Part shown: one piece after another, positions 1 to 64,000 of the stretch
How the letters are laid out: each line of letters begins with the position of its first letter
Numbering within the stretch: position 1 is the stretch's first letter
NCBI GenBank assembly: GCA_038116985.1
Contig: JAYOEZ010000006.1
Location: forward strand, 7,903 to 71,902
DNA from: Alphaproteobacteria bacterium
GTDB taxonomy: Bacteria; Pseudomonadota; Alphaproteobacteria; SHVP01
Length of the DNA stretch: 64,000 bases
Reading direction: 5' to 3'
Position numbers and translations under genes: made by a program
Notes under the pieces: generated by a model
The model's database searches: none
Told to the model about the DNA's origin: nothing
The model's input: the letters and a program-made list of their open reading frames with translations, nothing else

Positions 1-798
1 CTTTCCGGTTTTTCGACCGGTGATTTCACCGACGCCCCGATGCTGAGGATTGTCGTCGCGACCGGCGTCGCGCTCGGCGTCGCCAGTGCCGCGGTGTGGG
101 CATCGCGCCTGCGCGCGCACAGCGGCATGGACCTCGGCCTGCAACTTCTAGAGGGGAGCGTGCGCGCCAACGTACCCTACGGCATGGGCATCAGCCTCGC
201 GCTCGGCGGACAGGCGGGCCTGGAGCTTTTCCTCGTGGCTGCCGCAACGTACCTGCCGATCGTGGTCGTCGCCGGCGGCCTGTTCCAGCAACTGGCTGGA
301 CGGCGCGACAGCGATCCCGAGGCGGAGCAGCAATTCGCCCTGGTCACCGCTCTAAGATTGTTGGCCCAGAATCCCATCGTCGCCGGGGCGGCGATCGGCA
401 TCGTGCTCAACCTCTTTGAGGTACCGGTCGCGGCCGGTCTGGCGGCGATCTTCCAGGCTGCCGGCTATGCAGCCATCCCCGTCGGCCTGCTTGGCGCCGG
501 CGCCGCCCTGAGCCTGGCGGCCGCGCAAAACGCTCTCGATGCCGCACGCAGCGACGTTTTGGTCGCACTTGCCATCAAGTCGGTCGGCCTGCCTGCTGTC
601 GCCGGACTATTGGCCTTTGTCCTTGGGCTGTCGGGGCCATCGGCAACGGCGGTTGTGCTGATTGCCGCACTACCTTGCGTCGTGCCGCGCTTCAGCGTCT
701 CGGCCGGCCCGTCGCAGGCGGTGCTCAGCGGCATCGCGACGTGGTCCACACTGCTTTCGGTGGTCGTCGTCCCAGTCGCGCTGTGGCTGCTTAGCTAG
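1..798 (+). CDS. AEC (auxin efflux carrier) family membrane transporter, 5' end cut by the window edge
   Basis: Open frame from position 1. Translation is very hydrophobic with multiple predicted TM helices and resembles the C-terminal half of AEC/MdcF-type permeases. Assignment by recollection only. Confidence 0.55.
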
Positions 799-836
799 TT
801 GTCGGCTCGGGACCGGGTACCTATAGTGAAGCTTTA

Positions 837-1805
837 ATGACATCTCTCGCCGTGACGCCTTTTCCCCACCGGCACCTGTTGGGCATTGAGGACTTGTCGA
901 CGGGGGAAATCAACGCGCTTCTCGATCTCGCCGATTCGTATGTCGACCTCAACCGACGGCCCGAGAAGAAGCTGAGCCGCCTGCGCGGCCGCACCCAAAT
1001 CAATCTGTTCTTCGAGAGCTCGACACGGACCAAGACGTCGTTCGAGCTGGCCGGCAAGCGACTCGGCGCGGACGTCATCAACATGTCGGTCGAGGGGTCG
1101 GCCATCAAGAAGGGCGAAACCCTCATTGACACGGCGATGACGCTGAACGCGATGCAGCCCGATCTCATGGTGATCCGCCATGCCGCCAGCGGCGCAGCCG
1201 AACTTCTGTCGCAGAAGGTCAACGGGTCGGTCATCAACGCAGGTGACGGCAGCCACGCGCATCCAACGCAGGCCTTGCTGGACGCGCTGACGATCCGGCG
1301 CCGCGTGGGACATCTCCAGGGTCTGGTCGTCGCGATTTGCGGCGACATACTGCACAGCCGGGTGGCGCGTTCGAACATCCAGCTCCTCGGCAAGATGGGG
1401 GCGCTCGTACGCGTCGTTGCGCCGCCGACGCTACTGCCTTCTGAGGCAGATCGGCTCGGCGTGGAGGTCCACCACGACATGGCGACCGGCCTCAAGAATG
1501 CCGACATCGTCATGATGTTGCGGTTGCAGCTCGAGCGCATGAAGGGCGCCTTCGTTCCATCCATCCGCGAATACTTCCGCTACTACGGCCTCGACCGCGA
1601 GAAGCTGGCCCACGCCAAGCCCGATGCGTTGATCATGCATCCAGGACCGATGAATCGCGGGGTCGAGATCGACACCGAGGTCGCCGACGACATCAACCGC
1701 AGCGTCATCCGCGAACAGGTCGAGATGGGCGTGGCCGTCCGCATGGCGTGTCTCGACGCCCTGGTCCATGGCGAACTTTCTGCAGAAGTCGGCGAGGCGG
1801 AATGA
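837..1805 (+). CDS. pyrB: aspartate carbamoyltransferase catalytic subunit
   Basis: Seen: 322 aa with the carbamoyl-phosphate-binding STRTR motif and the HPTQ motif ([19 protein letters not shown]). Stop TGA overlaps the next start (ATGA). Confidence 0.95.
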
Positions 1806-3103
1806 TCGAGACCACGGCACCAAAGACGGCCTACGTGAACGCGCGGCTGCTCGATCCGGCGACCGGCACCGACGGCAAGGGAGACGTCCTGACGGTTGAC
1901 GGCGAGATCGCCGACGTCGGCGCCTTGTTCGACGCCGGCACGCCGGACGATGCCATCGTCATCGACTGCGGCGGCAAGTGCCTGGCGCCGGGGTTCGTCG
2001 ACATGATGGCTTCGCTCGGTGAACCCGGCCGCGAGCACAAGGAAACGATCCACACCGCAACCCGCGCCGCAGCGGTTGGCGGTGTGACCACGATCGTCGC
2101 TTCACCGGACACGCGGCCGATCATCGACGAAATCGCCCTGGTCGAGTTTCTCGAAAGACGCGCCATCGAAACCGGAGACGTGCGCGTTCTTCCGGCAGCG
2201 GCGCTGACCAAGGGTTTGGCCGGCGAGGAGATGACGGAGTTCGGCCTGTTGTCCGAGGCCGGCGCCGTGATGTTCACAGACGGCTACCGCAGCATCACCA
2301 ACGCGCAAGTACTGCGCCGCGCTCTGTCCTATGCCACCTCTTTTGGCGCCTTGATCTCTCATCACGCGGAGCTGCCGGAGCTCGCCGGCGACGGCGTGAT
2401 GAACGATGGCGAAACGGCAACACGGCTCGGGCTTAGCGGCATTCCCGCCGCCGCCGAAGTCATCATGCTCGAGCGCGATCTGCGGATCGCGGAGCTGACA
2501 GGCGGCCGCTACCACGCGGCATCGATCTCTACCGCGGAATCGGTAGATGCAATGCGGCGCGCCAAAGACAAGGGCCTCAAGGTAAGCTGCGGCGTTGCGC
2601 CGTATCATTTCGCGCTCAATGACGCGGAAGTCGGGCCCTACCGGACATTCACCAAAGTAACGCCGCCGCTGCGGAGTGAGATGGACCGCCAGGCTATCGT
2701 TGCGGGCCTCTCCGAGGGCACCATCGACGTGATCGCCAGTCACCATCGACCGGAGGATCCGGAGGGCAAACGCCTGCCATTCGCTCAGGCCGCGTTTGGC
2801 GCAGTGGGCCTGGAAACGATGTTCGTGATCGGCCTTGAACTGGCCCACACCGGCAACATCGCGCTGCTCGACCTGATCGCGCGCCTCTCGACCCGGCCCG
2901 CAGAATTGCTCGGCCTGCCCCAGGGCCGCTTGGCCAAGGGCGCGCCGGCGGACCTTGTGGTGTTCGACCCCGACCCGCCCTGGCGCATCGATGCCGGGGC
3001 GTTCCAGAGCAAGTCGAAGAACACGCCCTTCGACGAACGCCCGGTTCAGGGACGTGTCTTGCGGACGGTCGTCGCGGGTCACACCGTGTACGACGCGGGC
3101 TAG
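1802..3103 (+). CDS. pyrC: dihydroorotase or dihydroorotase-like protein (amidohydrolase, PyrC/PyrC' class) cotranscribed with pyrB
   Basis: Seen: ATG at 1802 overlaps the pyrB stop. 433 aa with an amidohydrolase fold pattern. The pyrB-pyrC' pairing is established in Proteobacteria. Confidence 0.85.
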
Positions 3104-3106
3104 CGC

Positions 3107-3910
3107 GTGCCCGACCCGGTCGGCGACTTCTCCTTCACCTGGCCGTACTTTGCGGTATTCATCGCCGCCTATCTCCTCGGGTCTGTTCCGTTCGGTGTGA
3201 TCCTGACACGCCTGGCCGGCGCCGGGGATCTGCGCGCGATCGGCTCGGGCAACATCGGCGCCACCAACGTGCTGCGGACCGGACGTCGTTCGCTCGCGGC
3301 CGCGACGCTCATCCTCGACGGGGCAAAGGGCGCCCTCCCCGTCATCCTGGCCGAACACTTCTTGTTCCGCGACCAGGCGATCATCGCCGGTGTGGGCGCC
3401 GTGCTCGGACACATGCTGCCAATTTGGCTGATCGGCTCCAGCCGGCACGGCACCATCTTCGCGCTGCGCGAGGCGCTGCTCCTGATTGTCGGGTTCGGCG
3501 TGACCCTAATCGGCAAAGGACCGGTCAGCCTGGTCGGCGCCGCGATGTTGGTCGCGAGCACGCTGTTCGCCTGGGGTGGCAAGGGTGTGGCGACCGGGCT
3601 CGGTGTCCTGTTGGCAGCCAATCCAGCGGTCGGCGTCCTTGCGTGCCTCACCTGGCTGATTGTTGCCCTGGTGTTTCGATATTCCTCCCTGGCGGCGGTC
3701 TGCGCTTTCGTCGGCGCGCCGATCTTCGCCTGGATCCTGTCCGTGACGCAGGTCGCGGGGGCCTATTGGTCGGATCCGCAACGTATGGAGTTCGCGGTCT
3801 TCGTCGCCCTGGTCGTCCTCATCCGGCACGGCGGCAACATTGGCCGTCTGTTGCGTGGGGAGGAGCCGCGGATTGGCCAGGGAAAGGAACAAGGACGAGC
3901 CGCCACCTGA
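3107..3910 (+). CDS. plsY: glycerol-3-phosphate acyltransferase PlsY carrying an unusual internal insertion of about 48 aa
   Basis: Seen: GTG start 3 nt after the pyrC stop. PlsY motifs SGNIGATNVLRTG and GGKGVAT are present. A hydrophobic insert sits between HMLPIWL and GGKGVAT (residues about 109-156). Total length is 267 aa against a usual 195-215. Confidence 0.85.
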   Translation: MPDPVGDFSFTWPYFAVFIAAYLLGSVPFGVILTRLAGAGDLRAIGSGNIGATNVLRTGRRSLAAATLILDGAKGALPVILAEHFLFRDQAIIAGVGAVLGHMLPIWLIGSSRHGTIFALREALLLIVGFGVTLIGKGPVSLVGAAMLVASTLFAWGGKGVATGLGVLLAANPAVGVLACLTWLIVALVFRYSSLAAVCAFVGAPIFAWILSVTQVAGAYWSDPQRMEFAVFVALVVLIRHGGNIGRLLRGEEPRIGQGKEQGRAAT

Positions 3911-3938
3911 GTGCTCCAACCCGTCGATTCACGATCTG

Positions 3939-4142
3939 GTGGACCGCCTTCGCCTGATCCGCAGCGACAACGTCGGCCCCATCACCTATCACGCCTTGCT
4001 CGCGCGCTTCGGCAGTGCGAGAGATGCGATCGTCGCGCTTCCCTCCCTTTCGAAGCGCGGCGGCCGCCGAACCCCAATCAGACCCCCGGATGTCGCTGCC
4101 ATCGAAGAGGAACTGGCAGCCGCGGCTCGAATCGGCGCCTAA
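3939..4142 (+). pseudogene. dprA: DprA N-terminal (SAM/HhH-like) domain fragment, ended by an in-frame TAA at 4140-4142
   Basis: Seen: translation LRLIRSDNVGPITYHALLARFGSARDAIVAL matches the DprA N-terminal consensus. It is in the same frame as the downstream DprA core and separated from it only by TAA plus one codon. The start is uncertain (GTG 3939 proposed; the track ORF starts at TTG 3840 inside plsY). Confidence 0.6.
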
Positions 4143-4145
4143 CCC

Positions 4146-5015
4146 TTGGTGCACGGTACGCCGGACTATCCGGTATTGCTTGCCGCTATCGCGGATGCGC
4201 CGCCGATCCTCTACGCCATCGGCTCGCACGCGCTGCTCCAGCGTCCGGCCGTGGCGATCGTCGGCGCTCGGAACGCTTCGGCGGTTGGCCGCCGGTTCGC
4301 ACACGACCTCGCGGCGGAACTCGGGTCGGCGGGTTTGCCGGTCGTTTCCGGACTCGCGCGCGGGATCGATACGTCGGCGCATCTTGGCGCATTGGAAAGT
4401 GGAACCATCGCCGTCATGGCAGGGGGCGCCGACTACGTTTATCCGCCCCAGAACGAATCGCTGCACGCCGAAATCTGCGCACAGGGGTGCGTCGTATCCG
4501 AGATGCCGCCCGGCAGCGAACCTCGCGCCCAGCACTTTCCACGGCGCAATCGAATCGTCGCCGCTGTTGCATCTGCGGTAGTTGTGGTTGAAGGAGCTGC
4601 GCGTTCCGGCTCACTCATCACAGCACGTCTCGCCGGGGAATATGGACGAGATGTGCTGGCGGTCCCTGGTTCGCCGATGGACCCTCGCGCCCGCGGTCCC
4701 AACGCATTGATCCGACAGGGCGCCGCCCTTTGTGAAAGCGCTGACGACGTCCTTGCGCTGTTGGAACCGGCACGAGCGTCGCGTGTGCCATTGCCCGTCG
4801 ACGCACAGCCCGATCCACCCGGTTGCGAAGAAGAAGCGAGCGAATCGGAGCGGGACCGCATCGTTGCCGCCCTCAGCGTGGCGCCCGGTGACATCGACGA
4901 TATCGCCAGGCTCTGCGCCAGCACCCCGCAAACGGTCGTTGCCGTGGTCATGGAACTCGAACTGGCCGGACGCGCTCAAAGACTTCCGGGGCACCGGGTG
5001 CAGCTGTTGGGCTAG
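4146..5015 (+). CDS. dprA: DNA-processing protein DprA (Smf), Rossmann-fold core; the 5' part is separated by an in-frame ochre codon
   Basis: Seen: PDYPVLL, PAVAIVGARNASAVGRRFA, VVSGLARGIDTSAH, SGSLITARLA. This is a strong DprA signature. The ORF begins at TTG directly after TAA-CCC. Confidence 0.85.
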   Translation: MVHGTPDYPVLLAAIADAPPILYAIGSHALLQRPAVAIVGARNASAVGRRFAHDLAAELGSAGLPVVSGLARGIDTSAHLGALESGTIAVMAGGADYVYPPQNESLHAEICAQGCVVSEMPPGSEPRAQHFPRRNRIVAAVASAVVVVEGAARSGSLITARLAGEYGRDVLAVPGSPMDPRARGPNALIRQGAALCESADDVLALLEPARASRVPLPVDAQPDPPGCEEEASESERDRIVAALSVAPGDIDDIARLCASTPQTVVAVVMELELAGRAQRLPGHRVQLLG

Positions 5016-5117
5016 ACTACGTCGATGACGCGCGACTCTGGCAGAACCAGCCACAGCACAAGACGCGAACGCCGCGTCGAGCGTGGTGGCCGCAATACGT
5101 CGACGAGGCCGACCGAC

Positions 5118-6197
5118 ATGCAGGCGATGTTCGAGCTTGCCGTTCACGAGCATCGCGGCGGCAACCTCCTGCGCGCACGGCAGCTCTATGAGAGCATCCT
5201 GCAGACCGCCGATTCGCCCCAGGTGCGCTGCAACCTGGCAACGGTGCTGCGGACCTTGGGCGATGGCGAACAGGCGGAGCGCCTTTATCGCCAGGCAATC
5301 GCGATCAAGCCCGACCTCGCCGAAGCGCATGGCGGGCTGGGCAACGTCCTGCGTGACGCGGGGCGCTTCGACGAGGCGATCGACTGCCTTCGCATCGCGC
5401 TTGATCTGAAGCCCGACTACACCGACGCCCACGTCAATCTCGGCAACGTTCTGCAGGGACTGGGGCGTTACGAAGAGGCCGCCAAGCATTTCGAGCATGC
5501 ACTCCGGCACGGTCCCGACGACGAAGAAACGCGCTTTACGCTGGCAGCGATTCGCGGCGAGCGCCCCTCTGAAGCGCCTGCGTCCTATGCCCGCAACCTC
5601 TTCGACTCCTATGCCGATCGCTTCGACGATCACCTCGTGACCGCGCTCAAGTACCGCGTGCCCGAACTGATGCGCGCTGCGCTCGGCGCGGTACTGGGCG
5701 AGGCCGGATCCCCCAAGTCGCTGCGAGTCGCCGATTTGGGCTGCGGCACCGGACTGTGTGCGGCCGCCGTCGCCGATCTAGCGGCCACTATTCAGGGAGT
5801 CGATCTGGCGCCAAAGATGGTCGAGAAGGCGCAGGCGCGCGGAATCTACGACGAGGTCGTCTGCGGCGACATCGTGACGTTCCTGAAGCAACGACAGGGC
5901 GCCTTCGACCTCGCCCTGGCCGGCGATGTCTTTATATATGTCGGCGATATGCGGCCGACGCTGGAAGCGGCTCACGACGCGCTCGTTTCAGGCGGATTGT
6001 TCGCGCTCAGCGTCGAAGCGCTCGATGCGGACGGATTCGCGCTCCAGCCCACAGCGCGGTTTGCACATTCCATGGCGTACATCGAACGAACCGCCCAGGC
6101 AGCGGGTTTCACCGTTTGCTGGCGAGATGACATCACCGTGCGCATCGATCGCGGGGTCGCTCTCCCCGGCCATTTGTACGTGCTGCAGCGCCGGTAA
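5118..6197 (+). CDS. TPR-repeat protein fused to a class I SAM-dependent methyltransferase
   Basis: Seen: N-terminal TPR-like repeats (AEAHGGLGNVLRDAGRFDEAIDC, DAHVNLGNVLQGLGRYEEAAKH). C-terminal SAM motif I LRVADLGCGTGLCAAAV. ATG at 5118 chosen over the track start 5025. Confidence 0.75.
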   Translation: MQAMFELAVHEHRGGNLLRARQLYESILQTADSPQVRCNLATVLRTLGDGEQAERLYRQAIAIKPDLAEAHGGLGNVLRDAGRFDEAIDCLRIALDLKPDYTDAHVNLGNVLQGLGRYEEAAKHFEHALRHGPDDEETRFTLAAIRGERPSEAPASYARNLFDSYADRFDDHLVTALKYRVPELMRAALGAVLGEAGSPKSLRVADLGCGTGLCAAAVADLAATIQGVDLAPKMVEKAQARGIYDEVVCGDIVTFLKQRQGAFDLALAGDVFIYVGDMRPTLEAAHDALVSGGLFALSVEALDADGFALQPTARFAHSMAYIERTAQAAGFTVCWRDDITVRIDRGVALPGHLYVLQRR

Positions 6198-6268
6198 CGC
6201 GCTGCAAACCTTAAGGATTTCTTCAGCGCTTCATTCCTAGAAGCGTCCGTGGACCCGAACACTCGCGA

Positions 6269-6298
6269 TTGACAGTTTGTCCGCTTTCAGACTATGTG
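6269..6298 (+). promoter_or_regulatory. candidate sigma70-type promoter upstream of topA (TTGACA, 17-18 nt, CTATGT/TATGTG)
   Basis: Seen: TTGACA at 6269-6274 and a TATGTG-like -10 at 6292-6298, about 70 nt upstream of the topA ATG. Pattern match only. Confidence 0.3.
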
Positions 6299-6368
6299 CT
6301 GGCCCCTCCACATCCGGCGCGTGCCGTGATGAGTAACAACGACGAGTAGAATCGAACGCGATCATCAT

Positions 6369-9044
6369 ATGAACGTCGTCGTCGTCGAATCCCCCGCCAA
6401 GGCAAAAACAATCAACAAGTACCTTGGTAGCGACTACATAGTGCTGGCCAGCTACGGCCACGTGCGCGACTTGCCGTCGAAGAACGGCTCCGTCGATCCG
6501 GATGCCGACTTCGCGATGAAGTACGAGACCGATCCGGATTCGAGCAAACACCTGAAGGCGATCGCGAAGGCGCTGAAAGGTTCCGAGCGGCTCTATCTCG
6601 CAACGGATCCCGATCGTGAGGGCGAGGCGATCGCCTGGCACGTGTTGAGTGCGCTGGCGGAAATGAACGCCTGCAAGGACGTCGACGTGAAGCGCGTCGT
6701 GTTCAATGAAATCACCAAGTCCGCCGTTCAGGAAGCAATGCAGCATCCGCGCGAGATCGACATGGATCTCGTCAATGCGCAGCAGGCGCGCCGGGCTCTC
6801 GACTACCTCGTGGGCTTCACGCTGTCGCCGGTACTCTGGCGCAAGCTGCCCGGTGCGCGTTCAGCAGGCCGCGTTCAATCGGTAGCACTGCGCCTGATCT
6901 GCGAGCGTGAACTCGAGATCGACAAGTTCATTCCGCAGGAATACTGGTCGATCGCCGCGGACTTCCAGACGGCCGATGGCGCCACCCTGCCGGCGCGCCT
7001 GGTTCAACTGAACGGTGAGAAGCTAGAGAAATTCTCGCTCAAGACCGAGGCTGACGCCCAGGCGGCCGTCGCCCTGATCGAGGGCGCTGGCGGGTTCTCC
7101 GTCGCCGAGGTTTCGGCAAAGGAAACCTCTCGGCATCCGCCCCCGCCGTTCACGACATCAACTCTGCAGCAGGAAGCTTCTCGCAAGCTGCGCTATGCCG
7201 CGCGGCGTACCATGCAGATCGCCCAGCGCCTCTACGAGGGCATCGACATCGACGGCGACACGACGGGTCTCATTACATACATGCGGACCGACGGCGTTTC
7301 GATCGCCAACGAGGCGGTTGCCGGCTGCCGGCGGGTGATCGCCTCGGAATACGGCGACCCCTACGTGCCGGACCAGCCGCGCGCCTACAAGAACAAGGCC
7401 AAGAACGCCCAGGAAGCGCATGAGGCGATCCGCCCGACTGATCTCGCCCGCTTGCCCAAAGACATGCGGGCCTATCTGAGCCCCGAGCAGGCCGATCTTT
7501 ATGAGTTGGTGTGGAAGCGCACCATCGCAAGTCAAATGGCGAGCGCAAAGTTGGAAAACGCGAGCGTCGAGATCGCCGCGCGCGACGGCAAGAGCGGCTT
7601 CCGCGCCACAGGCCAGGTCATTCTGTTCGACGGGTTCCTCAAGCTCTATCAGGAAGGCCGTGACGACGTCGCCAAGGACGACACCAGCGACGACAACCGG
7701 GCGTTGCCCAAGGTTGCCGCGCAGGATTCGCTGGAACACGGCGAGGTCAAGCCGTCGCAGCACTTCACCGAACCGCCCCCGCGCTACACCGAGGCGACGC
7801 TGGTCAAGAAGCTGGAAGAACTCGGCATCGGCAGACCTTCCACTTATGCATCGATTCTCTCGGTTCTGCAGGACCGCAACTACGTTCGTCTGGAGAAATC
7901 GCGTTTCTTCGCCGAGGACCGTGGCCAGCTCGTCACGGCGTTCCTCGTCAGCTTCTTCGAACGCTACGTGGAGTACGACTTCACGGCCGACCTCGAAAAC
8001 CAGCTGGACGAAATCTCGGCCGGACATATCGACTGGAAGAAGGTTCTCGCCGACTTCTGGCGCGAGTTCACCAAGGCGGTGGACGGCACCAAGGAGCTAC
8101 GTGTCCGCGACGTCCTGGATTCGCTGAACGAGATCCTGGCCGATCATGTCTTTCATCCCAGCACGGACAGCGCGGACCCGCGAAAGTGTCCGTCGTGCGA
8201 CGACGGCTTGCTGAGCATCAAGATCGGCAAATTCGGCGCCTTCGTGGGCTGCTCGAACTATCCGGACTGCCGCTTCACCCGTGCGCTGGGTGAGGCCGGC
8301 GACGCCGACGCCAACGGCGCCGCGGGACCCCGTGAACTGGGCGTCGATCCGGCCACCGAAGAGCCCGTCACCGTACGCAAGGGCCCCTACGGCTTTTACA
8401 TTCAACGCGGCGAAGCGATCGACGACAAGAAACCTAAACGCGTCGCGATCCCCAAGGGCTCAGACCCGCACGAATTGGAACTTGAGCAGGCCGTGCGCTT
8501 TCTGTCGCTGCCGCGCGAAGTCGGCAAGCATCCCGAAAGCGGCAAGAAGATCAGCGCCGGCATCGGACGCTTCGGACCCTACATCCGCCATGACGGCGAT
8601 TATCGCTCGCTCGGCGAGGACGAAGACGTCCTCACCGTCGGCCTCAACCGGGCCGTGGCGCTACTCGCCGAGCCCAAGCGCCGCCGCGGCCCGAAAGTGC
8701 TCAAAACGCTGGGCGAGCACCCCGACGACGGGCAAGCAGTAGCGATCCTCGACGGCCGCTACGGCCCCTACGTGAACCACGGCAAGACCAACGCGACACT
8801 GCCCGGCGGCACCGAACCGGAAGACGTCACCATGGAGGTCGCTCTCGGTTTGATTGCCGAACGCGAAAAGAAGTCCGGCTCGAAGAAGAAGGCCAAGCCC
8901 GCCGCCAAGAAGAAGACCGCGAAAAAGAAAACGGCAAAGAAAAAGGCCGCTAGGTCGGCCAAGAAGAAGACCACCGCTAAGAAAGCGGGTGCCGCGAAGA
9001 CCACCAGCGAAACGGCCGAGCCCGCAACAACCGACGGCGACTAG
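6369..9044 (+). CDS. topA: DNA topoisomerase I with a lysine/alanine-rich C-terminal tail
   Basis: Seen: canonical N-terminus MNVVVVESPAKAKTINKYLG, a TOPRIM/topo IA core, Zn-ribbon CPSCDDG...C motifs, and a tail KKKAKPAAKKKTAKKKTAKKKAARSAKKK. Confidence 0.97.
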   Translation: MNVVVVESPAKAKTINKYLGSDYIVLASYGHVRDLPSKNGSVDPDADFAMKYETDPDSSKHLKAIAKALKGSERLYLATDPDREGEAIAWHVLSALAEMNACKDVDVKRVVFNEITKSAVQEAMQHPREIDMDLVNAQQARRALDYLVGFTLSPVLWRKLPGARSAGRVQSVALRLICERELEIDKFIPQEYWSIAADFQTADGATLPARLVQLNGEKLEKFSLKTEADAQAAVALIEGAGGFSVAEVSAKETSRHPPPPFTTSTLQQEASRKLRYAARRTMQIAQRLYEGIDIDGDTTGLITYMRTDGVSIANEAVAGCRRVIASEYGDPYVPDQPRAYKNKAKNAQEAHEAIRPTDLARLPKDMRAYLSPEQADLYELVWKRTIASQMASAKLENASVEIAARDGKSGFRATGQVILFDGFLKLYQEGRDDVAKDDTSDDNRALPKVAAQDSLEHGEVKPSQHFTEPPPRYTEATLVKKLEELGIGRPSTYASILSVLQDRNYVRLEKSRFFAEDRGQLVTAFLVSFFERYVEYDFTADLENQLDEISAGHIDWKKVLADFWREFTKAVDGTKELRVRDVLDSLNEILADHVFHPSTDSADPRKCPSCDDGLLSIKIGKFGAFVGCSNYPDCRFTRALGEAGDADANGAAGPRELGVDPATEEPVTVRKGPYGFYIQRGEAIDDKKPKRVAIPKGSDPHELELEQAVRFLSLPREVGKHPESGKKISAGIGRFGPYIRHDGDYRSLGEDEDVLTVGLNRAVALLAEPKRRRGPKVLKTLGEHPDDGQAVAILDGRYGPYVNHGKTNATLPGGTEPEDVTMEVALGLIAEREKKSGSKKKAKPAAKKKTAKKKTAKKKAARSAKKKTTAKKAGAAKTTSETAEPATTDGD

Positions 9045-9047
9045 CGC

Positions 9048-11273
9048 ATGGCCCGCAAGGGGCGGCCCGTCCCCTTCCCCACCCAGGACGAACTCCTCCG
9101 CTACATTCAGGAAAACCCGGACCGCGCGAGCAAGCGCGAGATCGCGCGCGCGTTCGGAATCAAGGGTGATGCGCGCGCCCGGCTCAAGGATGCGCTGCGC
9201 GACCTGATCGCCGAGGGCAGTCTCGAAAAGCGCCGCGGCAAACGCGTGGCCGACCCGGCTGCGCTGCCCAACGTGAGTCCGCTCGAGATCGTCGAGATCG
9301 ACGTCGACGGCGAGTTGTGGTGCAAGCCGATCCAGTGGCACGCCGAAACCGAACCGCCGCGAATTCTGCTGATCCCCGATCGGCGACGCCGCGGTGTTCC
9401 GGCACTGGGCATCGGCGATCGTGTCCTCGCGCGCCTTTCGCCTGCCAAAGAAGGCTCTTACGAGGCGCGCATCATGCGGGTGATCGGCCGCGGACCGGAT
9501 CGGATCGTCGGCGTCTTTGCGCTCGTCGGTGGCCAGGGCCGCATCCGACCGACCGACCGTACCGGGCGCGACCTCTGGGTCGCAGGACCCGACACGCTGG
9601 GCGCCAAGCCCGGCGACCTGGTCCACGCCGAAGTCCTGCCTGCGCGCAAGCTGGGACTTCAGCAGGGCAAGGTTGCGGAGATCTTCGGCGACGAGCGCGA
9701 CCCGCGGGCGCTCAGCCTGATCGCTATCCACGCGCACGACCTGCCGACGCGTTTCAGCGAGCAGTCTTTAGCGCTTGCCGAGGCAGCCGAAGTACCGGCG
9801 CTGGGCCAACGGACGGACCTGCGTAGTGTGCCCCTGGTGACGATCGATCCCGAGGACGCACGCGATTTCGACGATGCCGTCTTTGCGGAGCCCGACGACG
9901 ATCCTGCCAACCCGGGCGGCTGGCACCTCCTCGTGGCCATCGCGGATGTGGCCCACTATGTCCGGCCCGGCACGGCGCTCGACCACGACGCGCTCAAACG
10001 CGGTAACTCCGCCTACTTCCCTGACCGCGTCGTGCCGATGCTGCCCGACGCGCTGTCGAGCGGCGTATGTTCGCTACGACCCGACGAAGAGCGCGCCTGC
10101 ATGGCCGTCGAGATCTGGATCGACTCCAATGGCAGCAAGCGCCGGCATCGCTTCCTCCGCGGCCTGATGCGCTCGGCGCGGCGCTTCACCTACGCCGAAG
10201 TCCAGTCGCTGCACGACGCAGGGGACGGGGGCGACCCGATGTACGCCCGGATCGTTGCACCGCTCTACAGCGCCCATGGCGCCCTCTCGAAGGCGCGGCG
10301 CAAGCGCGGTCCGCTGGAACTCGACCTACCGGAGCGCATCGTCCGGCTGGCACCCGACGGCGACATCGTCTCGGTTGAGCCACGCCATGTGTTGGCGAGC
10401 CACCGTTTGATTGAAGACTTCATGATCCTCGCCAATGTCTGCGCGGCGGAGACCCTCGAGGAGAAGAACGTTCCCTGCATGTACAGGGTTCATGACGAGC
10501 CGGATCGGGAAAAACTCGCCGCGTTGCGCGAGTTCCTGAAGTCGATGGATTTGCCGTTGGCGCCGGGCCAAGTGCAGAAAGCAAGCAACTTTAACACCAT
10601 CCTGTCCAAGGCCAAGGGCGCGCCGCTTGAGCATTTGATCCACCAGGTCGTGCTGCGGGCCCAGGCGCAGGCCGTCTACAGCCCCGACAACATCGGCCAC
10701 TTCGGCCTTGCGCTGCTCAAGTACGCCCACTTCACCTCGCCGATCCGCCGCTATGCCGACCTGCTCGTCCATCGCGGACTCATTACGGCCTGCAAGCTGG
10801 GCGGCGACGGACTGCCGCGGGATGGCGACACGGACTGGCGCGAGATCGGCGAACGGATATCGAATGCCGAGCGCCGCGCGATGGCCGCCGAGCGAGACGC
10901 CGTCGACAGATTTACCGCGCTGTACCTGGCCGACAGGGTCGGGTCGCTGTTCAAGGGTCGGGTCACCGGGGTGACCCGGTTCGGCCTGTTCATCACCCTG
11001 GACGAGAGCGGCGCGGACGGCTTGGTGCCGATCAGGACGCTGGGCGACGAGTATTTTCAGCATGTCGAGGAGCAGCACGCGCTGGTGGGCGAGCAATCGG
11101 GTGAGACCTGGCGTCTTGGTGACGCCGTTACGGTCAAGCTGCTCGAAGCCGACCCTGTGGGCGGAAGGCTTCTTCTTGAGATGGCCAGCGATGCACCGGT
11201 GCGGCAGAAACCGGTAAAGTCGCCGAGCAGGCGAGGTCGCGGAACCCCAAGGGGACGACGGCGCGGACGTTGA
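9048..11273 (+). CDS. rnr: ribonuclease R (3'-5' exoribonuclease, RNB family with S1 domain)
   Basis: Seen: 741 aa starting 3 nt after the topA stop. The RNB catalytic region and a C-terminal S1 region with a basic tail (RRGRGTPRGRRRGR) are present. The topA-rnr adjacency is established in Alphaproteobacteria. Confidence 0.93.
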   Translation: MARKGRPVPFPTQDELLRYIQENPDRASKREIARAFGIKGDARARLKDALRDLIAEGSLEKRRGKRVADPAALPNVSPLEIVEIDVDGELWCKPIQWHAETEPPRILLIPDRRRRGVPALGIGDRVLARLSPAKEGSYEARIMRVIGRGPDRIVGVFALVGGQGRIRPTDRTGRDLWVAGPDTLGAKPGDLVHAEVLPARKLGLQQGKVAEIFGDERDPRALSLIAIHAHDLPTRFSEQSLALAEAAEVPALGQRTDLRSVPLVTIDPEDARDFDDAVFAEPDDDPANPGGWHLLVAIADVAHYVRPGTALDHDALKRGNSAYFPDRVVPMLPDALSSGVCSLRPDEERACMAVEIWIDSNGSKRRHRFLRGLMRSARRFTYAEVQSLHDAGDGGDPMYARIVAPLYSAHGALSKARRKRGPLELDLPERIVRLAPDGDIVSVEPRHVLASHRLIEDFMILANVCAAETLEEKNVPCMYRVHDEPDREKLAALREFLKSMDLPLAPGQVQKASNFNTILSKAKGAPLEHLIHQVVLRAQAQAVYSPDNIGHFGLALLKYAHFTSPIRRYADLLVHRGLITACKLGGDGLPRDGDTDWREIGERISNAERRAMAAERDAVDRFTALYLADRVGSLFKGRVTGVTRFGLFITLDESGADGLVPIRTLGDEYFQHVEEQHALVGEQSGETWRLGDAVTVKLLEADPVGGRLLLEMASDAPVRQKPVKSPSRRGRGTPRGRRRGR

Positions 11274-11322
11274 GATTGGGCCCGTGCGCACTAAACTGTG
11301 CACTTCACAATCCGACGGACAC

Positions 11323-12057
11323 ATGACTTCCACCGACACCAAGGCGCGCTATCCGCGCGACGCCGCAAGCCTCATTCTTCTTCGCCATACCGCGGGCGAA
11401 CCGGAGATCCTCATGGGCCGGCGGCCGAAGAAGCAGGCGTTCATGCCCGACGTCTTCGTGTTTCCCGGCGGCGCCGTCGACCGCCGGGACGGATTCGCCG
11501 AGGCCGCCGACGACTATCACCCGGTCGTTCACGGGGCGCTGACCCGGCACTGCACGCCGCACCGTGCCCGCGCGCTGGGCCTGGCGGCCATCCGGGAAAC
11601 CTATGAAGAAACAGGGCTGATGTTCGGTGCGCCAGGAGTCTGGAACGGCAACCGGCCGGCCACGGGCTGGGACGCTTTCGCCCAGGCCGGCATCCGGCCG
11701 GCACTTGGCTCGCTGGGCTTCGTTGCTCGTGCGATCACGCCGAAGGGTCCGCCGCGGCGATTCCATGCCCGCTTCTTCGTCGGCGACGCGCGGCATCTGC
11801 ATGGAGAGCTGAAAGCGACCGACGAGTTGCTGGACGTCGCCTGGTTCTCCTACAGCGCCCTGGAAACGCTGCCGATGGCAAGCGTTACCGAACTCGTCAT
11901 CAAGGAGGTGCGCCTGGCCCTCGACCGTCAGCCGGAAGAGGATTCGCAGCGCGGCGTCCCCTTGATCACACGCCGGATGGGAAAGCGGATCATCCGCTAC
12001 GAGGCAGGCCCGGGACGGGTCATTCGCGGCATGTTCGAGGGCGCCGCGCGTTCGTGA
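11323..12057 (+). CDS. NUDIX hydrolase
   Basis: Seen: NUDIX box PGGAVD...REtyEEtGL. ATG 11323 preferred; the track ORF starts at GTG 11284. Confidence 0.7.
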   Translation: MTSTDTKARYPRDAASLILLRHTAGEPEILMGRRPKKQAFMPDVFVFPGGAVDRRDGFAEAADDYHPVVHGALTRHCTPHRARALGLAAIRETYEETGLMFGAPGVWNGNRPATGWDAFAQAGIRPALGSLGFVARAITPKGPPRRFHARFFVGDARHLHGELKATDELLDVAWFSYSALETLPMASVTELVIKEVRLALDRQPEEDSQRGVPLITRRMGKRIIRYEAGPGRVIRGMFEGAARS

Positions 12058-12968
12058 CGATTCACCCGCAGGCCCAGGCCGTCGTCGATGGCAACACTTG
12101 GGGCCATCTCGATCCCGACACGGTCGGCATAGCCGCGCTGCGCGAAGCGATGAACACGCGGCTGATCGAACTCGCCGGGCGAGGCCCCGACCTCGCCGCA
12201 GTGAACGATGTTTCCATCAAGACGGACGACGTACGCATTCCCGTGCGCATCTATAAGCCGCGCAACTCGGACGCAGCGCCGCCGGTCTACGTCTACTTCC
12301 ATTCCGGCGGCTATTGCGTCTACGACATCGACACCGCCGACGCGCAGTGCCGTGTTATGGCGCGCGACGCCGACTGCGTCGTGGTGTCCGTCGGCTACCG
12401 GCTCGCGCCGGAAGCGCCCTTCCCGGCCGCGGCGGAGGATGCCTGGGCGGCCCTGCGCTGGATCGTCGAAGAGGCCGGTTCCATTGGCATCGACGCCGAC
12501 CGCGTTGCCGTCGGCGGCGAAAGCTGCGGCGGCACGTTGGCGACGGTGTGCGCGTTGCGCGCGCGCGACGCCGGCCATCCCACGCTGCGGCAGGTGGTTC
12601 TATCATGCGCGCTGCTTGAGATGGGCGCACCTCGGCCAGGCGAGACACGCACCCTGGCGACCTGGATGCGCGACCAGTATCTGACCACGCCGGGCGCAGA
12701 GGACGACTTCCGGGCCTCGCCGTTGCGCCATCCAGACCTCGGCCACCTGCCGCCGCACCTGTTGCTCACCGGGGAACACGACGGGTTGCGCGAGCAGGCC
12801 TATCAATATGCCGAGCGCCTGAAACAGGCGGGAACCATGGCGGAATTGCACGACTTCCCGGGCATGATCCACAACTTCACAGGGATGCGCGCCGCCCTCG
12901 ACGATGCCCAGCACGGCCTCGACCTGATCGCCCGGACGCTAAGATCGGCCTTCTCCGTCACGCCCTAA
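12054..12968 (+). CDS. alpha/beta hydrolase fold-3 esterase/lipase (HSL family)
   Basis: Seen: HSGGY oxyanion motif, the nucleophile elbow GESCGG, and conserved D/H near the C-terminus. The GTG start overlaps the NUDIX stop. Confidence 0.8.
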   Translation: MTIHPQAQAVVDGNTWGHLDPDTVGIAALREAMNTRLIELAGRGPDLAAVNDVSIKTDDVRIPVRIYKPRNSDAAPPVYVYFHSGGYCVYDIDTADAQCRVMARDADCVVVSVGYRLAPEAPFPAAAEDAWAALRWIVEEAGSIGIDADRVAVGGESCGGTLATVCALRARDAGHPTLRQVVLSCALLEMGAPRPGETRTLATWMRDQYLTTPGAEDDFRASPLRHPDLGHLPPHLLLTGEHDGLREQAYQYAERLKQAGTMAELHDFPGMIHNFTGMRAALDDAQHGLDLIARTLRSAFSVTP

Positions 12969-12973
12969 GCACC

Positions 12974-13001
12974 TTGACACCAGCCGGCGAGCGGGTATCG
13001 T
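12974..13001 (+). promoter_or_regulatory. candidate sigma70 promoter for rpmG (TTGACA, 16 nt, TATCGT)
   Basis: Seen: TTGACA at 12974-12979 and TATCGT at 12996-13001, about 40 nt upstream of the rpmG ATG, which has RBS AGGAGCAGGA. Confidence 0.4.
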
Positions 13002-13043
13002 CCGCCCCCTGAACGGCCCGAGCCGGGCCGAGGAGCAGGAATT

Positions 13044-13211
13044 ATGGCTAAACCCGCCGTCGTCAAGATCAAGCTCGTGAGCACTGCGGACACCGGTTAC
13101 TACTACGTGACCAAAAAGAACCCGCGGAATCAGACCGAGAAGATGTCGATGAAGAAATACGACCCGGTCGTGCGCAAGCACGTCGAGTTCAAGGAAGCGC
13201 GCATCAAATAG
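13044..13211 (+). CDS. rpmG: 50S ribosomal protein L33 (55 aa; below the ORF-track size cutoff)
   Basis: Seen: ATG 13044 after RBS AGGAGCAGGA. Translation [55 protein letters not shown] matches alphaproteobacterial L33. Stop TAG at 13209-13211. Confidence 0.92.
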
Positions 13212-13229
13212 CGCCGCACCATGTCGACG

Positions 13230-13628
13230 CTAAGGGCCGCCGTCGGGCGGCCTTTTGTTTTTCGGACCGGTTTCGATCACGGCCTGCACCAGGGTCACGA
13301 GTTCCTCCGTGGCAAAAGGCTTGCGCAGCACGGCTACGACGCCGAAACGATCCAGTTCGGCCATCGCATCAGGCGCATCCTCGCCGGTCATCGCCACGAC
13401 AGGGATGCCGGCGAACCTTTCGTCATTCTCAATCGCCACGATCAGGTCGATACCGGAATCAGCGCCGAGATGAAGGTCAACCAGGAGAGCCGCCGTGGCG
13501 GGAGTGAGCTGCGCCTTCGCTTCCAGCACCGTGGCAGCACTCACCGCGTCGTAGCCGATCGCCGCGACCACGTCGCACACCATGCGCGCCGTCAGAGCGT
13601 CATCTTCCACGACAAGAACCTGCGTCAT
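13230..13628 (-). CDS. single-domain response regulator (CheY-like receiver)
   Basis: Seen: MTQVLVVEDD, a conserved Asp pocket (LVDLHLGADSG) and a Lys region (LRKPF). 133 aa from the ATG at 13628; the track ORF extends further upstream. Confidence 0.8.
   Translation of the reverse strand: MTQVLVVEDDALTARMVCDVVAAIGYDAVSAATVLEAKAQLTPATAALLVDLHLGADSGIDLIVAIENDERFAGIPVVAMTGEDAPDAMAELDRFGVVAVLRKPFATEELVTLVQAVIETGPKNKRPPDGGP
13234..13262 (+). terminator. rho-independent terminator after rpmG
   Basis: Seen: stem GGCCGCC, loop GTCG, stem GGCGGCC, followed by TTTTGTTTTT. It overlaps the last codons of the convergent response-regulator gene. Confidence 0.6.
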
Positions 13629-13668
13629 GGCGTCAGTATAGGATGGCCGTCGAAAGGTGGCAGCGACC

Positions 13669-14340
13669 ATGTCTGATCGACTGACCCCGCACGTTGCCGC
13701 ACAGCTCACCGCGGTGACCGTCGAGCGCGATCGACCCTTGCTGATCTGTGACGCCGATGAGGTTCTGGTGCGATTCGGCGTCGGCATGGAGCGATTCCTC
13801 GACGAACAAGGCTTGTACTACGACTGGACGGCGTTCCATTTCGAGGGGACCATCCGCCGCAAGTCCGACGACGCGCCGATACCCAACTACGAGGTCGCGG
13901 CCGTTCGAGAGCGCTTCCTGCTAGAGCGAATCGTCGACCTACCGGCGGTCGACGGTGCGTCGGAATCTCTGCGCCGCCTGGCCGGCCACGCCCAGGTCAT
14001 CATCCTGACGAATATTCCCCACGAAGCGCGCGAAGCGCGCATTGAGGGGCTGCGCAAACTGGGGATGGACTACCCCGTCATCACCAACGAGGGGGGCAAG
14101 GGCCACGCGGTCCGCGACCTGGCGGCGCAGGCCTCGGCCCCAACCCTGTTCGTGGATGACCTGCCGGAGCATCACGAGTCGGTCGCGCTGCATGCGCCGT
14201 TGGTCCACCGCATTCACTTCATCGAGGATACGCGTCTGGAGCAGCTCGTAGGCGCCGCACGACACAGCCACATCCGGGTCACGACCTGGCCTGACAACGA
14301 GCGCCACATTCGCTCGTTCCTGGACATCGACACGGCCTAA
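13669..14340 (+). CDS. HAD-superfamily hydrolase-like protein (function unknown)
   Basis: Seen: HAD motif I LLICDADEV, motif II VIILTN, a later K, and FVDDL. The start is uncertain (ATG 13657 or 13669, or GTG 13714). It is only 28-85 bp from the divergent response-regulator start. Confidence 0.5.
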   Translation: MSDRLTPHVAAQLTAVTVERDRPLLICDADEVLVRFGVGMERFLDEQGLYYDWTAFHFEGTIRRKSDDAPIPNYEVAAVRERFLLERIVDLPAVDGASESLRRLAGHAQVIILTNIPHEAREARIEGLRKLGMDYPVITNEGGKGHAVRDLAAQASAPTLFVDDLPEHHESVALHAPLVHRIHFIEDTRLEQLVGAARHSHIRVTTWPDNERHIRSFLDIDTA

Positions 14341-14395
14341 CCACTGGACACGTCCACCAACGCGCATCACCATGATCTCAAACAGGGAGGATCAT

Positions 14396-15871
14396 GTGTC
14401 CAAGCACTACGACGTCATTGTCATCGGTGCCGGGACCGCCGGCATCCCGGCGGCCGGTTTCGCCGCACGACGCGGGGCACGCGTCTTGCTCGTCGACGCC
14501 GCAGACCGCATCGGCGGCACCCTTCACCTCTCCGGCGGCAATATGAGCGCCGGCGGCACGCGGACTCAGGAAGCCAAGGGGATCGCGGACTCCCCGCAGC
14601 AACACTATGACGACATCATGCGGATCAGCCGCAACACCGCAGATCCGACGATGGTTCGCCTTGCCGTGGACAATGCGCCGGACACGATCCACTGGCTGCT
14701 GGACATCGGTTTCGAGATGCTGCCCGACATGCCGGTCATCAACTACGGCCACGAGGCCTATTCGGTTGCGCGGACCTACTGGGGCCCCGAGCTTGGCCTG
14801 TCGGTCTTGAAGGCGCTGGCACCCTGGTTGCAGGAATCGATCGACGCAGGGCGGGTCGAACTCCGCCTGAGGACCAAGTTGACGGGGCTACGGCAGGACG
14901 GCGAGGGCAACGTCATCGGGGCGGTGCTGCGCGGTGAGGACGGCGTGAGCCGCCTCGCGACCGGCGACAACGTCGTGCTGACGACGGGGGGCTATACCGC
15001 CAACCCGGATCTCTACCCGATGCTCAATAGCGGCCATCCCCTCTATTCGCTCGGCGACGAATTCAGTCAAGGCGAAGGAATCGTGGCCGGCCTCGGCGCC
15101 GGCGGCTACATGCGGGGCGCGGACCACATGCTCCCAACCTTCGGCGGAGTCGAAGACCCCAGGCGAACCGGTTTCTATCTCGGCGGCATCGTCAATCTCA
15201 CGCCCCAATACCGGCAGCCCTGGGAAATCTTCGTTAATCGCGAAGGACAGCGCTTCATCTGCGAGGACGCAGACTCGGTAGACGAGCGTGAGCGCGCGCT
15301 GCTGAAGCAAACCGATCTCAGATTCTGGGTCGTCTTCGATCAACGGATCAAGAACAAAGCCCCCGGCCTTCTCACCGAGTGGCCCGATAACCCATATGAC
15401 GGCGAACCGCCGGCCGGCCACACGATCTACGACACGGCTTTCGACAACCATCCCGACTTTACCCGCGCCGATACGCTGGAAGAACTCGCCGAAAAGACCG
15501 GCATCGACGGGGCGTCACTCGCCGGGACTGTCGCCGCATTCAACAAAGGGGTCGCCGACGGTGCGGATCCGCTCGGGCGGAAGCATCACCCGCTGCCCAT
15601 CGACACGCCGCCGTTCTACGCCATTCGTAACCACGGCACCGCCGTCAAGACATATGGCGGGGTAGCGGTCGATTCCTCGCTGCGGGTCCTTCGACGCGAC
15701 GACGCGCCCATCGGCAATCTCTATGCGGCCGGCGAGGTGGTGGGCGGCGGGCTTCTCACCGGCAACTCCTTCTGCGGCGGCATGAGCGTTACTCCGGCCC
15801 TAACCTTCGGTCGCCTGCTCGGCGAGCGAGTCCTGCAGTGGCGTCGCAACGACGGGGTGGCCGCGGAGTAG
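14396..15871 (+). CDS. FAD-binding dehydrogenase (fumarate reductase / KstD / TcuA-like flavoprotein)
   Basis: Seen: dinucleotide-binding motif YDVIVIGAGTAGIPAAGFAARRGARVLLVDA...GGT. RBS AGGGAGGA lies 5 nt before GTG 14396; the track ORF starts at ATG 14372. Confidence 0.8.
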   Translation: MSKHYDVIVIGAGTAGIPAAGFAARRGARVLLVDAADRIGGTLHLSGGNMSAGGTRTQEAKGIADSPQQHYDDIMRISRNTADPTMVRLAVDNAPDTIHWLLDIGFEMLPDMPVINYGHEAYSVARTYWGPELGLSVLKALAPWLQESIDAGRVELRLRTKLTGLRQDGEGNVIGAVLRGEDGVSRLATGDNVVLTTGGYTANPDLYPMLNSGHPLYSLGDEFSQGEGIVAGLGAGGYMRGADHMLPTFGGVEDPRRTGFYLGGIVNLTPQYRQPWEIFVNREGQRFICEDADSVDERERALLKQTDLRFWVVFDQRIKNKAPGLLTEWPDNPYDGEPPAGHTIYDTAFDNHPDFTRADTLEELAEKTGIDGASLAGTVAAFNKGVADGADPLGRKHHPLPIDTPPFYAIRNHGTAVKTYGGVAVDSSLRVLRRDDAPIGNLYAAGEVVGGGLLTGNSFCGGMSVTPALTFGRLLGERVLQWRRNDGVAAE

Positions 15872-15873
15872 CC

Positions 15874-16812
15874 ATGGGCAATGAGACGCCCGCACGCATC
15901 GGCATCGACCTGGGCGGCACCAAGATCGAAGGCGTCGCGCTACTGCGTGACGGCCGCGAGGCGACCCGGCTTCGCGTTCCATCGCCTCAAGGCGACTACG
16001 GTGCGACCATCGCCGCCATCTCTGACCTCGTCGCGGAACTGGAGGCGCGAACCCCCTGCGACCGACCGGTCGGCGTCGGCATTCCCGGCGCGCTCTCGCC
16101 GGCCTCTGGGCGCGTTAAGAACGCAAACTCGACTTGGCTCATTGGCCATGCGCTTGACGCAGACCTGACCAAGAGGATGAACCGTCCGGTCAGGCTCGCC
16201 AACGACGCGAACTGCTTCGTTCTGTCTGAAGCTACTGACGGCGCAGCGCGCGAATACGCCACAGCCTTCGGCGCGATTCTCGGCACGGGCGTGGGCGGCG
16301 GCCTCGTTGTCCGACAGCAGATTCTCGACGGCGCCAACGCCATCGCCGGGGAATGGGGCCACAATCCGCTTCCATGGCCACAAGGCGACGAGCAAGCGGG
16401 ACCGTCCTGCTATTGTGGCAAAACGGGCTGCATCGAGACGTTTCTTTCCGGGCCCGGTCTTGCTGCCGACCATCACGCCGCGACCGGACGGCAAATGACG
16501 GCAGACGCGATCGCGGCGCAGGCGGCCGACGGCGAGCCGGCCTGCACAGACACGATGGCGCGTTACGCCGACCGCCTCGCCCGGGGCCTCGCCTCAGTCA
16601 TCAACGTCTTCGATCCGGAGGTGGTCGTACTCGGCGGCGGCTTGTCCAACATCGACGCGTTGTACCGCGAGGTGCCTGCCCGGTGGAGCGACTATGTGTT
16701 TTCGGATGCAGTGACCACGCGTCTCGTTCGCGCACTGCACGGCGACGCGAGCGGCGTCCGTGGCGCCGCCCGGTTATGGGACGCAGCGGATCAGCAGCCG
16801 GAGGACAGGTAG
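15874..16812 (+). CDS. ROK-family sugar kinase (N-acetylglucosamine/glucose kinase-like)
   Basis: Seen: ARIGIDLGGTKIE ATP-binding N-terminus and the ROK zinc motif GHNPL...CYCGKTGCIET. ATG lies 3 nt after the upstream stop. Confidence 0.85.
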   Translation: MGNETPARIGIDLGGTKIEGVALLRDGREATRLRVPSPQGDYGATIAAISDLVAELEARTPCDRPVGVGIPGALSPASGRVKNANSTWLIGHALDADLTKRMNRPVRLANDANCFVLSEATDGAAREYATAFGAILGTGVGGGLVVRQQILDGANAIAGEWGHNPLPWPQGDEQAGPSCYCGKTGCIETFLSGPGLAADHHAATGRQMTADAIAAQAADGEPACTDTMARYADRLARGLASVINVFDPEVVVLGGGLSNIDALYREVPARWSDYVFSDAVTTRLVRALHGDASGVRGAARLWDAADQQPEDR

Positions 16813-17579
16813 TCCAGACGGGACAACTCGGCCTTCAGGGCGAAGGACCCGTAGTCCAGTTCAAGATCGGTCGCTACGCCGTTGCCGTGCAGGCGGAACC
16901 CGATTTCATACTCGGGCAGGAAGTCGCTCGTTGCCGGCTTGAAGTAGGCGACATGGACGTTCCAAGCCGATTCGCCGTCTAGCCTCGCCTCCGCGGCTGT
17001 GTCTCGCGTGGGCGCCTGCGGCTTCCCGATCCATGCCACGGCATCATAGATGCCGTTCGGCCCAGAACCATCGTAGACCGGGCGCTCAACCTGGGTTTCC
17101 CCGTCAAGCGCCGCCTCGATCAGTACCACGAAATGCTCAGTCGGAAAGACCGTGCCGGCGCGGAGCGGAATATCGTCCAGCGTCGGCTGGTCGAAGACCA
17201 CCTGACCAGTCCCGCCCCTGCTGTCGAGTTCCGCGCGCCCGATGTGGTGTTGCTGGAGGCGGCCATTGGCCGTGTCGCTGCTGTCGAAGCGAATCTCCGT
17301 CCCGTCGCGCGACTCCCAGGAATCGAAATTGAAGTCCCTGGTAACCGATTCCCCATCGGAAGAGGTCGTGATCAGAACCATGCGTTGCGACTGCTGGTAT
17401 CCGTCGCAGGCATCGATGACCTGCAGCACGAGGCGGCCATGGACCGACGAAAGGCCGCTATCGGTACGGTTCTTGGACATTGTGAGTTCGTACACGCCGA
17501 CGTGCGGTTGCAAAGTCACTGCCCCGGCCGAAAGCGGCCAGGCAGCGAGGATGGCGAGAGCCGCCAGCGTGCGTTTCAT
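16791..17579 (-). CDS. periplasmic DUF1849-like protein (EipB-like, tentative)
   Basis: Seen: signal peptide MKRTLAALAILAAWPLSAGA, an internal Cys and a C-terminal terminal Cys. I tentatively assign DUF1849/EipB, recalling a conserved near-C-terminal disulfide. The ATG at 17579 was verified. Confidence 0.55.
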   Translation of the reverse strand: MKRTLAALAILAAWPLSAGAVTLQPHVGVYELTMSKNRTDSGLSSVHGRLVLQVIDACDGYQQSQRMVLITTSSDGESVTRDFNFDSWESRDGTEIRFDSSDTANGRLQQHHIGRAELDSRGGTGQVVFDQPTLDDIPLRAGTVFPTEHFVVLIEAALDGETQVERPVYDGSGPNGIYDAVAWIGKPQAPTRDTAAEARLDGESAWNVHVAYFKPATSDFLPEYEIGFRLHGNGVATDLELDYGSFALKAELSRLDYLSSGC

Positions 17580-17802
17580 GCGCAAATTGCTCCGTTTTGT
17601 CGTTCCGAGGGTATTGGGCCTCTCGGCCTTTGTCACGCGACCACTGCCCGGCAAGTGTTGCCGGGCGGCCCAGCAATCGATGCCCCGGACGTGGCTCTTA
17701 ACCATCGGTAAACAGCAATTGCGCCGCGCTATTCGTGGCACGCGCCTTGCCAGTGGAAGGTTGGACATTTGTATTGGTAGCAGTCCGGAGTAAACGCGTC
17801 CC

Positions 17803-18519
17803 ATGGCAGGCTCTGAAACAATGGCACTGGAAGGGCAGATCGGTGGCGACGCCATCGTCGTCGACATGGCCACGGCGCTCGGCAGCGAGATATACGCCGA
17901 CCGGCCCCGCCTGATGCGGCTCCTTGTGCAGGCGCTGCATCACATTGCCGAGAACGAACATCAACTGAACCAGAAGGACGAGATCATCGCCGAGCTCAAG
18001 TCGCAGGCGATGACGGATCCGCTGACCGGGCTGGCCAATCGCCGCGCCTTCGAGGAACAGGTACGCCGCGCCATCGCCGGAGCCAGCCGTTTCGACGAGG
18101 CTGGCGTGCTCGCCTACATTGACCTGGACGGCTTCAAGCCGATCAACGACGGAATGGGCCACGACGCCGGCGACGCCGTGCTCATCTACGTTGCCGAGTT
18201 CCTTCGCAACAGCGTCCGCCAGACCGACACTGTGGCTCGCATCGGCGGCGACGAGTTCGCGGTCCTGATGGTGCAAACGACACCAGAAGAAGGCGAGCGA
18301 CGAGCCCGCACGTTGCAACTGCTGCTCAACGCTTCACATCTGACATTCGACGGGCGCTTGATTTCCATCTCGGCGAGCATGGGCGTTGCGCCATTCACCG
18401 CGGGTGCCGACCCTCGCAACGTCATGCGCATTGCGGACGCGGCGATGTACGCCGACAAGGGGCGGCGGCGCCTAGAGTCGGAATGGACTAAGAACGGCAG
18501 GAAGGCGTTAGCCAGCTAG
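17803..18519 (+). CDS. diguanylate cyclase (stand-alone GGDEF domain protein)
   Basis: Seen: RIGGDEFAV active-site motif, an RxxD-like region, and no obvious sensor domain. Confidence 0.85.
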   Translation: MAGSETMALEGQIGGDAIVVDMATALGSEIYADRPRLMRLLVQALHHIAENEHQLNQKDEIIAELKSQAMTDPLTGLANRRAFEEQVRRAIAGASRFDEAGVLAYIDLDGFKPINDGMGHDAGDAVLIYVAEFLRNSVRQTDTVARIGGDEFAVLMVQTTPEEGERRARTLQLLLNASHLTFDGRLISISASMGVAPFTAGADPRNVMRIADAAMYADKGRRRLESEWTKNGRKALAS

Positions 18520-18542
18520 CCGCAAAGTGGCTACCTCTCTCG

Positions 18543-18573
18543 AAACCCCTGGGCCTCGCCCCAGGGGTTTTTT
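18543..18573. terminator. rho-independent terminator between the convergent GGDEF and adenylate cyclase genes
   Basis: Seen: AAA, stem CCCCTGGG, loop CCTCGC, stem CCCAGGGG, then TTTTTT. The T-tract serves the + strand GGDEF gene, and the hairpin abuts the cyclase stop. Confidence 0.65.
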
Positions 18574-19655
18574 CATTCCGCCTCCGGCCGCACCAAGGTG
18601 TAGAGCTCTTCCGGTTGACGCACACCGCGGAGCGCATAGCGTCCGAGGGACACCAGCCGATCCTGGCAACCGGTCGCCGCCTTGGCGAAGGCCGATGACA
18701 GGACGACGTCGCGTTCCAGCGGCCGGCACATGGCTTCGATCCGGCTAACCTTGTTGACCGCAGGCCCGACAACCGTGAAGTCCAGCCGATCCGTCGAACC
18801 GATATTCCCGTACTCGACATCGCCAAGATGGATCGCAATATAGAAGTCCGTCGTCACCTTGCCTTCAGACTCCCGCTTCGCGCTCACCTCGGAAAGGCGC
18901 CGACGGACTTCCTCAATGGTGTCGAGCGCATTCCGGCAGATCCGAGACGTGTCCTCATCGTCGAGCTTGAAGATCGCCATAAGGCCGTCGCCCATGAACT
19001 TGAGAACTTCACCCCCCGCCTCGTGAATAGGGGTCACCATGGTGTCAAAGTAGTCGTTGAGCATGCCGATCAGTTCGTCAGGTGGGGTCGATTCGCCGAT
19101 CTTGGTGAACCCCTGCATATCGCAGTACCAGAGCACCGCCGAGATCGTCTGGACCGATCCGCGCTCGATTTCTCCCGAGAGCACCCGACGGCCGGCGTCC
19201 TTGCCGAGATAAACCTCAAGCAGTGTTCGCGCCATGCGATGATTGCGCGCGCTCTTGATGGCGAGGCCGAGCGCGCGGACAATTCGCGGCAGGTTCTCGA
19301 GCTGCCACTCGCTGTACCCGCCCGGACTGTCGATGGTCCAGGACGACAGCATCCCCTCCTGCTCTACCAGCGGCACGTTGCCGTCGAAGTTGGTGTCCTT
19401 GAACCCGGTAGCGTAGAGGATGTAGTCGGTTGCGCCCTTTTCGCGCAGCTCGTCGATGATCGGGTAGGGTCCCGGCTCGTTGGCGCCCTCGATTCGGCAG
19501 CGCCAAACATCGAGGTTGTTCCGGAACAGATGACCGAACGGGCCATTATCGATCCCGTCGGTCATATCTCCGGTCTGGCGCACCCATTCGTCCTGTTCAG
19601 CGCCCTCGCCACGCACGCAGCGGGCCCATACCGGCGTAGACCGGGTGCAGCACAC
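18573..19655 (-). CDS. class III adenylate/guanylate cyclase (CHD catalytic domain); the N-terminal region appears to continue in another frame (frameshift)
   Basis: Seen: CHD motifs FTKIGESTPPDELIGMLNDYF, KFMGDGLMAIF, HLGDVEYGNIGS, VGPAVNKVSRIE. Confidence 0.75.
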   Translation of the reverse strand: MCCTRSTPVWARCVRGEGAEQDEWVRQTGDMTDGIDNGPFGHLFRNNLDVWRCRIEGANEPGPYPIIDELREKGATDYILYATGFKDTNFDGNVPLVEQEGMLSSWTIDSPGGYSEWQLENLPRIVRALGLAIKSARNHRMARTLLEVYLGKDAGRRVLSGEIERGSVQTISAVLWYCDMQGFTKIGESTPPDELIGMLNDYFDTMVTPIHEAGGEVLKFMGDGLMAIFKLDDEDTSRICRNALDTIEEVRRRLSEVSAKRESEGKVTTDFYIAIHLGDVEYGNIGSTDRLDFTVVGPAVNKVSRIEAMCRPLERDVVLSSAFAKAATGCQDRLVSLGRYALRGVRQPEELYTLVRPEAE

Positions 19656-19974
19656 GTTGTCCGACCTGCAGCCGCATCAGCGAGAGGCCGGACTCGTTCA
19701 GCTGTCTGCACATCTCCTCGATGATCTCCGTCTCGCGCAGACCCTCGAGACTGGCCTGGACAACCCAGTCGCTGATCGCCGCAAAACTGTCTTCCGGCAC
19801 GACACCTCCCGACCTGCTACGCTGGCTCACCAAGGCACGATTGCCGCGGCGGCGCGAGATTGTATCATCCGCGGCCGCTCCACAGAAAAATCGCAGGACC
19901 ATGACAGACACCATTGCCGACCGCCTGAAAGCACAGGGCATAGATTTGCCCGTCGCCCCCGCCCCGCAGGGCAA
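19597..19974 (-). pseudogene. probable N-terminal portion of the same cyclase in a different frame (overlap 19597-19655)
   Basis: Seen: ...GLSLMRLQVGQRVLHPVYAGMGPLRAWRGR* overlaps the start of the catalytic ORF. A 1-nt indel near 19600-19650 would fuse them. The true start is uncertain (M at 19713, or GTG near 19803). Confidence 0.4.
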
Positions 19975-20368
19975 CTACGTTCCCTACGTCGTCACCGGGC
20001 ATCTTGTCTTCCTGGCCGGGCAAATCGCCCTGGTCGACGGTCAGCTGAAGTTCGCGGGCCGGGTACCGGACGAGGTGTCACTGGAGGATGCCCAGAAGGC
20101 CGCACGCCTGTGCGCGATCAACCTCATCACGCAACTCAACGCCGCCTGCGGTGGCGAGCTCGAGCGGGTTGTACGCTGCGTGAAGCTGGGCGGTTTTGTC
20201 GCCTGCGATCCTGCGTTCACGGACCATCCGAAGGTGATCAACGGCGCCTCCGATCTGATGGCCGCGGTCTTCGCCGAGCGCGCGCCGCATGCGAGGTTCG
20301 CCGTGGGCGCCCCCTCCCTGCCATTGGGCGCATCCGTCGAGGTCGACGCGATTTTTGAAATACGCTGA
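19901..20368 (+). CDS. RidA/YjgF/TdcF-family protein (reactive intermediate deaminase-like)
   Basis: Seen: 155 aa from ATG 19901 with a YjgF-like pattern (VVTGHLVFLAGQ..., GASVEVDAIFEI). Confidence 0.8.
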   Translation: MTDTIADRLKAQGIDLPVAPAPQGNYVPYVVTGHLVFLAGQIALVDGQLKFAGRVPDEVSLEDAQKAARLCAINLITQLNAACGGELERVVRCVKLGGFVACDPAFTDHPKVINGASDLMAAVFAERAPHARFAVGAPSLPLGASVEVDAIFEIR

Positions 20369-20375
20369 TCCGTCA

Positions 20376-21536
20376 ATGGACGATGTCGAACCCGATTCGG
20401 TGACTATCACGGTCGTCGGAGACATCCGGCGGATCGACGCCGCCGATTGGAACGGTTGTGCGGGCAACAACAATCCGTTTGTGCGCCATGAGTTCCTAAG
20501 CGCGCTTGAGGCGAGCGGCAGCGCAACCGGCGAAACTGGATGGGCGCCCTACCATATGACCGTGCGCGACGACCGCGGCCTCGCGGCCTGTGCGCCGATG
20601 TACGTGAAGGGGCATTCGCAGGGCGAGTACATCTTCGATCACGGTTGGGCGCAGGCCTTTGAACGAGCCGGCGGACGCTACTACCCCAAGCTGCTCATTG
20701 CCGTACCGTTCACACCAGCGACGGGACCGCGACTGTTGACGCGACCCGATACCGACCGTCAGGCGATGGAGAGGGCGCTAGTCTCCGGCGCGATCGAGGT
20801 GGCGCGCAAGCACGACCTGTCGTCGGTCAACGTCAACTTTGTTGAGGAGGACGTCTGGCGCCGGTTGGGCGACGCCGGCTTCCTTCTTCGAACCGGCGAA
20901 CAGTTTCATTGGCTCAACGACGCCTACGGAACATTTGACGATTTCCTCGCTGCACTCTCATCGCGCAAGCGCAAGGCAATCAAGAAGGAGCGCCGCGGCG
21001 CCGTCGAACACGACATCGAAGTTGAATGGGTATCCGGTGACGATTTGCTTGAGACGCACTGGGACGCCTTCTTCGACTTCTATATCGATACCGGCAGTCG
21101 CAAGTGGGGGCGTCCGTACCTGACGCGTGCCTTCTTCAGCGAAGTCAGCGAGACGATGGGCGAGAATATCCTGCTCATCCTCGCCAAACGGGACGGACGC
21201 TACGTCGCCGGCGCGCTCAACTTCATCGGCACCGACACGCTGTTCGGCCGCTATTGGGGCTGCATCGAGGACCACGCCTTCCTGCATTTCGAAATCTGTT
21301 ACTACCAAGCCATTGATTTTGCAATTAAAAACGGCCTCAGGCGGGTCGAGGCCGGGGCCCAGGGACCACACAAACTGAGCCGCGGCTACCTGCCGGTGCA
21401 CACCTACAGTGCGCACTGGATCGCCGATCCGGGATTCCGACGCGCTGTCGACAACTACCTGCAGCAGGAACGCGCAGCGGTCGACGACGAGATCGAAACG
21501 CTCGACGGCTACTCGCCGTTCAAGAAGAGCGACTGA
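20376..21536 (+). CDS. DUF482 / BioF2-like GNAT-fold N-acetyltransferase (FemAB-like) family protein
   Basis: Seen: 386 aa. The ATG at 20376 lies 8 nt after the ridA-like stop. Family recalled from conserved blocks (YHMTVRDDRG, FDHGWAQAFERAGG, AGAQGPHKLSRGY). Confidence 0.65.
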   Translation: MDDVEPDSVTITVVGDIRRIDAADWNGCAGNNNPFVRHEFLSALEASGSATGETGWAPYHMTVRDDRGLAACAPMYVKGHSQGEYIFDHGWAQAFERAGGRYYPKLLIAVPFTPATGPRLLTRPDTDRQAMERALVSGAIEVARKHDLSSVNVNFVEEDVWRRLGDAGFLLRTGEQFHWLNDAYGTFDDFLAALSSRKRKAIKKERRGAVEHDIEVEWVSGDDLLETHWDAFFDFYIDTGSRKWGRPYLTRAFFSEVSETMGENILLILAKRDGRYVAGALNFIGTDTLFGRYWGCIEDHAFLHFEICYYQAIDFAIKNGLRRVEAGAQGPHKLSRGYLPVHTYSAHWIADPGFRRAVDNYLQQERAAVDDEIETLDGYSPFKKSD

Positions 21537-21552
21537 GCGCAGCCACCACATC

Positions 21553-22965
21553 ATGAACGACAGGACCTACACCTGGGGCGATCTGCTGCGCGACGGCCGT
21601 GCCGTCTACACGATCTCGCTGACGCTCGCGGTGTCCCTGCACGCCATGGACGCGTTCATCGTCGCGACGGTCTTGCCCTCGATCATCCGGGAGATCGGTG
21701 GCGCACAGTTCTATACCTGGGTCGTAATGCTCTACATGACGATGTCGATCGTCGGGGCGGCGAGCGGATCGCCGATTCGCAATCTGCTGGGGACGCGACG
21801 CGGCTATGTTGCAGCCGGGATCATCTTTCTCATCGGCACCGCTGTCGCCAGTGTGGCGCTCAACATGGGCATGCTCCTGGTCGCACGGGCTATTCAGGGC
21901 TTCGGCGTCGGCCTGATCATTTCGCAGAACACGGCACTCATCAGCCTGCTGTTTCCCGGCGCGCTGCGCACGCGCATGCTCGCCATGAACGGGGTCGTGT
22001 GGGCGACGGCGGCGTTTTTCGGCCCTTCCATCGGCGGCCTGTTCGACCAGTTGGGAACATGGCGCGGCGCCTTCTGGTTCGCGATCCCGATCATCATCGG
22101 GTTTACCGTCATCGCCGGCCGGGTAATTCCGGAGGGAAAGCCGAGCGGCGAGCGGCGCCGGTTTCCCTTGGGACGCGTGTCGATCCTAGGCGCTGGCGTT
22201 CTCGTCGTAGCCGTTTCCGGCGTCGTCGATGGCGTGCCGCTGCGCGTCGCTGCGTTGATCGCGGGGCTCCTGGTGATCTGGTCGAGCTTCCGCGCCGACC
22301 GTGGCGCCATCAGCAAGATCTTTCCCGACCGGCCGTTCTCTTTCACCGGCGCCATCGGGCCAGCCTACTGGGTGTTTGTGCTTCTGGTCGTTGCCCCGCT
22401 TTGTGTCGGCACCTTCATGCCGCTCACCTACCGCGAGATCTACGGGATGTCGCCGCTGGCGGCGGGCTACCTCGGCTCCGTTCTGGCACTTGCCTGGTCC
22501 GCGGCCGGCATCCTGACGGCCGGGGCACGCCTGTCCTGGCAACGCGTGTTCCTGGTCCTCGGGCCGATTCTGGGCGCGGTGGGGCTTTGGGGGATTTCCT
22601 ACTCCGTCGGCACGTTATCGTGGCCGGTCGTCACTTTCTTTCAAATGGTCGCCGGCTTCGGCGTCGGCATGTCCATGTCGCACCTGATGAACTGGACAAT
22701 GACGCTGGCCGCGCCGGGCGAAGAAGCGATCACCGCCTCGTCGATCCACACCGTCCGGTCGATGGGCATCTCGGTCGCTGCGGCAATCGCCGGGCTTGTC
22801 GCCAACCTCGGTGGCCTCGGCGAAGGGATCAACCACGACACGGTGGTTCGGGCAGTCAGTTGGGTCGAAGGCATCGGCGCACTCGCGCCGCTGAGCGCGG
22901 CACTGATGGCGGCACTGCTAGTGATGCACCGTCGCCGGCGCCTGGACGACGCCGCTCCGGCCTAG
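21553..22965 (+). CDS. MFS transporter (12-14 TM)
   Basis: Seen: hydrophobic periodicity and an MFS motif-A-like GxxxDRxGRR region. ATG 21553; the track ORF extends upstream. Confidence 0.85.
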   Translation: MNDRTYTWGDLLRDGRAVYTISLTLAVSLHAMDAFIVATVLPSIIREIGGAQFYTWVVMLYMTMSIVGAASGSPIRNLLGTRRGYVAAGIIFLIGTAVASVALNMGMLLVARAIQGFGVGLIISQNTALISLLFPGALRTRMLAMNGVVWATAAFFGPSIGGLFDQLGTWRGAFWFAIPIIIGFTVIAGRVIPEGKPSGERRRFPLGRVSILGAGVLVVAVSGVVDGVPLRVAALIAGLLVIWSSFRADRGAISKIFPDRPFSFTGAIGPAYWVFVLLVVAPLCVGTFMPLTYREIYGMSPLAAGYLGSVLALAWSAAGILTAGARLSWQRVFLVLGPILGAVGLWGISYSVGTLSWPVVTFFQMVAGFGVGMSMSHLMNWTMTLAAPGEEAITASSIHTVRSMGISVAAAIAGLVANLGGLGEGINHDTVVRAVSWVEGIGALAPLSAALMAALLVMHRRRRLDDAAPA

Positions 22966-22974
22966 ATCAGGGAA

Positions 22975-25365
22975 CTAGTGGACGTATTCCGGCACCTTGC
23001 CGCCGGTCGAATCATCGCTGCCGCCGTCGTCGTCGGGATCATCTGAACGTTTGGTCAGACGCTTGGGCTCTTCGCCCTTCGGCAACGCCTTGGGGCCACG
23101 ATCCTTCTGCTCCAGGAACTCGAACCGGAGTTCGCCATCCTTGCAGGCAATCTTGACCGTCCCGCCCTTTTCCAGTTTTCCGAACAACAGCTCTTCGGCG
23201 AGCGGCTTCTTGATGTGCTCCTGGATGCATCGCGCTAGTGGACGCGCACCCATGAGCCGGTCATAGCCCTTCTCTGCGAGCCATTTGCGCGCCTCGTCGC
23301 TGAGCACGATATCTACCTTGCGGTCGGCCAGCTGAGCCTCGAGCTGGGCAACGAACTTGTCGACGACCCGTTCGACGATCTCGAGACCAAGACCGGCAAA
23401 GTGGATCACCGAGTCTAGACGGTTGCGGAACTCCGGCGTGAATAGCCGCTTGATCGCTTCCTCGTCTTCGTCCTCACGCAGGCCGCGGCCGAAGCCGATC
23501 GCCTGCTTGCTCATCTCCGCCGCACCCGCGTTCGTGGTCATGATCAGGACGACGTTGCGGAAATCGACAGCCTTGCCGTTGTGGTCGGTTAGCTTGCCGT
23601 GATCCATGACCTGCAAGAGGATGCTGAACAGGTCGGGGTGCGCCTTCTCGATCTCGTCAAGCAGCAGCACCGCATGGGGATGCTGATCGATCGCATCGGT
23701 CAAGAGGCCGCCTTGGTCGAAGCCGACATAGCCCGGCGGCGCGCCGATCAGGCGCGATACCGTGTGACGCTCCATGTACTCGGACATGTCGAAGCGAATC
23801 AGCTCCACGCCCATGATTGAAGCAAGCTGACGCGCGACCTCGGTCTTGCCGACGCCGGTCGGACCGGAGAACAGGAACGAACCGATGGGCTTCTCGGGTT
23901 CGCGCAGACCGGCGCGCGCGAGCTTCATCGCCGACGCCAGCGCCTCGATCGCCGTGTCCTGCCCATAGACCACAGCCTTGAGCTCGGCCTCGAGATTCCT
24001 GAGGCTCTCGCGATCGTCCTTGGACACGCTCTTGGGCGGGATTCGCGCGATCTTGGCGACGATGGCTTCCACGTCCTTCGCGTTGACTGTCTTACGGCGA
24101 CGGCTGGCAGGCAGGAGCATCTGTGCGGCGCCGACCTCGTCGATCACATCGATCGCCTTGTCGGGCAACTTGCGGTCGTTGATGTAGCGATCGGAGAGCT
24201 CGACCGCCGTCTTGATCGCATCCGCCGTGTAGTGAATGCCGTGGTATTCCTCGTAGTAGGGCTTGAGTCCCTTGAGGATCTTGATTGCGTCGTCGACCGT
24301 CGGCTCGTTGACGTCGATCTTCTGGAAGCGCCGCAACAGTGCGCGGTCCTTCTCAAAATAGTTTCTGAATTCCTTGTAGGTCGTGGAGCCGATACAGCGG
24401 ATCGCGCCGCTGGCCAGCGCCGGTTTCAGCAGGTTCGACGCGTCCATTGCGCCACCCGAGGTGGCACCCGCGCCGATCACCGTATGAATCTCGTCGATGA
24501 ACAGCACAGCTCCGTCGTAGTTCTCGAGCTCGGTCAGCACCGCCTTGACCCGCTCCTCGAAGTCGCCGCGGTAACGCGTCCCGGCAAGTAGCGTGCCCAT
24601 GTCGAGCGAAAAGATCGTCGCGTCCTGAAGAACTTCCGGCACTTCCTTGTTGACGATGCGCCGCGCCAGACCCTCCGCAATGGCGGTCTTGCCGACGCCG
24701 GGATCACCAACGAAGAGCGGGTTGTTCTTGGAGCGGCGGCACAAAATCTGGATTGTGCGTTCAATCTCGAGGTCGCGGCCGATCAGAGGATCGATCTTTC
24801 CGGCTTCGGCTTTCTCGTTGAGGTTTACGCAATAGGCTTCAAGTGCCTCAGTGCCCTTGCGCACCGCGCTCTCGCCATCCGGTTCCTCTTCGGCACCTTC
24901 CACGGTCTTCTGTTGCGACAGGCCTGGCGCCTTGGCAATGCCGTGCGAGATGTAGCTGACGACGTCAAGGCGGGTCATGTCCTGCTGCTGCAGGAAGTAG
25001 GCCGCATGCGACTCGCGTTCGGAGAAGATCGCGACAAGTACGTTGGCGCCGGTCACATCCTCACGACCCGATGACTGCACGTGGATGAGCGCGCGCTGGA
25101 TGACCCGCTGAAACCCCGCCGTCGGCTTTGCGTCGTCATCGTCCTCGTGGATGAGGTTGCTCAGTTCCTCGTCGAGATACTGGTTCAGAGTCTCGCGCAG
25201 TTCATCGACCCGGACTGCACAGGCCTTCATCACGGCAGCAGCATCGGGATCGTCTAGCAGCGCCAGCAGCAGATGCTCCAGGGTGGCGTATTCGTGGCGC
25301 CGTTCATTGGCCAGCGCTAGCGCGCGATGCAGCGACTGTTCGAGATTTGAGGAGAAGCCTGGCAC
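22975..25365 (-). CDS. clpA: ATP-dependent Clp protease ATP-binding subunit ClpA
   Basis: Seen: N-domain [32 protein letters not shown], two AAA+ modules ([16 protein letters not shown]), and a GTG start overlapping the clpS stop by 1 nt. Confidence 0.95.
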
Positions 25366-25694
25366 TAGTCTTTTTCCATGGTGCACTGAAGAGGGTGCTG
25401 ATTCTGACGGGCAAAGTCCACTACTTGGTTAACTTTGGTTTCGGCGACCTCGTAGGTGAACACGCCGCAGATACCCACGCCCCGTCGATGGATGTGAAGC
25501 ATGATCTGCGTCGCCTCCTGGCGGTTCTTGTGGAAGAAGCGTTCGAGGACGTAAACGACGAACTCCATAGGTGTGTAGTCGTCGTTCAACATCAAGACCT
25601 TGTACATCGGCGGTTTCTTTGTCTTGGGAATCGCCTTTGTGACAACGCCCGTATCGACGCCGTTTCCGTCGCCGTCGCTGTCCTTGTCGGCCAT
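25365..25694 (-). CDS. clpS: ATP-dependent Clp protease adaptor ClpS
   Basis: Seen: [24 protein letters not shown]. Start taken at MADKD; an upstream Met is possible. Confidence 0.9.
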
Positions 25695-25798
25695 AGCTAC
25701 CGATCGATGCATCGAGATCCGTTCGAACAATGGGTACCCGCTTAACATGGCCACTCCGCGTGACCGGAAAAAGGCTAGGGTAACAATCCTGTCAGCGC

Positions 25799-25829
25799 AA
25801 AAAAGAAAGCCCGGCCAAACGGCCGGGCT
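25799..25829 (-). terminator. rho-independent terminator after the phasin gene (minus strand)
   Basis: Seen on the minus strand: stem AGCCCGGCC, loop GTTT, stem GGCCGGGCT, then TTCTTTTT. Confidence 0.55.
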
Positions 25830-25857
25830 TTCCTTAATGCCTATGTGGCGCGATGCG

Positions 25858-26397
25858 CTAGGCGGCGGGCTTCGTCCAGCGCTCGACGACGGCCGAGATC
25901 TGCGCGTTTAGCGGCTCGAACATGCCGCTCGCGGCCTGCACCGACAGCTCGCTCATCTTGGTCGATTCATCGAGGAGACGCGACCAGCCCCTCTGGAAGT
26001 ACTCGGCCTGAAGCTGGGCCGCTTCCTGCGGGTTCTTGGCACCGAGAATGGCCTGGCTGGCCTGAACACCGTCGTTCATCATTTCCTGGGTCGCCTTGGC
26101 AGCGTAGCCCGTGACCTTCTCGACGCCCTTCAGCCAAGCGTCACCGGCGGCAATGGACGCCTCGATGTTCGCCTTGCCCATGGCCGACAGGTCGTCGTAC
26201 TGGCGGGTGGCGTTGTCCGCGGCCTCGCGCGACATGGTCACGGCCTTCTCAAAGCCCTTGGTAGCGGCCTCGGTTCCTTCCTTGAGGAACACGTCGACGC
26301 TGTCCTTGCCGGCCTTCACGGCGGCATCGATGGTCTGAGTCGCGGCTTCCTGGGCCTTGAAACCCTCGGTTTTCGCCTTCTTGGTCGTCGTGGTCAT
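25858..26397 (-). CDS. phasin (PHA granule-associated protein)
   Basis: Seen: 179 aa, Ala/Lys/Glu-rich and predicted helical, with a pattern typical of alphaproteobacterial phasins. ATG 26397 verified. Confidence 0.8.
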
Positions 26398-26506
26398 GGA
26401 GTCCTCTCCAGCAATTCTTCTCGCAACCGCGATATTGCGTTGCAGCAAAACTAATGTAGTTGCCCTAGCGTCCTGGTCAAGTTGTTTTTGTGCATCGCAG
26501 CAATTT

Positions 26507-27226
26507 TCAGGTGCCGACCTGCTGGAACCTGCCGTCTTCAAAGAGGAACTGGAATAGCACGTTGGTCACGCCGCCCCGGGCGCGGTCAGGGTTTTCCGCC
26601 AGCATCGGGCTGTAGGCGCGGCCGTACCCGGTGGCGGAATCGGCCTCGACGGTTCGCTGGACCCGCATCGGAACGCCTGTGGGATCATTGGCCAACAGCA
26701 CATCCCGGAAAGGCAGGGCTTCCAGCACGTCCCGCGGCCCCGTGAAGGCGCGGGCACGAAACGCGCCGTCAACACAGGAAAGAACCACCCAGAAGTAGGA
26801 GTCGGACCTGAGATAGACCGGCGCGGCGCCGTGGTACGGCCCAGACTGATCCAGGGACCGGCGGAATTCTGCGAATCCTTCCTGAGACAGGCGGATCTGG
26901 CCCTCGCGGCCGAGCAGGCCTTCGATGGCTGAGGGAAACGCACGGTCAGACATGATGCTGCCGCGGAACACCCGGCCATAGACAAGGGCGCCCTCGGCGT
27001 CGGCGGCGATGTCATAAGTGCGCACCTGGACCGTAAACTCGCCATTAAACACAACGCGGTAGCGTTCGACCGGCGAGGTTGCGCAAACACGGCGGAATTC
27101 CACGCCGGAGACGTAGTTGAACCAGGTAAGCCGCCGGCCGATGACGCCATCGCCGGCGTCGATTGTGCAGGATGTCGCCAGCAGCGCCGCGACCACCAGG
27201 AGCGACAGGGATCGTCCTAGATTCAC
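26507..27226 (-). CDS. hypothetical secreted protein / probable lipoprotein
   Basis: Seen: N-terminal LSLLVVAALLATSC (lipobox-like) and no recognisable domain. GTG 27226 follows GGAGA at a suitable distance. Confidence 0.45.
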   Translation of the reverse strand: MNLGRSLSLLVVAALLATSCTIDAGDGVIGRRLTWFNYVSGVEFRRVCATSPVERYRVVFNGEFTVQVRTYDIAADAEGALVYGRVFRGSIMSDRAFPSAIEGLLGREGQIRLSQEGFAEFRRSLDQSGPYHGAAPVYLRSDSYFWVVLSCVDGAFRARAFTGPRDVLEALPFRDVLLANDPTGVPMRVQRTVEADSATGYGRAYSPMLAENPDRARGGVTNVLFQFLFEDGRFQQVGT

Positions 27227-27330
27227 TATCAAGAATCTCCGTCAACTAGTTGAAATATATGATAGACACCCGTCCTTACCCTGCCCTATCATCGCTCCCC
27301 GGGGTCGGCTCGCAAGAGCCGTAAACGACG

Positions 27331-28599
27331 TTGGGCAAGAAAACAGTGCGGCTTCGGGGAACACTAAACCGTATCGCTGGATTTGTCGCCGCAGCGCTTG
27401 TTGCGACACTCGTCGCGCTGTCCCAACCGGGTGCCGCCGAGGCGCGCTACGCGTCGATTGTCGTCGATGCCAGCACCGGCGAAGTGCTCTATTCGCGCAA
27501 TGCGAACTCGCGGCGCTACCCGGCCTCGCTGACCAAGATGATGACACTCTACATGGCTTTCGAGGCCCTGGAGGACGGCAAACTCCGCCTTGACCAGAAG
27601 CTGAAGGTCTCCAAGCGTGCCGCCGGGCAAACGCCATCCAAGCTCGGTCTCGGCGCCGGGACGACAATTCGCGCGGAGGACGCGATCCTCGCCATGGTCA
27701 CCAAGTCCGCAAACGACGCGGCAACCGTTCTCGCCGAAGCGCTGGGCGGCACGGAGGTGCAGTTCGCTGCGATGATGACGGACAAGGCACACTCGCTGGG
27801 GATGCGCCGTACCACATTCCGCAACGCGAGCGGCCTGCCGAATCGCCGCCAATTGTCGACGGCGAGCGACATGGCGACTCTGGCCCGCGCGTTGCTGCGG
27901 GATCACCCGGAGCGCTACCACTACTTTTCGACACGCAACTTCACCTACGGCGGCCGCACCTATCGCAATCACAATCGCCTGCTGTCGACCTACGAGGGAA
28001 CCGACGGGATCAAGACCGGCTACATCCGCGCCTCGGGCTTCAACGTCGTCGCCTCTGTCCAGCGCGGTGATCGCCGCCTGATCGGAGTGGTGTTCGGCGG
28101 CAAGTCGGCCAACTCGCGCGACCATCACGCGCGGTCCCTTTTCGACCGAAGCTTTTCCATCCTCGAAGCGCGCAATGTGCCGACTCCGGCAACGAAACCG
28201 ACGCCACCCGATGTCAGCGAACCTCAGCTCGCCGCCGCAGCGCCGGCGGAGGCCGCGGCGCCGGAACAAGGCTCGGCCGACGACCGTGTCGTGCTGCCGC
28301 AGAGTAAGCCGGTCCAGGTCGTTCGCGCCCTTGATACGGTGCAGAAGACCTGGCTGATCCAGGTCGGCGCCTACAGCGACCGCGACACGGCATTCGGGGC
28401 GATCCGCCAAGCGGCGAGCATGGCGCCACGCTACCTCGAGAACGCGCGGGTCTCGGTCAGCGAGACGAAGACGCGAGACGGCAAAGCTCTGTTTCGCGCA
28501 CGCATCGTGGGCATGACGCAAAGCGACGCGTTTGGTGCCTGTGGGATTCTGCGGGAGCGCCGAATCGGCTGCGTCGCACTGAACCCGACAAACGGCTAG
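27331..28599 (+). CDS. D-alanyl-D-alanine carboxypeptidase (class C PBP, S11) with a C-terminal SPOR domain
   Basis: Seen: signal peptide, the SxxK motif ASLTKMMT and an SGN-like RNASGL. The C-terminal block (TWLIQVGAYSDRDTAFGA...FRARIVGM) resembles a SPOR domain. Confidence 0.85.
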   Translation: MGKKTVRLRGTLNRIAGFVAAALVATLVALSQPGAAEARYASIVVDASTGEVLYSRNANSRRYPASLTKMMTLYMAFEALEDGKLRLDQKLKVSKRAAGQTPSKLGLGAGTTIRAEDAILAMVTKSANDAATVLAEALGGTEVQFAAMMTDKAHSLGMRRTTFRNASGLPNRRQLSTASDMATLARALLRDHPERYHYFSTRNFTYGGRTYRNHNRLLSTYEGTDGIKTGYIRASGFNVVASVQRGDRRLIGVVFGGKSANSRDHHARSLFDRSFSILEARNVPTPATKPTPPDVSEPQLAAAAPAEAAAPEQGSADDRVVLPQSKPVQVVRALDTVQKTWLIQVGAYSDRDTAFGAIRQAASMAPRYLENARVSVSETKTRDGKALFRARIVGMTQSDAFGACGILRERRIGCVALNPTNG

Positions 28600-28608
28600 C
28601 GCCCTAAT

Positions 28609-28636
28609 GGCCGCGGATGCGCGGCCTCCCTATAAT
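28609..28636 (+). promoter_or_regulatory. small hairpin followed by a perfect TATAAT -10 box upstream of the methyltransferase pair
   Basis: Seen: GGCCGCG-GATG-CGCGGCC hairpin at 28609-28626, then TATAAT at 28631-28636. No clear -35. Confidence 0.3.
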
Positions 28637-28698
28637 CCTCCCTCAGTGGCGTGCGCATCGCGCGCGTCGATCCTGAACGACCGGAAATGGAGACGCCC

Positions 28699-29865
28699 AT
28701 GCCTTCACCGACACCTTTCGAGCGGATGCAGCGTCACGGCGCAATCGTCGCTTCGAATCATGACGAACTCGCCATGGAAAACTTCGCGCAGGCAATGCAC
28801 TTCGAAGTCTTCGGACACCTCATGCCGGGCAACAAGGAAGTTTACAACGCCAGGGTTCTTCCCAAGTTCAGGAAGCGGGAGGGCCGGACGCCGACGAACC
28901 GGCGCGAGGTTCGCGCCGAGATGCGCGAGGACCCCTACCATCAGACGTGGAGCGCGCTGCGCCGCACGACCCAGGAAATGATGTGGGTTGCGACCGACAC
29001 CTGTCTGAACCGGACCTACGACGAACTCCATCGCCGCGCACAGCCGCCGCGGAAACAGCTCGGCTCGCTGGAACTCGATTCTTCTCTCGACCTGCCCCGC
29101 TACATCACCGAAGTCGATATCCACTGCATGCCGGGCGGGTATTGCAGCGAAGCGCTGCCCGACGACGTTTACGCCGGCGCCCTGTACGACCGCGGCGTCT
29201 ATTCGATCACTCAGGGATTTCTAGGGCCCAAGGTCGATGGCTTCGGACGGTCCGCATCGGCCTATATCAAACGCAACTATCCCGACTTCCGAAAAGGTAA
29301 GATCCTCGACGTCGGCTGTGCCGTTGGACACGGTTCGGTCGCGATTGCCGAGGCATTTCCCGATGCTGAAGTGCATGCCATCGACGTCGGCGCACCGATG
29401 GTCCGCTATGCCCACGCGCGCGCCGAAAGCATGGGCGTGCCCGTTCATTTCTCGCAGCAGAGCGCCGAGGCGATGCGCTACGACGACGACACTTTCGACT
29501 TCGTCGTTTCTGGGGCGACCCTGCACGAACTCTCTACGGCCGGGATCAAGAACATCATCCGAGAGTGCCATCGGGTCCTCAAACCCGGCGGAATCATGAT
29601 CCACATCGAGCAGCCCCAGTACCACGACATGGACCCCTACGATCAATTCATGAGGGATTGGGATACCTTCGGCAACAACGAGCCCTTCTGGGGCACGCTG
29701 CACGACCTCGACCTAGAAAAGCTAGCGGTCGCGGCCGGATTCGAACGGCAAAAGGTGCGCCAGACGCGCGAATGGGGCGACGAGGAGCGCGGCCAGGTCT
29801 ACAACGTGGACAAGCCGGGCGAGAAAGCCGAGCCGCCGTGGTTCTTCTACACGGCAACGAAGTAG
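28699..29865 (+). CDS. two-domain SAM-dependent methyltransferase, paralog 1 (conserved N-domain of unknown function plus a class I MTase)
   Basis: Seen: SAM motif I KILDVGCAVGHG. Conserved blocks shared with the two paralogs: WSALRRTTQEMMW, LELDSSLDLPRYITEVDIHCMPGGY, APMVRYAHARAES, VHFSQQSAE, LHELS, NNEPFWGTLHDLD. ATG 28699 follows GGAG at 6 nt. Confidence 0.8.
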   Translation: MPSPTPFERMQRHGAIVASNHDELAMENFAQAMHFEVFGHLMPGNKEVYNARVLPKFRKREGRTPTNRREVRAEMREDPYHQTWSALRRTTQEMMWVATDTCLNRTYDELHRRAQPPRKQLGSLELDSSLDLPRYITEVDIHCMPGGYCSEALPDDVYAGALYDRGVYSITQGFLGPKVDGFGRSASAYIKRNYPDFRKGKILDVGCAVGHGSVAIAEAFPDAEVHAIDVGAPMVRYAHARAESMGVPVHFSQQSAEAMRYDDDTFDFVVSGATLHELSTAGIKNIIRECHRVLKPGGIMIHIEQPQYHDMDPYDQFMRDWDTFGNNEPFWGTLHDLDLEKLAVAAGFERQKVRQTREWGDEERGQVYNVDKPGEKAEPPWFFYTATK

Positions 29866-29872
29866 GCCCAAC

Positions 29873-31051
29873 GTGAAGCCCGTCGGGTTCCGCCACATCG
29901 GTCAACATGGCGTTCTCGCGCCGACCGAGCACGACGAGGCCTCGCGCGAGGACTTCATCGCCTCGATGTACTTCGCCGTCCAGGCGGACGTGTTTCCTGG
30001 AAATAGGGTCGCGTGGGACAGTCGAGTGCGCCCGGCCTTTGTCCGGGAAACAGGCCGGGAACCGCAGGACCGTCATGAAATCCGCCGCGCCATGGCGGCT
30101 GAGCCGATGTTCCAGTGGTGGAGCAGCCTTCGTCGGACCACCCAGGAGATGAAGCAGGCGACCGGCGAGGAATTCGTGCATCGTCAAACCGGTCCGATCA
30201 ACGACACCGTGGCCCGCCTAAACCGGAACGGGCGCGGCACGCTGAGACTCGATCCCGACCTCGCCATTCCACGTTACGTCGGAAAGGTCGACTTTCACGG
30301 TCAGCCCGGCGGCTATCTCGCGGAGCGCTGCGACAATGACGTGTCGCCCGCGGCGATCTACGACCCCGGGGTATTCGTGCTGACCAAGGGCTTCATGGGC
30401 CCCTATTGCGAGGCGGCGGGCGCATCGGCCATCCATTTCCTGAAGAGCCGGTTTCCCACGTTCTCGCCGGGCCGGATTCTCGACATGGGGTGCGCCGTTG
30501 GGCACAGCACGTTGCCCTACGCCGACGCCTATCCCGATGCACATATCGACGCCATCGATCTCTCCGCACCGATGCTGCGCTACGCCCATGCGCGGGCGAC
30601 TTCGCTCGGTTACGCGCTGCACTTCTCCCAGCAGAATGCCGAGCACACGGACTTCGCGGATGAGTCGTTCGACCTCGTCGTCTCGCACATCGTTCTGCAC
30701 GAGACCTCGCGAAGCGCACTCATCAACATTGTGAACGAATGCCATCGCCTGCTGCGCCCCGGCGGACTGATGCTGCACGTCGAACAACGCCAGCACGAGG
30801 ACATGGAGGCGTTCGAGCAGTTCTATTACGACTGGGACACGCTCAATAACAACGAACCGTTCTGGGGAACGCTGCACGACATGGATCTTATCAAGGTCGC
30901 CCGCGACGCAGGATTCGACCAATCGCGCGTGATCCACGAAATGGTGCCGAACCTGGTCGCCGCCGACATGCTCAAAGGAGTGATCGACGACGGGAAAGAC
31001 TTCAAGCGAACCGCGGTGTGGTTCGCCTTTGGCGCCAGAAAGAGCAGCTAG
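29873..31051 (+). CDS. two-domain SAM-dependent methyltransferase, paralog 2 (tandem with paralog 1)
   Basis: Seen: GTG 7 nt after the paralog-1 stop. ILDMGCAVGHS, LRLDPDLAIPRYVGKVDFHGQPGGY, VLHETS, NNEPFWGTLHDMD. The stop TAG shares a CTAG palindrome with the stop of the convergent pgm gene. Confidence 0.8.
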   Translation: MKPVGFRHIGQHGVLAPTEHDEASREDFIASMYFAVQADVFPGNRVAWDSRVRPAFVRETGREPQDRHEIRRAMAAEPMFQWWSSLRRTTQEMKQATGEEFVHRQTGPINDTVARLNRNGRGTLRLDPDLAIPRYVGKVDFHGQPGGYLAERCDNDVSPAAIYDPGVFVLTKGFMGPYCEAAGASAIHFLKSRFPTFSPGRILDMGCAVGHSTLPYADAYPDAHIDAIDLSAPMLRYAHARATSLGYALHFSQQNAEHTDFADESFDLVVSHIVLHETSRSALINIVNECHRLLRPGGLMLHVEQRQHEDMEAFEQFYYDWDTLNNNEPFWGTLHDMDLIKVARDAGFDQSRVIHEMVPNLVAADMLKGVIDDGKDFKRTAVWFAFGARKSS

Positions 31052-32427
31052 ATCGAGGGCGGCGCAATGCCGCTCTGCTCAAGCTGATCAAGAAGCTGCG
31101 CCTTGAGGGATTCCAGTCCGGCCTGATCCCGCGCCTCAACCCTGGCAACGAGAACCGCCTGGGTATTGGATGCCCGCAGAAGCCACCAACCTTCGGGGTT
31201 TGTGACGCGGACCCCGTCGATGTCGACGACATCGGCGCCCGAGACCTTCATTCGTTGCGCGATCTCCTGGGCAACCGCGAACTTGCGATCCTCGTCGCAG
31301 TCGAAGCGCAGTTCAGGCGTGTTGACGAAAACAGGAAGTTCATCGAGGAGCGCACCCAATGAGCGGCCGGACCGCTTGAGCAGTTGCAGGGTGCGGACGG
31401 CGGCATACGGACCGTCATCGAAACCGTAGTAGTCGTCGGCAAAAAAAATGTGCGCGCTCATTTCCCCGGCCAACAGCGCGCCCGTCTCCGCCATCTTGGA
31501 CTTAACGAGCGAGTGACCGGCAGCCCACATGATGGGCTTACCGCCGAGCCGCGCGACTTCGTCAAAGAGCGCGACACTGCACTTGACGTCGCCAATGATC
31601 GTCGCCCCCGGATGCCCGGCCAGCACGTCGCGGGCCAGCAATGCAAGCAGCTGATCGCCCCAGAGGATGCGGCCTTTCTCGTCGATGACGCCGATACGAT
31701 CCCCGTCCCCGTCAAAGCCGATGCCGAGATCCGCTCCGCAGTCCTTTGCCGCGGCCTGTAGCTGAACGAGGTTTTCAGGGATCGTCGGGTCCGGGTGATG
31801 GTTCGGGAAGCTGCCGTCGACATCGTCGTTGATGAGAACGTGCGTGCCTGGTAGCCGCTGGGTCAGGTCGCCAAGGATCGCCCCGACGGCCCCGTTGCCG
31901 GGATCCCAAGCGACCGTGATCTGCTCGGGCAGGTCCGCGCCCGCGACCAGTCGCGAGACGTAGGCGTCGCGGACGTCGGCCGTGATCTGCTTGCCCGTCC
32001 CTGTCTCGTAGTCGCCCGTCGCCGCAAGACGGCCGAGCTCCTGAATATCGTCGCCGAAGAAACCCTTGCGGCCCAGCATGAACTTGAAGCCGTTGAAGTC
32101 AGGCGGGTTATGCGAGCCCGTGATCATGATGCCGCCGTCGGCGGCGCTGTCATGAACGCTGAAATAGAGCATCGGAGTCGGTCCCAGGCCGACGATCCGC
32201 GCATCGATCCCTGCAGCGTTCAATCCGTCGATGAGATGGTTCGCCAGTTCCGGCGAGCTGTGGCGCCCGTCCCATCCGACATTGACGGTCCGGCCGCCGC
32301 CACGTCGAACGATGGTGCCGAAGGCGCGGCCCACGGCCTCGGCATCCGCGTTACCGAGAGTCTCACCGAGCGTTCCCCGAATGTCGTAGGCCCGCAGGAT
32401 CGACGGATGGAAAGCGTGTGCCGTCAT
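31048..32427 (-). CDS. phosphomannomutase/phosphoglucomutase (alpha-D-phosphohexomutase)
   Basis: Seen: active-site region TGSHNPPDFNGFK, metal-binding DGDGDR and sugar-binding GEMSAH. The ATG at 32427 overlaps the ugd stop. Confidence 0.9.
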   Translation of the reverse strand: MTAHAFHPSILRAYDIRGTLGETLGNADAEAVGRAFGTIVRRGGGRTVNVGWDGRHSSPELANHLIDGLNAAGIDARIVGLGPTPMLYFSVHDSAADGGIMITGSHNPPDFNGFKFMLGRKGFFGDDIQELGRLAATGDYETGTGKQITADVRDAYVSRLVAGADLPEQITVAWDPGNGAVGAILGDLTQRLPGTHVLINDDVDGSFPNHHPDPTIPENLVQLQAAAKDCGADLGIGFDGDGDRIGVIDEKGRILWGDQLLALLARDVLAGHPGATIIGDVKCSVALFDEVARLGGKPIMWAAGHSLVKSKMAETGALLAGEMSAHIFFADDYYGFDDGPYAAVRTLQLLKRSGRSLGALLDELPVFVNTPELRFDCDEDRKFAVAQEIAQRMKVSGADVVDIDGVRVTNPEGWWLLRASNTQAVLVARVEARDQAGLESLKAQLLDQLEQSGIAPPSI

Positions 32428-33752
32428 CTGCCGGGAGTTGCCGTCCTGCGGCCAACGCTCACGTAGGTGAAGCCCTGGCTCGCCGCTTCCGACGGCTCGT
32501 AGAGGTTGCGGAAATCCACCATAACCGGCGTGGCCATTGCAGACTTCAGCGCAACCAGATCGAGAACGCCCGGCTTGAAGTCGCTCCACTCGGTGGCGAT
32601 GGCCACGGCGTGCGCACCTTGAGCTGCCTCGAGTGGCGTTGCGCACCACACAACATCAGGAAGTTGGTCCCTGGCATGCGCCGCTCCCTGGGGATCGAAC
32701 GCCCGCACGGTAGCCCCCGCCGACAGTAAGCCGTTGGCGAGATCGATCGCCGGACTATCGCGCACGTCGTCCGTATTGGCCTTGAAGGTAATGCCGAGGA
32801 GGGCGATGGTCTTGCCCTCGACCGAGCCGTCCAATGCCGCCGCAACGCGCGCCGCGAGCGACTCCTTGCGGGCACCGTTCACCGCGATCGCGGTCTCCAC
32901 CATGCGCGTCGGCGTCCCTACCTTGGTCGCCGTGTGCGCCAGCGCGAGCGTGTCCTTTGGAAAACACGATCCACCGTAACCCGGACCGGCACTCAGGCCC
33001 CAACGCCCGATACGCGCGTCGAGGCCCATGCCGCGGGCAACCTCTTCGACGTCCGCGCCCACCCGTTCGCATAGATCGGCGATCTCGTTGATGAAGGTGA
33101 TCTTTACGGCCAGAAAAGCGTTGGCGCTGTATTTGATCAACTCGGCAGTTTCCAAGCCCGTCGCAACGAACCGTTCCGGTGGGTTCGCCAACAGCGGCTC
33201 ATGCAGGGTCCTAAGGACCGCGGCTGCGCGTGCGGTATCCGTCCCCGCCACGGTGCGATCGGGTTGTTGAAAGTCCTGCACAGCGCTGCCTTCGCGCAGA
33301 AACTCCGGTACCGAGGCTATGTCAAAGTCCGCATCCGGCGCGGTCTCACGAATGATCTGCTGCACCTCACGACCGGTCCCCACCGGAACGGTCGACTTGG
33401 TCACAACGACGGTATACCCGCGCAGCGAAGGCGCGATCTCGCGCGCCGCTTCACGGACGTAACGCAGGTCGGCCTCGCCGCCCTCTCCCGGCGGCGTTCC
33501 TACCGCCATGACGACGACATCTGCTGCCTGGACTGCGTCGGCCGGATCGACGGCGAATGAAAGGCGTCGAGCAGATACCGCGCGCGCGACGACTTCCTCC
33601 AGCCCGGGTTCATAGATCGGAATCTCACCGCGCTTGAGCCGGTCAACGATCTCGGGCTTCTTGTCGATACACGTGACCTCGTGACCGATGTCTGCATAGC
33701 AGGCGCCCGATACCAAACCGACATAACCGGTTCCGATGACTACAACCTTCAC
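32424..33752 (-). CDS. ugd: UDP-glucose 6-dehydrogenase
   Basis: Seen: MKVVVIGTGYVGLVSGACYA NAD-binding N-terminus and the catalytic GGSCFPKD. Confidence 0.92.
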   Translation of the reverse strand: MKVVVIGTGYVGLVSGACYADIGHEVTCIDKKPEIVDRLKRGEIPIYEPGLEEVVARAVSARRLSFAVDPADAVQAADVVVMAVGTPPGEGGEADLRYVREAAREIAPSLRGYTVVVTKSTVPVGTGREVQQIIRETAPDADFDIASVPEFLREGSAVQDFQQPDRTVAGTDTARAAAVLRTLHEPLLANPPERFVATGLETAELIKYSANAFLAVKITFINEIADLCERVGADVEEVARGMGLDARIGRWGLSAGPGYGGSCFPKDTLALAHTATKVGTPTRMVETAIAVNGARKESLAARVAAALDGSVEGKTIALLGITFKANTDDVRDSPAIDLANGLLSAGATVRAFDPQGAAHARDQLPDVVWCATPLEAAQGAHAVAIATEWSDFKPGVLDLVALKSAMATPVMVDFRNLYEPSEAASQGFTYVSVGRRTATPGR

Positions 33753-34633
33753 GACGCTTCCCCGAGGTGGAGGCCGCCGATGTACGCCTTCAGATCGTCT
33801 CGCAGGTCTTCGCGTTGCAGACCGAAAGCGATGTTCGCTCTCAGATATCCGCTCCTGCTGCCGCAGTCGAAACGCTCACCGTCGATTCGAATGCCGGCGA
33901 AAGGCTCCTGGCTGGCGAGCCAAGACAGCGCGTCGGTCAGCTGAATCTCGCCACCGGCGCCCTTCTCCTTCCGGTCGAGATAGTCGAAGACCCTCGGCGT
34001 CATGATGTAGCGCCCGACCACCGCGAGATTGGAAGGCGCATCCGCGGGCTTCGGCTTTTCGACAAGCCCCCGGACGGGAACGACCTTGCCGCCATCGTCT
34101 TTCTCGACGTCGAGCACACCATAGTTGGAGATATCCGGCCCCGCGATCGTCTCCGCCGCGACCATGCCGCCCTCGCCGGCATAGGCGTCGACCATCTGCT
34201 TGAGGCAAGGCACGCCGGCCAGAAAGATGTCGTCGGGCAGGAGGACCGCGAAGGGCTCGTCGCCGACGAAGCTTCGGGCGCACCAAACCGCGTGCCCCAA
34301 CCCAAGCGGTTCCATCTGGCGCGTATATGCGACGCGGCCCGGCGCCGGCAGCCAGGCGCGCAGGCTCTCCAACGCCTCAAGCTTGCCCCTCGACTGCAGC
34401 AGCGATTCCAACTCGCTCGAGTGATCGAAGTGATCCTCGATCGCACTCTTGCCTTTGCCGGTCACGAAGATGAACTCCTCGATTCCGGCCGCCCGGGCCT
34501 CTTCCACGGCATAGTGGATCAGCGGCTTGTCCACGATCGGCAGCATTTCCTTTGGCAACGCTTTTGTCGCAGGAAGAAAACGCGTACCAAGGCCGCCGAC
34601 GGGAAAGACGGCCTTTCGTACCGTTCGTTGCAT
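33749..34633 (-). CDS. galU: UTP--glucose-1-phosphate uridylyltransferase
   Basis: Seen: KAVFPVGGLGTRFLPATKALPKEMLPIVDKPLI. Confidence 0.92.
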   Translation of the reverse strand: MQRTVRKAVFPVGGLGTRFLPATKALPKEMLPIVDKPLIHYAVEEARAAGIEEFIFVTGKGKSAIEDHFDHSSELESLLQSRGKLEALESLRAWLPAPGRVAYTRQMEPLGLGHAVWCARSFVGDEPFAVLLPDDIFLAGVPCLKQMVDAYAGEGGMVAAETIAGPDISNYGVLDVEKDDGGKVVPVRGLVEKPKPADAPSNLAVVGRYIMTPRVFDYLDRKEKGAGGEIQLTDALSWLASQEPFAGIRIDGERFDCGSRSGYLRANIAFGLQREDLRDDLKAYIGGLHLGEAS

Positions 34634-34703
34634 AGGCTGATTGCTCCGGGAAGGATGTTTCGGGGCGCGGGTGTTGTGCCACGTGATACCGGACCAGGCA
34701 AGA

Positions 34704-35417
34704 TCAGCGGTCGCCGAGAAGCAGGTCCTTCGCCTGGTTGATCTTGGTTGCGAGGAATGTCGACCCGCCCTGGTCCGGATGCACCTTCTTCATGAGCCGG
34801 TGATGGGCCTCCCGGATATCGCCATCGCTTGCACCCGGCTCTAGCCCGAGGACGGCAAAGGCCTCCTCTCTGGTCATCGGGCCGGTACTGGCTGCCGGAG
34901 GCTCCGCCGACCCTTCCGCCCCCTGGCGCCACTCGGGACCGAGGCGACGATCGAGATAGGTCTCGATCAGCTGCACCGATTCGGGATCGTCGTCGCGGCA
35001 AGCATCCCTCAATTCGATCAGTTCGGCCTCGGCCAACGTTCCAAGCGTCCGGCCGGCGAACTGTCCGCGCAAGATCGTGCCGTCCAGCGAGCCGCTATCA
35101 TGGTCCAGAGTCATGCGCAGGCTTTCGGTGCGAACTTCCGAGGTCTTGCCGCTGGGCTGGCTGCCGCCCAGGCCGCTCCATGCGGAGCGGCCGCCCTGCG
35201 CACGACGACGACGCAGATACATGAGGGCGCCCATCAGCAAGGGAACAAAGAGCGGCCACAGTCCGCGCATGGCCAGGAACCCGAGCACGGCTGCAGCCAG
35301 CGCAATTCCGAGCCAGCGCAGCAGTCGCACAATCTGACGCGGTTCCGCATCGACGAACCATCGGGCGACAAGCACGAGAACGCCCAACGCCAGGACACCG
35401 TAGAGCAACCAGACCAT
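34704..35417 (-). CDS. membrane-anchored J-domain protein (DjlA-like)
   Basis: Seen: N-terminal TM segments and a C-terminal J domain with HPD (AFAVLGLEPGASDGDIREAHHRLMKKVHPDQGGSTFLATKINQAKDLL). Confidence 0.75.
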   Translation of the reverse strand: MVWLLYGVLALGVLVLVARWFVDAEPRQIVRLLRWLGIALAAAVLGFLAMRGLWPLFVPLLMGALMYLRRRRAQGGRSAWSGLGGSQPSGKTSEVRTESLRMTLDHDSGSLDGTILRGQFAGRTLGTLAEAELIELRDACRDDDPESVQLIETYLDRRLGPEWRQGAEGSAEPPAASTGPMTREEAFAVLGLEPGASDGDIREAHHRLMKKVHPDQGGSTFLATKINQAKDLLLGDR

Positions 35418-35420
35418 GGG

Positions 35421-36125
35421 CTACTTCAACTGGCTCGTCAGGCGCCGCACCTCTGCCCCGCCGCGGCGACCGTAGTCAGCCAGCGCGCGGCGCCCGCCCG
35501 CCGCATAGACCGCGACCGCCTTCAGCAGATCCCGCAACTGATTCGGGCTCGAGGCATCGAAGCGACAATGCGCCCCTTTTGTCAGGCGTGCGATCTGGCG
35601 AAACGCCATCTCCGCAATCGGCTCACTTCCCTCCTGAAACAGGAAAACGGGTACGCCCAGGACGCCAAGCTGTCCGGCCATGTTGCAAAGGTCTTCGACG
35701 TTCTCTTCCATGCAATCGCCGACGAAGACAACGGCGTTCACGCGCTTCCGCTGCGTCTCGGCGATCGCATGCGCAAGGACTTTCCGGATTTGCGTGTGGC
35801 CACCGAGACAGGACACCGCCGTCATGCGGTGAATCAGATCCTTCGATTGCGATATCCAGGGCGTTGCGTCGAATTCGTCGAAGCCGCGGTAGTATGCGAG
35901 CTGGATATCGAGCCCGCCGACAGCATCGGCCTCGAGAAACATCTCCGCCTGAATGTGGCAGGCGCGATCCCAGGTCGGTTCGCGGCTAGCGGTGGCGTCC
36001 AGCGCAAAGATTAGCCTGCCACGCCCGCCACCCCCGATCTGCGGCGCGCGCGCTACCTGGTTCAGGAAGGCCTGAACGTTGGCGCCCCCTCGCTTCGCTG
36101 GTGTCTTTTTCGAATCCTGGGCCAT
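35421..36125 (-). CDS. VWA (von Willebrand factor A)-like domain protein, cotranscribed with the J-domain protein
   Basis: Seen: a MIDAS-like block LIFALDATASREPTWD and a Rossmann-like alternation. Lies 3 nt upstream of the J-domain gene. Confidence 0.65.
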   Translation of the reverse strand: MAQDSKKTPAKRGGANVQAFLNQVARAPQIGGGGRGRLIFALDATASREPTWDRACHIQAEMFLEADAVGGLDIQLAYYRGFDEFDATPWISQSKDLIHRMTAVSCLGGHTQIRKVLAHAIAETQRKRVNAVVFVGDCMEENVEDLCNMAGQLGVLGVPVFLFQEGSEPIAEMAFRQIARLTKGAHCRFDASSPNQLRDLLKAVAVYAAGGRRALADYGRRGGAEVRRLTSQLK

Positions 36126-36175
36126 GACCGCCCGGCGAGTATACCGGGCCGCCGCCGCAGCGTCAGGCCGCAGAA

Positions 36176-37216
36176 CTACTGCACGACGATGGTGCGATCC
36201 GGATAGAACGCCTTGTAGGCGAACGCAAAATCGATCCCGTAGGGGACGTCGACAAGGTCGCCTTGGGCGGTCCGGCGCTGGACGATTACGTTGCCGACGT
36301 CCATGCCGCGCGATATCGCGGATTGGTCGAGCGCCGAATTCTGGCCTGGCTCCCAGGTGATGATCAGCCCATCGTCGGTCTCGACCCGACCGCGCTCACG
36401 CAGCAGATCGAGCGCCCAAGCGTCGCGGGTGCCGTCGTCGCCGCGTTCGATCGTGATGACGCGCGCGAGCGGAGCGATCTGTTCCCCCTCGCGCAGCGCG
36501 TCCAGCGCCTCCCCGCGATAGAGAAACGGCGTGCGGCTCGAGTCGTACCCGACATACGGATTCGCGCCATAGCGCCTGATTCCGGGATTGGACGGAATGA
36601 GGACCGTCGCATCGGCATTGGCGCGCGCTTCAAAGCGTTCAAAGGACTCAAGGCGCGCAGGCAGGACGTCGAGACGCGTTCCCAGCTTCTCGCCGACAAT
36701 GGCTTCGCCAAGGAATTGCTGCCACCAACTTTCGGTCTGCCGGTCGTACATGACCAGATCAGAGAACCTGAGCTTTCCCGTCGTGCCGAAGTCGAGGACT
36801 TCACCATCGACGCGGCGGTCAAACACAATGGCCGCATTGCACAGTGGGCAGAACGTCACGGCGATCGGCACGCCGCCAAGTTCGTCATTGACGATTTCGT
36901 GCCACATGAGAATCGACAACGGATAGGCCCGCATCTCGCCGCCGACGGTGACGCCGACGACAGGCTCGGTACCTTCGATCGAAAACGATCCCTCGCTCGC
37001 GATCGCCGACAGCGGTACGTATTTCGGGTCGTCGATCGCCGGAATCCCGTCCTTGGGCGGACCGCCGGAGAGTATTTCGTCGAAGTCGACCGCGGTCCGA
37101 GAGAAGTCGGTGTCAGGCCATTCATAGCGCCAGATCGATGGATTGGCCTGGGCGGCCCACGAGACAAGAGACAGTGTGGCTATCAGAAAGACGGTGCGTG
37201 CGGCGGACCAGTTCAT
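36176..37216 (-). CDS. DUF3179 family secreted protein
   Basis: Seen: signal peptide and conserved blocks (DGIPAIDDPKY, FCPLCNAAIVFDR). Family name from recollection. Confidence 0.6.
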   Translation of the reverse strand: MNWSAARTVFLIATLSLVSWAAQANPSIWRYEWPDTDFSRTAVDFDEILSGGPPKDGIPAIDDPKYVPLSAIASEGSFSIEGTEPVVGVTVGGEMRAYPLSILMWHEIVNDELGGVPIAVTFCPLCNAAIVFDRRVDGEVLDFGTTGKLRFSDLVMYDRQTESWWQQFLGEAIVGEKLGTRLDVLPARLESFERFEARANADATVLIPSNPGIRRYGANPYVGYDSSRTPFLYRGEALDALREGEQIAPLARVITIERGDDGTRDAWALDLLRERGRVETDDGLIITWEPGQNSALDQSAISRGMDVGNVIVQRRTAQGDLVDVPYGIDFAFAYKAFYPDRTIVVQ

Positions 37217-37354
37217 TGGCCTGTCCTTTTCCGGTAACGGTTCAGTGCCCTAGATTGACCTGATGGCGAGCAGGCTCAATACAAACGGAGTCAAGGTTTC
37301 GTGACGCAGCAACCCATATGGGACACGAATCTCAAGGTTGATGGTTAGGCTTTC

Positions 37355-38470
37355 ATGAGCGATTTCGTTGAGTGCATCGTTGTTGGCGCCGGCGTAGTGG
37401 GGTTGGCCTGCGCACGAGCGATTGCGCAATCGGGGCGGCAGGTCCTCGTCCTCGAAAAAGAGCCGTTGATCGGTAGCGAGACCAGTTCGCGCAACAGCGA
37501 GGTGATCCACGCCGGAATCTACTATCCGCCGGAATCGCTCAAGGCGGCGCTCTGCGTTCGCGGCAAGGATATGCTGTACGACTACTGCGAGACACAGGGG
37601 ATTCCGCACGGCCGCTGCGAGAAGCTCGTCGTCGCGGCCAACGCGGGCGAAGTCGCCGCACTGGAGCGAATTCGGCAAAACGCCCTCGCGAGTGGCGTTC
37701 ACGACCTTGAGCTGATCGACGGCGCGGCGGCAACACGCCTGGAGCCGAAGCTTCGTTGTCACGCCGCGCTCAGGTCGCCCTCGACAGGTATTCTGGACAG
37801 CCACCAGTACATGCTGGCCCTCGAGGGCGACATCGAGAATGCCGGGGGTTCGGTTGTGCCGCGCAGCTACGTTGCGGAAGCGCGCCGGGCCGGGGAAACG
37901 TTCGAGGTCGTGGTGGAAACCGAGGAACCCGAGCCGATCGTGGTTGCCAGCCGAATGCTCGTGAATGCGGCCGGGCTCTGGGCGCAGCAGGTTGCGCAGA
38001 GGGTCGAGGGTATGCCGCCTGAGCGCATCCCGAAGCAGTACCTGGCCAAAGGCAACTACTTCGTGATGAGCGGCAAGGCGCCGTTTTCGCGCCTCATCTA
38101 CCCTTTGCCGACCGCCGCCAGCCTTGGACTGCACTACTCGATCGACCTCGGCGGCCAGGTCCGCTTCGGACCCGATGTCGAGTGGGTGGAGCGGATCGAC
38201 TATCGTGTCGATGCGACGCGCGCTGCCGCGTTCGAAGCCGCAATCCGCCGATATTTCCCGGAACTGCCCCGCGCCGCGCTGCAACCAGGATATGCGGGCG
38301 TCCGCCCCAAGATCGTCGGACCAGACGATCCGGCCGGCGACTTCGTGATCCAGGGAGAGGGCGAGCACGGCGTCGCAGGGCTCGTCAACCTGTTCGGGAT
38401 CGAGTCGCCCGGGCTCACCTCTTCGCTTGCCATCGCGGAGGAGGTGGCCTCGCGCTTGCTGGGCCGGTAG
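37355..38470 (+). CDS. FAD-dependent oxidoreductase (L-2-hydroxyglutarate oxidase/dehydrogenase-like, LhgO/YgaF family)
   Basis: Seen: CIVVGAGVVGLACARAIA dinucleotide fold. C-terminal GIESPGLTSSLAIAEEV is typical of this DAO subfamily. Confidence 0.75.
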   Translation: MSDFVECIVVGAGVVGLACARAIAQSGRQVLVLEKEPLIGSETSSRNSEVIHAGIYYPPESLKAALCVRGKDMLYDYCETQGIPHGRCEKLVVAANAGEVAALERIRQNALASGVHDLELIDGAAATRLEPKLRCHAALRSPSTGILDSHQYMLALEGDIENAGGSVVPRSYVAEARRAGETFEVVVETEEPEPIVVASRMLVNAAGLWAQQVAQRVEGMPPERIPKQYLAKGNYFVMSGKAPFSRLIYPLPTAASLGLHYSIDLGGQVRFGPDVEWVERIDYRVDATRAAAFEAAIRRYFPELPRAALQPGYAGVRPKIVGPDDPAGDFVIQGEGEHGVAGLVNLFGIESPGLTSSLAIAEEVASRLLGR

Positions 38471-38538
38471 CGCGTTTCTTGTTCGTTAACCTTGAAGGCG
38501 CTAGGGTCTGGCGACGTTTGACATAGGGCCAGGCAGAC

Positions 38539-39357
38539 ATGAAGAAGCTATTCGTCGCCGCGTTGTTCATCGGAATCGCGGCTATTCCGGCGTGGGCCGC
38601 GAACGTGGGGACGACGCGCAGCTACGAATCGCAACTCTCCGGCGCAACCGATACGGCCATTGATTTCTCAAGCGGTAGCAACTGGCGCGGCATGGTCGGC
38701 GGCGGCGCGGGCATTGCGCCCGAGTTCATCGGCGCGGACGACTACGAGATTTCACCCCTTCCGTTATTCGACATCGAGTGGCGTGGCGCCTATTTCGCGA
38801 GTACCGAGCGCGGCGTCGGCCTTAATTTCGTACGGCGCAACAATCTGCGCTTCGGCCCCAGGTTCACCTACGACCGCGGCCGCGACTCTTCGGACAACAG
38901 CTTCCTCAGCGGACTACCGGACGTCGATCCAAGCATCGAGTTGGGCGTGTTCGTCGAGTCCATCAGTGGACCCTGGCGGTTCAAGGCGGACCTGCGCCAG
39001 GGCATCACCGATGGCCACGAGGGGCTGGTGGCGTCGCTCGACATTGCGCTCGGTGGCCGTCTGAGCGACCGGACCAACCTCATCCTCGGCGGCGTCGCCC
39101 ACTACGCCAGCGAGGACTACATGAAAGCCTACTTCGACGTCACCGTGGCCGGTGCGGGCAGGGCTGCATTCTCGACAGATGGTGGCGGGTTCAGCGACAT
39201 TGGGGCCTACGGAACGCTCGTCTACAACTTTAGCGATCGGGTGTTCGTATCGACCGTGCTGCGCGGCTCGCTGTTGATGGGCGATGCCGCCGACAGCCCG
39301 ATTTCGCAGGCCGACGGTCAATACTTCCTTGGCACGGTTTTCGGCTACCGCTTCTAG
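38539..39357 (+). CDS. MipA/OmpV family outer-membrane protein
   Basis: Seen: signal peptide, amphipathic beta-strand alternation, and a C-terminal ...GYRF aromatic terminus. Confidence 0.85.
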   Translation: MKKLFVAALFIGIAAIPAWAANVGTTRSYESQLSGATDTAIDFSSGSNWRGMVGGGAGIAPEFIGADDYEISPLPLFDIEWRGAYFASTERGVGLNFVRRNNLRFGPRFTYDRGRDSSDNSFLSGLPDVDPSIELGVFVESISGPWRFKADLRQGITDGHEGLVASLDIALGGRLSDRTNLILGGVAHYASEDYMKAYFDVTVAGAGRAAFSTDGGGFSDIGAYGTLVYNFSDRVFVSTVLRGSLLMGDAADSPISQADGQYFLGTVFGYRF

Positions 39358-39358
39358 C

Positions 39359-39772
39359 CTACCAAGCGCCTATCTCCTTCAGTTTCTGAACCAGCGGCGC
39401 CGGGAGGCGGCTCTCCGTGCCGCCAGTGCGAAGGTCCGACGGGGCGTCCCGCGCCTCCAGGTATCGCCAACCCTGATGCGGACGCCGCGGCTGCGGCTCG
39501 GTCAACACCAGACTTGGGTCCAGCACGAAGGCGCAACGCTTGCCCTCGGGATGCTCGGCGTCCTCGATCGCGGTGATGCGCTGGCGCACCTGAACATGAC
39601 CCCGAATGATCCAGTAGATCGAGCCCCGCGCAATGATCTCGTCGGCTCGCTTCGGACGGTGCCGGGTGAAGTGGCGAATTGCGCCCTGCTCCTGTCGGCG
39701 GCGGGACTGGATGTCTCGCAAATGATCCACATCATCGACACCCACGCACAGCTTGAGAATATGGACAACCAT
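39359..39772 (-). CDS. DUF1489 family protein
   Basis: Seen: MVVHILKLCVGVD, YWIIRGHV, QGWRYL blocks. Start taken at the Met matching the family N-terminus; the track ORF starts at 39808. Confidence 0.6.
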   Translation of the reverse strand: MVVHILKLCVGVDDVDHLRDIQSRRRQEQGAIRHFTRHRPKRADEIIARGSIYWIIRGHVQVRQRITAIEDAEHPEGKRCAFVLDPSLVLTEPQPRRPHQGWRYLEARDAPSDLRTGGTESRLPAPLVQKLKEIGAW

Positions 39773-39874
39773 CCTGGAACAGACTAGCGGTGTGCGCTGC
39801 GCGGGCAAACGGCGCAGCGCAGCGGAGGCCTGCCGCTACCCTTCGTAGTCTCTGAAAAAACTGAGGAACCCCGC

Positions 39875-41101
39875 TTGAACTCGACCAACAAAAACAAGGA
39901 TCGCGTCGTCATCGCCGGCGCCGGACCCGTTGGCCTTACCTTGGCCTATGCCCTGATTCGTCAGGATATTCCGGTACTGATGCTGGAAACCTACGCAGAC
40001 GTTCCGACCGACCCTCGCGCATCGACATTCCACCCGCCAACCATGACGCTTCTCGAAGGGCTCGATGTCGCCGAAGAGTTGCACGGCATGGGGATCGAGG
40101 TGCCCAAGTGGCAGTTCAGGGATCTGAAGCAGGGCAAGGTCGCGGAGTTCGACCTCAACATCCTTGCGGACATCACCAAATATCCGTTCCGGCTGCACTG
40201 CGAGCAACACAAATACGCCCAGATGCTCCTGCGCAAGGTCGAAAAGAGCGACCTGTGCGAAATCCGCAAACAGCGGTCGGTGACAGGCGCGAAGTCCGAC
40301 GACGCCGGCGTCACCGTGACCGCCGAGGGACCGGAGGGACCGGAAACGGTCACCGGCCGCTATCTCGTCGGCTGCGACGGCGGCCGAAGCGCTGTGCGTG
40401 GCGCCATGGGCGTTACCTTCGAAGGGCTGACGTTCCAGGAACGCTTTCTCGTCCTGACCACGCCCTTCGACTACGGACCGCACGGGTTCACCGGCACCTG
40501 CTACATCGCCGATCCTGAGCGCTGGTACTCGATGTTCCGGGTTCCCGCCGATGGACCGCCGGGTCGCTGGCGGGTCGTTTCGCCGGTCGACCCCGACCTC
40601 TCAGAGGAAGAGGCTTTCGACGATGCCCAATGCCAGGAGCGGATTCAGCGCGTCCTTCCCCACCCGGAGGGCGGCGAGTTCCCGATCATTCACAAGAACA
40701 TCTACCAAGTGCACCAGCGGATCGCCGGAAGCTTCGCGGTGGGCAACATGTTTGTCGCCGGCGACGCAGCGCACATCAACAATCCGCTGGGCGGCATGGG
40801 CCTCAACTTCGGGATCCACGATGCGCTGAATCTTGCCGAGAAGATGGGCGCGGTGTACCGCGGCGACGCAAGTACGGAAGCCTACGAAGTCTACGATCGG
40901 CAGCGCCGGACGGTTTGCGAGGAATACCTCCTGGCCCAGACGGCGCAAAACAAGCGCGATCTCGAGGAGCGTGATCCGGAGATACGGGCCAAGCGTCAGG
41001 ACGAGTGGCGCGAAACGGCCGCTGACCCGGCCAAGGCAAGAGAGTTTCTGCTGCGCACGGCGATGTTCAAGTCCGTCGAGCGTGCGCAATCGATTCAGTA
41101 G
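39875..41101 (+). CDS. FAD-dependent monooxygenase (UbiH/VisC/aromatic-ring hydroxylase family)
   Basis: Seen: VVIAGAGPVGLTLAYAL, DG motif (YLVGCDGGRSAVR), and GD motif (FVAGDAAHINNPLGGMGLNFGIHDA). TTG start preceded by GAGGAA. Confidence 0.85.
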   Translation: MNSTNKNKDRVVIAGAGPVGLTLAYALIRQDIPVLMLETYADVPTDPRASTFHPPTMTLLEGLDVAEELHGMGIEVPKWQFRDLKQGKVAEFDLNILADITKYPFRLHCEQHKYAQMLLRKVEKSDLCEIRKQRSVTGAKSDDAGVTVTAEGPEGPETVTGRYLVGCDGGRSAVRGAMGVTFEGLTFQERFLVLTTPFDYGPHGFTGTCYIADPERWYSMFRVPADGPPGRWRVVSPVDPDLSEEEAFDDAQCQERIQRVLPHPEGGEFPIIHKNIYQVHQRIAGSFAVGNMFVAGDAAHINNPLGGMGLNFGIHDALNLAEKMGAVYRGDASTEAYEVYDRQRRTVCEEYLLAQTAQNKRDLEERDPEIRAKRQDEWRETAADPAKAREFLLRTAMFKSVERAQSIQ

Positions 41102-41133
41102 CGGGGCGCCATTTCAATGGAGAACAACAACCG

Positions 41134-41873
41134 ATGACGGATTCGCTCGGACACAGGCTCAAGATCGGGGTCATCGTCCCCTCTACCAACACAACGGTTC
41201 AGCCGGAGTTCGCGGCCATGCAACCGCCGGGCGTGACCAACCACATCTCGCGCATTGCGATCCCCGACGCCAAGCTCGGCAGCGACGACGATTTCATCGC
41301 CCATATCGAGCGCATGCGTGCCGGTATCGAGGCGTCGATGGAACGCGTCATGACCTGCCACCCCGACTACATCGTCAACGGCCTGTCGCTGGAAGCGTTC
41401 TGGGACGGTCTTCAGGGCAGCATGGACATGCTGGAGCGGCTGGAGAAGAAGTTCTCCATCAAGATCTCGATGGGCAACAACGCGATCCTCGCCGCATTGG
41501 AAAAGATTGGGAATATCAAGAAGATAGCGCTAATCACACCGCACAAGCCGCTGGGCGACGAACGGGTGAAGACCTTCTTCAACGAGGCCGGCTACGAGAT
41601 CACCGATCTGCACAGCTTCAACGTGAACATGCCGGCGGAGATCTGCCACATCCAGGCCGACGCACTTCGCGACGCGACGATCAAGGTCAACAAGAGCAAT
41701 CCGGACGCTGTCGTCCAGGTCGGGACCGGTCTGGCAAACGCGACCGTCGCCGGCGAAGCGTGGCACTGGCTGAACAAGCCGGTCGTGGCGATAAACACGG
41801 CCTGCTACTGGCACGCATTGCGCCAATGCGGAATTACTGAACAGGTGACCGGCTTCGGCCCGCTGCTGACCGA

Positions 41874-41880
<7 letters not shown>
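41134..41880 (+). CDS. Asp/Glu/hydantoin racemase-superfamily protein (maleate isomerase / arylmalonate decarboxylase-like)
   Basis: Seen: IGVIVPSTNTTVQPEF N-terminus and a second half-domain containing Cys (INTACYW). Family-level call. Confidence 0.65.
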
Positions 41881-43838
<1,958 letters not shown>

Positions 43839-43846
43839 GTGGAGAA

Positions 43847-44641
43847 CTAGTCCGGCGCCCAGCTTGGGCGACGACGCTCGAAAAAGGCCGCGATGCCCTC
43901 CGCTCCCTCTTCAGAGGCCCGCCGGTCGGCAATCCTGCCGGCCAGGTCGGTGAGCGTGGCCTCGTCAATTGCGAAACCCGCGATATCGTCGACGAGTTTC
44001 TTGGCGTGACGCACGGCCTCCGGCCCGGTGGTCAGCAACTGGGTAATGACGTGGTCGCGGTGCGCAGCGAGCGCCGTATCCGTGGCGACGACCTCATGTA
44101 CGAGGCCTATCCTTTGAGCATCCTCCGCGTTGAAGCGCTCGCCGGTCTGAAAGTAGCGGTGCGCCTGTTGCGGTCCCATCGCTTCGATGACGAAGGGCGA
44201 GATCATCGCCGGAATCAGACCGAGTTTGGTCTCGGTGAGGCCAAACAGCGCATATTTCACGGCCACTGCGATGTCACATGCGGCCACTAGTCCCACTGCA
44301 CCGCCGAAGGTCGCGCCATGGACCAGCGCGATGGTGGGAATTGGCATCGTGCGCAACGCCAGAAGCATGCGGCCCAACGCCATTGCATCGGCAACGTTCT
44401 CTTCCCGCGAGTAACCGGCGGCGCGCTTCATGTAGTTGAGATCGGCGCCGGCGCTGAAGGATTCTCCCCGCCCCGCCAGGATGAGCACCCGTACATCCGG
44501 ATTGACGCGCAGTTCGGTGAGGAGTTCCGACAACCCTGCAATCATCGAATCGTCGAATGCGTTGTGGACGTCGGGTCGGTTCAGCGTGATCGTCGCCGCA
44601 CCGCGCGGATCGATCTGGAGCAACAGATGTTCGCTGGGCAT
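43847..44641 (-). CDS. enoyl-CoA hydratase (methylglutaconyl-CoA hydratase, LiuC-like)
   Basis: Seen: crotonase fold (FSAGADL, GGAVGLVAACDIAVA). 264 aa from ATG 44641, 3 nt after the mccB stop. Confidence 0.85.
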   Translation of the reverse strand: MPSEHLLLQIDPRGAATITLNRPDVHNAFDDSMIAGLSELLTELRVNPDVRVLILAGRGESFSAGADLNYMKRAAGYSREENVADAMALGRMLLALRTMPIPTIALVHGATFGGAVGLVAACDIAVAVKYALFGLTETKLGLIPAMISPFVIEAMGPQQAHRYFQTGERFNAEDAQRIGLVHEVVATDTALAAHRDHVITQLLTTGPEAVRHAKKLVDDIAGFAIDEATLTDLAGRIADRRASEEGAEGIAAFFERRRPSWAPD

Positions 44642-44643
44642 GG

Positions 44644-46251
<1,608 letters not shown>

Positions 46252-46255
46252 CGGG

Positions 46256-46858
46256 CTACCAGCCGCCCTTCTCCAGCCACGCGGCCATGTCGGGAAGCCG
46301 GTCCATGCCCCAGAACGGTTCATCACCGATGAAGAAGAACGGCGAGCCGAACACGCCCCGCTCCAATGCCGCCTCGACTTCGTCCTTCACCCGCGCCTTG
46401 ATGGCGGGGTCCTGGATCGCGGCAAGCAGCGCGTCCCGGTCGATACCAACGGACGCGGCGACGTCGGCGGTTTCCTCCGGCGGACTGACATCGCGTCCTT
46501 CGCCGAAATAAGCGTGATAGAACGCCTTGGCGAAGAGACGCGCCTTGTCCGGGTGGGTGTCGTTGAGCCAGTAGAAGCCCCGCGCCGCCGCCAGCGTCCC
46601 GTGGGGAAACCCTTCCGGCATCTTGCAGGGGGCGCCGAGCCGGCGCGCTGATCGGGCGATGTCATGGGCCGCGTAGCGGCCCTTGATCGGGTAGCCGAGC
46701 AACGGGCCTGTCCCTACTTTCTTGAAAGCCGCGCCGAGCAGAATTGGCCGCCACGCCAGGGCGCAATCGCGTGCCGCCGCCCAACCGTCGATCTGCAGAC
46801 TTGCGAGATAGCCGTAGGGCGACGCGAAATCGAAATAGAAATCAATGGTTTGTGCCAT
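46256..46858 (-). CDS. 2-hydroxychromene-2-carboxylate isomerase family protein (DsbA-like thioredoxin fold)
   Basis: Seen: [16 protein letters not shown]-terminus and C-terminal [21 protein letters not shown]. Confidence 0.8.
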
Positions 46859-46906
46859 GGCCGCCAGTCTAGGCCATGGCCACGACCGCCGCCACACAAC
46901 AGGCGG

Positions 46907-47530
46907 CTAGCCGCGCACGGCGCTCAGGCGGCCGGCGCGCGACAACCACATGTCGAGGTAGGGCAGCCGGTCATGTCCCCAGAATCCTTCGCCATCGACC
47001 GTGAACCACGGCGCGCCCACCATGCCCGACGCGATGGCGTCGTCGATCGCCGCCTGATGCTGCATCCCGCCGCTCTCGCTTTCCGCATAGCCCCGAACGA
47101 CGACCCGCGACAGGTTGAAACGCCGCAGGCCCGCGGCCACTTCGTCGATGCTCTGCAGCGCCTTGCCCTGGGCCCAGATGACCGATAACGCGGCAAGACA
47201 CATGGTCCGCAACTGCGCTTCGTTGCCGTCGGCGAGCGCGTAGCAGGTGGCGTAGAGAGCGTCGCAGTCGAAGGGCGGCTCGCGCCCGGAAGGCCTGATG
47301 AAGGGCAGCCCGCGAAGACGGCACACGCGTTCGGCGTCGTGACGCCAATAGGCGAGCTTTCGCGCGTCGGGCCGCGCCGCGCTTCCCAGCTGTTCGAAGA
47401 CACGGGAGAGACGGACCGGCCGCCATAGAACCTCACGCTCGTGACGGTAGGCGATCTCGTCGATCAGCTGTGCGGCGATGTAGGAATAGGGCGAACCGAA
47501 GGCCGGATAGAAAACGATCGGCCCGGCCAT
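46907..47530 (-). CDS. second 2-hydroxychromene-2-carboxylate isomerase/DsbA-like paralog (tandem)
   Basis: Seen: IVFYPAFGSPYSYIA ... GAPWFTVDGEGFWGHDRL. Paralogous to the preceding gene. Confidence 0.8.
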   Translation of the reverse strand: MAGPIVFYPAFGSPYSYIAAQLIDEIAYRHEREVLWRPVRLSRVFEQLGSAARPDARKLAYWRHDAERVCRLRGLPFIRPSGREPPFDCDALYATCYALADGNEAQLRTMCLAALSVIWAQGKALQSIDEVAAGLRRFNLSRVVVRGYAESESGGMQHQAAIDDAIASGMVGAPWFTVDGEGFWGHDRLPYLDMWLSRAGRLSAVRG

Positions 47531-47539
47531 GGGTTTGCG

Positions 47540-48736
47540 TCAGGCTGCGATCCGCTCGATGGCGATGGCCGTCGCCTCGCCGCCGCCGATGCACAGGCTG
47601 GCGACGCCCCTGTCGAGGCCGTTCTTGTCGAGCGCGTGATACAGCGTTGCGATGATGCGCGCGCCCGAAGCGCCGACCGGATGACCGAGGGCGCATGCGC
47701 CGCCGTGCACGTTGATGCGGTCGTGGTCGATTCCGATGTCCTTCATCGCCGCCATGGTGACGACGGCGAAGGCTTCGTTGACCTCGAACAGGTCAACGTT
47801 GTCGCGCGCCCAGCCGGTCTTCTCGAACAGCTTGTTGATCGCGCCGATCGGCGCGGTCGTGAACCAAGAAGCTTCCTGGCTGTGTGTCGAGTAGCCGACG
47901 ATACGGGCCAGCGGTGTCAGGCCGCGCCTTTCTGCCTCGGATTCGCGCATGAGAACCAGCGCCGCCGCTCCGTCGGAGATGGCCGACGAATTGGCCGCCG
48001 TGACCGTGCCGCCGTCGCGGAAGGCCGGCTTTAGTTCGGGGATCTTGTCGATCTTCGCGGTGAACGGCAGTTCGTCGCGCTCAACGATCGTTTCTCCCTT
48101 GCGGCTCTTGACTGTGACGGGAACGATCTCGGCCGCAAACGAGCCGTCCTCGTTGGCGGTCTTGGCGCGCTGAAGCGAACTCACAGCGAATTCGTCCTGC
48201 TGCTCCCGCGTGAACTGGTACTTCTCGGCGGTATCCTCGGCGAACGACCCCATCAACTTGCCCGGCTGTTCGATGGTGTCCTCGAGGCCGTCGAGGAACA
48301 TGTGGTCGTAGACCTTACCGTTGCCGAGCCGATATCCTCGGCGCGCCTTATCCAGCAGATACGGCGCGTTGGACATGCTTTCGAGGCCACCTGCGACCAT
48401 GACGTTGGCCGAACCGGCGCCGATCTGGTCGGCCGCCATCATCGTCGCGCGCATGCCCGAGCCGCACATCTTGTTGATGGTCGTCGCGCCCACGCTCAGC
48501 GGAATGCCCCCGGCCAGCGCGGCCTGGCGGGCAGGCGCCTGGCCCATGCCCGCCGGCAGGACGCAGCCCATGATGACGTCGTCGACTTCTTCGGGCGCAA
48601 CACCGGCGCGCTGGAGCGCTGCTCCGATGGCAGCGCCGCCGAGCTCGGTCCCTTTCATGCCGGAGAAACATCCCTGGAAGTTCCCGATTGGGGTCCGGGC
48701 AATACCAACGATGACGACTGGATCCTGAGCGCTCAT
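47540..48736 (-). CDS. acetyl-CoA C-acetyltransferase (thiolase II)
   Basis: Seen: active-site Cys region INKMCGSGMRA, and C-terminal NVHGGACALGHPVGASGARI and CIGGGEATAIAIE. Confidence 0.92.
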   Translation of the reverse strand: MSAQDPVVIVGIARTPIGNFQGCFSGMKGTELGGAAIGAALQRAGVAPEEVDDVIMGCVLPAGMGQAPARQAALAGGIPLSVGATTINKMCGSGMRATMMAADQIGAGSANVMVAGGLESMSNAPYLLDKARRGYRLGNGKVYDHMFLDGLEDTIEQPGKLMGSFAEDTAEKYQFTREQQDEFAVSSLQRAKTANEDGSFAAEIVPVTVKSRKGETIVERDELPFTAKIDKIPELKPAFRDGGTVTAANSSAISDGAAALVLMRESEAERRGLTPLARIVGYSTHSQEASWFTTAPIGAINKLFEKTGWARDNVDLFEVNEAFAVVTMAAMKDIGIDHDRINVHGGACALGHPVGASGARIIATLYHALDKNGLDRGVASLCIGGGEATAIAIERIAA

Positions 48737-48767
48737 GAGTCCCTCGCATGGATAGGAGGGCGCGACC

Positions 48768-49499
48768 CTATCGGAAACCGCGGTGTCCCGGAACCCCATC
48801 CACGGCGGCAGGCTGCATCGTGCGTGCCTCGGGCTCGCCAGCGCCGACGATGCGTCCGTCGGGCAACGTCAGGCCAAGGGTAATATCGGCAATGGTCAAG
48901 AATGCTGAAATCGGCCCGTCGCCGTCGGCGACCGGAAGCCACAGTCTGTCGTACATGGTCGTCGACCCGGCGCCATCGACGCCCGTGATACGGCAGACGC
49001 CAGGCCGCCCGAACTCAACCAGCGCCTCGTAGCTGCGGCAAACGCCCTCCGCGACAGGCGCCGAGGGAAAACCCCCGACGGTGGTCGGCCGAAACGCTCC
49101 GAACTCGCCGAAGCCCTCGCCGAGATGCAAGAACGGCCATTTGGACGTCGGCTGATCACGCAGGATGCGCACGAGTGTCGTGTAGGGCGTATTGAGCGCC
49201 GGCCGTTCCAGCAGCGATATTCCACTTTAGCCGGCATGGTCGACGAACACGCCCTGCGGACACGCCACTTCCATGAAATCGGCGAACGCGTTGCGCAGCA
49301 CCGGCGACCACATGTCGCTCAGCGGATAGCCGGAAACCTCGCAGCGACCGTCATCGACAGAGATGAAGCCGCTGTAGGTCTCGCCCAGAATATCTGCAAC
49401 GGTTGCGAGCATGCCGGTCCCCCCACCGAACGAAGCCCTCTCTCGACGCCTCCCCAGACGTCTGGACCCTATCGTTTCAGACTTGGTGCCGTTCCTCAA
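48768..49499 (-). pseudogene. hypothetical protein reading frame interrupted by an in-frame TAA (minus strand, plus coordinates 49227-49229)
   Basis: Seen: track ORFs 49227-49499 and 48768-49172 are in the same frame on the same strand, separated by a single TAA. No family recognised. Low confidence that it is a single gene. Confidence 0.35.
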
Positions 49500-49549
49500 C
49501 CGCGAATGCTAGACTGCCCAGGACCACCATATTTCACGGGGGATGGACC

Positions 49550-50719
49550 ATGAGGGGACAAGCTCTGCACGGCATTCTGCCGGACGAGACGCACGACGAA
49601 ATGTCGCGTCAGGACTTTGTGACCAGCTTCAAGGTGCACGTCCTCACGCAGCTTTCTGGCGGCAACAAGACCGCCTTCTTAACCAGCGCAGTGCCCCGTT
49701 TCCGGCGCAAGACGGGACACGAACCAGAGAATGCCCGCGAGGTCGCGCAGGCGATGCGGGACGAACCGTTTTGGCAGACCTGGAGCTCGCTCAACCGCTC
49801 GGGCCAGGAGTTGATGTGGGAAGCGCTCGGCGAGCGCACCGGGCGCCAACTCGACGACCTCAACAGCAAGGCGCGCGAGGTGGCCCAGCGCACGAAGAAG
49901 AAGGGCACGTTGCGTCTGAACCCCAAGCTTGAGACGCCGCGCTACAACAGCGAGATTCACATCCACTGCCAGCCGGGCGGCTATCACTCGGAGCTCACCA
50001 GCGACGATGTGTTTGCCGGCGCGCTGTATGACGTGGGTGCCTATCAGTACGGCATGGGAGGCCAGGGCCCGTGGACGGACGACGTCGGCCTGACGGTCGG
50101 CCACGTCCTCAACGAACGGTTTCCCGATTTCAAACCGAAGCGCATCCTCGACTTGGGTTGCGGCGTCGGGCATCAGACGCTCGGCCTGGCGGAGGCCTTT
50201 CCGGACGCCGAAATCCATGCCTGCGATCTTGGGGCGCCGATGGTTCGGTATGCGCACGCGCGTGCGGAATCAGTCGGCAAGGCCGTTCACTTCTCACAGC
50301 AGAACGCCGAGCACACCGACTTTCCCGACGGGAGCTTCGATCTCGTGACCTCGATGATTTTGTTTCACGAGACCTCGACGAAGGCGATCCCCAACATCAT
50401 CAACGAAAGCTTCCGCCTACTGCGGCCGGGCGGGTTGATGGTTCACGGCGACGTGCCGGAGTTCAACAAGTTCTGGCCCGAACCCTACGACCGCTTCCAG
50501 CGCGACTGGACCACGCATTTCAACGCCGAACCCTTCCGCAGCAAGATGCGGGAAATGGACATGGGCGACATTGCGAAGAAGGCGGGGTTCAAGGCTTCGA
50601 CGATCAGCGAGGAACTCGTGCCGAGCGTCTTCGGCCAGTCCGGCTATTCCAACACGTCGCTCTACGGAAAGACCCATGCCTACGGGATGAAGTGGTGGGT
50701 CCTCCTGGCGCAGAAATAG
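49550..50719 (+). CDS. two-domain SAM-dependent methyltransferase, paralog 3
   Basis: Seen: ILDLGCGVGHQT, LRLNPKLETPRYNSEIHIHCQPGGY, APMVRYAHARAESVG, VHFSQQNAEHTDF, FHETS. ATG 49550 verified. Confidence 0.8.
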   Translation: MRGQALHGILPDETHDEMSRQDFVTSFKVHVLTQLSGGNKTAFLTSAVPRFRRKTGHEPENAREVAQAMRDEPFWQTWSSLNRSGQELMWEALGERTGRQLDDLNSKAREVAQRTKKKGTLRLNPKLETPRYNSEIHIHCQPGGYHSELTSDDVFAGALYDVGAYQYGMGGQGPWTDDVGLTVGHVLNERFPDFKPKRILDLGCGVGHQTLGLAEAFPDAEIHACDLGAPMVRYAHARAESVGKAVHFSQQNAEHTDFPDGSFDLVTSMILFHETSTKAIPNIINESFRLLRPGGLMVHGDVPEFNKFWPEPYDRFQRDWTTHFNAEPFRSKMREMDMGDIAKKAGFKASTISEELVPSVFGQSGYSNTSLYGKTHAYGMKWWVLLAQK

Positions 50720-50739
50720 TCCACCAACGCGACATCGCC

Positions 50740-51594
50740 ATGAAGATCAATCCGGTTTCGCCCGTCATGGGCGCAGAGATTCTTGATCTCGACCTCGCCG
50801 AGCCCATCGACGACACAGCGTTCGAGGAGATTCACAAGGCCTTCCTTGAGCACATTGTGCTGGTGTTTCGCGACCAGACCCTGACGCCGGCCCAACACGT
50901 GGCCTTCAGCCGACGTTTCGGCGACCTCATGGTTCACGTAAAGGCCGAGTACCTGCTGCCGGACCAGCCCGAGGTGCTCATCCTATCGAACAAGAAGCAC
51001 CCCGACGGTCGCCCCATGGGCTTCGAGGATGCCGGGCGCTATTGGCATTCGGACATGTCCTACGTCGAGGAACCGCCGTTGGGTTCACTGCTGTACGCGG
51101 TTGAGATTCCACCCGCCGAGGGCGACACCCTGTTTGCCAACATGTACCTCGCGTATGACGCATTGCCCGACGAAACCAGGCAGCGGCTGGAAGGCCTCAC
51201 GGCGGCGCATTCGTACCTCGCCAGCTTCGAAGGCAAGACCAAGATCGGCTCGGGCCGCGACACGTTGACGGACGAACAGAAGGCGCAACTGCGCGAAGTG
51301 ATTCATCCCGTCGTACGGACCCACCCCGAGACGGGCCGCAAGGCGCTCTATGTGAATCCAGGCTTCACGGTGCGAATCGAGGGGCTGCCGGATGACGACG
51401 CGGCGTCACTGTTGGACGATCTGATCGAACATGCCTCGCGGCCACAATTCCAGTACCGCCACGCGTGGCGGCCCCACGACCTTGTGTTCTGGGACAACCG
51501 CTGCGCCATGCACCACGCGACGCTGTATGACCGGCAGTACGCACGGCATATGCACAGGACAACGGTGAAAGGCGACCGTCCTTTCGCCGCCTAG
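50740..51594 (+). CDS. TauD/TfdA-family Fe(II)/2-oxoglutarate-dependent dioxygenase
   Basis: Seen: HSD metal triad region WHSDMSYVEEPP with a later H, and an R near the C-terminus. 284 aa from ATG 50740, 21 nt after paralog 3. Confidence 0.85.
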   Translation: MKINPVSPVMGAEILDLDLAEPIDDTAFEEIHKAFLEHIVLVFRDQTLTPAQHVAFSRRFGDLMVHVKAEYLLPDQPEVLILSNKKHPDGRPMGFEDAGRYWHSDMSYVEEPPLGSLLYAVEIPPAEGDTLFANMYLAYDALPDETRQRLEGLTAAHSYLASFEGKTKIGSGRDTLTDEQKAQLREVIHPVVRTHPETGRKALYVNPGFTVRIEGLPDDDAASLLDDLIEHASRPQFQYRHAWRPHDLVFWDNRCAMHHATLYDRQYARHMHRTTVKGDRPFAA

Positions 51595-53528
51595 AGCCGG
51601 TCCACCAACCGCATCGCGTCGTCGGTCGCCGCCCAGAAGGTGCGCGGCGCCAGACAATCGCCAATCGCCAGCGTCGCTTCCGGGAAGTCCCGCGGCACCG
51701 TTCCGGTGGACAACACAATATCGTCGAACGGTCCAAGGCTTCCCCCGGAAGCAAGTTCGGCTTGCCCGTTGCGCAGCCGCGTGACGGTCGCACCGGGCAC
51801 AACGACAATTCCGGCTGCGGCCATGCGCGCCATCACCTCCGCCGCCTCGACGGTGAAGGCCAGTTCGGGTAGGGCGGGGTGCTGTCCGGGCGTCGCGACC
51901 GTCACCGTGTCGACGCCATCACCTTGCGCCAGTGTTTCGGCCAGCGAGATCGTCGGCCAACCGCCCTCCTCGTCAATGACCAGAATCTTGCCGCGCACCT
52001 GGGCCTGACCGAGCAGGACCGCGCGACCGTGGACGCAGGATTCGGTGCCAGGAATACCGTCAAGCAGATGCGGCCGCCGACGCCATACGGCGCTTTGCGC
52101 GGGCGCGCCACCGGTAGCCCAGATCACGGTGTCGGCTGACGGCGGTTCCGCCGGGTCGATCTCGCGGCCGCATTCCACCGTCACGCCGAGATCGGCGAGC
52201 GCGCGTTCCCACCAGTCGATCCCTGCGAGCAACGGACCACGATGCGGCGCTTCGCCAGCAAGCCGCAGATCGCCGCCGAGGCGCGCCCGAGATTCGTAGA
52301 GCCGGACCGTGTGGCCCCGCGCTGCAGCGCGGCGCGCCGCTTCGAGCCCAGCCGGCCCGCCGCCGACGACAGCAACCGTCCCTCGCTGGGCGGTTCGCTT
52401 GGGGCGGGCGAATTCGCGCCCGGCGCGCGGATTCACGACGCACGTCGCGGGGCCGATGCTGCGCTGGGCGAACGTGCAGGCCTGGTTGCACGAGATGCAC
52501 GGCCTGATCGCAGCCTCCCGATTCTGTTCGATCTTCGCCAGCCAATCGGCATCAGCGATCCAGGTGCGCGCCATCGCGACGATGTCGGCGTCGCCCGACG
52601 CCAGGACGTCTTCGACCTCGCCCGGCGTGCGCATGCTGCCGGCGACCATCACCGGCACACCCAGCGTTTTCCGGAACCGCGATGCCGCCTGGCGCAAGTG
52701 CGCCGGGGCCGCAGTCATCGTCGGCATCAGGTCGGCGAGCGCAAAGTGCGATCCGGTAATCAGACTGACGTAGTCGACCAGTCCCTTGTCGACAAGAACC
52801 TTCATGGCGGCGAGCGAATCGGCCTCGCCATAACCTTCGGCGTAGGCCGGGACGTTGTGCGCCAGCGAGGTGCGCACCGCGACCACCATGTCGCCACCGG
52901 CCGCCTCGCGCACCGCAGTCACGACACGCAGGATGAGCCGCATGCGGTTCTCCAGCGACCCGCCATATTCGTCGGTGCGCCGGTTGAAGACGGGATTGAG
53001 AAAGGATCCCAGTAGATAGTCGGACGAGGTCTGAACCTCCACCGCATCCAGGCCCGCCGCGCGGCACCGCGCCGCCGCCTGGGAATAGGCCTCGACGAGT
53101 TCATCGATGTCCGCATGTGACATCGCCTTGGGCAACTCCGCGAATTGAGCTGAGGGCACCGGCGACGGCGCCCACACCGGGCCGGCGCCGAGATGGGTCA
53201 TGTTGTGCCCGGCGTGCCACAGGATCACCGAGAGGCAGGATCCCTGGTCGTGCACGGCGGCGGACAGCGCTCGCAGGCCTGGAACGACGGCATCGTCGAA
53301 CAGGTGCGGCCTAACGCCCTTGATCGAGGACGGATGCACGGGCGATGATTCCAGCCCCACCATCGCTGCTCCGCCCCTGGCCCGTTCGACCATGTAGGCA
53401 TGTAGGCGGTCCCCCACCCCGCCCCGGCCGTCGCCCAGCCCCATGTGGTGGCCGCTCATGACGACCCGGTTTCTGAGGGTGATCGACCCTATGTCCAGCG
53501 GCCGGAAGATATGCGGATAGTCGGTCAT
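51591..53528 (-). CDS. OYE-family Fe-S flavoprotein oxidoreductase (dimethylglycine demethylase DgcA / trimethylamine dehydrogenase / 2,4-dienoyl-CoA reductase type)
   Basis: Seen: N-terminal FMN/TIM-barrel region, 4Fe-4S motif CISCNQAC...C, and a C-terminal FAD/NAD Rossmann (VAVVGGGPAGLEAARRAAARGHTV). 645 aa from ATG 53528. Confidence 0.85.
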   Translation of the reverse strand: MTDYPHIFRPLDIGSITLRNRVVMSGHHMGLGDGRGGVGDRLHAYMVERARGGAAMVGLESSPVHPSSIKGVRPHLFDDAVVPGLRALSAAVHDQGSCLSVILWHAGHNMTHLGAGPVWAPSPVPSAQFAELPKAMSHADIDELVEAYSQAAARCRAAGLDAVEVQTSSDYLLGSFLNPVFNRRTDEYGGSLENRMRLILRVVTAVREAAGGDMVVAVRTSLAHNVPAYAEGYGEADSLAAMKVLVDKGLVDYVSLITGSHFALADLMPTMTAAPAHLRQAASRFRKTLGVPVMVAGSMRTPGEVEDVLASGDADIVAMARTWIADADWLAKIEQNREAAIRPCISCNQACTFAQRSIGPATCVVNPRAGREFARPKRTAQRGTVAVVGGGPAGLEAARRAAARGHTVRLYESRARLGGDLRLAGEAPHRGPLLAGIDWWERALADLGVTVECGREIDPAEPPSADTVIWATGGAPAQSAVWRRRPHLLDGIPGTESCVHGRAVLLGQAQVRGKILVIDEEGGWPTISLAETLAQGDGVDTVTVATPGQHPALPELAFTVEAAEVMARMAAAGIVVVPGATVTRLRNGQAELASGGSLGPFDDIVLSTGTVPRDFPEATLAIGDCLAPRTFWAATDDAMRLVDRL

Positions 53529-53596
53529 AGCGCCCCGTGGCAGGTGGTTCGGCGAATGGTATGGTTCGGGAAAGCGCAAAGGAAGGGGAGGACGCC

Positions 53597-55192
53597 ATGG
53601 CACAGGCAGAAGCAGGAGACAACGTCGAGACCATCGTCGGAGAACTCCGCGACCTGCTGGGCGCGGAACACGTGATCACAGACCAGGCTGAGCGGGAGTT
53701 CTTCTCGACCGACATCTTCTACAAGGCCGACGACGTCGCCGAATTCGTCGTTGCGCCCGGAACGAAGGAGGAATGCGCCAAGGCTGTTGGAATCGCCACC
53801 GGGGCCGGGTTCACGGTCGTGCCACGCGGCGGCGGGATGTCCTATACGGCCGGCTACCGACCGGTACGTGCCGACTCAGTCATCGTCGACACGCGGCGCC
53901 TCGACAAGATCGTCGAGATCAACGAGCAGGACATGTATGTCACCGTCGAATGCGGCGTGACCTGGAAGGCGCTTTACGAGGCGCTCAAGGAAAAGGGCCT
54001 GCGGACACCCTATTTCGGCCCGTTCTCCGGCATCCGCGCCACGATTGGCGGCGCACTGTCTCAGAACAGCATCTTCTTCGGCTCGTCGATCCACGGGACT
54101 GCGGCCGACGCGGTGCTGTCGCTTGAGGTGGCGCTGGCCGACGGCACCGTGGTGCGCACAGGGTCGGCTGCCGCAAAGCACAACGCCTCGCCCTTCATGC
54201 GCAGCTACGGGCCTGATCTGACCGGTCTGTTCCTGGGCGACACCGGCGCACTGGGATTCAAGATGCAGGCGACGTTGCGGCTGATTCCGTTTCCCGCCGA
54301 ACAACGCTTTGCATCGTTTTCCTTCGGCAGCGACGCCGAGATGTTCGCCGCCATGGCGCAGATTTCGCGCGAACGCCTCGCCGAGGAGTGCTACGGCTTC
54401 GACCCGTTCCTGCTCGGCCTGCGAATGAAGTTCGAAGGCCTGGGCCAGGACATGAAGGCACTCGCCTCGGTCGCGAAGTCGGGCAAGTCGCTGCTTGGCG
54501 GCCTGAAGGAAGCCGCCAAAGTGGCCGTCGCTGGTCGGCGCTTCATGGAAGGCGTCGCCTATGGCATGCACCTGACGATCGAGGGCCGCGACGACGACGA
54601 TGCCGAGAGCGCCCTGCGGCGTGTGCGGGCCATCGCGGCGGAGAACGGCGGCACGGAGATCGAGAACAGCCTGCCCAAACTGGTACGCGCCAATCCCTTC
54701 CTGCCCACCAACCGCCTGCTCGGCCCCGAAGGCGAGCGCTGGGTGCCGATTCACGTCATCGTGCCGCATTCGCGCGTCGCGGGCCTGCTCAAGGCCTTGG
54801 ACACGTACTTCAACGAGAATGCCAAGGCGGTAGAGGAGAATGGTATCCAGTGGGGCTACCTGACCTCGACGATCGGCACGACGGCGACGCTGATCGAGCC
54901 GACCTTCTTCTGGCCCGATTCGCACTACGACATCCACCGCCGCTACATCGAGAAGGCGCACTACGCCAAGCTGAAGCAGTTTCCCGAGAACCTGAAGGCG
55001 CGCAACGCCATGGCGAAGATTCGAGGCGATCTCGCCGATCTGTTCGCAGAACACGGCGGCACGCACCTGCAGATCGGCAAGATGTACCGTTTCCGTGAAA
55101 GCCGCGAAGCGGAGACGTGGAAGTTGATCGAGGGGATCAAGAAACTGGTTGATCCCGACGGCGTCGTGAACCCCGGCTCACTCGGCCTCTAG
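53597..55192 (+). CDS. FAD-linked oxidase (PCMH-type FAD-binding domain, GlcD/D-lactate dehydrogenase-like)
   Basis: Seen: FTVVPRGGGMSYTAGY FAD-binding signature. RBS GGAAGGGGAGGA. Divergent from the flavoprotein gene with a 68-bp spacer. Confidence 0.85.
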   Translation: MAQAEAGDNVETIVGELRDLLGAEHVITDQAEREFFSTDIFYKADDVAEFVVAPGTKEECAKAVGIATGAGFTVVPRGGGMSYTAGYRPVRADSVIVDTRRLDKIVEINEQDMYVTVECGVTWKALYEALKEKGLRTPYFGPFSGIRATIGGALSQNSIFFGSSIHGTAADAVLSLEVALADGTVVRTGSAAAKHNASPFMRSYGPDLTGLFLGDTGALGFKMQATLRLIPFPAEQRFASFSFGSDAEMFAAMAQISRERLAEECYGFDPFLLGLRMKFEGLGQDMKALASVAKSGKSLLGGLKEAAKVAVAGRRFMEGVAYGMHLTIEGRDDDDAESALRRVRAIAAENGGTEIENSLPKLVRANPFLPTNRLLGPEGERWVPIHVIVPHSRVAGLLKALDTYFNENAKAVEENGIQWGYLTSTIGTTATLIEPTFFWPDSHYDIHRRYIEKAHYAKLKQFPENLKARNAMAKIRGDLADLFAEHGGTHLQIGKMYRFRESREAETWKLIEGIKKLVDPDGVVNPGSLGL

Positions 55193-55265
55193 GCGTCCGG
55201 CGGCGCCGGCCGCGGTCGGACTATCGGCGGGAGATCGCGCCATTTCACCGGTCCTGCGTGCTGCG

Positions 55266-56153
55266 TTGTGGATGATGGGGACACTCGTTTCCTTCTCCAT
55301 GGTCGGCATCGCGACGCGTCATCTGACGGATGCGGGCCTGCCGGTCCTGCAGGTCTTGCTGCTGCGCGCGTCGATCGGCCTGATCGTCTTGTCGCCGATC
55401 GTGTTGCTGCGCGGCTGGTCGACGGTGGCAACAGCGCAGTGGCGGCTACACGGCGTGCGCAACGTGCTGCACTACGGCGCCAGCTACGCTTGGTACTACG
55501 GGATCGCCGTCTTGCCGCTGGCCAACGTGTTCGCCATCGAGTTCACCGCGCCCATATGGGTCGCGCTCCTTGCCGTGCTGATCCTCGGGGAGAAGCTGGA
55601 TGTGGGCCGTGGCGTTTCAATCGGCCTCGGCGTGCTGGGCATGATGATCATCGTGCGGCCCGGCTTCGCCGCATTTTCGCTGGATTCGCTAGTCGTGCTG
55701 GGAAGCGCCCTGGGATTTGCCTGCGCGCACATCGCGACGAAGGGCCTGACGCGGACCAATACGGCGCTCAAGGTGCTGTTCTGGATGGCCGCGATGCAGT
55801 TTCCCATTGCGCTCGGCCCGGCATTGGCGGTGTGGACACCGATCGAGGGGTTCTCGTGGCTATGGGCGGCGGTGATGGGCGTCAGTGCGCTGAGTGCCCA
55901 TTTCTGCCTGACCAACGCGCTCAGTCTGGCCGACGCCAGCGTCGTCGTGCCCATGGACTTCCTGCGCATCCCGTTGATCGCGCTGGTCAGCCTGGTGGTG
56001 TTCGCCGAACCGATCGACATCTGGGTGCTGGTCGGCGCGGCGGTGATCTTTTCGGGCGTCTACTACAGCATCCGCCGCGAACACCGGCGCAGCGCCGCCG
56101 TGTCGGTGGCGACACCGCCTCTCGAGATCGTCGGGAGCGACAAGGAACCCTAG
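55266..56153 (+). CDS. EamA/DMT-family transporter (10 TM)
   Basis: Seen: two EamA half-domains. Paralogous to the gene at 61784. Confidence 0.8.
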   Translation: MWMMGTLVSFSMVGIATRHLTDAGLPVLQVLLLRASIGLIVLSPIVLLRGWSTVATAQWRLHGVRNVLHYGASYAWYYGIAVLPLANVFAIEFTAPIWVALLAVLILGEKLDVGRGVSIGLGVLGMMIIVRPGFAAFSLDSLVVLGSALGFACAHIATKGLTRTNTALKVLFWMAAMQFPIALGPALAVWTPIEGFSWLWAAVMGVSALSAHFCLTNALSLADASVVVPMDFLRIPLIALVSLVVFAEPIDIWVLVGAAVIFSGVYYSIRREHRRSAAVSVATPPLEIVGSDKEP

Positions 56154-58115
56154 CTAGAGCGTGCGCGCGAGGCGGGCCGCGTCGTGGGTCGCCGCCCAGA
56201 TGCCGCGCGGCGACAGACAGTCGCCGATGCCGTGCCCGCCGTCGGGGAAGTCCCGCGATACGGCGCCGGTGGCAAGTACGATCGAATCGAACGGACCCAG
56301 CAAGCGCCCGTCGCGCGTCTTGACCGAGCCGCCACTGATCTCCTCAACGACCGCGTTCGGTACTGTTTCGATGCCGGCGGCACGGATGCGCGCTGCAATG
56401 TCGGGCAACTCGCGGGTGAAGGTCAGTTCCGCCTCCCCCCAGACAGCCTCTGTCGTGGCGACCGTGACCTTGCTGACGCCATCTCGACCGACCAGCGTTT
56501 CGGCAAGAGAAATCGCGCTCCACCCGCCTTCCTCGTCGACAATCAGGACGTGGCCGGCAACCTGCTTCTCGCCGGTCAGCACCTCGCGGCCATGGGGCAG
56601 ACCCTCGCCGCCGGGGATGCCGTCCTGCAGCCACGGGCGCAGACGCCAGATGGCGGTGGGGCCGGGGTCTGATCCGAGCGCCCACACGACCTCGTCGGCG
56701 TCGAGTTCATCGGCCGAGGCGACCTTGGTCCCCAGCTTGATCTCGACCTGACGCTGGCGCAGTTCGGTTTCCCACCAGGTCAGGGCATCCTTCATCTCGT
56801 CACGGTGGGGCGCATCGGCGGCAAGCCGCATCAGCCCGCCGAGACGATCTTGCGCCTCATAAAGGGTGACCCGGTGGCCGCGGGCAGCCGCGACGCGAGC
56901 CGCCTCCATGCCCGCCGGGCCGCCGCCGACGACAGCAATCTTCTTCGGCTTTGCAGCCGGCTCCGGGTTGAGCGCGATCTCACCTTCACGGCCCGCGGTC
57001 GGGTTAAGAACGCACGTGCCTGGAATGTGACGAAACACGAAGCTGACGCAGCCCTGGTTGCAGGACATGCAAGGACGAATGCGATCCTCATGGCCATCGA
57101 TGATCTTGTTCGCCCATTCCGGGTCGGCGATCCACGTGCGCGCCATGGCGACAATGTCGGCGCTACCCTCGGCAATAATGCGCTCGGCATCAGCAGGCGA
57201 GCGGATACGGCCCGCGACGATGACCGGCACCTTGACCGCGGCCTTGAACGCCTTCGATTCCTCGGAGAGCTGGTTCCGCTTCATGTGCATCGGCGGCATG
57301 GTCTCGTGCGGCGCCCAGCGCGAGCCCGAGATGACGCTGACCCAATCGACGAGACCGGCCTCGGCGACGCGCTTCATGGTCTCGACCGATTCTTCCAGCT
57401 TGTAGTCGATCGGCGCGAAGGGAATGTGGTGGGAGGTCGAGGTGCGCACGCCAACGGCCATGTCTGGGCCGGCCGCCTCACGCACCGCCTCGCACACTTC
57501 GAGTACGATGCGGATGCGGTTCTCGTAGGAGCCGCCATAGGCGTCCTTGCGGTGATTCATGGCGGGCGACAGGAACGAGCCCAGGAGATAGCTGGTCGCC
57601 GTCTGCACCTCTACTGCATCGAGCCCGGCCTCGCGGCAGCGGCGGGTCGCCTCTGCGTAGCCCCTGATCAGTTCGCGGATTTCCGCGGCGGTGATGGCGC
57701 GGGGGGTCTCACGCCCGATGTTGGGAATCGGCGAGGACGAAACCGCCGAACGACCTTCGATAAAGGAGACGTTGTGCCCGCCGTGCCACAGGGTGATGGA
57801 CACCTTGGAGTCCGCGGCGTGCACCGCGTCGGCCAGTTTGCGCAGGCTGGGCACGACCTCGTCGGTGTAGAGCCGCACGTTGAGGAAGCGGTTGCCAGAA
57901 GAGGCATGGACCGGCGCCGACTCTGTCCCGAGCATCGACGCCCCGCCCTGGGCGCGGGTCACGACATAGTTGTGCAGTCTGTCCGTAACGCCGCCCGACG
58001 CGTCGTTCAGCGACATGCCGTGCGCGCTCATGGTCGCGCGGTGCTTTAGCGTCATCGGGCCGACCTGGATCGGCGACAACAGATTGGGGTAGCGGGTCTT
58101 GGGATCGTTGCTCAT
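56154..58115 (-). CDS. second OYE-family Fe-S flavoprotein oxidoreductase (paralog of 51591-53528)
   Basis: Seen: CMSCNQGC...C cluster motif and VAVVGGGPAGMEAARVAAARGHRV. Its stop abuts the EamA stop (TAG-CTA). Confidence 0.85.
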   Translation of the reverse strand: MSNDPKTRYPNLLSPIQVGPMTLKHRATMSAHGMSLNDASGGVTDRLHNYVVTRAQGGASMLGTESAPVHASSGNRFLNVRLYTDEVVPSLRKLADAVHAADSKVSITLWHGGHNVSFIEGRSAVSSSPIPNIGRETPRAITAAEIRELIRGYAEATRRCREAGLDAVEVQTATSYLLGSFLSPAMNHRKDAYGGSYENRIRIVLEVCEAVREAAGPDMAVGVRTSTSHHIPFAPIDYKLEESVETMKRVAEAGLVDWVSVISGSRWAPHETMPPMHMKRNQLSEESKAFKAAVKVPVIVAGRIRSPADAERIIAEGSADIVAMARTWIADPEWANKIIDGHEDRIRPCMSCNQGCVSFVFRHIPGTCVLNPTAGREGEIALNPEPAAKPKKIAVVGGGPAGMEAARVAAARGHRVTLYEAQDRLGGLMRLAADAPHRDEMKDALTWWETELRQRQVEIKLGTKVASADELDADEVVWALGSDPGPTAIWRLRPWLQDGIPGGEGLPHGREVLTGEKQVAGHVLIVDEEGGWSAISLAETLVGRDGVSKVTVATTEAVWGEAELTFTRELPDIAARIRAAGIETVPNAVVEEISGGSVKTRDGRLLGPFDSIVLATGAVSRDFPDGGHGIGDCLSPRGIWAATHDAARLARTL

Positions 58116-58201
58116 GGGGCCCTCCTCCGGGAGGCCCCCATGATGGCAGGCCGACCGGTCCAGCCCAAGTGGCTGGCCGGTCGATTAAGCCATGCGGACG
58201 A

Positions 58202-60508
58202 TCAGGTGTGGTCGGGCAACGCTGCCGGATCGGGACGACCAGTCAGGAGTTTCTGGCCCTCGTCGAGCTTGAAGAAGCCGACAAGACGAACGAGCTCGGT
58301 TGCCTGCGACCCCAGCGCCTGGACCGCGGCCGTCGTCTGCTCGACCAGCGCAGCGTTCTGCTGGGTCATGCTGTCCATCTGCGAGATGGCCGAGTTGACT
58401 TCGCCGAGGCCGCCGGACTGCTCCTCGCTGGCGCGCGCCACCTCGTCGATGATCGAGGCAACCTTCTGCACCGCACTGATGATCTGGCCGAGCGCTTCAC
58501 CCGCGCCGTTGACCGGATTGACGCCGTTCCCGACATGCGCGGAACTGGTCTCGATGAGCTGCTTGATCTCGGTTGCAGCCTCGCCGGAGCGCTGTGCGAG
58601 CGAGCGCACCTCCGAAGCGACCACGGCAAAACCCTTGCCGGCATCGCCGGCGCGGGCAGCTTCGACCGAAGCGTTCAACGCCAGAAGATTGGTCTGGAAG
58701 GCGATGTCCTCGATCACGTTGACGATCTAGGAGATCGACTTGGAGGACTCCTCGATCTCCGCCATCGCGGCGACCGCGTCGGTGACGATCTTGCCACCGC
58801 TGTCCGCTTCCTTGCGCGTCTCCGCAACGAGCTTGTTGGCCTCCTGCGCGTTGTCGGCATTGCGGCGCACGGTGCCCGTCATCTCTTCCATCGCGGCCGC
58901 GGTTTCTTCCAGGTTGGCCGCCTGCTGCTCGGTGCGCTGCGCCAAGTCGTCGGCGCCCTGCCCCAACTCGTGGGATGCGTTGTTGACGTTGTCCGTCGTG
59001 CTGCGAATGTCCTTAACGAGATCTGCTAGCGTGCCGGCCATGCCGTTGAGGTCGTTCTTGAGCTGCAGGAACGCGCCCTGATAGTTGCCGGTGACGCGGC
59101 TCCCGAGATCGCCCTTGGACAATGCTTCCGCGACGCCCATGACCTCGCTGAGGCCCTGGTCGACGGTCTCGACGAGCTGGTTGAGCGACTCGGACAGGCT
59201 CAGCATGAAGCCCTCTTTGCCAACGGTCTCGACGCGCGCCGAGAAATCGCCGACGGCTGCAGCGCCGACCACAGCGTCGATTTCCTCGCCCGCCTTCTGC
59301 TCCATGTCGCGCCGGTTCTCGATCTGAACGGCGTTCTCCTTGAAGACCTCAAAGGCTTCGGCCATGTCGCCGATCTCGTCGCTGCGGCCCTTGCCAACGA
59401 CAGCGACATCAAGCCGGCCCTCGGCCAGATCGCGCATCGCCGTGGCGAACTGGCGCAGGGCGCCGGAAACGCTGCGACCAATGGCCGTGGTGGCCACAAT
59501 AGAGACAACCAGCATGATCGCGCCGACGATAGCAGCTGCCCAGATCATGAACTCCAGCAGCGCCTGTGTCCCGTCGGTGGCCTCATGGCTTCGTTCACGA
59601 AAACTCTCAAGTTTCTCGTGGAGAATTTCCTGCGCCTCGCTGGCAGCACCGTCAATGAGATCATCGAGGCGCGCAAAAGCCCGCTCACCCTCGCCAAACT
59701 GGATCACAGCGGACGCAAGATCGCTACGGATCACGCCACCCCAGGTATCAAACAGCGCGATCAGTTCGTCGGTTACCGCGCTGACGTTTTGCGAGCGCTC
59801 TATCGCGGCAATTTCCGTCAGAACTTCGGTGGCAGCAGCAATCTGCTCGTCGACGATCGCGATACGCTCGGGTTCAACGACACCGTCACTCCTGTCGATG
59901 ATGATATCCATCGCAGCGAGATTCGCTTCGGCTGTTGCCTGGGCCAGGGTCTGGATCATGGAGCGGAGGTCGGCAATGCGTGTCGCCGCGCCGCGGCGAT
60001 CGAGCAATGCTTCCAGTTCACCGATCTTCTCGCCGATGGCCCCACCGGTTCCGTCGATGTCATCATCCAGTTCCGCGAAGCGCGTTTCGATTGCGCCGAC
60101 CCCCACGACGGCGTCGTTGAGATCGACCAGGATCACCTTGACGAGTTCAGCGGCGGCCTCGCGCACTCGCGCCAATGCATCACGGTCGTCCGGCTCCTGG
60201 ATGCGCCCCAGCAACTCCTCTACCTGGCGCTCCATCAAGGCACCAGCCTCGCGGACGGCGGTCAGACGCTCCTCTGAAATCTCGCCATCGGCACGATCGA
60301 CGATCGCATCCATCGCAATGAGATTGACTTCTGCAATCTCAAGCTCAAGCGCCTCGACGAGCGCCATGTCGTCGGCCCGCCGTTCGCTGATGGTAAGCTG
60401 TCCATCGACCTGAAGGCCGACGACGATGAACATCACCGTCAGAATGACAATTGTGACCGCACTCAGCGCGGTCAGCGCATTGAGTTTGCGCGCGATAGTC
60501 TACTTCAT
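58202..60508 (-). pseudogene. methyl-accepting chemotaxis protein interrupted by two in-frame amber codons (codon 3 at 60500-60502 and at 58718-58720)
   Basis: Seen: the minus strand reads ATG AAG TAG ACT..., giving MK*TIARKLNALTALSAVTIVILTV (a typical MCP signal-anchor). HAMP region follows, then ...[57 protein letters not shown], the MCP signalling hairpin, all in one frame. Confidence 0.8.
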
Positions 60509-60529
60509 GAGATGCCCCCTTCGTCGCGC

Positions 60530-61603
60530 CTAAAAAGCGCCGAAGCTGAATTCGTGGGTCAGCAGCAGGCCGACGGTGTGGCTGTCGACGTCTGCGTCCT
60601 CGACATACCGATAGCCGAGGCTGAGATTGAAGCCGCGATAGATATCGCGTCCGACGCTGAACTGGAACAGTTCATCGTCGGTATTTGCCTGGCCGCCCGC
60701 TTCCGGGTCGATCGAACGGGTCGAATATGACCCTTCAAAGGCCCATGGGCCGTTGATGAGACCGAGCCCGAGGGTCGCGTAGGTACGGTCTTCCTCGGCA
60801 GCCTTGGCGTTCTGGAAGAATGCGATTTCGACCACGTGGGTGAGCGTCCAGTCTTGTCATACCGGAACGTCGCCGAAGATCGCGACCGCAACGGCGTTCT
60901 CGTCCTCGGGATTGCCCTGGCCGGCGGCCAGGTGATCGTAGCTGATCTGGTAGTTGACGCCGGCGAGCGGGCCCGGCGCTTCGCCGGTAAGGATGGTGCT
61001 GAAGGACGACAGGTCGCCGGTGTTGCTGGCGCCACCGTCGCCCTCGCGGGTCTGCGCGCGGCGCTGGAACCACGAGCGGCTGAGGCCCGAGTGATCCTGG
61101 TAGAAGGTGTTGACGGAGAACGTCTGCGCGGTGCCGCCGGGGCCGGTGAAGTCGAACGAGGCACCGAGGCCGATGCGCTCGGTCAGTTCGTAGTCCTCGG
61201 CGAAATCGGAGCCATAGATACCCGGCGTCAGGTCCCAGGCGACGCCGAACGGCGGCGCGTACTTGCCCGCGGTGAGGGTCGCCGGGCCGCGCGCGTAGCT
61301 CAGGTACAGATCCTTCACGTAGAGGCCCTGGTCGCTGAAGAAGCGGTCGTTGGTGGGGTCGTTGATGGGTTCGTAGGTCAGACCCGCTTCAAGCGACAGC
61401 CCGTGGCCGAGACGCAACGATATTGCCGGTTCGATGGTCGTGTAGGTATCGGCGAGTTCCGCATCTCGATCTGCGGAGTCGTAGACGCCATCGAACTGAA
61501 TCTCGATCGGTACCGTGACTTCAAGACGATGGTCTTCCTGGGCCGAGGCGATGGTGGGCACGAGAATCGTGATGGCCGCCAGACCAGCAAACAAACTACG
61601 CAT
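60530..61603 (-). pseudogene. outer-membrane beta-barrel protein interrupted by an in-frame TGA (60857-60859)
   Basis: Seen: signal peptide MRSLFAGLAAITILVPTIASAQE. The downstream same-frame ORF ends ...THEFSFGAF (OMP C-terminal aromatic signature). The two are separated only by ...GDVPV*QDWTLTHVVEIAFF. Confidence 0.6.
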
Positions 61604-61783
61604 GAATCAGTGTCCTTATTGTCGTTCAACCCTGAGGTGCCGGCTGCGCCGACCCTCTCCCCAATGGTGTTTTGCCCCGGATTCGCCTAGGAAAGAAAGG
61701 CGTAGCGTCCCCTACCGAGTAGGGGGAATCCCCTACCGGGCACATTCCAAGCGGAAATCGGCGATGAGACGGACCCTTCCCCA

Positions 61784-62665
61784 ATGAGCCCGACCGTCCG
61801 CGGGGCGCTGTGGATGTTCGGCATGGTGGTGTCGCTGTCGCTGCTCGCCATCGCGGCGCGCGAGCTCGCCGACCGCCACAATCCCATGGAATTGCAGGTG
61901 GTGCGGCACGGGCTGAGCCTGCTCATCCTGTTCCCCTTCGTCGCCCGGGCCGGATTCCGCCCTGTCCGGACCAACAACTTCAGGCTTCAGATATTCCGCA
62001 ATCTGGCACATTTCGCGGCGACCATCGGCTGGTACGCCGCCGTCACGGTGCTGCCGCTGGCCGAAGTCTTCGCCATCGAGTTCACGACGCCGGTGTGGGT
62101 CGCCCTGCTGGCGGTACTGTTCCTGGGCGAGAAGATGAATCGCGGGCGGGTGGCGGCGCTGGTGCTGGGGCTGGTCGGCATCATGGTGATCCTGCGGCCG
62201 GGCTTCGCGGAAGTCGGCTGGGGCACCTGGATGATGGTGGCGGCGGCCTTCGGCTTCGCCATCGCCAACGCCTGCACCAAGGGCCTGACGCGGACCGACA
62301 GCGTGCTGACGGTGCTGTTCTGGATGTCGCTGCTGCAGGGCGCGATGGCGCTGGTGGGGGCGTCCTTCGCGTGGACGGCACCGACTGTGGACGAGATCCC
62401 GTGGCTGGTGATCGTCGGCCTGATGGGGCTGGCGGCGCATTTCTCGCTCGCCAAGGCGCTGACCCATGCCGACGTGTCGCTGGTCAACCCGGTGGACTTC
62501 CTGCGCCTGCCGCTGATCGCGGTGGTCGGCTTCTTCGCCTACGGCGAGGCGGTGGAAATCTGGGTCTATCTGGGGGCGGCGCTGATCTTCGTGGGCAACT
62601 ACTACGCCATCCGGCGCGAGTCGCGTCCTTCGACACGGATGCCTTCGTCGTCCGGCTCAGGATAA
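61784..62665 (+). CDS. EamA/DMT-family transporter, paralog 2
   Basis: Seen: VLPLAEVFAIEFTTPVWVALLAVLFLGEKM here against VLPLANVFAIEFTAPIWVALLAVLILGEKL in the gene at 55266. Confidence 0.8.
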   Translation: MSPTVRGALWMFGMVVSLSLLAIAARELADRHNPMELQVVRHGLSLLILFPFVARAGFRPVRTNNFRLQIFRNLAHFAATIGWYAAVTVLPLAEVFAIEFTTPVWVALLAVLFLGEKMNRGRVAALVLGLVGIMVILRPGFAEVGWGTWMMVAAAFGFAIANACTKGLTRTDSVLTVLFWMSLLQGAMALVGASFAWTAPTVDEIPWLVIVGLMGLAAHFSLAKALTHADVSLVNPVDFLRLPLIAVVGFFAYGEAVEIWVYLGAALIFVGNYYAIRRESRPSTRMPSSSGSG

Positions 62666-62890
62666 GGCCCTTCGCCCTTCGGCACGGACCGCTGACGCGG
62701 TCCGGCTCAGGATGAGGCCCTGCGACTCGGGCGGCGATCGCCGCCCGGCTCAGGACGAGGCGCCAAACGAAGCCAATTCGCTCGGCGCCGCCAGCTACGA
62801 AACGAAGCCATTTGGGCGCGCGGGCGGACTGCGAAACGAAGCCAATTCCCGTTTCGGCACAGAGTACGAAACGAACCCAGTCCGACCTAA
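62650..62890. repeat. intergenic tandem direct repeats of two families: about 3 copies of CCGGCTCAGGA(T/C)(A/G)AGGC and about 4 copies of (C)GAAACGAAGCCA with a period of about 34 bp
   Basis: Seen directly between the convergent EamA and cupin genes. The first copy overlaps the EamA stop codon. Confidence 0.5.
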
Positions 62891-62939
62891 CTCATTGACA
62901 TAAAACGGCGATTCAGGATAACCCACGCGCGGAGAAGGG

Positions 62940-63410
62940 TTATTCGAAGGACGAACCGTCCTTACGGCTGAACACGCCCTTGCCGGTGTCGTCGTAGGCG
63001 AACTTCATGTCGATGTCCGGGTATTCGCCGGAATCGCCGGGGACGCGGTCGCCGACCTCGAGATAGGCAGCAGGCCGGTCGGTCCGGTTGACGAGGTGGT
63101 GGCCGTCCTCGCTGCCGGCGGGGAAGCCGGCCGACATGCCGGGCGTGAGAACCTGCTCGCCGGCGTCGGTGATCAGGGTGAGCTCGCCCTCCAGGACCCA
63201 GACGAATTCGTCCTGAACGCGATGCCAGTGGCGCTGGGCCGAGGCCTGGCCCGGCGGCAGGATGGTGTAGTTGACCCCGTAGTTCTTGAGCCCGGCGGCG
63301 TCGCCCAGCGGATGCTTCTCGCGCTTGTTGCAGATCTCGTCATGGGGCGAGGGATAGCCCGAGCCGATACGGGGTTTGACGTCCTTGGGGTTCTTGATGA
63401 CGTGGGGCAT
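62940..63410 (-). CDS. cupin-domain protein
   Basis: Seen: two-His cupin motifs (HWHRVQDEF...E, G...H) in 156 aa. Confidence 0.7.
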   Translation of the reverse strand: MPHVIKNPKDVKPRIGSGYPSPHDEICNKREKHPLGDAAGLKNYGVNYTILPPGQASAQRHWHRVQDEFVWVLEGELTLITDAGEQVLTPGMSAGFPAGSEDGHHLVNRTDRPAAYLEVGDRVPGDSGEYPDIDMKFAYDDTGKGVFSRKDGSSFE

Positions 63411-63419
63411 GGGAATCTC

Positions 63420-64000
63420 CTACCTGGTTTCTTCGAACATCTCGCGGCCGATCAGCATGCGGCGTATCTCCGACGTGCCGGCGCCGATCTCGTAGAGCTT
63501 GGTGTCGCGTAAGAATCGGCCTGTGGGGAACTCGTTGATGTAGCCGTTGCCGCCTAAGCACTGGATCGCGTCGAGCGCGACCTGGGTCGCCTTTTCGGCC
63601 GAGTAGAGGATCGCGCCGGCGGCGTCCTTGCGGGTGACGCGGCCCGCGTCGCAGGCGCGCGCGACGGCGTAGACGTAGGCCTTGCAGGCGTTGGTCGTGG
63701 TGTACATGTCGGCGAGCTTGCCCTGCATGAGCTGGAACTCGCCGATGGGTTTGCCGAACTGCTCGCGTTCGTGGACGTAGGGCACCACGGTATCGAGGCA
63801 GGCCTGCATGATGCCCAAGGGACCGCCCGACAGCACCGCGCGTTCGTAGTCGAGGCCGCTCATCAGGACGCGGACGCCCTTGCCGACCTCGCCCAGCACG
63901 TTCTCTTCGGGCACCTCGCAGTCCTGGAATACGAGCTCGCCGGTGTCCGAACCGCGCATACCGAGCTTGTCGAGCTTCTGCGCGGTGGAGAAGCCCGTGA
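63420..64000 (-). CDS. ivd: isovaleryl-CoA dehydrogenase (acyl-CoA dehydrogenase), C-terminal part; the gene continues past the window end
   Basis: Seen: ACAD C-terminal domain ([21 protein letters not shown], catalytic E in [18 protein letters not shown]). The IVD call is supported by the MCC genes in the window. Confidence 0.8.

Follow-up and report, generated by a model that had tools for sequence, protein, structure and literature searches.

A window of 64,000 nucleotides (the whole stretch of DNA analyzed here, referred to as the window) raises the question of what has happened to five of its genes. The genes encode DprA, a methyl-accepting chemotaxis protein (MCP), a porin-like outer-membrane protein (OMP), a conserved hypothetical protein and a class III cyclase, and all had been predicted to be interrupted: are the interruptions errors, signs of recoding, or genuine gene losses? 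All five disruptions were confirmed as described, apart from one coordinate error and one clarification of strand (Table 1). The six lesions comprise five in-frame premature stops and one frameshift, at positions where orthologues read W, E, Q or S or stay in frame, and the orthologues of all five proteins were uninterrupted in every relative examined. These lesions are ordinary, recently formed pseudogenes, neither errors nor a new genetic code. We consider it likely that the five genes are genuine young loss-of-function alleles with one or two inactivating changes each, and that these alleles have reached what looks like high frequency in a natural, near-clonal population of the Brisbane River estuary. 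Their host appears to be a Rhodospirillales-like alphaproteobacterium that has not been cultured. Among the interpretations offered with the original prediction, real and recent lesions, the exclusion of codon reassignment and relaxed selection held, whereas assembly error, a laboratory strain, a mutator and readthrough did not.

Table 1. Disrupted genes in the window, their lesions and the evidence used for each
Gene	Interval	Strand	Lesion	Evidence
dprA (DNA-processing protein A) pseudogene	3873..5015	+	TAA, 4140-4142	translation, Pfam, homologue alignment, Logan contigs
Class III adenylate/guanylate cyclase pseudogene	18573..19800	-	frameshift, ~19623	domain, three-frame translation, orthologues, Logan contig
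Conserved hypothetical gene beside thiolase	48768..49412	-	premature TAA, 49227-49229	translation, orthologue alignment, Logan contig
Methyl-accepting chemotaxis protein (MCP) pseudogene	58202..60508	-	TAG1, 60500-60502; TAG2, 58727-58729	translation, Pfam, alignment, tblastn, Logan contigs
Porin-like outer-membrane protein (OMP) pseudogene	60530..61603	-	premature TGA, 60857-60859	translation, weak Porin_4, homologues, Logan contigs

In dprA, the in-frame TAA follows the N-terminal HHH/SAM-like domain and precedes the Rossmann-fold domain. It divides the Pfam matches, with DprA_N (profile positions 4 to 64 of 64) before the stop and DNA_processg_A and DprA_WH after it, and 11 homologues carry sense residues at this column (Q in 5, R in 2, V in 2 and T in 1). 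The dprA sequence, TAA included, was 100% identical in Logan contigs L001 (SRR26337561) and L002 (SRR26337559). The stop likely arose by a CAA-to-TAA change. Reinitiation after it at TTG 4146 or GTG 4149 could possibly preserve residual function.

The MCP gene carries two stops, both recovered by tblastn with the orthologues from L003 and L004. TAG1 is codon 3, where six of six full-length homologues have W (MKWTI...), and TAG2 lies within the MCPsignal domain, at a column that reads E in six of seven homologues. HAMP domains were detected upstream and MCPsignal profile positions 42 to 172 downstream, such that TAG2 cuts the MCPsignal domain at profile position 42 of 172. The first of these stops had been located correctly; the second had been placed at 58718-58720, which reads AAC and is 9 nt from the actual codon. 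TAG1 recurs in Logan contigs L012 and L013. TAG2 is known from the source assembly alone (P0122), and exact look-ups of the 171-aa MCP C-terminal fragment and of the NCBI MCP fragment P0122 returned no match. TGG-to-TAG and GAG-to-TAG changes, respectively, are the likely origins.

The MCP start follows the OMP gene at a distance of 21 nt. The premature TGA of OMP removes the last 108 aa of the barrel. The Porin_4 match is weak and lies in the C-terminal piece. The predicted interruption is upheld by the homologues (n = 719, typically 355 to 380 aa; the closest, P0228, at 69% and 355 aa), which cover both halves and carry S, Q, G or R at the stop column. The TGA, which probably arose from TCA, recurs in L012 and L013 (from SRR26337560 and SRR26337561). 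Three of the five nonsense codons are clustered in 2.2 kb (rough scan-statistic p of ~0.03 to 0.04 by our own calculation), and this clustering calls for a polarity or dead-operon argument. OMP and MCP are probably cotranscribed, and the OMP nonsense codon may lower expression of MCP by polarity, an effect that would help account for the two further lesions in MCP.

The cyclase frameshift had been placed near 19600-19650 and was found there, on the minus strand. The frame changes at ATGGGC/C/CGCTGC, in a GGGCCC run (motif 19614-19632), through one extra C or the loss of 2 nt, and detaches the N-terminal ~60 aa. The upstream frame terminates at TGA 19597-19599, and the Guanylate_cyc domain lies in the open reading frame at 18573-19655. 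A word-indexed homologue search with the N-terminal 168 aa gave no match; orthologues were found by scanning species-representative genome contigs, among which the window's own genome is absent. In these orthologues (L006, at 77%, L007 and L008), a single frame runs through the junction (...RVLHPVYAG.G...), and the frameshift was identical in Logan contig L014 (SRR26337559). A gain of C or a loss of 2 nt within the GGGCCC run would explain the lesion, and a cyclase restarted at GTG 19655 could possibly keep residual function.

The predicted interruption of the hypothetical gene was likewise substantiated: its orthologue in L003 (11112-11819, 235 aa) aligns across the TAA at 66% identity, and the same split into open reading frames of 61 and 134 aa was present in Logan contig L015 (SRR26337561). 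Both this gene and OMP are absent from the syntenic sites of a relative, GCA_040216735.1, and are therefore accessory. For all five genes the homologous family is full length, and an essential part has been removed (the DprA_N and Rossmann-fold domains are split, MCPsignal is cut, and the OMP barrel end and the cyclase N terminus are lost). Each lesion would cut its protein short, either ahead of an essential domain or within one, presumably abolishing function.

Five of the six lesions were present in Logan contigs, separately assembled from SRR26337559, SRR26337560 and SRR26337561; these contigs were 100% identical to the window, with 0 mismatches over ~12.6 kb. The source runs are Illumina metagenomes of size-fractionated Brisbane River and estuary water, from a study in which 150-bp Illumina reads underlie most metagenome-assembled genomes (PMC11758582). 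All three belong to this single study, such that the populations are perhaps not fully independent, and the study supplements covered gave no metadata on the samples behind SRR26337559-61. Because independent contigs from water samples match at 100% identity, both assembly error and the laboratory-passaged strain suggested in the original prediction are ruled out.

Both flanks of the lesions retain every invariant residue of their families, and private changes at otherwise invariant columns were few (4 in dprA, 6 in MCP and 1 in OMP, with 6 in the sister MCP), with no excess. This bears out the view that the lesions are very recent. Relative-rate tests gave 57 versus 49 changes for MCP and, for seven intact neighbors compared with the sister lineage, 169 versus 175 lineage-specific amino acid changes. 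With neither excess substitutions nor acceleration in the neighbors, the lesions are best described as recent, one-off hits in genes for sensing, uptake and surface functions that the cell can do without. The remaining genes tested were intact, no essential or housekeeping gene was struck, and tblastn with the called proteins of relatives detected no further disruptions among the ~27 window genes covered. Two other candidate disruptions were rejected: an apparent sixth split gene (13221-13676 / 13657-14340) resolved by synteny with L016 into rpmG, a response regulator on the minus strand and a hypothetical gene of 223 aa that is intact, and the frame of an acyl-CoA dehydrogenase at the window end continues past the last position of the window. 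We also looked for a mutational signature shared by the lesions, but the inferred changes were mixed (C>T, G>A, G>T and probably C>G) and permit no mutational inference.

Five disrupted genes of ~56 represent 2 to 9 times the usual pseudogene background, which is 1 to 5% in prokaryotes (PMC522871). The Poisson probability of at least five is ~0.0004, 0.03 or 0.15 at backgrounds of 1%, 3% and 5%, respectively. A density above background is suggestive, not decisive, as this is one window, chosen by scan. An improbable reading is that the window typifies its genome, in which case a free-living, planktonic, high-GC estuarine lineage, from a clade with atypical TAG-majority termination, would be in an active wave of pseudogenization affecting ~9% of its genes (hundreds). 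If so, the lineage would be at the very start of an undescribed lifestyle transition or bottleneck, or RF1-heavy, RF2-poor termination would be altering the cost of nonsense codons.

The best remaining explanation is relaxed selection, already among the candidate causes in the original prediction, or drift, acting on genes that the cell can spare. The lesions would have originated as point mutations of an ordinary kind plus a single small indel, in genes that cells in this habitat may not need: the DNA-uptake gene, a chemoreceptor, a porin-like OMP, a cyclase and the accessory hypothetical gene. They would have persisted by relaxed selection, drift or hitchhiking in a population of low diversity. 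Alternatively, the knockouts may have been individually favored and swept rather than drifting to fixation, for example by loss of a porin-like OMP that serves as a phage receptor, or by shedding of costly chemotaxis, competence and signaling in a nutrient-rich estuary. The five targets are all environment facing or regulatory rather than housekeeping, three samples show alleles that look fixed, in a population that is close to clonal across 12.6 kb, and the habitat is hypereutrophic (PMC11758582). However, dprA, MCP and the cyclase show no parallel loss in relatives, and the second MCP TAG is a prediction of neutral decay, not of selection; we regard adaptive loss as a minority possibility, roughly a third as plausible as not. 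Both the preference for drift over adaptive loss and the polar effect are what we infer.

Unselected mutations that recently accumulated in a burst across the genome, in a mutator lineage or after a severe bottleneck, could also account for six lesions in 64 kb, which is high. At a nonsense-to-missense mutational target ratio of 0.035, five nonsense hits imply that the window also holds ~140 missense changes and 55 synonymous ones. The seven intact neighbors lend the proposed mutator no support, since the excess expected there was ~+22 (z of ~-1.5, in a test of low power), and essential and housekeeping genes were spared. We regard a burst as improbable.

It is very improbable that the stops are decoded or bypassed (by a suppressor tRNA, selenocysteine or pyrrolysine insertion, leaky termination or programmed frameshifting) and the genes functional. 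Perfectly conserved flanks would fit such decoding, and the unusual TAG-dominant stop usage of the clade hints at an atypical release-factor balance. However, genuine gene ends in the window use TAG (32), TGA (14) and TAA (4), many coinciding with orthologue ends, and in-frame stops are held by only 4 of ~56 genes. Because all three codons still close ordinary genes, recoding is rejected, in agreement with the earlier argument against wholesale reassignment. Regulated readthrough, raised as a least likely option, finds no support, and no orthologue shares any lesion. The aligned residues (S/Q/G/R at the TGA, W and E at the TAGs and Q/R in dprA) never include Cys, and the disrupted families are not known to include selenocysteine or pyrrolysine proteins. 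TAG is the preferred terminator, and reading through it would therefore carry a cost. Within the window, neither a suppressor tRNA nor an RNA element was found; a tRNA-Arg called by ARAGORN at 12521-12618 was judged spurious, as it lies inside an esterase open reading frame and has no Rfam support. The cyclase site, ATGGGCCCGC, has no heptameric slippery motif, GGGCCC is not known as a slippery sequence, and orthologues L006-L008 remain in one frame, contrary to a programmed frameshift. Nor do the lesions resemble phase-variable contingency loci: the frameshift lies in G3C3 only, and the other lesions are substitutions. Artefacts of the deposited contig are scarcely credible, even though the sequence comes from a metagenome-assembled genome, TAG2 of MCP comes from the source assembly only and short homopolymers surround the frameshift, since a different assembler recovered the other five lesions, frameshift included, at 100% identity from three separate runs, most genomes of the study were built from 150-bp Illumina reads, and stop-making substitutions exactly in nonessential genes are not a signature of error.

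Young pseudogenes of this type have close counterparts elsewhere. In Salmonella, 346 of 378 young pseudogenes carry a single hit, 131 of those being premature stops (Kuo and Ochman 2010, PMC2916853), a pattern matched here by mostly one lesion per gene. As in young strain-specific pseudogenes (PMC2916853; Liu et al. 2004, PMC522871), we found single point mutations or small indels in genes that otherwise match intact orthologues, nonessential, environment-related targets and no visible secondary decay. Here, however, the pseudogenes belong to uncultured, free-living estuarine plankton rather than to cultured enteric strains, their density in the window (5 of ~56) exceeds 1 to 5%, and one gene already has two nonsense codons. 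Early degradation in recently host-restricted bacteria such as Sodalis and Symbiopectobacterium (PMC3091646, PMC13345370) is reported to involve likewise many fresh inactivations of genes still recognizable at full length, with losses of motility, chemotaxis, surface and regulatory functions. In contrast, the window shows no insertion sequence expansion and no AT drift (GC 64%), is tightly packed (largest gap, 274 nt) and retains intact housekeeping and metabolic genes, and the cells come from a 0.22- to 8-μm water fraction with no known host association. Reassignment and recoding systems (UGA to Trp or Gly, selenocysteine, pyrrolysine and prfB-type frameshifting) share with this locus stops or a frameshift inside well-conserved coding sequence; here, however, the stops are of all three kinds, orthologues conserve none of them, each kind also ends normal genes and no recoding signal was found.

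The disrupted genes represent ordinary biology, and they are of use mainly as a clear case that can be verified. A metagenome-assembled genome can carry premature stops that are real population alleles present in several samples, which annotators should neither dismiss as error nor call recoding. If the density holds genome wide, this estuarine lineage would stand at the onset of gene loss.

As a separate observation, TAG terminates ~64% of the genes in the window and 58% of those in close relatives; in bacteria generally, its share of stops is roughly 20%. Enrichment of CTAG was rejected as the cause of this dominance, with 52 occurrences observed versus 97 expected. The TAG dominance may outweigh the pseudogenes in interest, as it is relevant to the unresolved "TAG paradox" in how bacteria use stop codons.

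All five gene disruptions called in the original prediction proved real when the genes were compared with their homologues (see table). In dprA, the column occupied by the stop holds Q, R, V, or T in 11 homologues, making CAA to TAA the likeliest change. In the chemoreceptor (MCP) gene, a good Shine-Dalgarno sequence (AGGGGG) precedes the ATG by 6 nt, which places the first TAG within the true coding sequence. The second MCP stop also exists, 9 nt away from the position first assigned to it (58718 to 58720, an AAC codon). An exhaustive HMMER search returned 719 homologues of the porin-like outer membrane protein (OMP), mostly 355 to 380 aa in length, the nearest being 69% identical and 355 aa long. 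In three cyclase orthologues, the stretch ...RVLHPVYAG(M/L/T)G(F/L/Y)(L/R)W... is encoded in a single frame. No other broken gene was found in the window using Pfam, NCBIfam, and tblastn: the other genes had full-length Pfam and NCBIfam coverage, and relatives' called proteins, covering ∼27 window genes, gave single uninterrupted tblastn alignments save for dprA, the MCP gene, and the hypothetical gene. Two more suspected breaks were examined and rejected. A tRNA-Arg(GCG) of 98 nt called by ARAGORN within an esterase ORF is probably a false positive, as Rfam detected no tRNA there.

Disrupted genes and other features of the window
Feature	Position	Strand	Observation	Source run of Logan contig
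dprA	3873-5015	+		
dprA TAA	4140-4142	+	Splits DprA_N domain from Rossmann-fold domain	SRR26337561, SRR26337559
Class III cyclase	18573-19800	-		
Cyclase frameshift	∼19623	-	Frame switch at ATGGGC-C-CGCTGC; one extra C or 2-nt loss	SRR26337559
Hypothetical gene adjoining thiolase	48768-49412	-		
Hypothetical-gene TAA	49227-49229	-	235-aa orthologue in related contig aligns across stop (66% identity)	SRR26337561 (L015)
MCP gene	58202-60508	-		
MCP first TAG	60500-60502	-	Codon 3; Trp in 6/6 full-length homologues	SRR26337560, SRR26337561
MCP second TAG	58727-58729	-	Signalling domain; Glu in 6/7 homologues	
OMP gene	60530-61603	-		
OMP TGA	60857-60859	-	Homologues span both halves	SRR26337560, SRR26337561
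Regions matched by Logan contigs (L001, L002, L012-L015)	3631-6299; 18549-20701; ∼48.5-49.8 kb; 59366-61840			
SAM-dependent methyltransferases	28651-29865; 29873-31051; 49550-50719		Paralogous	
tRNA-Arg(GCG) call	12521-12618		Rejected	
Convergent pairs sharing CTAG	31048-31051; 51591-51594		Both genes end in TAG	
Convergent pair abutting as TAGCTA	56151-56156		Variant arrangement	

The lesions are young. We counted private substitutions at columns invariant across all other homologues and detected no excess in the broken dprA (4, versus 0 to 12 in intact homologues), MCP (6, versus 6 in the sister sequence), or OMP (1, versus 1 to 6) genes. The recent origin and relaxed selection originally proposed are supported. 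A short period of neutral evolution following the first MCP stop would be consistent with the second; by our own estimate, the probability of such a second hit given the observed missense excess is ∼0.25. The alleles may have been fixed either by drift or hitchhiking or, alternatively, by positive selection for loss. In the MCP signalling domain (58202 to 58717; alignment column 667), the window has Pro (GVNPVN) where 6 of 6 other homologues have Leu (GV.LVN), a helix-breaking private change that may mark the onset of relaxed constraint.

In a Tajima-type relative-rate test with sister contig L003 and, as outgroup, contig L004 of relative GCA_040216735.1, unique changes in the MCP gene numbered 57 in the window versus 49 in L003, and those in seven intact neighboring genes summed to 169 versus 175. 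Given a nonsense-to-missense mutational target ratio of 0.035 in these genes, an unselected burst that yielded five nonsense codons would add ∼22 changes to the seven neighbors; the observed excess was −6 ± 18. There is thus no sign of a mutator or of a general relaxation of selection, although the distance to the nearest relative gives this comparison little power.

Recoding does not explain the lesions. Regulated readthrough is unsupported: no lesion is conserved in any orthologue, and the stops align with W, E, Q/R, and S/G, in no case with Cys. Codon reassignment was rightly considered unlikely, since TAG, TGA, and TAA all terminate normal genes (32, 14, and 4, respectively, of 50 curated genes), often exactly at the orthologous end position. 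The cyclase frameshift site has neither conservation nor a slippery motif, and the 64-kb window contains no credible tRNA or Rfam element.

Assembly error and laboratory passage, both raised in the original prediction, are excluded by 100% matches in Logan contigs from estuary water runs, the second MCP stop lying outside this confirmation, which covers every other lesion. These contigs, assembled per run with a different assembler and recovered via exact-product look-ups, carry the same truncated ORFs; all six, ∼12.6 kb in total, have zero mismatches to the window (L015 by exact product). The runs belong to a Brisbane River estuary survey (SRR26337510-78) of 54 water samples (0.22- to 8-μm fraction), sequenced on Illumina NovaSeq and assembled with metaSPAdes, with MAGs in PRJNA1024631 (PMC11758582). 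The alleles reside in a low-diversity natural population, essentially clonal across three estuary metagenomes. No intact dprA or MCP allele of >75% identity was present in a collection of 5.8 billion protein clusters.

Three of the five nonsense codons lie within 2.2 kb, in the OMP and MCP genes. The OMP TGA precedes the gene end by 327 nt, and 21 nt separate the end of the OMP gene from the start of the MCP gene; polarity of the OMP nonsense codon on MCP would be a plausible reason for this clustering. The OMP and hypothetical genes are missing at the syntenic sites of GCA_040216735.1, indicating that both are accessory in the clade; L003 has the hypothetical gene.

Young bacterial pseudogenes typically bear one hit each, in many cases a premature stop, and arise in genes that are weakly connected and environment related (PMC2916853), a pattern that the window lesions share. 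In contrast to advanced degradation, the window has no IS elements, AT drift, or long intergenic gaps. Pseudogenes typically make up 1 to 5% of prokaryotic genomes (PMC522871); the broken genes here (5 of ∼56) are 2 to 9 times that background (Poisson P = 0.0004 to 0.15, depending on background, for a window chosen by scanning), an excess that may reflect either coincidence or decay throughout the genome.

The window (GC 64%) is densely packed with a gene set typical of a free-living alphaproteobacterium, including housekeeping genes (pyrB, pyrC, plsY, dprA, topA, rnr, clpA, and clpS), metabolic genes (methylcrotonyl-CoA carboxylase, thiolase, and OYE-type reductases), and SAM methyltransferases. 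The closest named DprA homologues are from Rhodospirillales, and the nearest relatives for any window gene come from uncultured "Alphaproteobacteria bacterium" MAGs at just 60 to 89% amino acid identity. The window encodes three paralogous SAM-dependent methyltransferases with an uncharacterized N-terminal region of ∼200 aa apiece, two of them arranged in tandem and one adjoining a TauD-family dioxygenase and OYE-type reductases in a conserved cluster.

TAG is the majority stop codon in the window (32/50 curated gene ends; 37/58 by automatic call), a feature of potentially greater interest than the pseudogenes. Among 43 Prodigal-called genes of close relatives (L003, L004, and L016), 25 end in TAG, 10 in TAA, and 8 in TGA; more distant relatives (L009 and L010) are TGA dominant. 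TAG dominance was also listed for the contigs with cyclase orthologues (L006 to L008). In bacteria, TAG usage is ∼20% whatever the GC content, and the codon has been called "universally suboptimal" (PMC3549826, PMC9348620). Its dominance may reflect an unusual RF1/RF2 balance in the clade. CTAG is underrepresented in the window (52 observed versus 97 expected). Several convergent gene pairs overlap by this 4-nt palindrome or abut as TAGCTA, with bases shared between their TAG stop codons, an arrangement kept in relatives (L003, 4421 to 4424 and 8983 to 8986; L004, 14345 to 14348).

What the first reader, a model, noticed from the sequence alone, without database searches (positions are those of the whole stretch)
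28699..31051. Tandem pair (plus a third distant copy at 49550-50719) of an unusual two-domain SAM methyltransferase family
Seen: three paralogs of about 390 aa sharing about 50-60% identity. Each has a conserved N-terminal domain of about 190 aa that I cannot place in a named family. It carries the blocks W(S/Q)xW(S)(A/S)L(R/N)R(T/S)(T/G)QE(M/L)MW and LRL(D/N)P(D/K)L(A/E)(I/T)PRY...(D/H)(F/I)H(G/C)(Q/M)PGGY. This domain is fused to a class I MTase that has an atypical motif I ILD(V/M/L)GC(A/G)VGH and shared blocks APMVRYAHARA, (V/L)HFSQQ(N/S)AE and NNEPFWGTLHD(L/M)D. Paralogs 1 and 2 are translationally coupled (7-nt spacer) and are preceded by a perfect TATAAT. Triplication of a substrate-unknown methyltransferase suggests iterative methylation, for example mono-, di- and tri-N-methylation of an amine, or modification of a polymer made by the adjacent galU-ugd-pgm operon. 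Neither has been tested.
Basis: partly seen in the sequence, partly recalled or inferred. Interest (0 to 1): 0.7.

Follow-up and report, generated by a model that had tools for sequence, protein, structure and literature searches.

The report
Three uncharacterised capped SAM methyltransferase paralogues

Summary
All three ORFs exist at the stated coordinates: MT1 28699-29865, MT2 29873-31051 and MT3 49550-50719. They are homologous over their full length but share only 42-46% identity, not 50-60%. Residues ~195-305 are a canonical class I SAM methyltransferase core. Residues 1-150 match nothing in Pfam, NCBIfam or the PDB, and fold as a long helical hairpin plus a conserved loop.

The family is large: at least 575 GTDB species and 760 clusters at 50% identity. 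Sources name it only 'class I SAM-dependent methyltransferase'. I found no paper on it.

In 70 of 86 loci the gene sits next to a conserved, unannotated protein of 90-125 aa ('c1'). HyuA/HyuB ATP-dependent hydrolase/carboxylase genes, an SDR and FAD oxidases are frequent neighbours. The window's three copies belong to alphaproteobacterial clades that lack c1.

MT1 and MT2 are an old tandem duplication under purifying selection. MT3 heads a conserved island: MT3-TauD, two FadH/OYE flavoproteins, an FAD-linked oxidase and an EamA transporter.

galU-ugd-pgm is convergent, so it is not co-transcribed. Iterative N-methylation has no specific support.

Best reading: active small-molecule methyltransferases working in redox metabolism, acceptor unknown.

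The parts
28699..29865 (+). MT1, 388 aa: N-terminal helical cap (res 1-150) plus class I SAM methyltransferase core
   Evidence: ORF; Methyltransf_25 at 83 bits, residues 202-298; AF2 pLDDT 86.9; orthologues at 85% identity in L004/L005 with dN/dS 0.05-0.07; GGAG Shine-Dalgarno 8-11 nt upstream
29873..31051 (+). MT2, 392 aa, GTG start: tandem paralogue of MT1
   Evidence: ORF; Methyltransf_25 at 79.5 bits; 44.4% identical to MT1; sister clade to MT1 in the tree; dN/dS 0.07-0.08; weak Shine-Dalgarno
29866..29872 (+). 7-nt spacer between the MT1 stop and the MT2 start (possible translational coupling)
   Evidence: Sequence. Other tandem loci also have a short gap: L001 and L002 have 17 nt by their gene calls, and L005 appears to have the same 7 nt, estimated from my own ORF and match coordinates.
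28631..28636 (+). TATAAT, candidate -10 element, 62 nt upstream of the MT1 ATG
   Evidence: The only TATAAT in the window; conserved in L005 and 5/6 in L004; no matching -35
28609..28626 (+). Conserved GC-rich hairpin GGCCGCG-GATG-CGCGGCC between the dacC-SPOR stop and the TATAAT
   Evidence: Sequence. The aligned segment in L004 and L005 also reads as an inverted repeat, with arm changes in L005 that keep it complementary (read by eye). It was not folded.
49550..50719 (+). MT3, 389 aa: third paralogue, from a separate subclade, with canonical GCGVG motif I
   Evidence: ORF; Methyltransf_25 at 82.4 bits; tree; orthologues at 75-85% identity with the same neighbours
50734..51594 (+). TauD/TfdA-family Fe(II)/2-oxoglutarate dioxygenase, 14 nt downstream of MT3 (probable MT3-TauD operon)
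   Evidence: PF02668 at 264.6 bits; TauD equivalog 259.8 bits against a cut-off of 313; same position in L090-L093
51591..53603 (-). FadH/OYE-type FMN + FAD/NAD two-domain flavoprotein (ORF of 670 aa; the true start is probably later)
   Evidence: PF00724 plus Pyr_redox_2; below cut-off for BaiCD and mycofactocin OYE models; homologues next to family methyltransferases in L041, L052, L055, L059 and L071
53537..55192 (+). FAD-linked oxidase (GlcD / D-2-hydroxyacid dehydrogenase-like; ORF of 551 aa)
   Evidence: PF01565 plus PF02913; PDB best hits are D-2-hydroxyacid/D-lactate dehydrogenases; 42% identical to the FAD-binding oxidoreductase in the pJE1 MT-c1-HyuAB cluster
55266..56153 (+). EamA-family transporter
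   Evidence: PF00892; conserved in L090-L093
56154..58115 (-). Second FadH/OYE-type flavoprotein, 653 aa
   Evidence: PF00724 at 243 bits; PDB best hits are naphthoyl-CoA reductase, FadH and TMADH; conserved in L090-L093

Best explanation
MT1, MT2 and MT3 are three diverged, functional paralogues of one widespread but uncharacterised bacterial family of class I SAM-dependent methyltransferases.

Shown. Each protein has a canonical Rossmann-type SAM-binding core: motif I ILDxGC(A/G)VGH, an acidic residue at the end of strand 2 (AIDxxAPM), and motif FSQQ(N/S)AE. In front of it lies a family-specific cap of about 150 residues. The cap is an antiparallel hairpin of two long helices (residues 21-61 and 79-105) followed by the conserved loop LxLDPxLxxPRY...D(I/F)H(C/G)xPGGY. 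The cap is found only at the N-terminus of these methyltransferases.

Inferred. All three proteins bind SAM and transfer its methyl group to a small, polar, probably anionic metabolite held between the cap and the core. The invariant His-Glu pair just after strand 4 (H276/E277 in MT1) is proposed to act as general base or metal/substrate ligand. Whether an O (carboxylate or hydroxyl), N, S or C atom is methylated cannot be decided. I weakly favour O-methylation of an organic acid.

Gene organisation. MT1 and MT2 are an old tandem duplication. They are probably co-transcribed from a promoter upstream of MT1 and possibly translationally coupled. MT3 is the first gene of a probable MT3-TauD bicistron inside a conserved island of redox enzymes (two FadH/OYE flavoproteins and a GlcD-like FAD oxidase) plus an EamA transporter.

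Family-wide, the usual state is a single copy next to a small conserved helical protein (c1), often beside HyuA/HyuB, an SDR and FAD oxidases. The window's lineage has lost the adjacent c1 and multiplied the methyltransferase.

For: All three copies look active. They keep every one of the 51 invariant columns of a 32-sequence family alignment. 69 columns are at least 90% conserved in both c1-linked and c1-less members. dN/dS is 0.05-0.08.

Catalytic pair. H276/E277 aligns with His-His of BelI, shown to be the Ca-binding His122-His123 of the HHD motif (PMC11408123). It also aligns with the ILH histidine of plant PEAMT.

Small-molecule redox context. c1 is adjacent in 70/86 loci; HyuA occurs in 32, HyuB in 29, an SDR in 21 and a luciferase-like oxidoreductase in 19. 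Sphingomonas pJE1 and Novosphingobium humi combine MT, c1, two FAD oxidoreductases, Zn-ADH, HyuA/HyuB, succinate-semialdehyde dehydrogenase, an alpha/beta hydrolase, MFS and TonB transporters and a GntR regulator. The MT3 island is conserved in L090-L093. MT plus OYE-FAD pairs recur in L041, L052, L055, L059 and L071.

Tandem history. The tree places MT1 and MT2 orthologues as sister clades, and the locus is syntenic in L001, L002, L004 and L005.

Weak lead to carboxyl O-methylation. The best single-sequence PDB hits are LahSB and BelI. BioC is second-best in NCBIfam.
Against: No substrate, product or SAM binding was observed; everything beyond 'class I methyltransferase fold' is inference.

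The nearest characterised relatives are chemically mixed. By family profile the best PDB hits are plant PEAMT N-methyltransferases. Similarity is limited to about 100 core residues at 20-30% identity.

The window's copies lack c1, HyuAB and the SDR, so family-wide context transfers only in part.

Conservation of the MT3 island is shown only among fairly close relatives (75-85% identity), where synteny may simply reflect relatedness.

In cyanobacteria the MT-c1 pair stands among unrelated housekeeping genes. That fits a self-contained function, for example protein methylation, as well as it fits a metabolic one.

I had no model coordinates, so the placement of H276/E277 and the cap residues around the SAM methyl group is not verified.
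Confidence: 0.55

Rival explanations
1. Protein methyltransferases. The ancestral job of the family would be to methylate, or to work as an obligate complex with, the adjacent small protein c1. c1 has an invariant AKGxRP N-terminal tail followed by a coiled-coil-like helix. The c1-less copies in the window would then act on c1 encoded elsewhere or on other proteins.
Against: There is no c1 in the 64 kb window, even at E<=100, nor beside any MT1, MT2 or MT3 orthologue. Even so, 69 family-conserved columns are retained in the c1-less copies. The family is frequently embedded in enzyme and transporter clusters. Whether the MT-c1 complex forms could not be tested.
Confidence: 0.15
2. One reading: the three paralogues carry out successive N-methylations of one amine (mono, di, tri), as in betaine or phosphocholine synthesis.
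Against: Most genomes carry one copy. MT3 lies 18.5 kb from the tandem pair in a different, independently conserved island. The paralogues are 42-46% identical and fall in separate old clades. No betaine or choline transporter or amine-metabolism gene is adjacent. PEAMT similarity is limited to the generic core.
Confidence: 0.08
3. One reading: MT1 and MT2 methylate a sugar or polysaccharide made through the neighbouring galU-ugd-pgm genes.
For: The adjacency is conserved in L001, L002, L004 and L005, and a pgm homologue lies directly downstream of the methyltransferase in L006 and L008. One unrelated locus (L085) has a UDP-glucose dehydrogenase gene divergent from the methyltransferase. Sugar O-methyltransferases (RebM, a D-glucose O-methyltransferase) are among the PDB hits.
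Against: galU-ugd-pgm is on the opposite strand and convergent with MT2, so there is no shared transcript. No glycosyltransferase, polymerase or exporter is in the neighbourhood. The association is absent from the other ~75 loci. galU, ugd and pgm are housekeeping nucleotide-sugar genes.
Confidence: 0.05
4. A SAM-binding fold used for something other than methyl transfer (SAM-dependent lyase, cyclase or decarboxylase, or a catalytically dead regulatory or scaffold protein).
For: Non-methylating class I methyltransferase-fold enzymes are known (general knowledge). Motif I deviates slightly (GCAVG) in MT1 and MT2.
Against: All SAM-contact motifs are conserved, and MT3 and many homologues have the canonical GxGxG. 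Purifying selection acts on the whole length. There is no positive evidence for other chemistry.
Confidence: 0.05

Closest known systems
Generic class I (Rossmann-fold) SAM-dependent small-molecule methyltransferases, Pfam Methyltransf_25/11 (UbiE/BioC/Tam-like clan)
   Different: An extra conserved N-terminal cap of about 150 residues with no Pfam, NCBIfam or PDB counterpart. Family-specific invariant residues. A conserved small partner gene in most lineages. No NCBIfam equivalog reaches its cut-off; the best is CpaM at 66.6 bits against 180.
BelI/CysG (3-alkylmalate carboxyl O-methyltransferases of belactosin/cystargolide biosynthesis; PDB 9FCE/9FCD; PMC11408123) and LahSB (RiPP C-terminal carboxyl methyltransferase; 6UAK)
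   Different: The pair is His-Glu rather than His-His, and the third ligand (Asp191) could not be aligned. BelI/CysG are about 230 aa without the long helical cap. Identity is only 22-25% over the core. The genomic context differs, with no beta-lactone or RiPP genes.
Phosphoethanolamine N-methyltransferases (plant PMT1/2, Plasmodium PMT)
   Same: Best PDB hits with the family profile (65 bits). The family His aligns with the PEAMT ILH histidine, which from memory is the catalytic His132 of the Plasmodium enzyme.
   Different: Similarity covers only about 105 core residues. PEAMT's N-terminal Tyr and C-terminal phosphobase-binding lid are not matched. No phospholipid or choline genes are nearby.
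N-terminal-domain-plus-methyltransferase architectures such as Rv2258c, RedM, TnmJ, DsyB (wHTH/dimerisation domain plus methyltransferase)
   Same: Overall two-part layout of similar length. They are the top Foldseek hits by full-length alignment.
   Different: RMSD is 15-20 A and TM is 0.41-0.44, so only the cores superpose. Their N-domains are winged-helix dimerisation modules (Pfam Dimerisation/Methyltransf_2), which do not match here.

Membership tests
Class I SAM-dependent methyltransferase superfamily | Rossmann-like alpha/beta fold with a seven-stranded sheet | tested here: met
Class I SAM-dependent methyltransferase superfamily | Motif I (GxGxG-like) and an acidic residue at the end of strand 2 for SAM binding | tested here: met
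   ILDVGCAVGH, ILDMGCAVGH and ILDLGCGVGH; AID/ACD followed by xxAPM; invariant in 32 homologues. Methyltransf_25 scores 79-83 bits against a cut-off of 27.
Class I SAM-dependent methyltransferase superfamily | Demonstrated SAM binding and methyl transfer | not testable with these tools
   Needs biochemistry.
UbiE/MenG (COQ5) quinone C-methyltransferases (the JGI auto-annotation of homologues) | Full-length match to the equivalog/subfamily model | tested here: not met
   TIGR01934 scores 45-51 bits against a cut-off of 158; PRK00216 models score 31-43 bits against 216-378. Pfam PF01209 matches only profile positions 45-170 of 233.
Cyclopropane-fatty-acyl-phospholipid / mycolic acid synthases (CMAS, PF02353) | Match across the 273-position CMAS profile above the gathering score | tested here: not met
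   Scores are 18.5, 32.3 and 26.1 bits against a cut-off of 27. Only profile positions 64-178 match, meaning the shared Rossmann core, and this is overlapped by much stronger generic families.
rRNA/tRNA methyltransferases (GidB, Rsm22, FtsJ, RsmC) and sterol methyltransferases | Family model above cut-off | tested here: not met
   GidB scores 13.7 against 27, Rsm22 12.9-18.5 against 23 and FtsJ 13.7-15 against 24. There is no Sterol_MT_C hit.
BelI/CysG-type metal-dependent carboxyl O-methyltransferases | His-His-Asp (HHD) Ca2+-binding motif (PMC11408123) | tested here: inconclusive
   The His-His position is occupied by the invariant His-Glu pair (alignment). The Asp191 equivalent lies outside the aligned region. 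Candidates D320, D322 and D338 are conserved but not mapped.
Phosphoethanolamine N-methyltransferases | Catalytic Tyr-His dyad and phosphobase-binding lid residues | tested here: inconclusive
   The His aligns. The N-terminal Tyr and the lid residues lie outside the aligned 198-302 segment.
MADS defence system protein mad2 (PADLOC) | Full-length match and co-occurrence with the other mad genes | tested here: not met
   Scores are 63-68 bits, only to profile positions 279-418 of 492, i.e. the methyltransferase core. No other defence genes are nearby.
The unnamed family itself (cap + methyltransferase, about 385 aa) | N-terminal cap with H13, D22-E23, Q82, R89, Q92-E93, P133-x-Y135, H142, P145-G146-x-Y148, plus core R236-Y237, Q253, E257, H276-E277, D320-W321 and N326-x-E328-P329-F330 | tested here: met
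   All three window proteins carry every invariant column of alignment A2.
The unnamed family itself (cap + methyltransferase, about 385 aa) | Adjacent c1 gene (typical of the family, in 70/86 loci) | tested here: not met
   No c1 anywhere in the window (best E 0.5). It is also absent beside MT1, MT2 and MT3 orthologues.

The most novel reading that the evidence does not exclude
The family and its small partner c1 would form a previously undescribed two-component methylation module, conserved from cyanobacteria to Binatia and Proteobacteria. The methyltransferase carries a new type of helical substrate cap. c1 would be an obligate activator or methyl acceptor. The module would be repeatedly recruited into ATP-dependent HyuAB-type carboxylase/lactamase and flavin-dependent pathways, for example to methyl-esterify a labile organic-acid intermediate as a transient protecting group. 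The lineage of this window would have dispensed with c1, expanded the enzyme to at least three copies, and possibly replaced c1 with a second methyltransferase subunit (an MT1-MT2 heteromer).
Probability: 0.2. Interest if true: 0.55.

Novelty: new variant of a known kind. Interest (0 to 1): 0.38.

Why it matters
SAM methyltransferases are among the commonest 'known fold, unknown function' proteins, so one more is not surprising in itself. This family stands out in four ways:
- It is large and phylogenetically broad, with at least 575 species representatives.
- It has a conserved cap with no structural or sequence precedent.
- It has a near-universal, entirely unannotated small partner protein.
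- It recurs next to HyuA/HyuB and flavoenzymes on sphingomonad catabolic megaplasmids, in 3-5 copies each.

Finding the acceptor would annotate thousands of genes. It could also reveal a methylation step in a catabolic or detoxification route, where SAM use is unusual because of its cost. Cultured carriers exist, so the question can be tested directly: Novosphingobium humi, Sphingomonas sp. JE1, Methylonatrum kenyense and Nostoc punctiforme.

Tried and rejected
- Named families. Pfam and NCBIfam scans of all three proteins hit only generic methyltransferase core models; UbiE, BioC, CFA synthase, ArsM, Tam and rRNA methyltransferase models are either below cut-off or match the shared core only.
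- The afdb50 fold library was unavailable.
- Riboswitch or leader RNA upstream of MT1 or MT3: no Rfam hit.
- Sigma-70 promoter scan: no -35/-10 pair.
- c1 in the window: none, even with filters off at E<=100.
- c1 identity: no Pfam, NCBIfam, PADLOC or PDB match, and sources call it 'hypothetical protein'.
- Defence-system membership: only a core-level match to mad2.
- Literature: six searches on the gene combination, Binatia, pJE1 and Novosphingobium found nothing on this family.
- Exact look-up of MT3 to name the source record failed. An identical protein, P0322, exists on a 72 kb NCBI contig.
- Corrected error. I first concluded that the TauD adjacency was unique to the window. This was wrong: closer MT3 orthologues keep it.
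- The tuberculostearate-like pairing 'methyltransferase plus FAD reductase' was considered and dropped. The FAD oxidase is present in only about 8 loci, and the methyltransferase is not CMAS-type.
Full report
**1. Observation**

The three ORFs are present as described: MT1 28699-29865 (388 aa), MT2 29873-31051 (392 aa, GTG start) and MT3 49550-50719 (389 aa). They align over their whole length.

It is 44.4% for MT1/MT2, 42.4% for MT1/MT3 and 45.8% for MT2/MT3. The first 190 residues are 39-41% identical and the rest 45-50%.

The quoted motifs are there, with one exception. NNEPFWGTLHD(L/M)D is shared only by MT1 and MT2; MT3 reads NAEPFRSKMREMD.

The 7-nt gap between the MT1 stop and the MT2 start is real. 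So is TATAAT at 28631-28636. That hexamer is the only one in the 64 kb window, and it is conserved in L005 and 5/6 in L004. A consensus scan found no -35/-10 pair.

MT1 has a GGAG Shine-Dalgarno sequence, MT3 has GGGGGA, and MT2 has only a weak one. This fits coupling of MT2 to MT1.

GC3 is 77-83%. dN/dS is 0.05-0.08 against orthologues at 73-85% identity, although dS is saturated. These are real, constrained genes.

**2. What the proteins are**

Pfam places only residues ~195-305, in Methyltransf_25/11/31/12. NCBIfam has no model that reaches its cut-off; the best are CpaM at 59-67 bits against 180 and BioC at 52-60 against 185.

PDB sequence searches match only the core. This holds for the single protein and for the family profile. 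The hits are LahSB, BelI/CysG, RebM and the phosphoethanolamine N-methyltransferases.

An AlphaFold model built on 32 homologues (pLDDT 86.9, pTM 0.89) shows a normal seven-stranded methyltransferase core from about residue 155. In front of it are two long helices (21-61 and 79-105), two short helices, and a conserved, mostly non-helical segment at 115-155.

A profile of the cap alone was searched against 1.84 billion representative proteins. It finds 760 clusters (448 at E<=1e-10). The cap is always at the N-terminus. Full-length hits are about 370-410 aa. The many shorter hits (121-300 aa) I take to be gene fragments. No other architecture appeared.

So 'two-domain' is best restated as a class I methyltransferase with a family-specific helical cap of about 150 residues. 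It is not a mobile domain.

**3. Size and spread of the family**

A scan of GTDB species representatives found at least 575 encoding loci. They come from Binatia, Nostocales and other cyanobacteria, Gamma- and Alphaproteobacteria, Thermodesulfobacteriota and Myxococcota. Sources name the protein only 'class I SAM-dependent methyltransferase' or give a UbiE-type auto-annotation.

Cultured carriers include:
- Methylonatrum kenyense and several Nostoc, Scytonema and Tolypothrix strains;
- sphingomonads, whose megaplasmids hold 3-5 copies each.

Six literature searches found no paper on the family.

**4. Genomic context across the family**

I called ORFs in 84-90 loci, clustered them, and built HMMs of the recurrent neighbours.

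The dominant partner is a protein of 90-125 aa that I call c1. Its consensus is m..kAKGkRP.ff.dPq.Dk...MaLaGEVsVLreRLDt.ERl. It lies within a few to ~290 nt of the methyltransferase in 70 of 86 loci, in every phylum sampled. c1 has no Pfam, NCBIfam, PADLOC or PDB match, and sources call it 'hypothetical'.

Next most frequent, within 6 kb, are:
- HyuA (32 loci) and HyuB (29), which are caprolactamase/acetophenone-carboxylase-like but below cut-off;
- an SDR (21);
- an F420/luciferase-like oxidoreductase (19);
- an MFS transporter (11);
- FadH/OYE two-domain flavoproteins (6).

On Sphingomonas sp. JE1 plasmid pJE1 these partners come together in one annotated cluster. Upstream are GntR, a TonB receptor, MFS transporters, an alpha/beta hydrolase, an ADH, PrpD/MmgE, an SDR and a HapK-like gene. 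Then follow MT, c1, an FAD-dependent oxidoreductase, an FAD-binding oxidoreductase, Zn-ADH, HyuA, HyuB and succinate-semialdehyde dehydrogenase. Most of these genes recur around the methyltransferase in Novosphingobium humi; in the 25 kb fetched there the stretch ends after Zn-ADH, so HyuA/HyuB and SSADH were not seen.

The pJE1 FAD-binding oxidoreductase is 42% identical to the window's 551-aa FAD-linked oxidase.

**5. The window's copies in that framework**

A neighbour-joining tree of 96 family members puts MT1 orthologues and MT2 orthologues in two sister clades found only in a group of uncultured Alphaproteobacteria. None of them has c1.

The locus dacC-SPOR / MT1 / MT2 / (convergent) pgm-ugd-galU is syntenic in L001, L002, L004 and L005. 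Some relatives keep only one of the two copies at the same site: L006 has the MT1 type, and L046 and L008 have the MT2 type.

MT3 belongs to another c1-less clade. Orthologues at 75-85% identity retain the whole island: MT3-TauD, an OYE-FAD gene on the minus strand, the FAD-linked oxidase, EamA, and a second OYE-FAD gene on the minus strand. The island sits next to the leucine-catabolism (MCCase) genes.

More distant members also sit beside OYE-FAD genes (L041, L052, L055, L059, L071) or the FAD oxidase (L041, L049, L055, L069).

No c1 is detectable anywhere in the window.

All three window proteins keep the 51 invariant columns of the family alignment. 69 columns are at least 90% conserved in both c1-linked and c1-less members, and only 11 columns distinguish the two groups. 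The chemistry is therefore probably the same in all copies.

**6. Mechanism, and how far it is supported**

Shown: the fold, the SAM-binding motifs, conservation and purifying selection.

Inferred: methyl transfer to a small polar acceptor bound between the cap and the core.

The invariant His-Glu pair after strand 4 (H276/E277) aligns with the His-His of BelI. In BelI/CysG this is the Ca2+-binding His122-His123 of an HHD motif that positions a carboxylate for O-methylation (PMC11408123). The same histidine aligns with the ILH histidine of plant PEAMT. From memory, that corresponds to the catalytic His132 of the Plasmodium enzyme.

Several invariant arginines (R89, R236, R241, R292) suggest an anionic substrate, but this is only a hint.

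The nearest characterised relatives are chemically mixed: carboxyl O-methyltransferases (LahSB, BelI/CysG, BioC), an N-methyltransferase (PEAMT) and a sugar O-methyltransferase (RebM). The atom methylated cannot be called.

I weakly favour methyl-esterification or O-methylation of an organic acid. My reasons are the single-sequence hits, and a context rich in enzymes for hydroxy, keto and carboxylic acids: a GlcD-like oxidase, the SDR, PrpD, SSADH and HyuAB. The alpha/beta hydrolases in several clusters could later remove such an ester. This is a hypothesis, not a finding.

**7.

Polysaccharide modification. galU (33749-34633), ugd (32424-33752) and pgm (31048-about 32427) are a tight operon on the minus strand that converges on MT2. 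The MT2 and pgm stop codons overlap at 31048-31051. There is no shared transcript and no glycosyltransferase or export gene nearby. The adjacency is clade-specific, with one unrelated ugd neighbour in L085.

Iterative N-methylation. It draws only generic support from the PEAMT similarity. It is weakened by the single-copy state of most genomes, by the separate conserved contexts of MT1/MT2 and MT3, and by the absence of amine or betaine genes.

**8. Verdict**

This is a real and correctly delimited observation of an uncharacterised methyltransferase family. It is a new variant of a very well-known kind of enzyme.

The most interesting element, the near-universal partner c1, is absent from this window.

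Interest is moderate (0.38). The family is a good target for function discovery, but nothing here contradicts expectation or opens a long-standing question.

Noticed in passing
Related loci, e.g. L003:11174-11506, L069:11193-11519, L086:13200-13559; absent from the window: A conserved 90-125 aa protein ('c1') with an invariant AKGxRP N-terminal tail and a GEVSVLRERLDTxERL helix sits next to the methyltransferase in 70/86 loci across at least 6 phyla. It has no match in Pfam, NCBIfam, PADLOC or the PDB.
   Followed up: partly
window 50734-58115: A six-gene island: MT3-TauD, two FadH/OYE Fe-S-type flavoproteins, a GlcD-like FAD oxidase and an EamA transporter. It is conserved in L090-L093 next to the leucine-catabolism (MCCase alpha/beta, DsbA-like x2, thiolase) genes. 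Substrate unknown.
   Followed up: partly
L086 (Sphingomonas sp. JE1 plasmid pJE1, 21508-46590) and L088 (Novosphingobium humi): A sphingomonad plasmid cluster joins MT and c1 with two FAD oxidoreductases, Zn-ADH, HyuA/HyuB, SSADH, PrpD/MmgE, a HapK-like protein, an SDR, an alpha/beta hydrolase, MFS and TonB transporters and GntR. Novosphingobium megaplasmids carry 3-5 family copies each.
   Followed up: partly
window 28609-28626: A GC-rich hairpin (GGCCGCG GATG CGCGGCC) lies 9 nt after the dacC-SPOR stop and 4 nt before the TATAAT. By eye, the aligned segment in L004 and L005 keeps an inverted repeat, with arm changes in L005 that stay complementary. It has no U-tract, so it is either a terminator remnant or a regulatory element.
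   Followed up: partly
window 31048-31051: The convergent MT2 (+) and pgm (-) genes overlap at their stop codons, with no intergenic terminator. This leaves room for transcriptional interference between the methyltransferase pair and the galU-ugd-pgm operon.
   Followed up: no
window 5025-6197 (+): An unrelated 390-aa protein combines N-terminal TPR repeats with a C-terminal Methyltransf_11/25 domain. This is a fourth, different SAM methyltransferase in the window.
   Followed up: no
window 26507-27232 (-): A 241-aa ORF between clpS and dacC-SPOR has no Pfam hit. It clusters with an ORF at the same position in L005, and L001 and L002 have a no-Pfam 244-aa gene at that position.
   Followed up: no
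window 31048-32649 (-) and 51591-53603 (-): The mechanical ORFs for pgm (533 aa) and the first OYE-FAD protein (670 aa) are longer than their orthologues (455 and 647 aa). The pgm ORF overlaps ugd, and the OYE-FAD ORF overlaps the ORF of the divergent FAD-linked oxidase. The real starts are probably later; for pgm, the MTAHAFHPS... start lies near 32427.
   Followed up: partly
window 17803-19655: A GGDEF diguanylate cyclase (+) and an adenylate/guanylate cyclase-domain protein (-) lie next to each other, beside an EipB-like protein gene. Unrelated to the finding.
   Followed up: no

Follow-up and report, generated by a model that had tools for sequence, protein, structure and literature searches.

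The gene for a methyl-accepting chemotaxis protein (MCP) in the 64-kb window (the whole stretch of DNA analysed here, 64,000 nucleotides) is very probably a recently point-mutated, inactivated nonsense allele read under the standard genetic code, its two in-frame TAG codons belonging to a scatter of several premature stops.

A chemoreceptor frame with two amber codons

Translation of the minus strand between 58202 and 60508 gave a single MCP frame of 768 codons, which opens with MK*TIARKLNAL... and finishes with ...ALPDHT*, the terminator being TGA. Together with direct reading of the DNA, this translation bears out the two TAGs that the initial annotation had placed within one MCP frame. The features of the gene are the following.

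58202..60508, minus strand: methyl-accepting chemotaxis protein gene, identified by its domains and by end-to-end alignment with an intact 770-aa orthologue (75% identical)
60515..60522, minus strand: Shine-Dalgarno-like GAAGGGGG, read directly, 6 nt before the MCP ATG
60500..60502, minus strand: premature TAG at MCP codon 3 (DNA ATG AAG TAG ACT); ancestral codon TGG (Trp)
58727..58729, minus strand: premature TAG at MCP codon 594 (DNA TCC TAG ATC); ancestral codon GAG (Glu)

When orthologous proteins of 770 aa were used in tblastn searches, the whole of residues 1-770 was aligned as one segment (75% identity), and the subject contained two stops and no more. Judged from its sequence, the locus is one real gene frame, and chance juxtaposition of open reading frames is excluded. 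The position of GAAGGGGG sets the start codon at 60508 and so places the codon-3 TAG inside the gene. The homologues share a conserved N-terminus, M-x-W-T-I-x-R-K-L, and the alignment of orthologous DNA agrees with a start at 60508.

The architecture of the protein consists of a first transmembrane segment (TM1), a periplasmic region of ~290 aa, a second transmembrane segment (TM2), HAMP, HAMP_2 and MCPsignal, with hydrophobic stretches at approximately residues 12-32 and 317-343 as read directly from the sequence. In Pfam searches the upstream piece matched HAMP (PF00672) and HAMP_2, and the downstream piece alone matched MCPsignal over its C-terminal two-thirds (142 bits). After restoration of Trp and Glu at the interrupted codons, the match to MCPsignal (PF00015) was of 170 bits and covered profile positions 2-172 of 172, with the codon-594 TAG falling within this domain, ~27 residues ahead of the hairpin tip. 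A HAMP linker is thus placed after the second transmembrane segment and the signalling domain carries the conserved hairpin sequence, both as in MCPs, while the two in-frame TAGs leave the reading frame interrupted. By domain content the gene is assigned to the MCP family, yet it is no intact member.

The periplasmic sensor region (59550-60410, minus strand; residues ~33-320) matches no Pfam family. Within it, the internal repeat NL(I/A)AMD(A/I)I(V/I)DR..G occurs at approximately residues 61-75 and again at 196-210, suggestive of a helical module that has been duplicated.

Ancestral codons at the interrupted positions

Both TAGs stand at positions where intact orthologues have sense codons, as in nonsense pseudogenes generally. 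In a large protein collection, all the full-length MCP homologues were intact, with lengths of 758-772 aa and identities of 50-75%; the homologue set also includes two proteins cut by contig ends. Codon 3 corresponded to Trp in all eight homologues covering the position, and to TGG in the four loci read as DNA, namely L001 (an ENA contig), L084 and L087 (from the JGI contigs L084-L087) and L002 (a GTDB MAG, and the closest locus among GTDB genome representatives, 61% identical). Codon 594 corresponded to Glu in seven of eight homologues and to Ala in the remaining one, and the DNA read GAG in L084 and L002 and GCG in L087. Given the TGG and GAG codons of the orthologous loci, the codon-3 amber is evidently a TGG to TAG change (G to A) and the codon-594 amber a GAG to TAG change (G to T). 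A further protein, P0006 (568 aa), was considered as a second truncated MCP and rejected, being merely cut by a contig end.

The order acyl-CoA dehydrogenase, cupin, EamA, porin, MCP and OYE-type flavoenzyme is conserved among these loci, with the porin missing from L002. The MCP loci compared are true orthologues, all of them intact. The part of this order formed by porin, MCP and OYE-type flavoenzyme (56154-61603) is kept in related populations (L001, L084-L087), which hints at a functional unit.

At residue 667 of the MCP (58508-58510, minus strand) there is a Pro where every homologue covering the position has Leu. Located in a helix of the signalling domain, this substitution is possibly a third damaging change of the allele.

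Other interrupted genes in the window

The initial annotation had also held that no other TAG interrupted a gene nearby. This held for TAG, but not for stops in general, as three further genes were found to be broken by a TGA or a TAA.

60530..61603, minus strand: porin gene, 357 codons; the downstream fragment contains the C-terminal part of Porin_4, and homologues support the assignment
60857..60859, minus strand: premature TGA at porin codon 249, where homologues have Ala, Ser, Thr or Gly
48768..49412, minus strand: conserved hypothetical gene of ~214 codons with an in-frame TAA at 49227-49229, revealed by tblastn of orthologous proteins
3840..5015, plus strand: dprA, interrupted at 4140-4142 by an in-frame TAA; its 5' limit is approximate

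The porin gene lies directly upstream of the MCP gene, separated from it by 21 nt, and its TGA is 355 bp upstream of the MCP codon-3 TAG. All nine aligned porin homologues (355-369 aa) read through the TGA position, and in tblastn residues 1-357 were recovered in one segment with one stop. For the hypothetical gene, which matches no Pfam family, the alignment with the L001 orthologue (66% identical) crosses the TAA. In dprA, the gene of a mediator of competence and recombination, the DprA_N, DNA_processg_A and DprA_WH domains are all in one frame, and the TAA, spotted by inspecting a weakly coding stretch, falls between DprA_N and the Rossmann-type DNA_processg_A domain. Altogether, the window contains five premature stops (two TAG, one TGA and two TAA) in four of its ~60 genes. 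No frameshifts were seen, and the orthologues available for the 48-64 kb region each align in one segment. The remaining Pfam-matched open reading frames show the profile coverage expected for complete genes, with the exceptions of a NUDIX match that is weak and partial and of a transporter that runs off the edge of the window.

Regarding the methods of detection, a codon-usage log-likelihood scan for in-frame stops caught the codon-594 (hairpin) TAG and the porin TGA and missed the TAAs at 49227 and in dprA. A frame map of the window was too noisy for use, and an open reading frame listing with TAG read-through was uninformative at 64% GC, where spurious frames abound. A metagenome scan with the gene at 37355-38467 found relatives at ≤59% identity only, and no orthologous DNA was obtained for the rest of the window. 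Four in-frame pairs examined as possible interrupted genes (topA/RNase R, thiolase/DsbA-like, dihydroorotase-like/PlsY and acyl-CoA dehydrogenase/cupin) were rejected, each consisting of separate genes.

The window also carries several sets of paralogues: three SAM-methyltransferases, two of them in tandem, two tandem DsbA-like genes, two OYE-type flavoenzymes and two EamA transporters.

28651-31048, 46259-47530, 49550-50716, 51594-53528, 55266-56153 and 61784-62665: SAM-methyltransferase, DsbA-like, OYE-type and EamA paralogue sets

Presence of the stops in independent assemblies

Logan assemblies, which are independent and built one per SRA run, were consulted for runs SRR26337559, SRR26337560 and SRR26337561. 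Four of the five stops were matched at 100% identity in Logan contigs from the three runs. The porin TGA and the MCP codon-3 TAG were found together on two contigs identical to the window (L082 and L083, from SRR26337560 and SRR26337561), the TAA at 49227 on another identical contig (L089), and the dprA TAA on two more (L170 and L171, from SRR26337561 and SRR26337559), which are identical to the window and show the same split gene calls. As these four stops appear in independent assemblies, they are present in the reads and are not a product of the MAG assembler. The fifth, the hairpin TAG at 58727, has the NCBI MAG contig as its sole source; Logan coverage of this position was sought with the 171-aa C-terminal fragment and two guessed partial products, and no contig was retrieved.

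This difference bears on the possibility that the stops are real variants that do not all lie on one chromosome, either through the merging of loss-of-function alleles from sub-strains or through an error at the hairpin TAG, located in the conserved signalling-domain region. Metagenome graphs tangle in highly conserved regions. The two MCP TAGs are 1.77 kb apart in a metagenome assembly, the two Logan contigs that contain the MCP start both end within the gene (at 59366 and 59806), and the Logan gene calls include the fragments produced by the other stops but not the 171-aa one. Each of these points, like the support of the hairpin TAG by the MAG contig alone, favours such an artefact. Against it, the other four stops recur unchanged in assemblies made independently from two or three runs, and the porin TGA shares its Logan contigs with the codon-3 TAG. 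Moreover, the product of the neighbouring OYE gene is missing from Logan as well, so the absence of the MCP fragment may reflect fragmentation. Exact-product look-ups of the OYE protein and of P0002 found no contig. An assembly or haplotype artefact is thus considered unlikely.

Terminator usage and the idea of leaky termination

Among 36 genes of the window whose ends were assigned with confidence, 22 terminate with TAG, 10 with TGA and 4 with TAA. TAG also predominates as terminator in the relatives (L001, 8 of 8 genes; L084, 5 of 9; L002, 5 of 7), and six window genes end in TAG precisely at the ends of their orthologous proteins, as determined by tblastn. The porin gene itself terminates with a TAG that is conserved in L001. 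Published surveys describe a TAG usage that is roughly constant across bacteria and below that of TGA at high GC (PMC8789281), and most of the other high-GC loci compared showed 0-30% TAG. The TAG-majority stop usage of this alphaproteobacterial clade is unusual. TAG was the majority stop also at two other loci, L005 and L029.

A lineage with leaky termination or nonsense suppression, possibly tied to this TAG-majority usage, could tolerate premature stops. We regard this as very unlikely; if it were true, some full-length protein would still be expected from the four interrupted genes (MCP, porin, dprA and the hypothetical one).

Age of the lesion

The idea that the MCP and porin genes have long been non-functional and are decaying neutrally would find support in the presence of several stops across two adjacent genes, and in the radical Leu667 to Pro substitution that is unique to the window. 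However, signs of relaxed constraint, such as a rise in dN/dS, an excess of changes or indels, were not found. Pairwise dN/dS values involving the window genes were 0.15-0.17 for the MCP and 0.10-0.21 for the porin, in the range of the intact orthologue pairs and of the flanking genes. In three-taxon relative-rate tests, in which amino-acid changes were counted at columns where the outgroups agree (428 test columns for the MCP), the MCP of the window had 28 unique changes compared to 26 in its sister, and the porin 22 compared to 37, so lineage-specific changes are not in excess. No frameshifts accompany the stops in either gene.

Of the 6894 single-base changes possible in the MCP gene, 167 (2.4%) create a stop. 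Had neutral drift lasted long enough for two stops to be expected, ~33 additional changes should be present at the 428 columns, a scenario contradicted by the counts (P ~2e-6). Drift expecting a single MCP stop is disfavoured too (P ~0.007). A long history of neutral decay is therefore highly improbable. With dN/dS and the relative-rate tests both free of decay, the inactivation of the MCP gene appears to be recent, and the lack of accumulated decay indicates that the stops themselves are very recent. The description of the MCP as a double-hit dead gene in the initial annotation is hence supported as regards inactivation, but not in the sense of an old pseudogene, as decay is missing, nor in that of a TAG-specific event, as TGA and TAA interrupt genes elsewhere in the window.

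Amber recoding and programmed read-through as rival explanations

Decoding of TAG as an amino acid, by pyrrolysine insertion or by a suppressor tRNA, would yield full-length MCP and would agree with the finding of two TAGs in one well-conserved gene lacking signs of decay. In this respect the MCP gene resembles the pyrrolysine genes mtmB, mtbB and mttB, which have an in-frame TAG within an otherwise intact gene. Pyrrolysine systems have pylTSBCD, keep the TAG in place from one orthologue to another and seldom use TAG as a terminator. Here, in contrast, the TAGs are confined to this population, neither of them being present in any homologue (TGG, GAG or GCG are found instead), no pyl genes were seen in the window, and TAG, far from being avoided, is the commonest terminator both in the window and in its relatives, including the six genes that end in it at orthologue ends. 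The two TAGs stand for different amino acids, Trp and Glu, and therefore do not behave as a single recoded residue. Amber suppressor tRNAs of the supE or supF type would permit partial read-through of both TAGs; none was found in the window, they would leave the TGA and TAA interruptions of other genes unexplained, and they would be costly in a genome context where ~60% of genes end in TAG.

Searches for the machinery itself were negative within the 64-kb window: two scans yielded no credible tRNA (Rfam none at all), neither a tRNA with CUA anticodon nor pylS or pylBCD was detected, and Pfam annotation of ~55 open reading frames gave no pyl or sel gene and none for any other kind of recoding. 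These results agree with the earlier statement that pyl genes and suppressor tRNAs are missing from the window, and the view that amber suppression is unlikely was likewise supported by the different residues replaced, their conservation as sense codons in homologues and the predominance of TAG as a stop. Amber decoding is thus extremely improbable. The lone ARAGORN call, a 98-nt "tRNA-Arg (gcg)" at 12521-12618 (plus strand), lies inside an esterase (alpha/beta-hydrolase) open reading frame at 12054-12965. Given the negative Rfam result for the window, it is very probably spurious. Recoding of TGA was also considered and rejected, since the MCP and thiolase genes end at TGA at conserved C-termini.

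Programmed read-through or regulated low expression, with the stops acting as functional attenuators of otherwise intact genes, is hardly credible, as the stops are conserved in no homologue, all three stop types occur in unrelated genes, and no regulatory precedent is known for a codon-3 stop combined with one in the signalling domain.

Predicted consequences and origin of the stops

Under the preferred reading of a recent nonsense allele, a ribosome starting at the ATG at 60508 would stop after Met-Lys, at the former Trp-3. Downstream of this stop, the first canonical starts in the frame are GTG 60436 and ATG 60433, at approximately codon 25, which is also where the 568-aa truncated product called on the NCBI contig begins. 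A product from this point would have lost most of TM1, and the TAG at the former Glu-594 would cut any product at codon 593, before the hairpin tip, so that the returning helix would be lost. The hairpin tip of MCPs generally contacts CheA and CheW. No ribosome-binding site was evident for the 171-aa downstream open reading frame. With a stop at codon 3 and a cut before the hairpin tip, no signalling-competent receptor would be made, and we infer that the MCP gene is a null allele that the internal starts do not rescue.

As the gap between them is only 21 nt and the TGA lies upstream, the porin and MCP genes may be co-transcribed, and a polar effect of the porin TGA on the MCP gene is possible. 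Promoter and terminator scans were uninformative on this co-transcription.

The stops would be part of a recent scatter of loss-of-function substitutions, either unpurged or selectively favoured, in dispensable genes, those hit being the genes for the chemoreceptor, the porin, the competence protein DprA and the hypothetical protein. Random, recent and unpurged substitutions as the cause of this scatter would fit the data: in such a model, the chance that two of five stops fall in one gene is ~0.2 (a rough estimate), and the missense excess expected per gene is too small to be detected. On the other hand, two nonsense hits in the absence of a measurable missense excess are somewhat unlikely under plain neutral decay. 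Alternatively, the scatter may come from a natural mutator lineage of the substitution type or from a recent bottleneck, or it may reflect positive selection, with parallel adaptive loss of dispensable surface and behaviour genes in a wild population, or the joining of different loss-of-function haplotypes during assembly.

Comparison with known systems

In Shigella and Yersinia pestis, chemotaxis and motility pseudogenes are accessory genes inactivated by nonsense mutations. The genes described here resemble them in having premature stops where intact orthologues have sense codons, and in that dispensable, environment-facing functions (chemoreceptor, porin, competence) are hit, but differ in that the window shows only substitutions, with neither frameshifts nor IS insertions. 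Unlike in classical reductive genomes, there is no measurable relaxation of constraint, and the loss would therefore be much more recent than in those genomes. Regarding the receptor itself, it shares with E. coli Tar and Tsr the succession of TM1, periplasmic domain, TM2, HAMP and signalling domain with the conserved hairpin. It differs from them in its ~290-aa periplasmic region, which belongs to no Pfam family and contains an internal repeat, in the additional HAMP_2 and in the frame being broken twice. The MCP gene fits the category of ordinary nonsense-inactivated genes, caught unusually early in the process.

Inactivation of a chemoreceptor allele by point mutations is routine and matters little by itself. 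The case also advises caution, as an apparent amber-specific signal vanishes once the neighbouring genes are compared with their orthologues. The most noteworthy by-product of the analysis is the TAG majority of the clade, which runs counter to the bacterial trend. This majority may merit genome-wide attention, as may the density of premature stops, five in 64 kb and unaccompanied by frameshifts.
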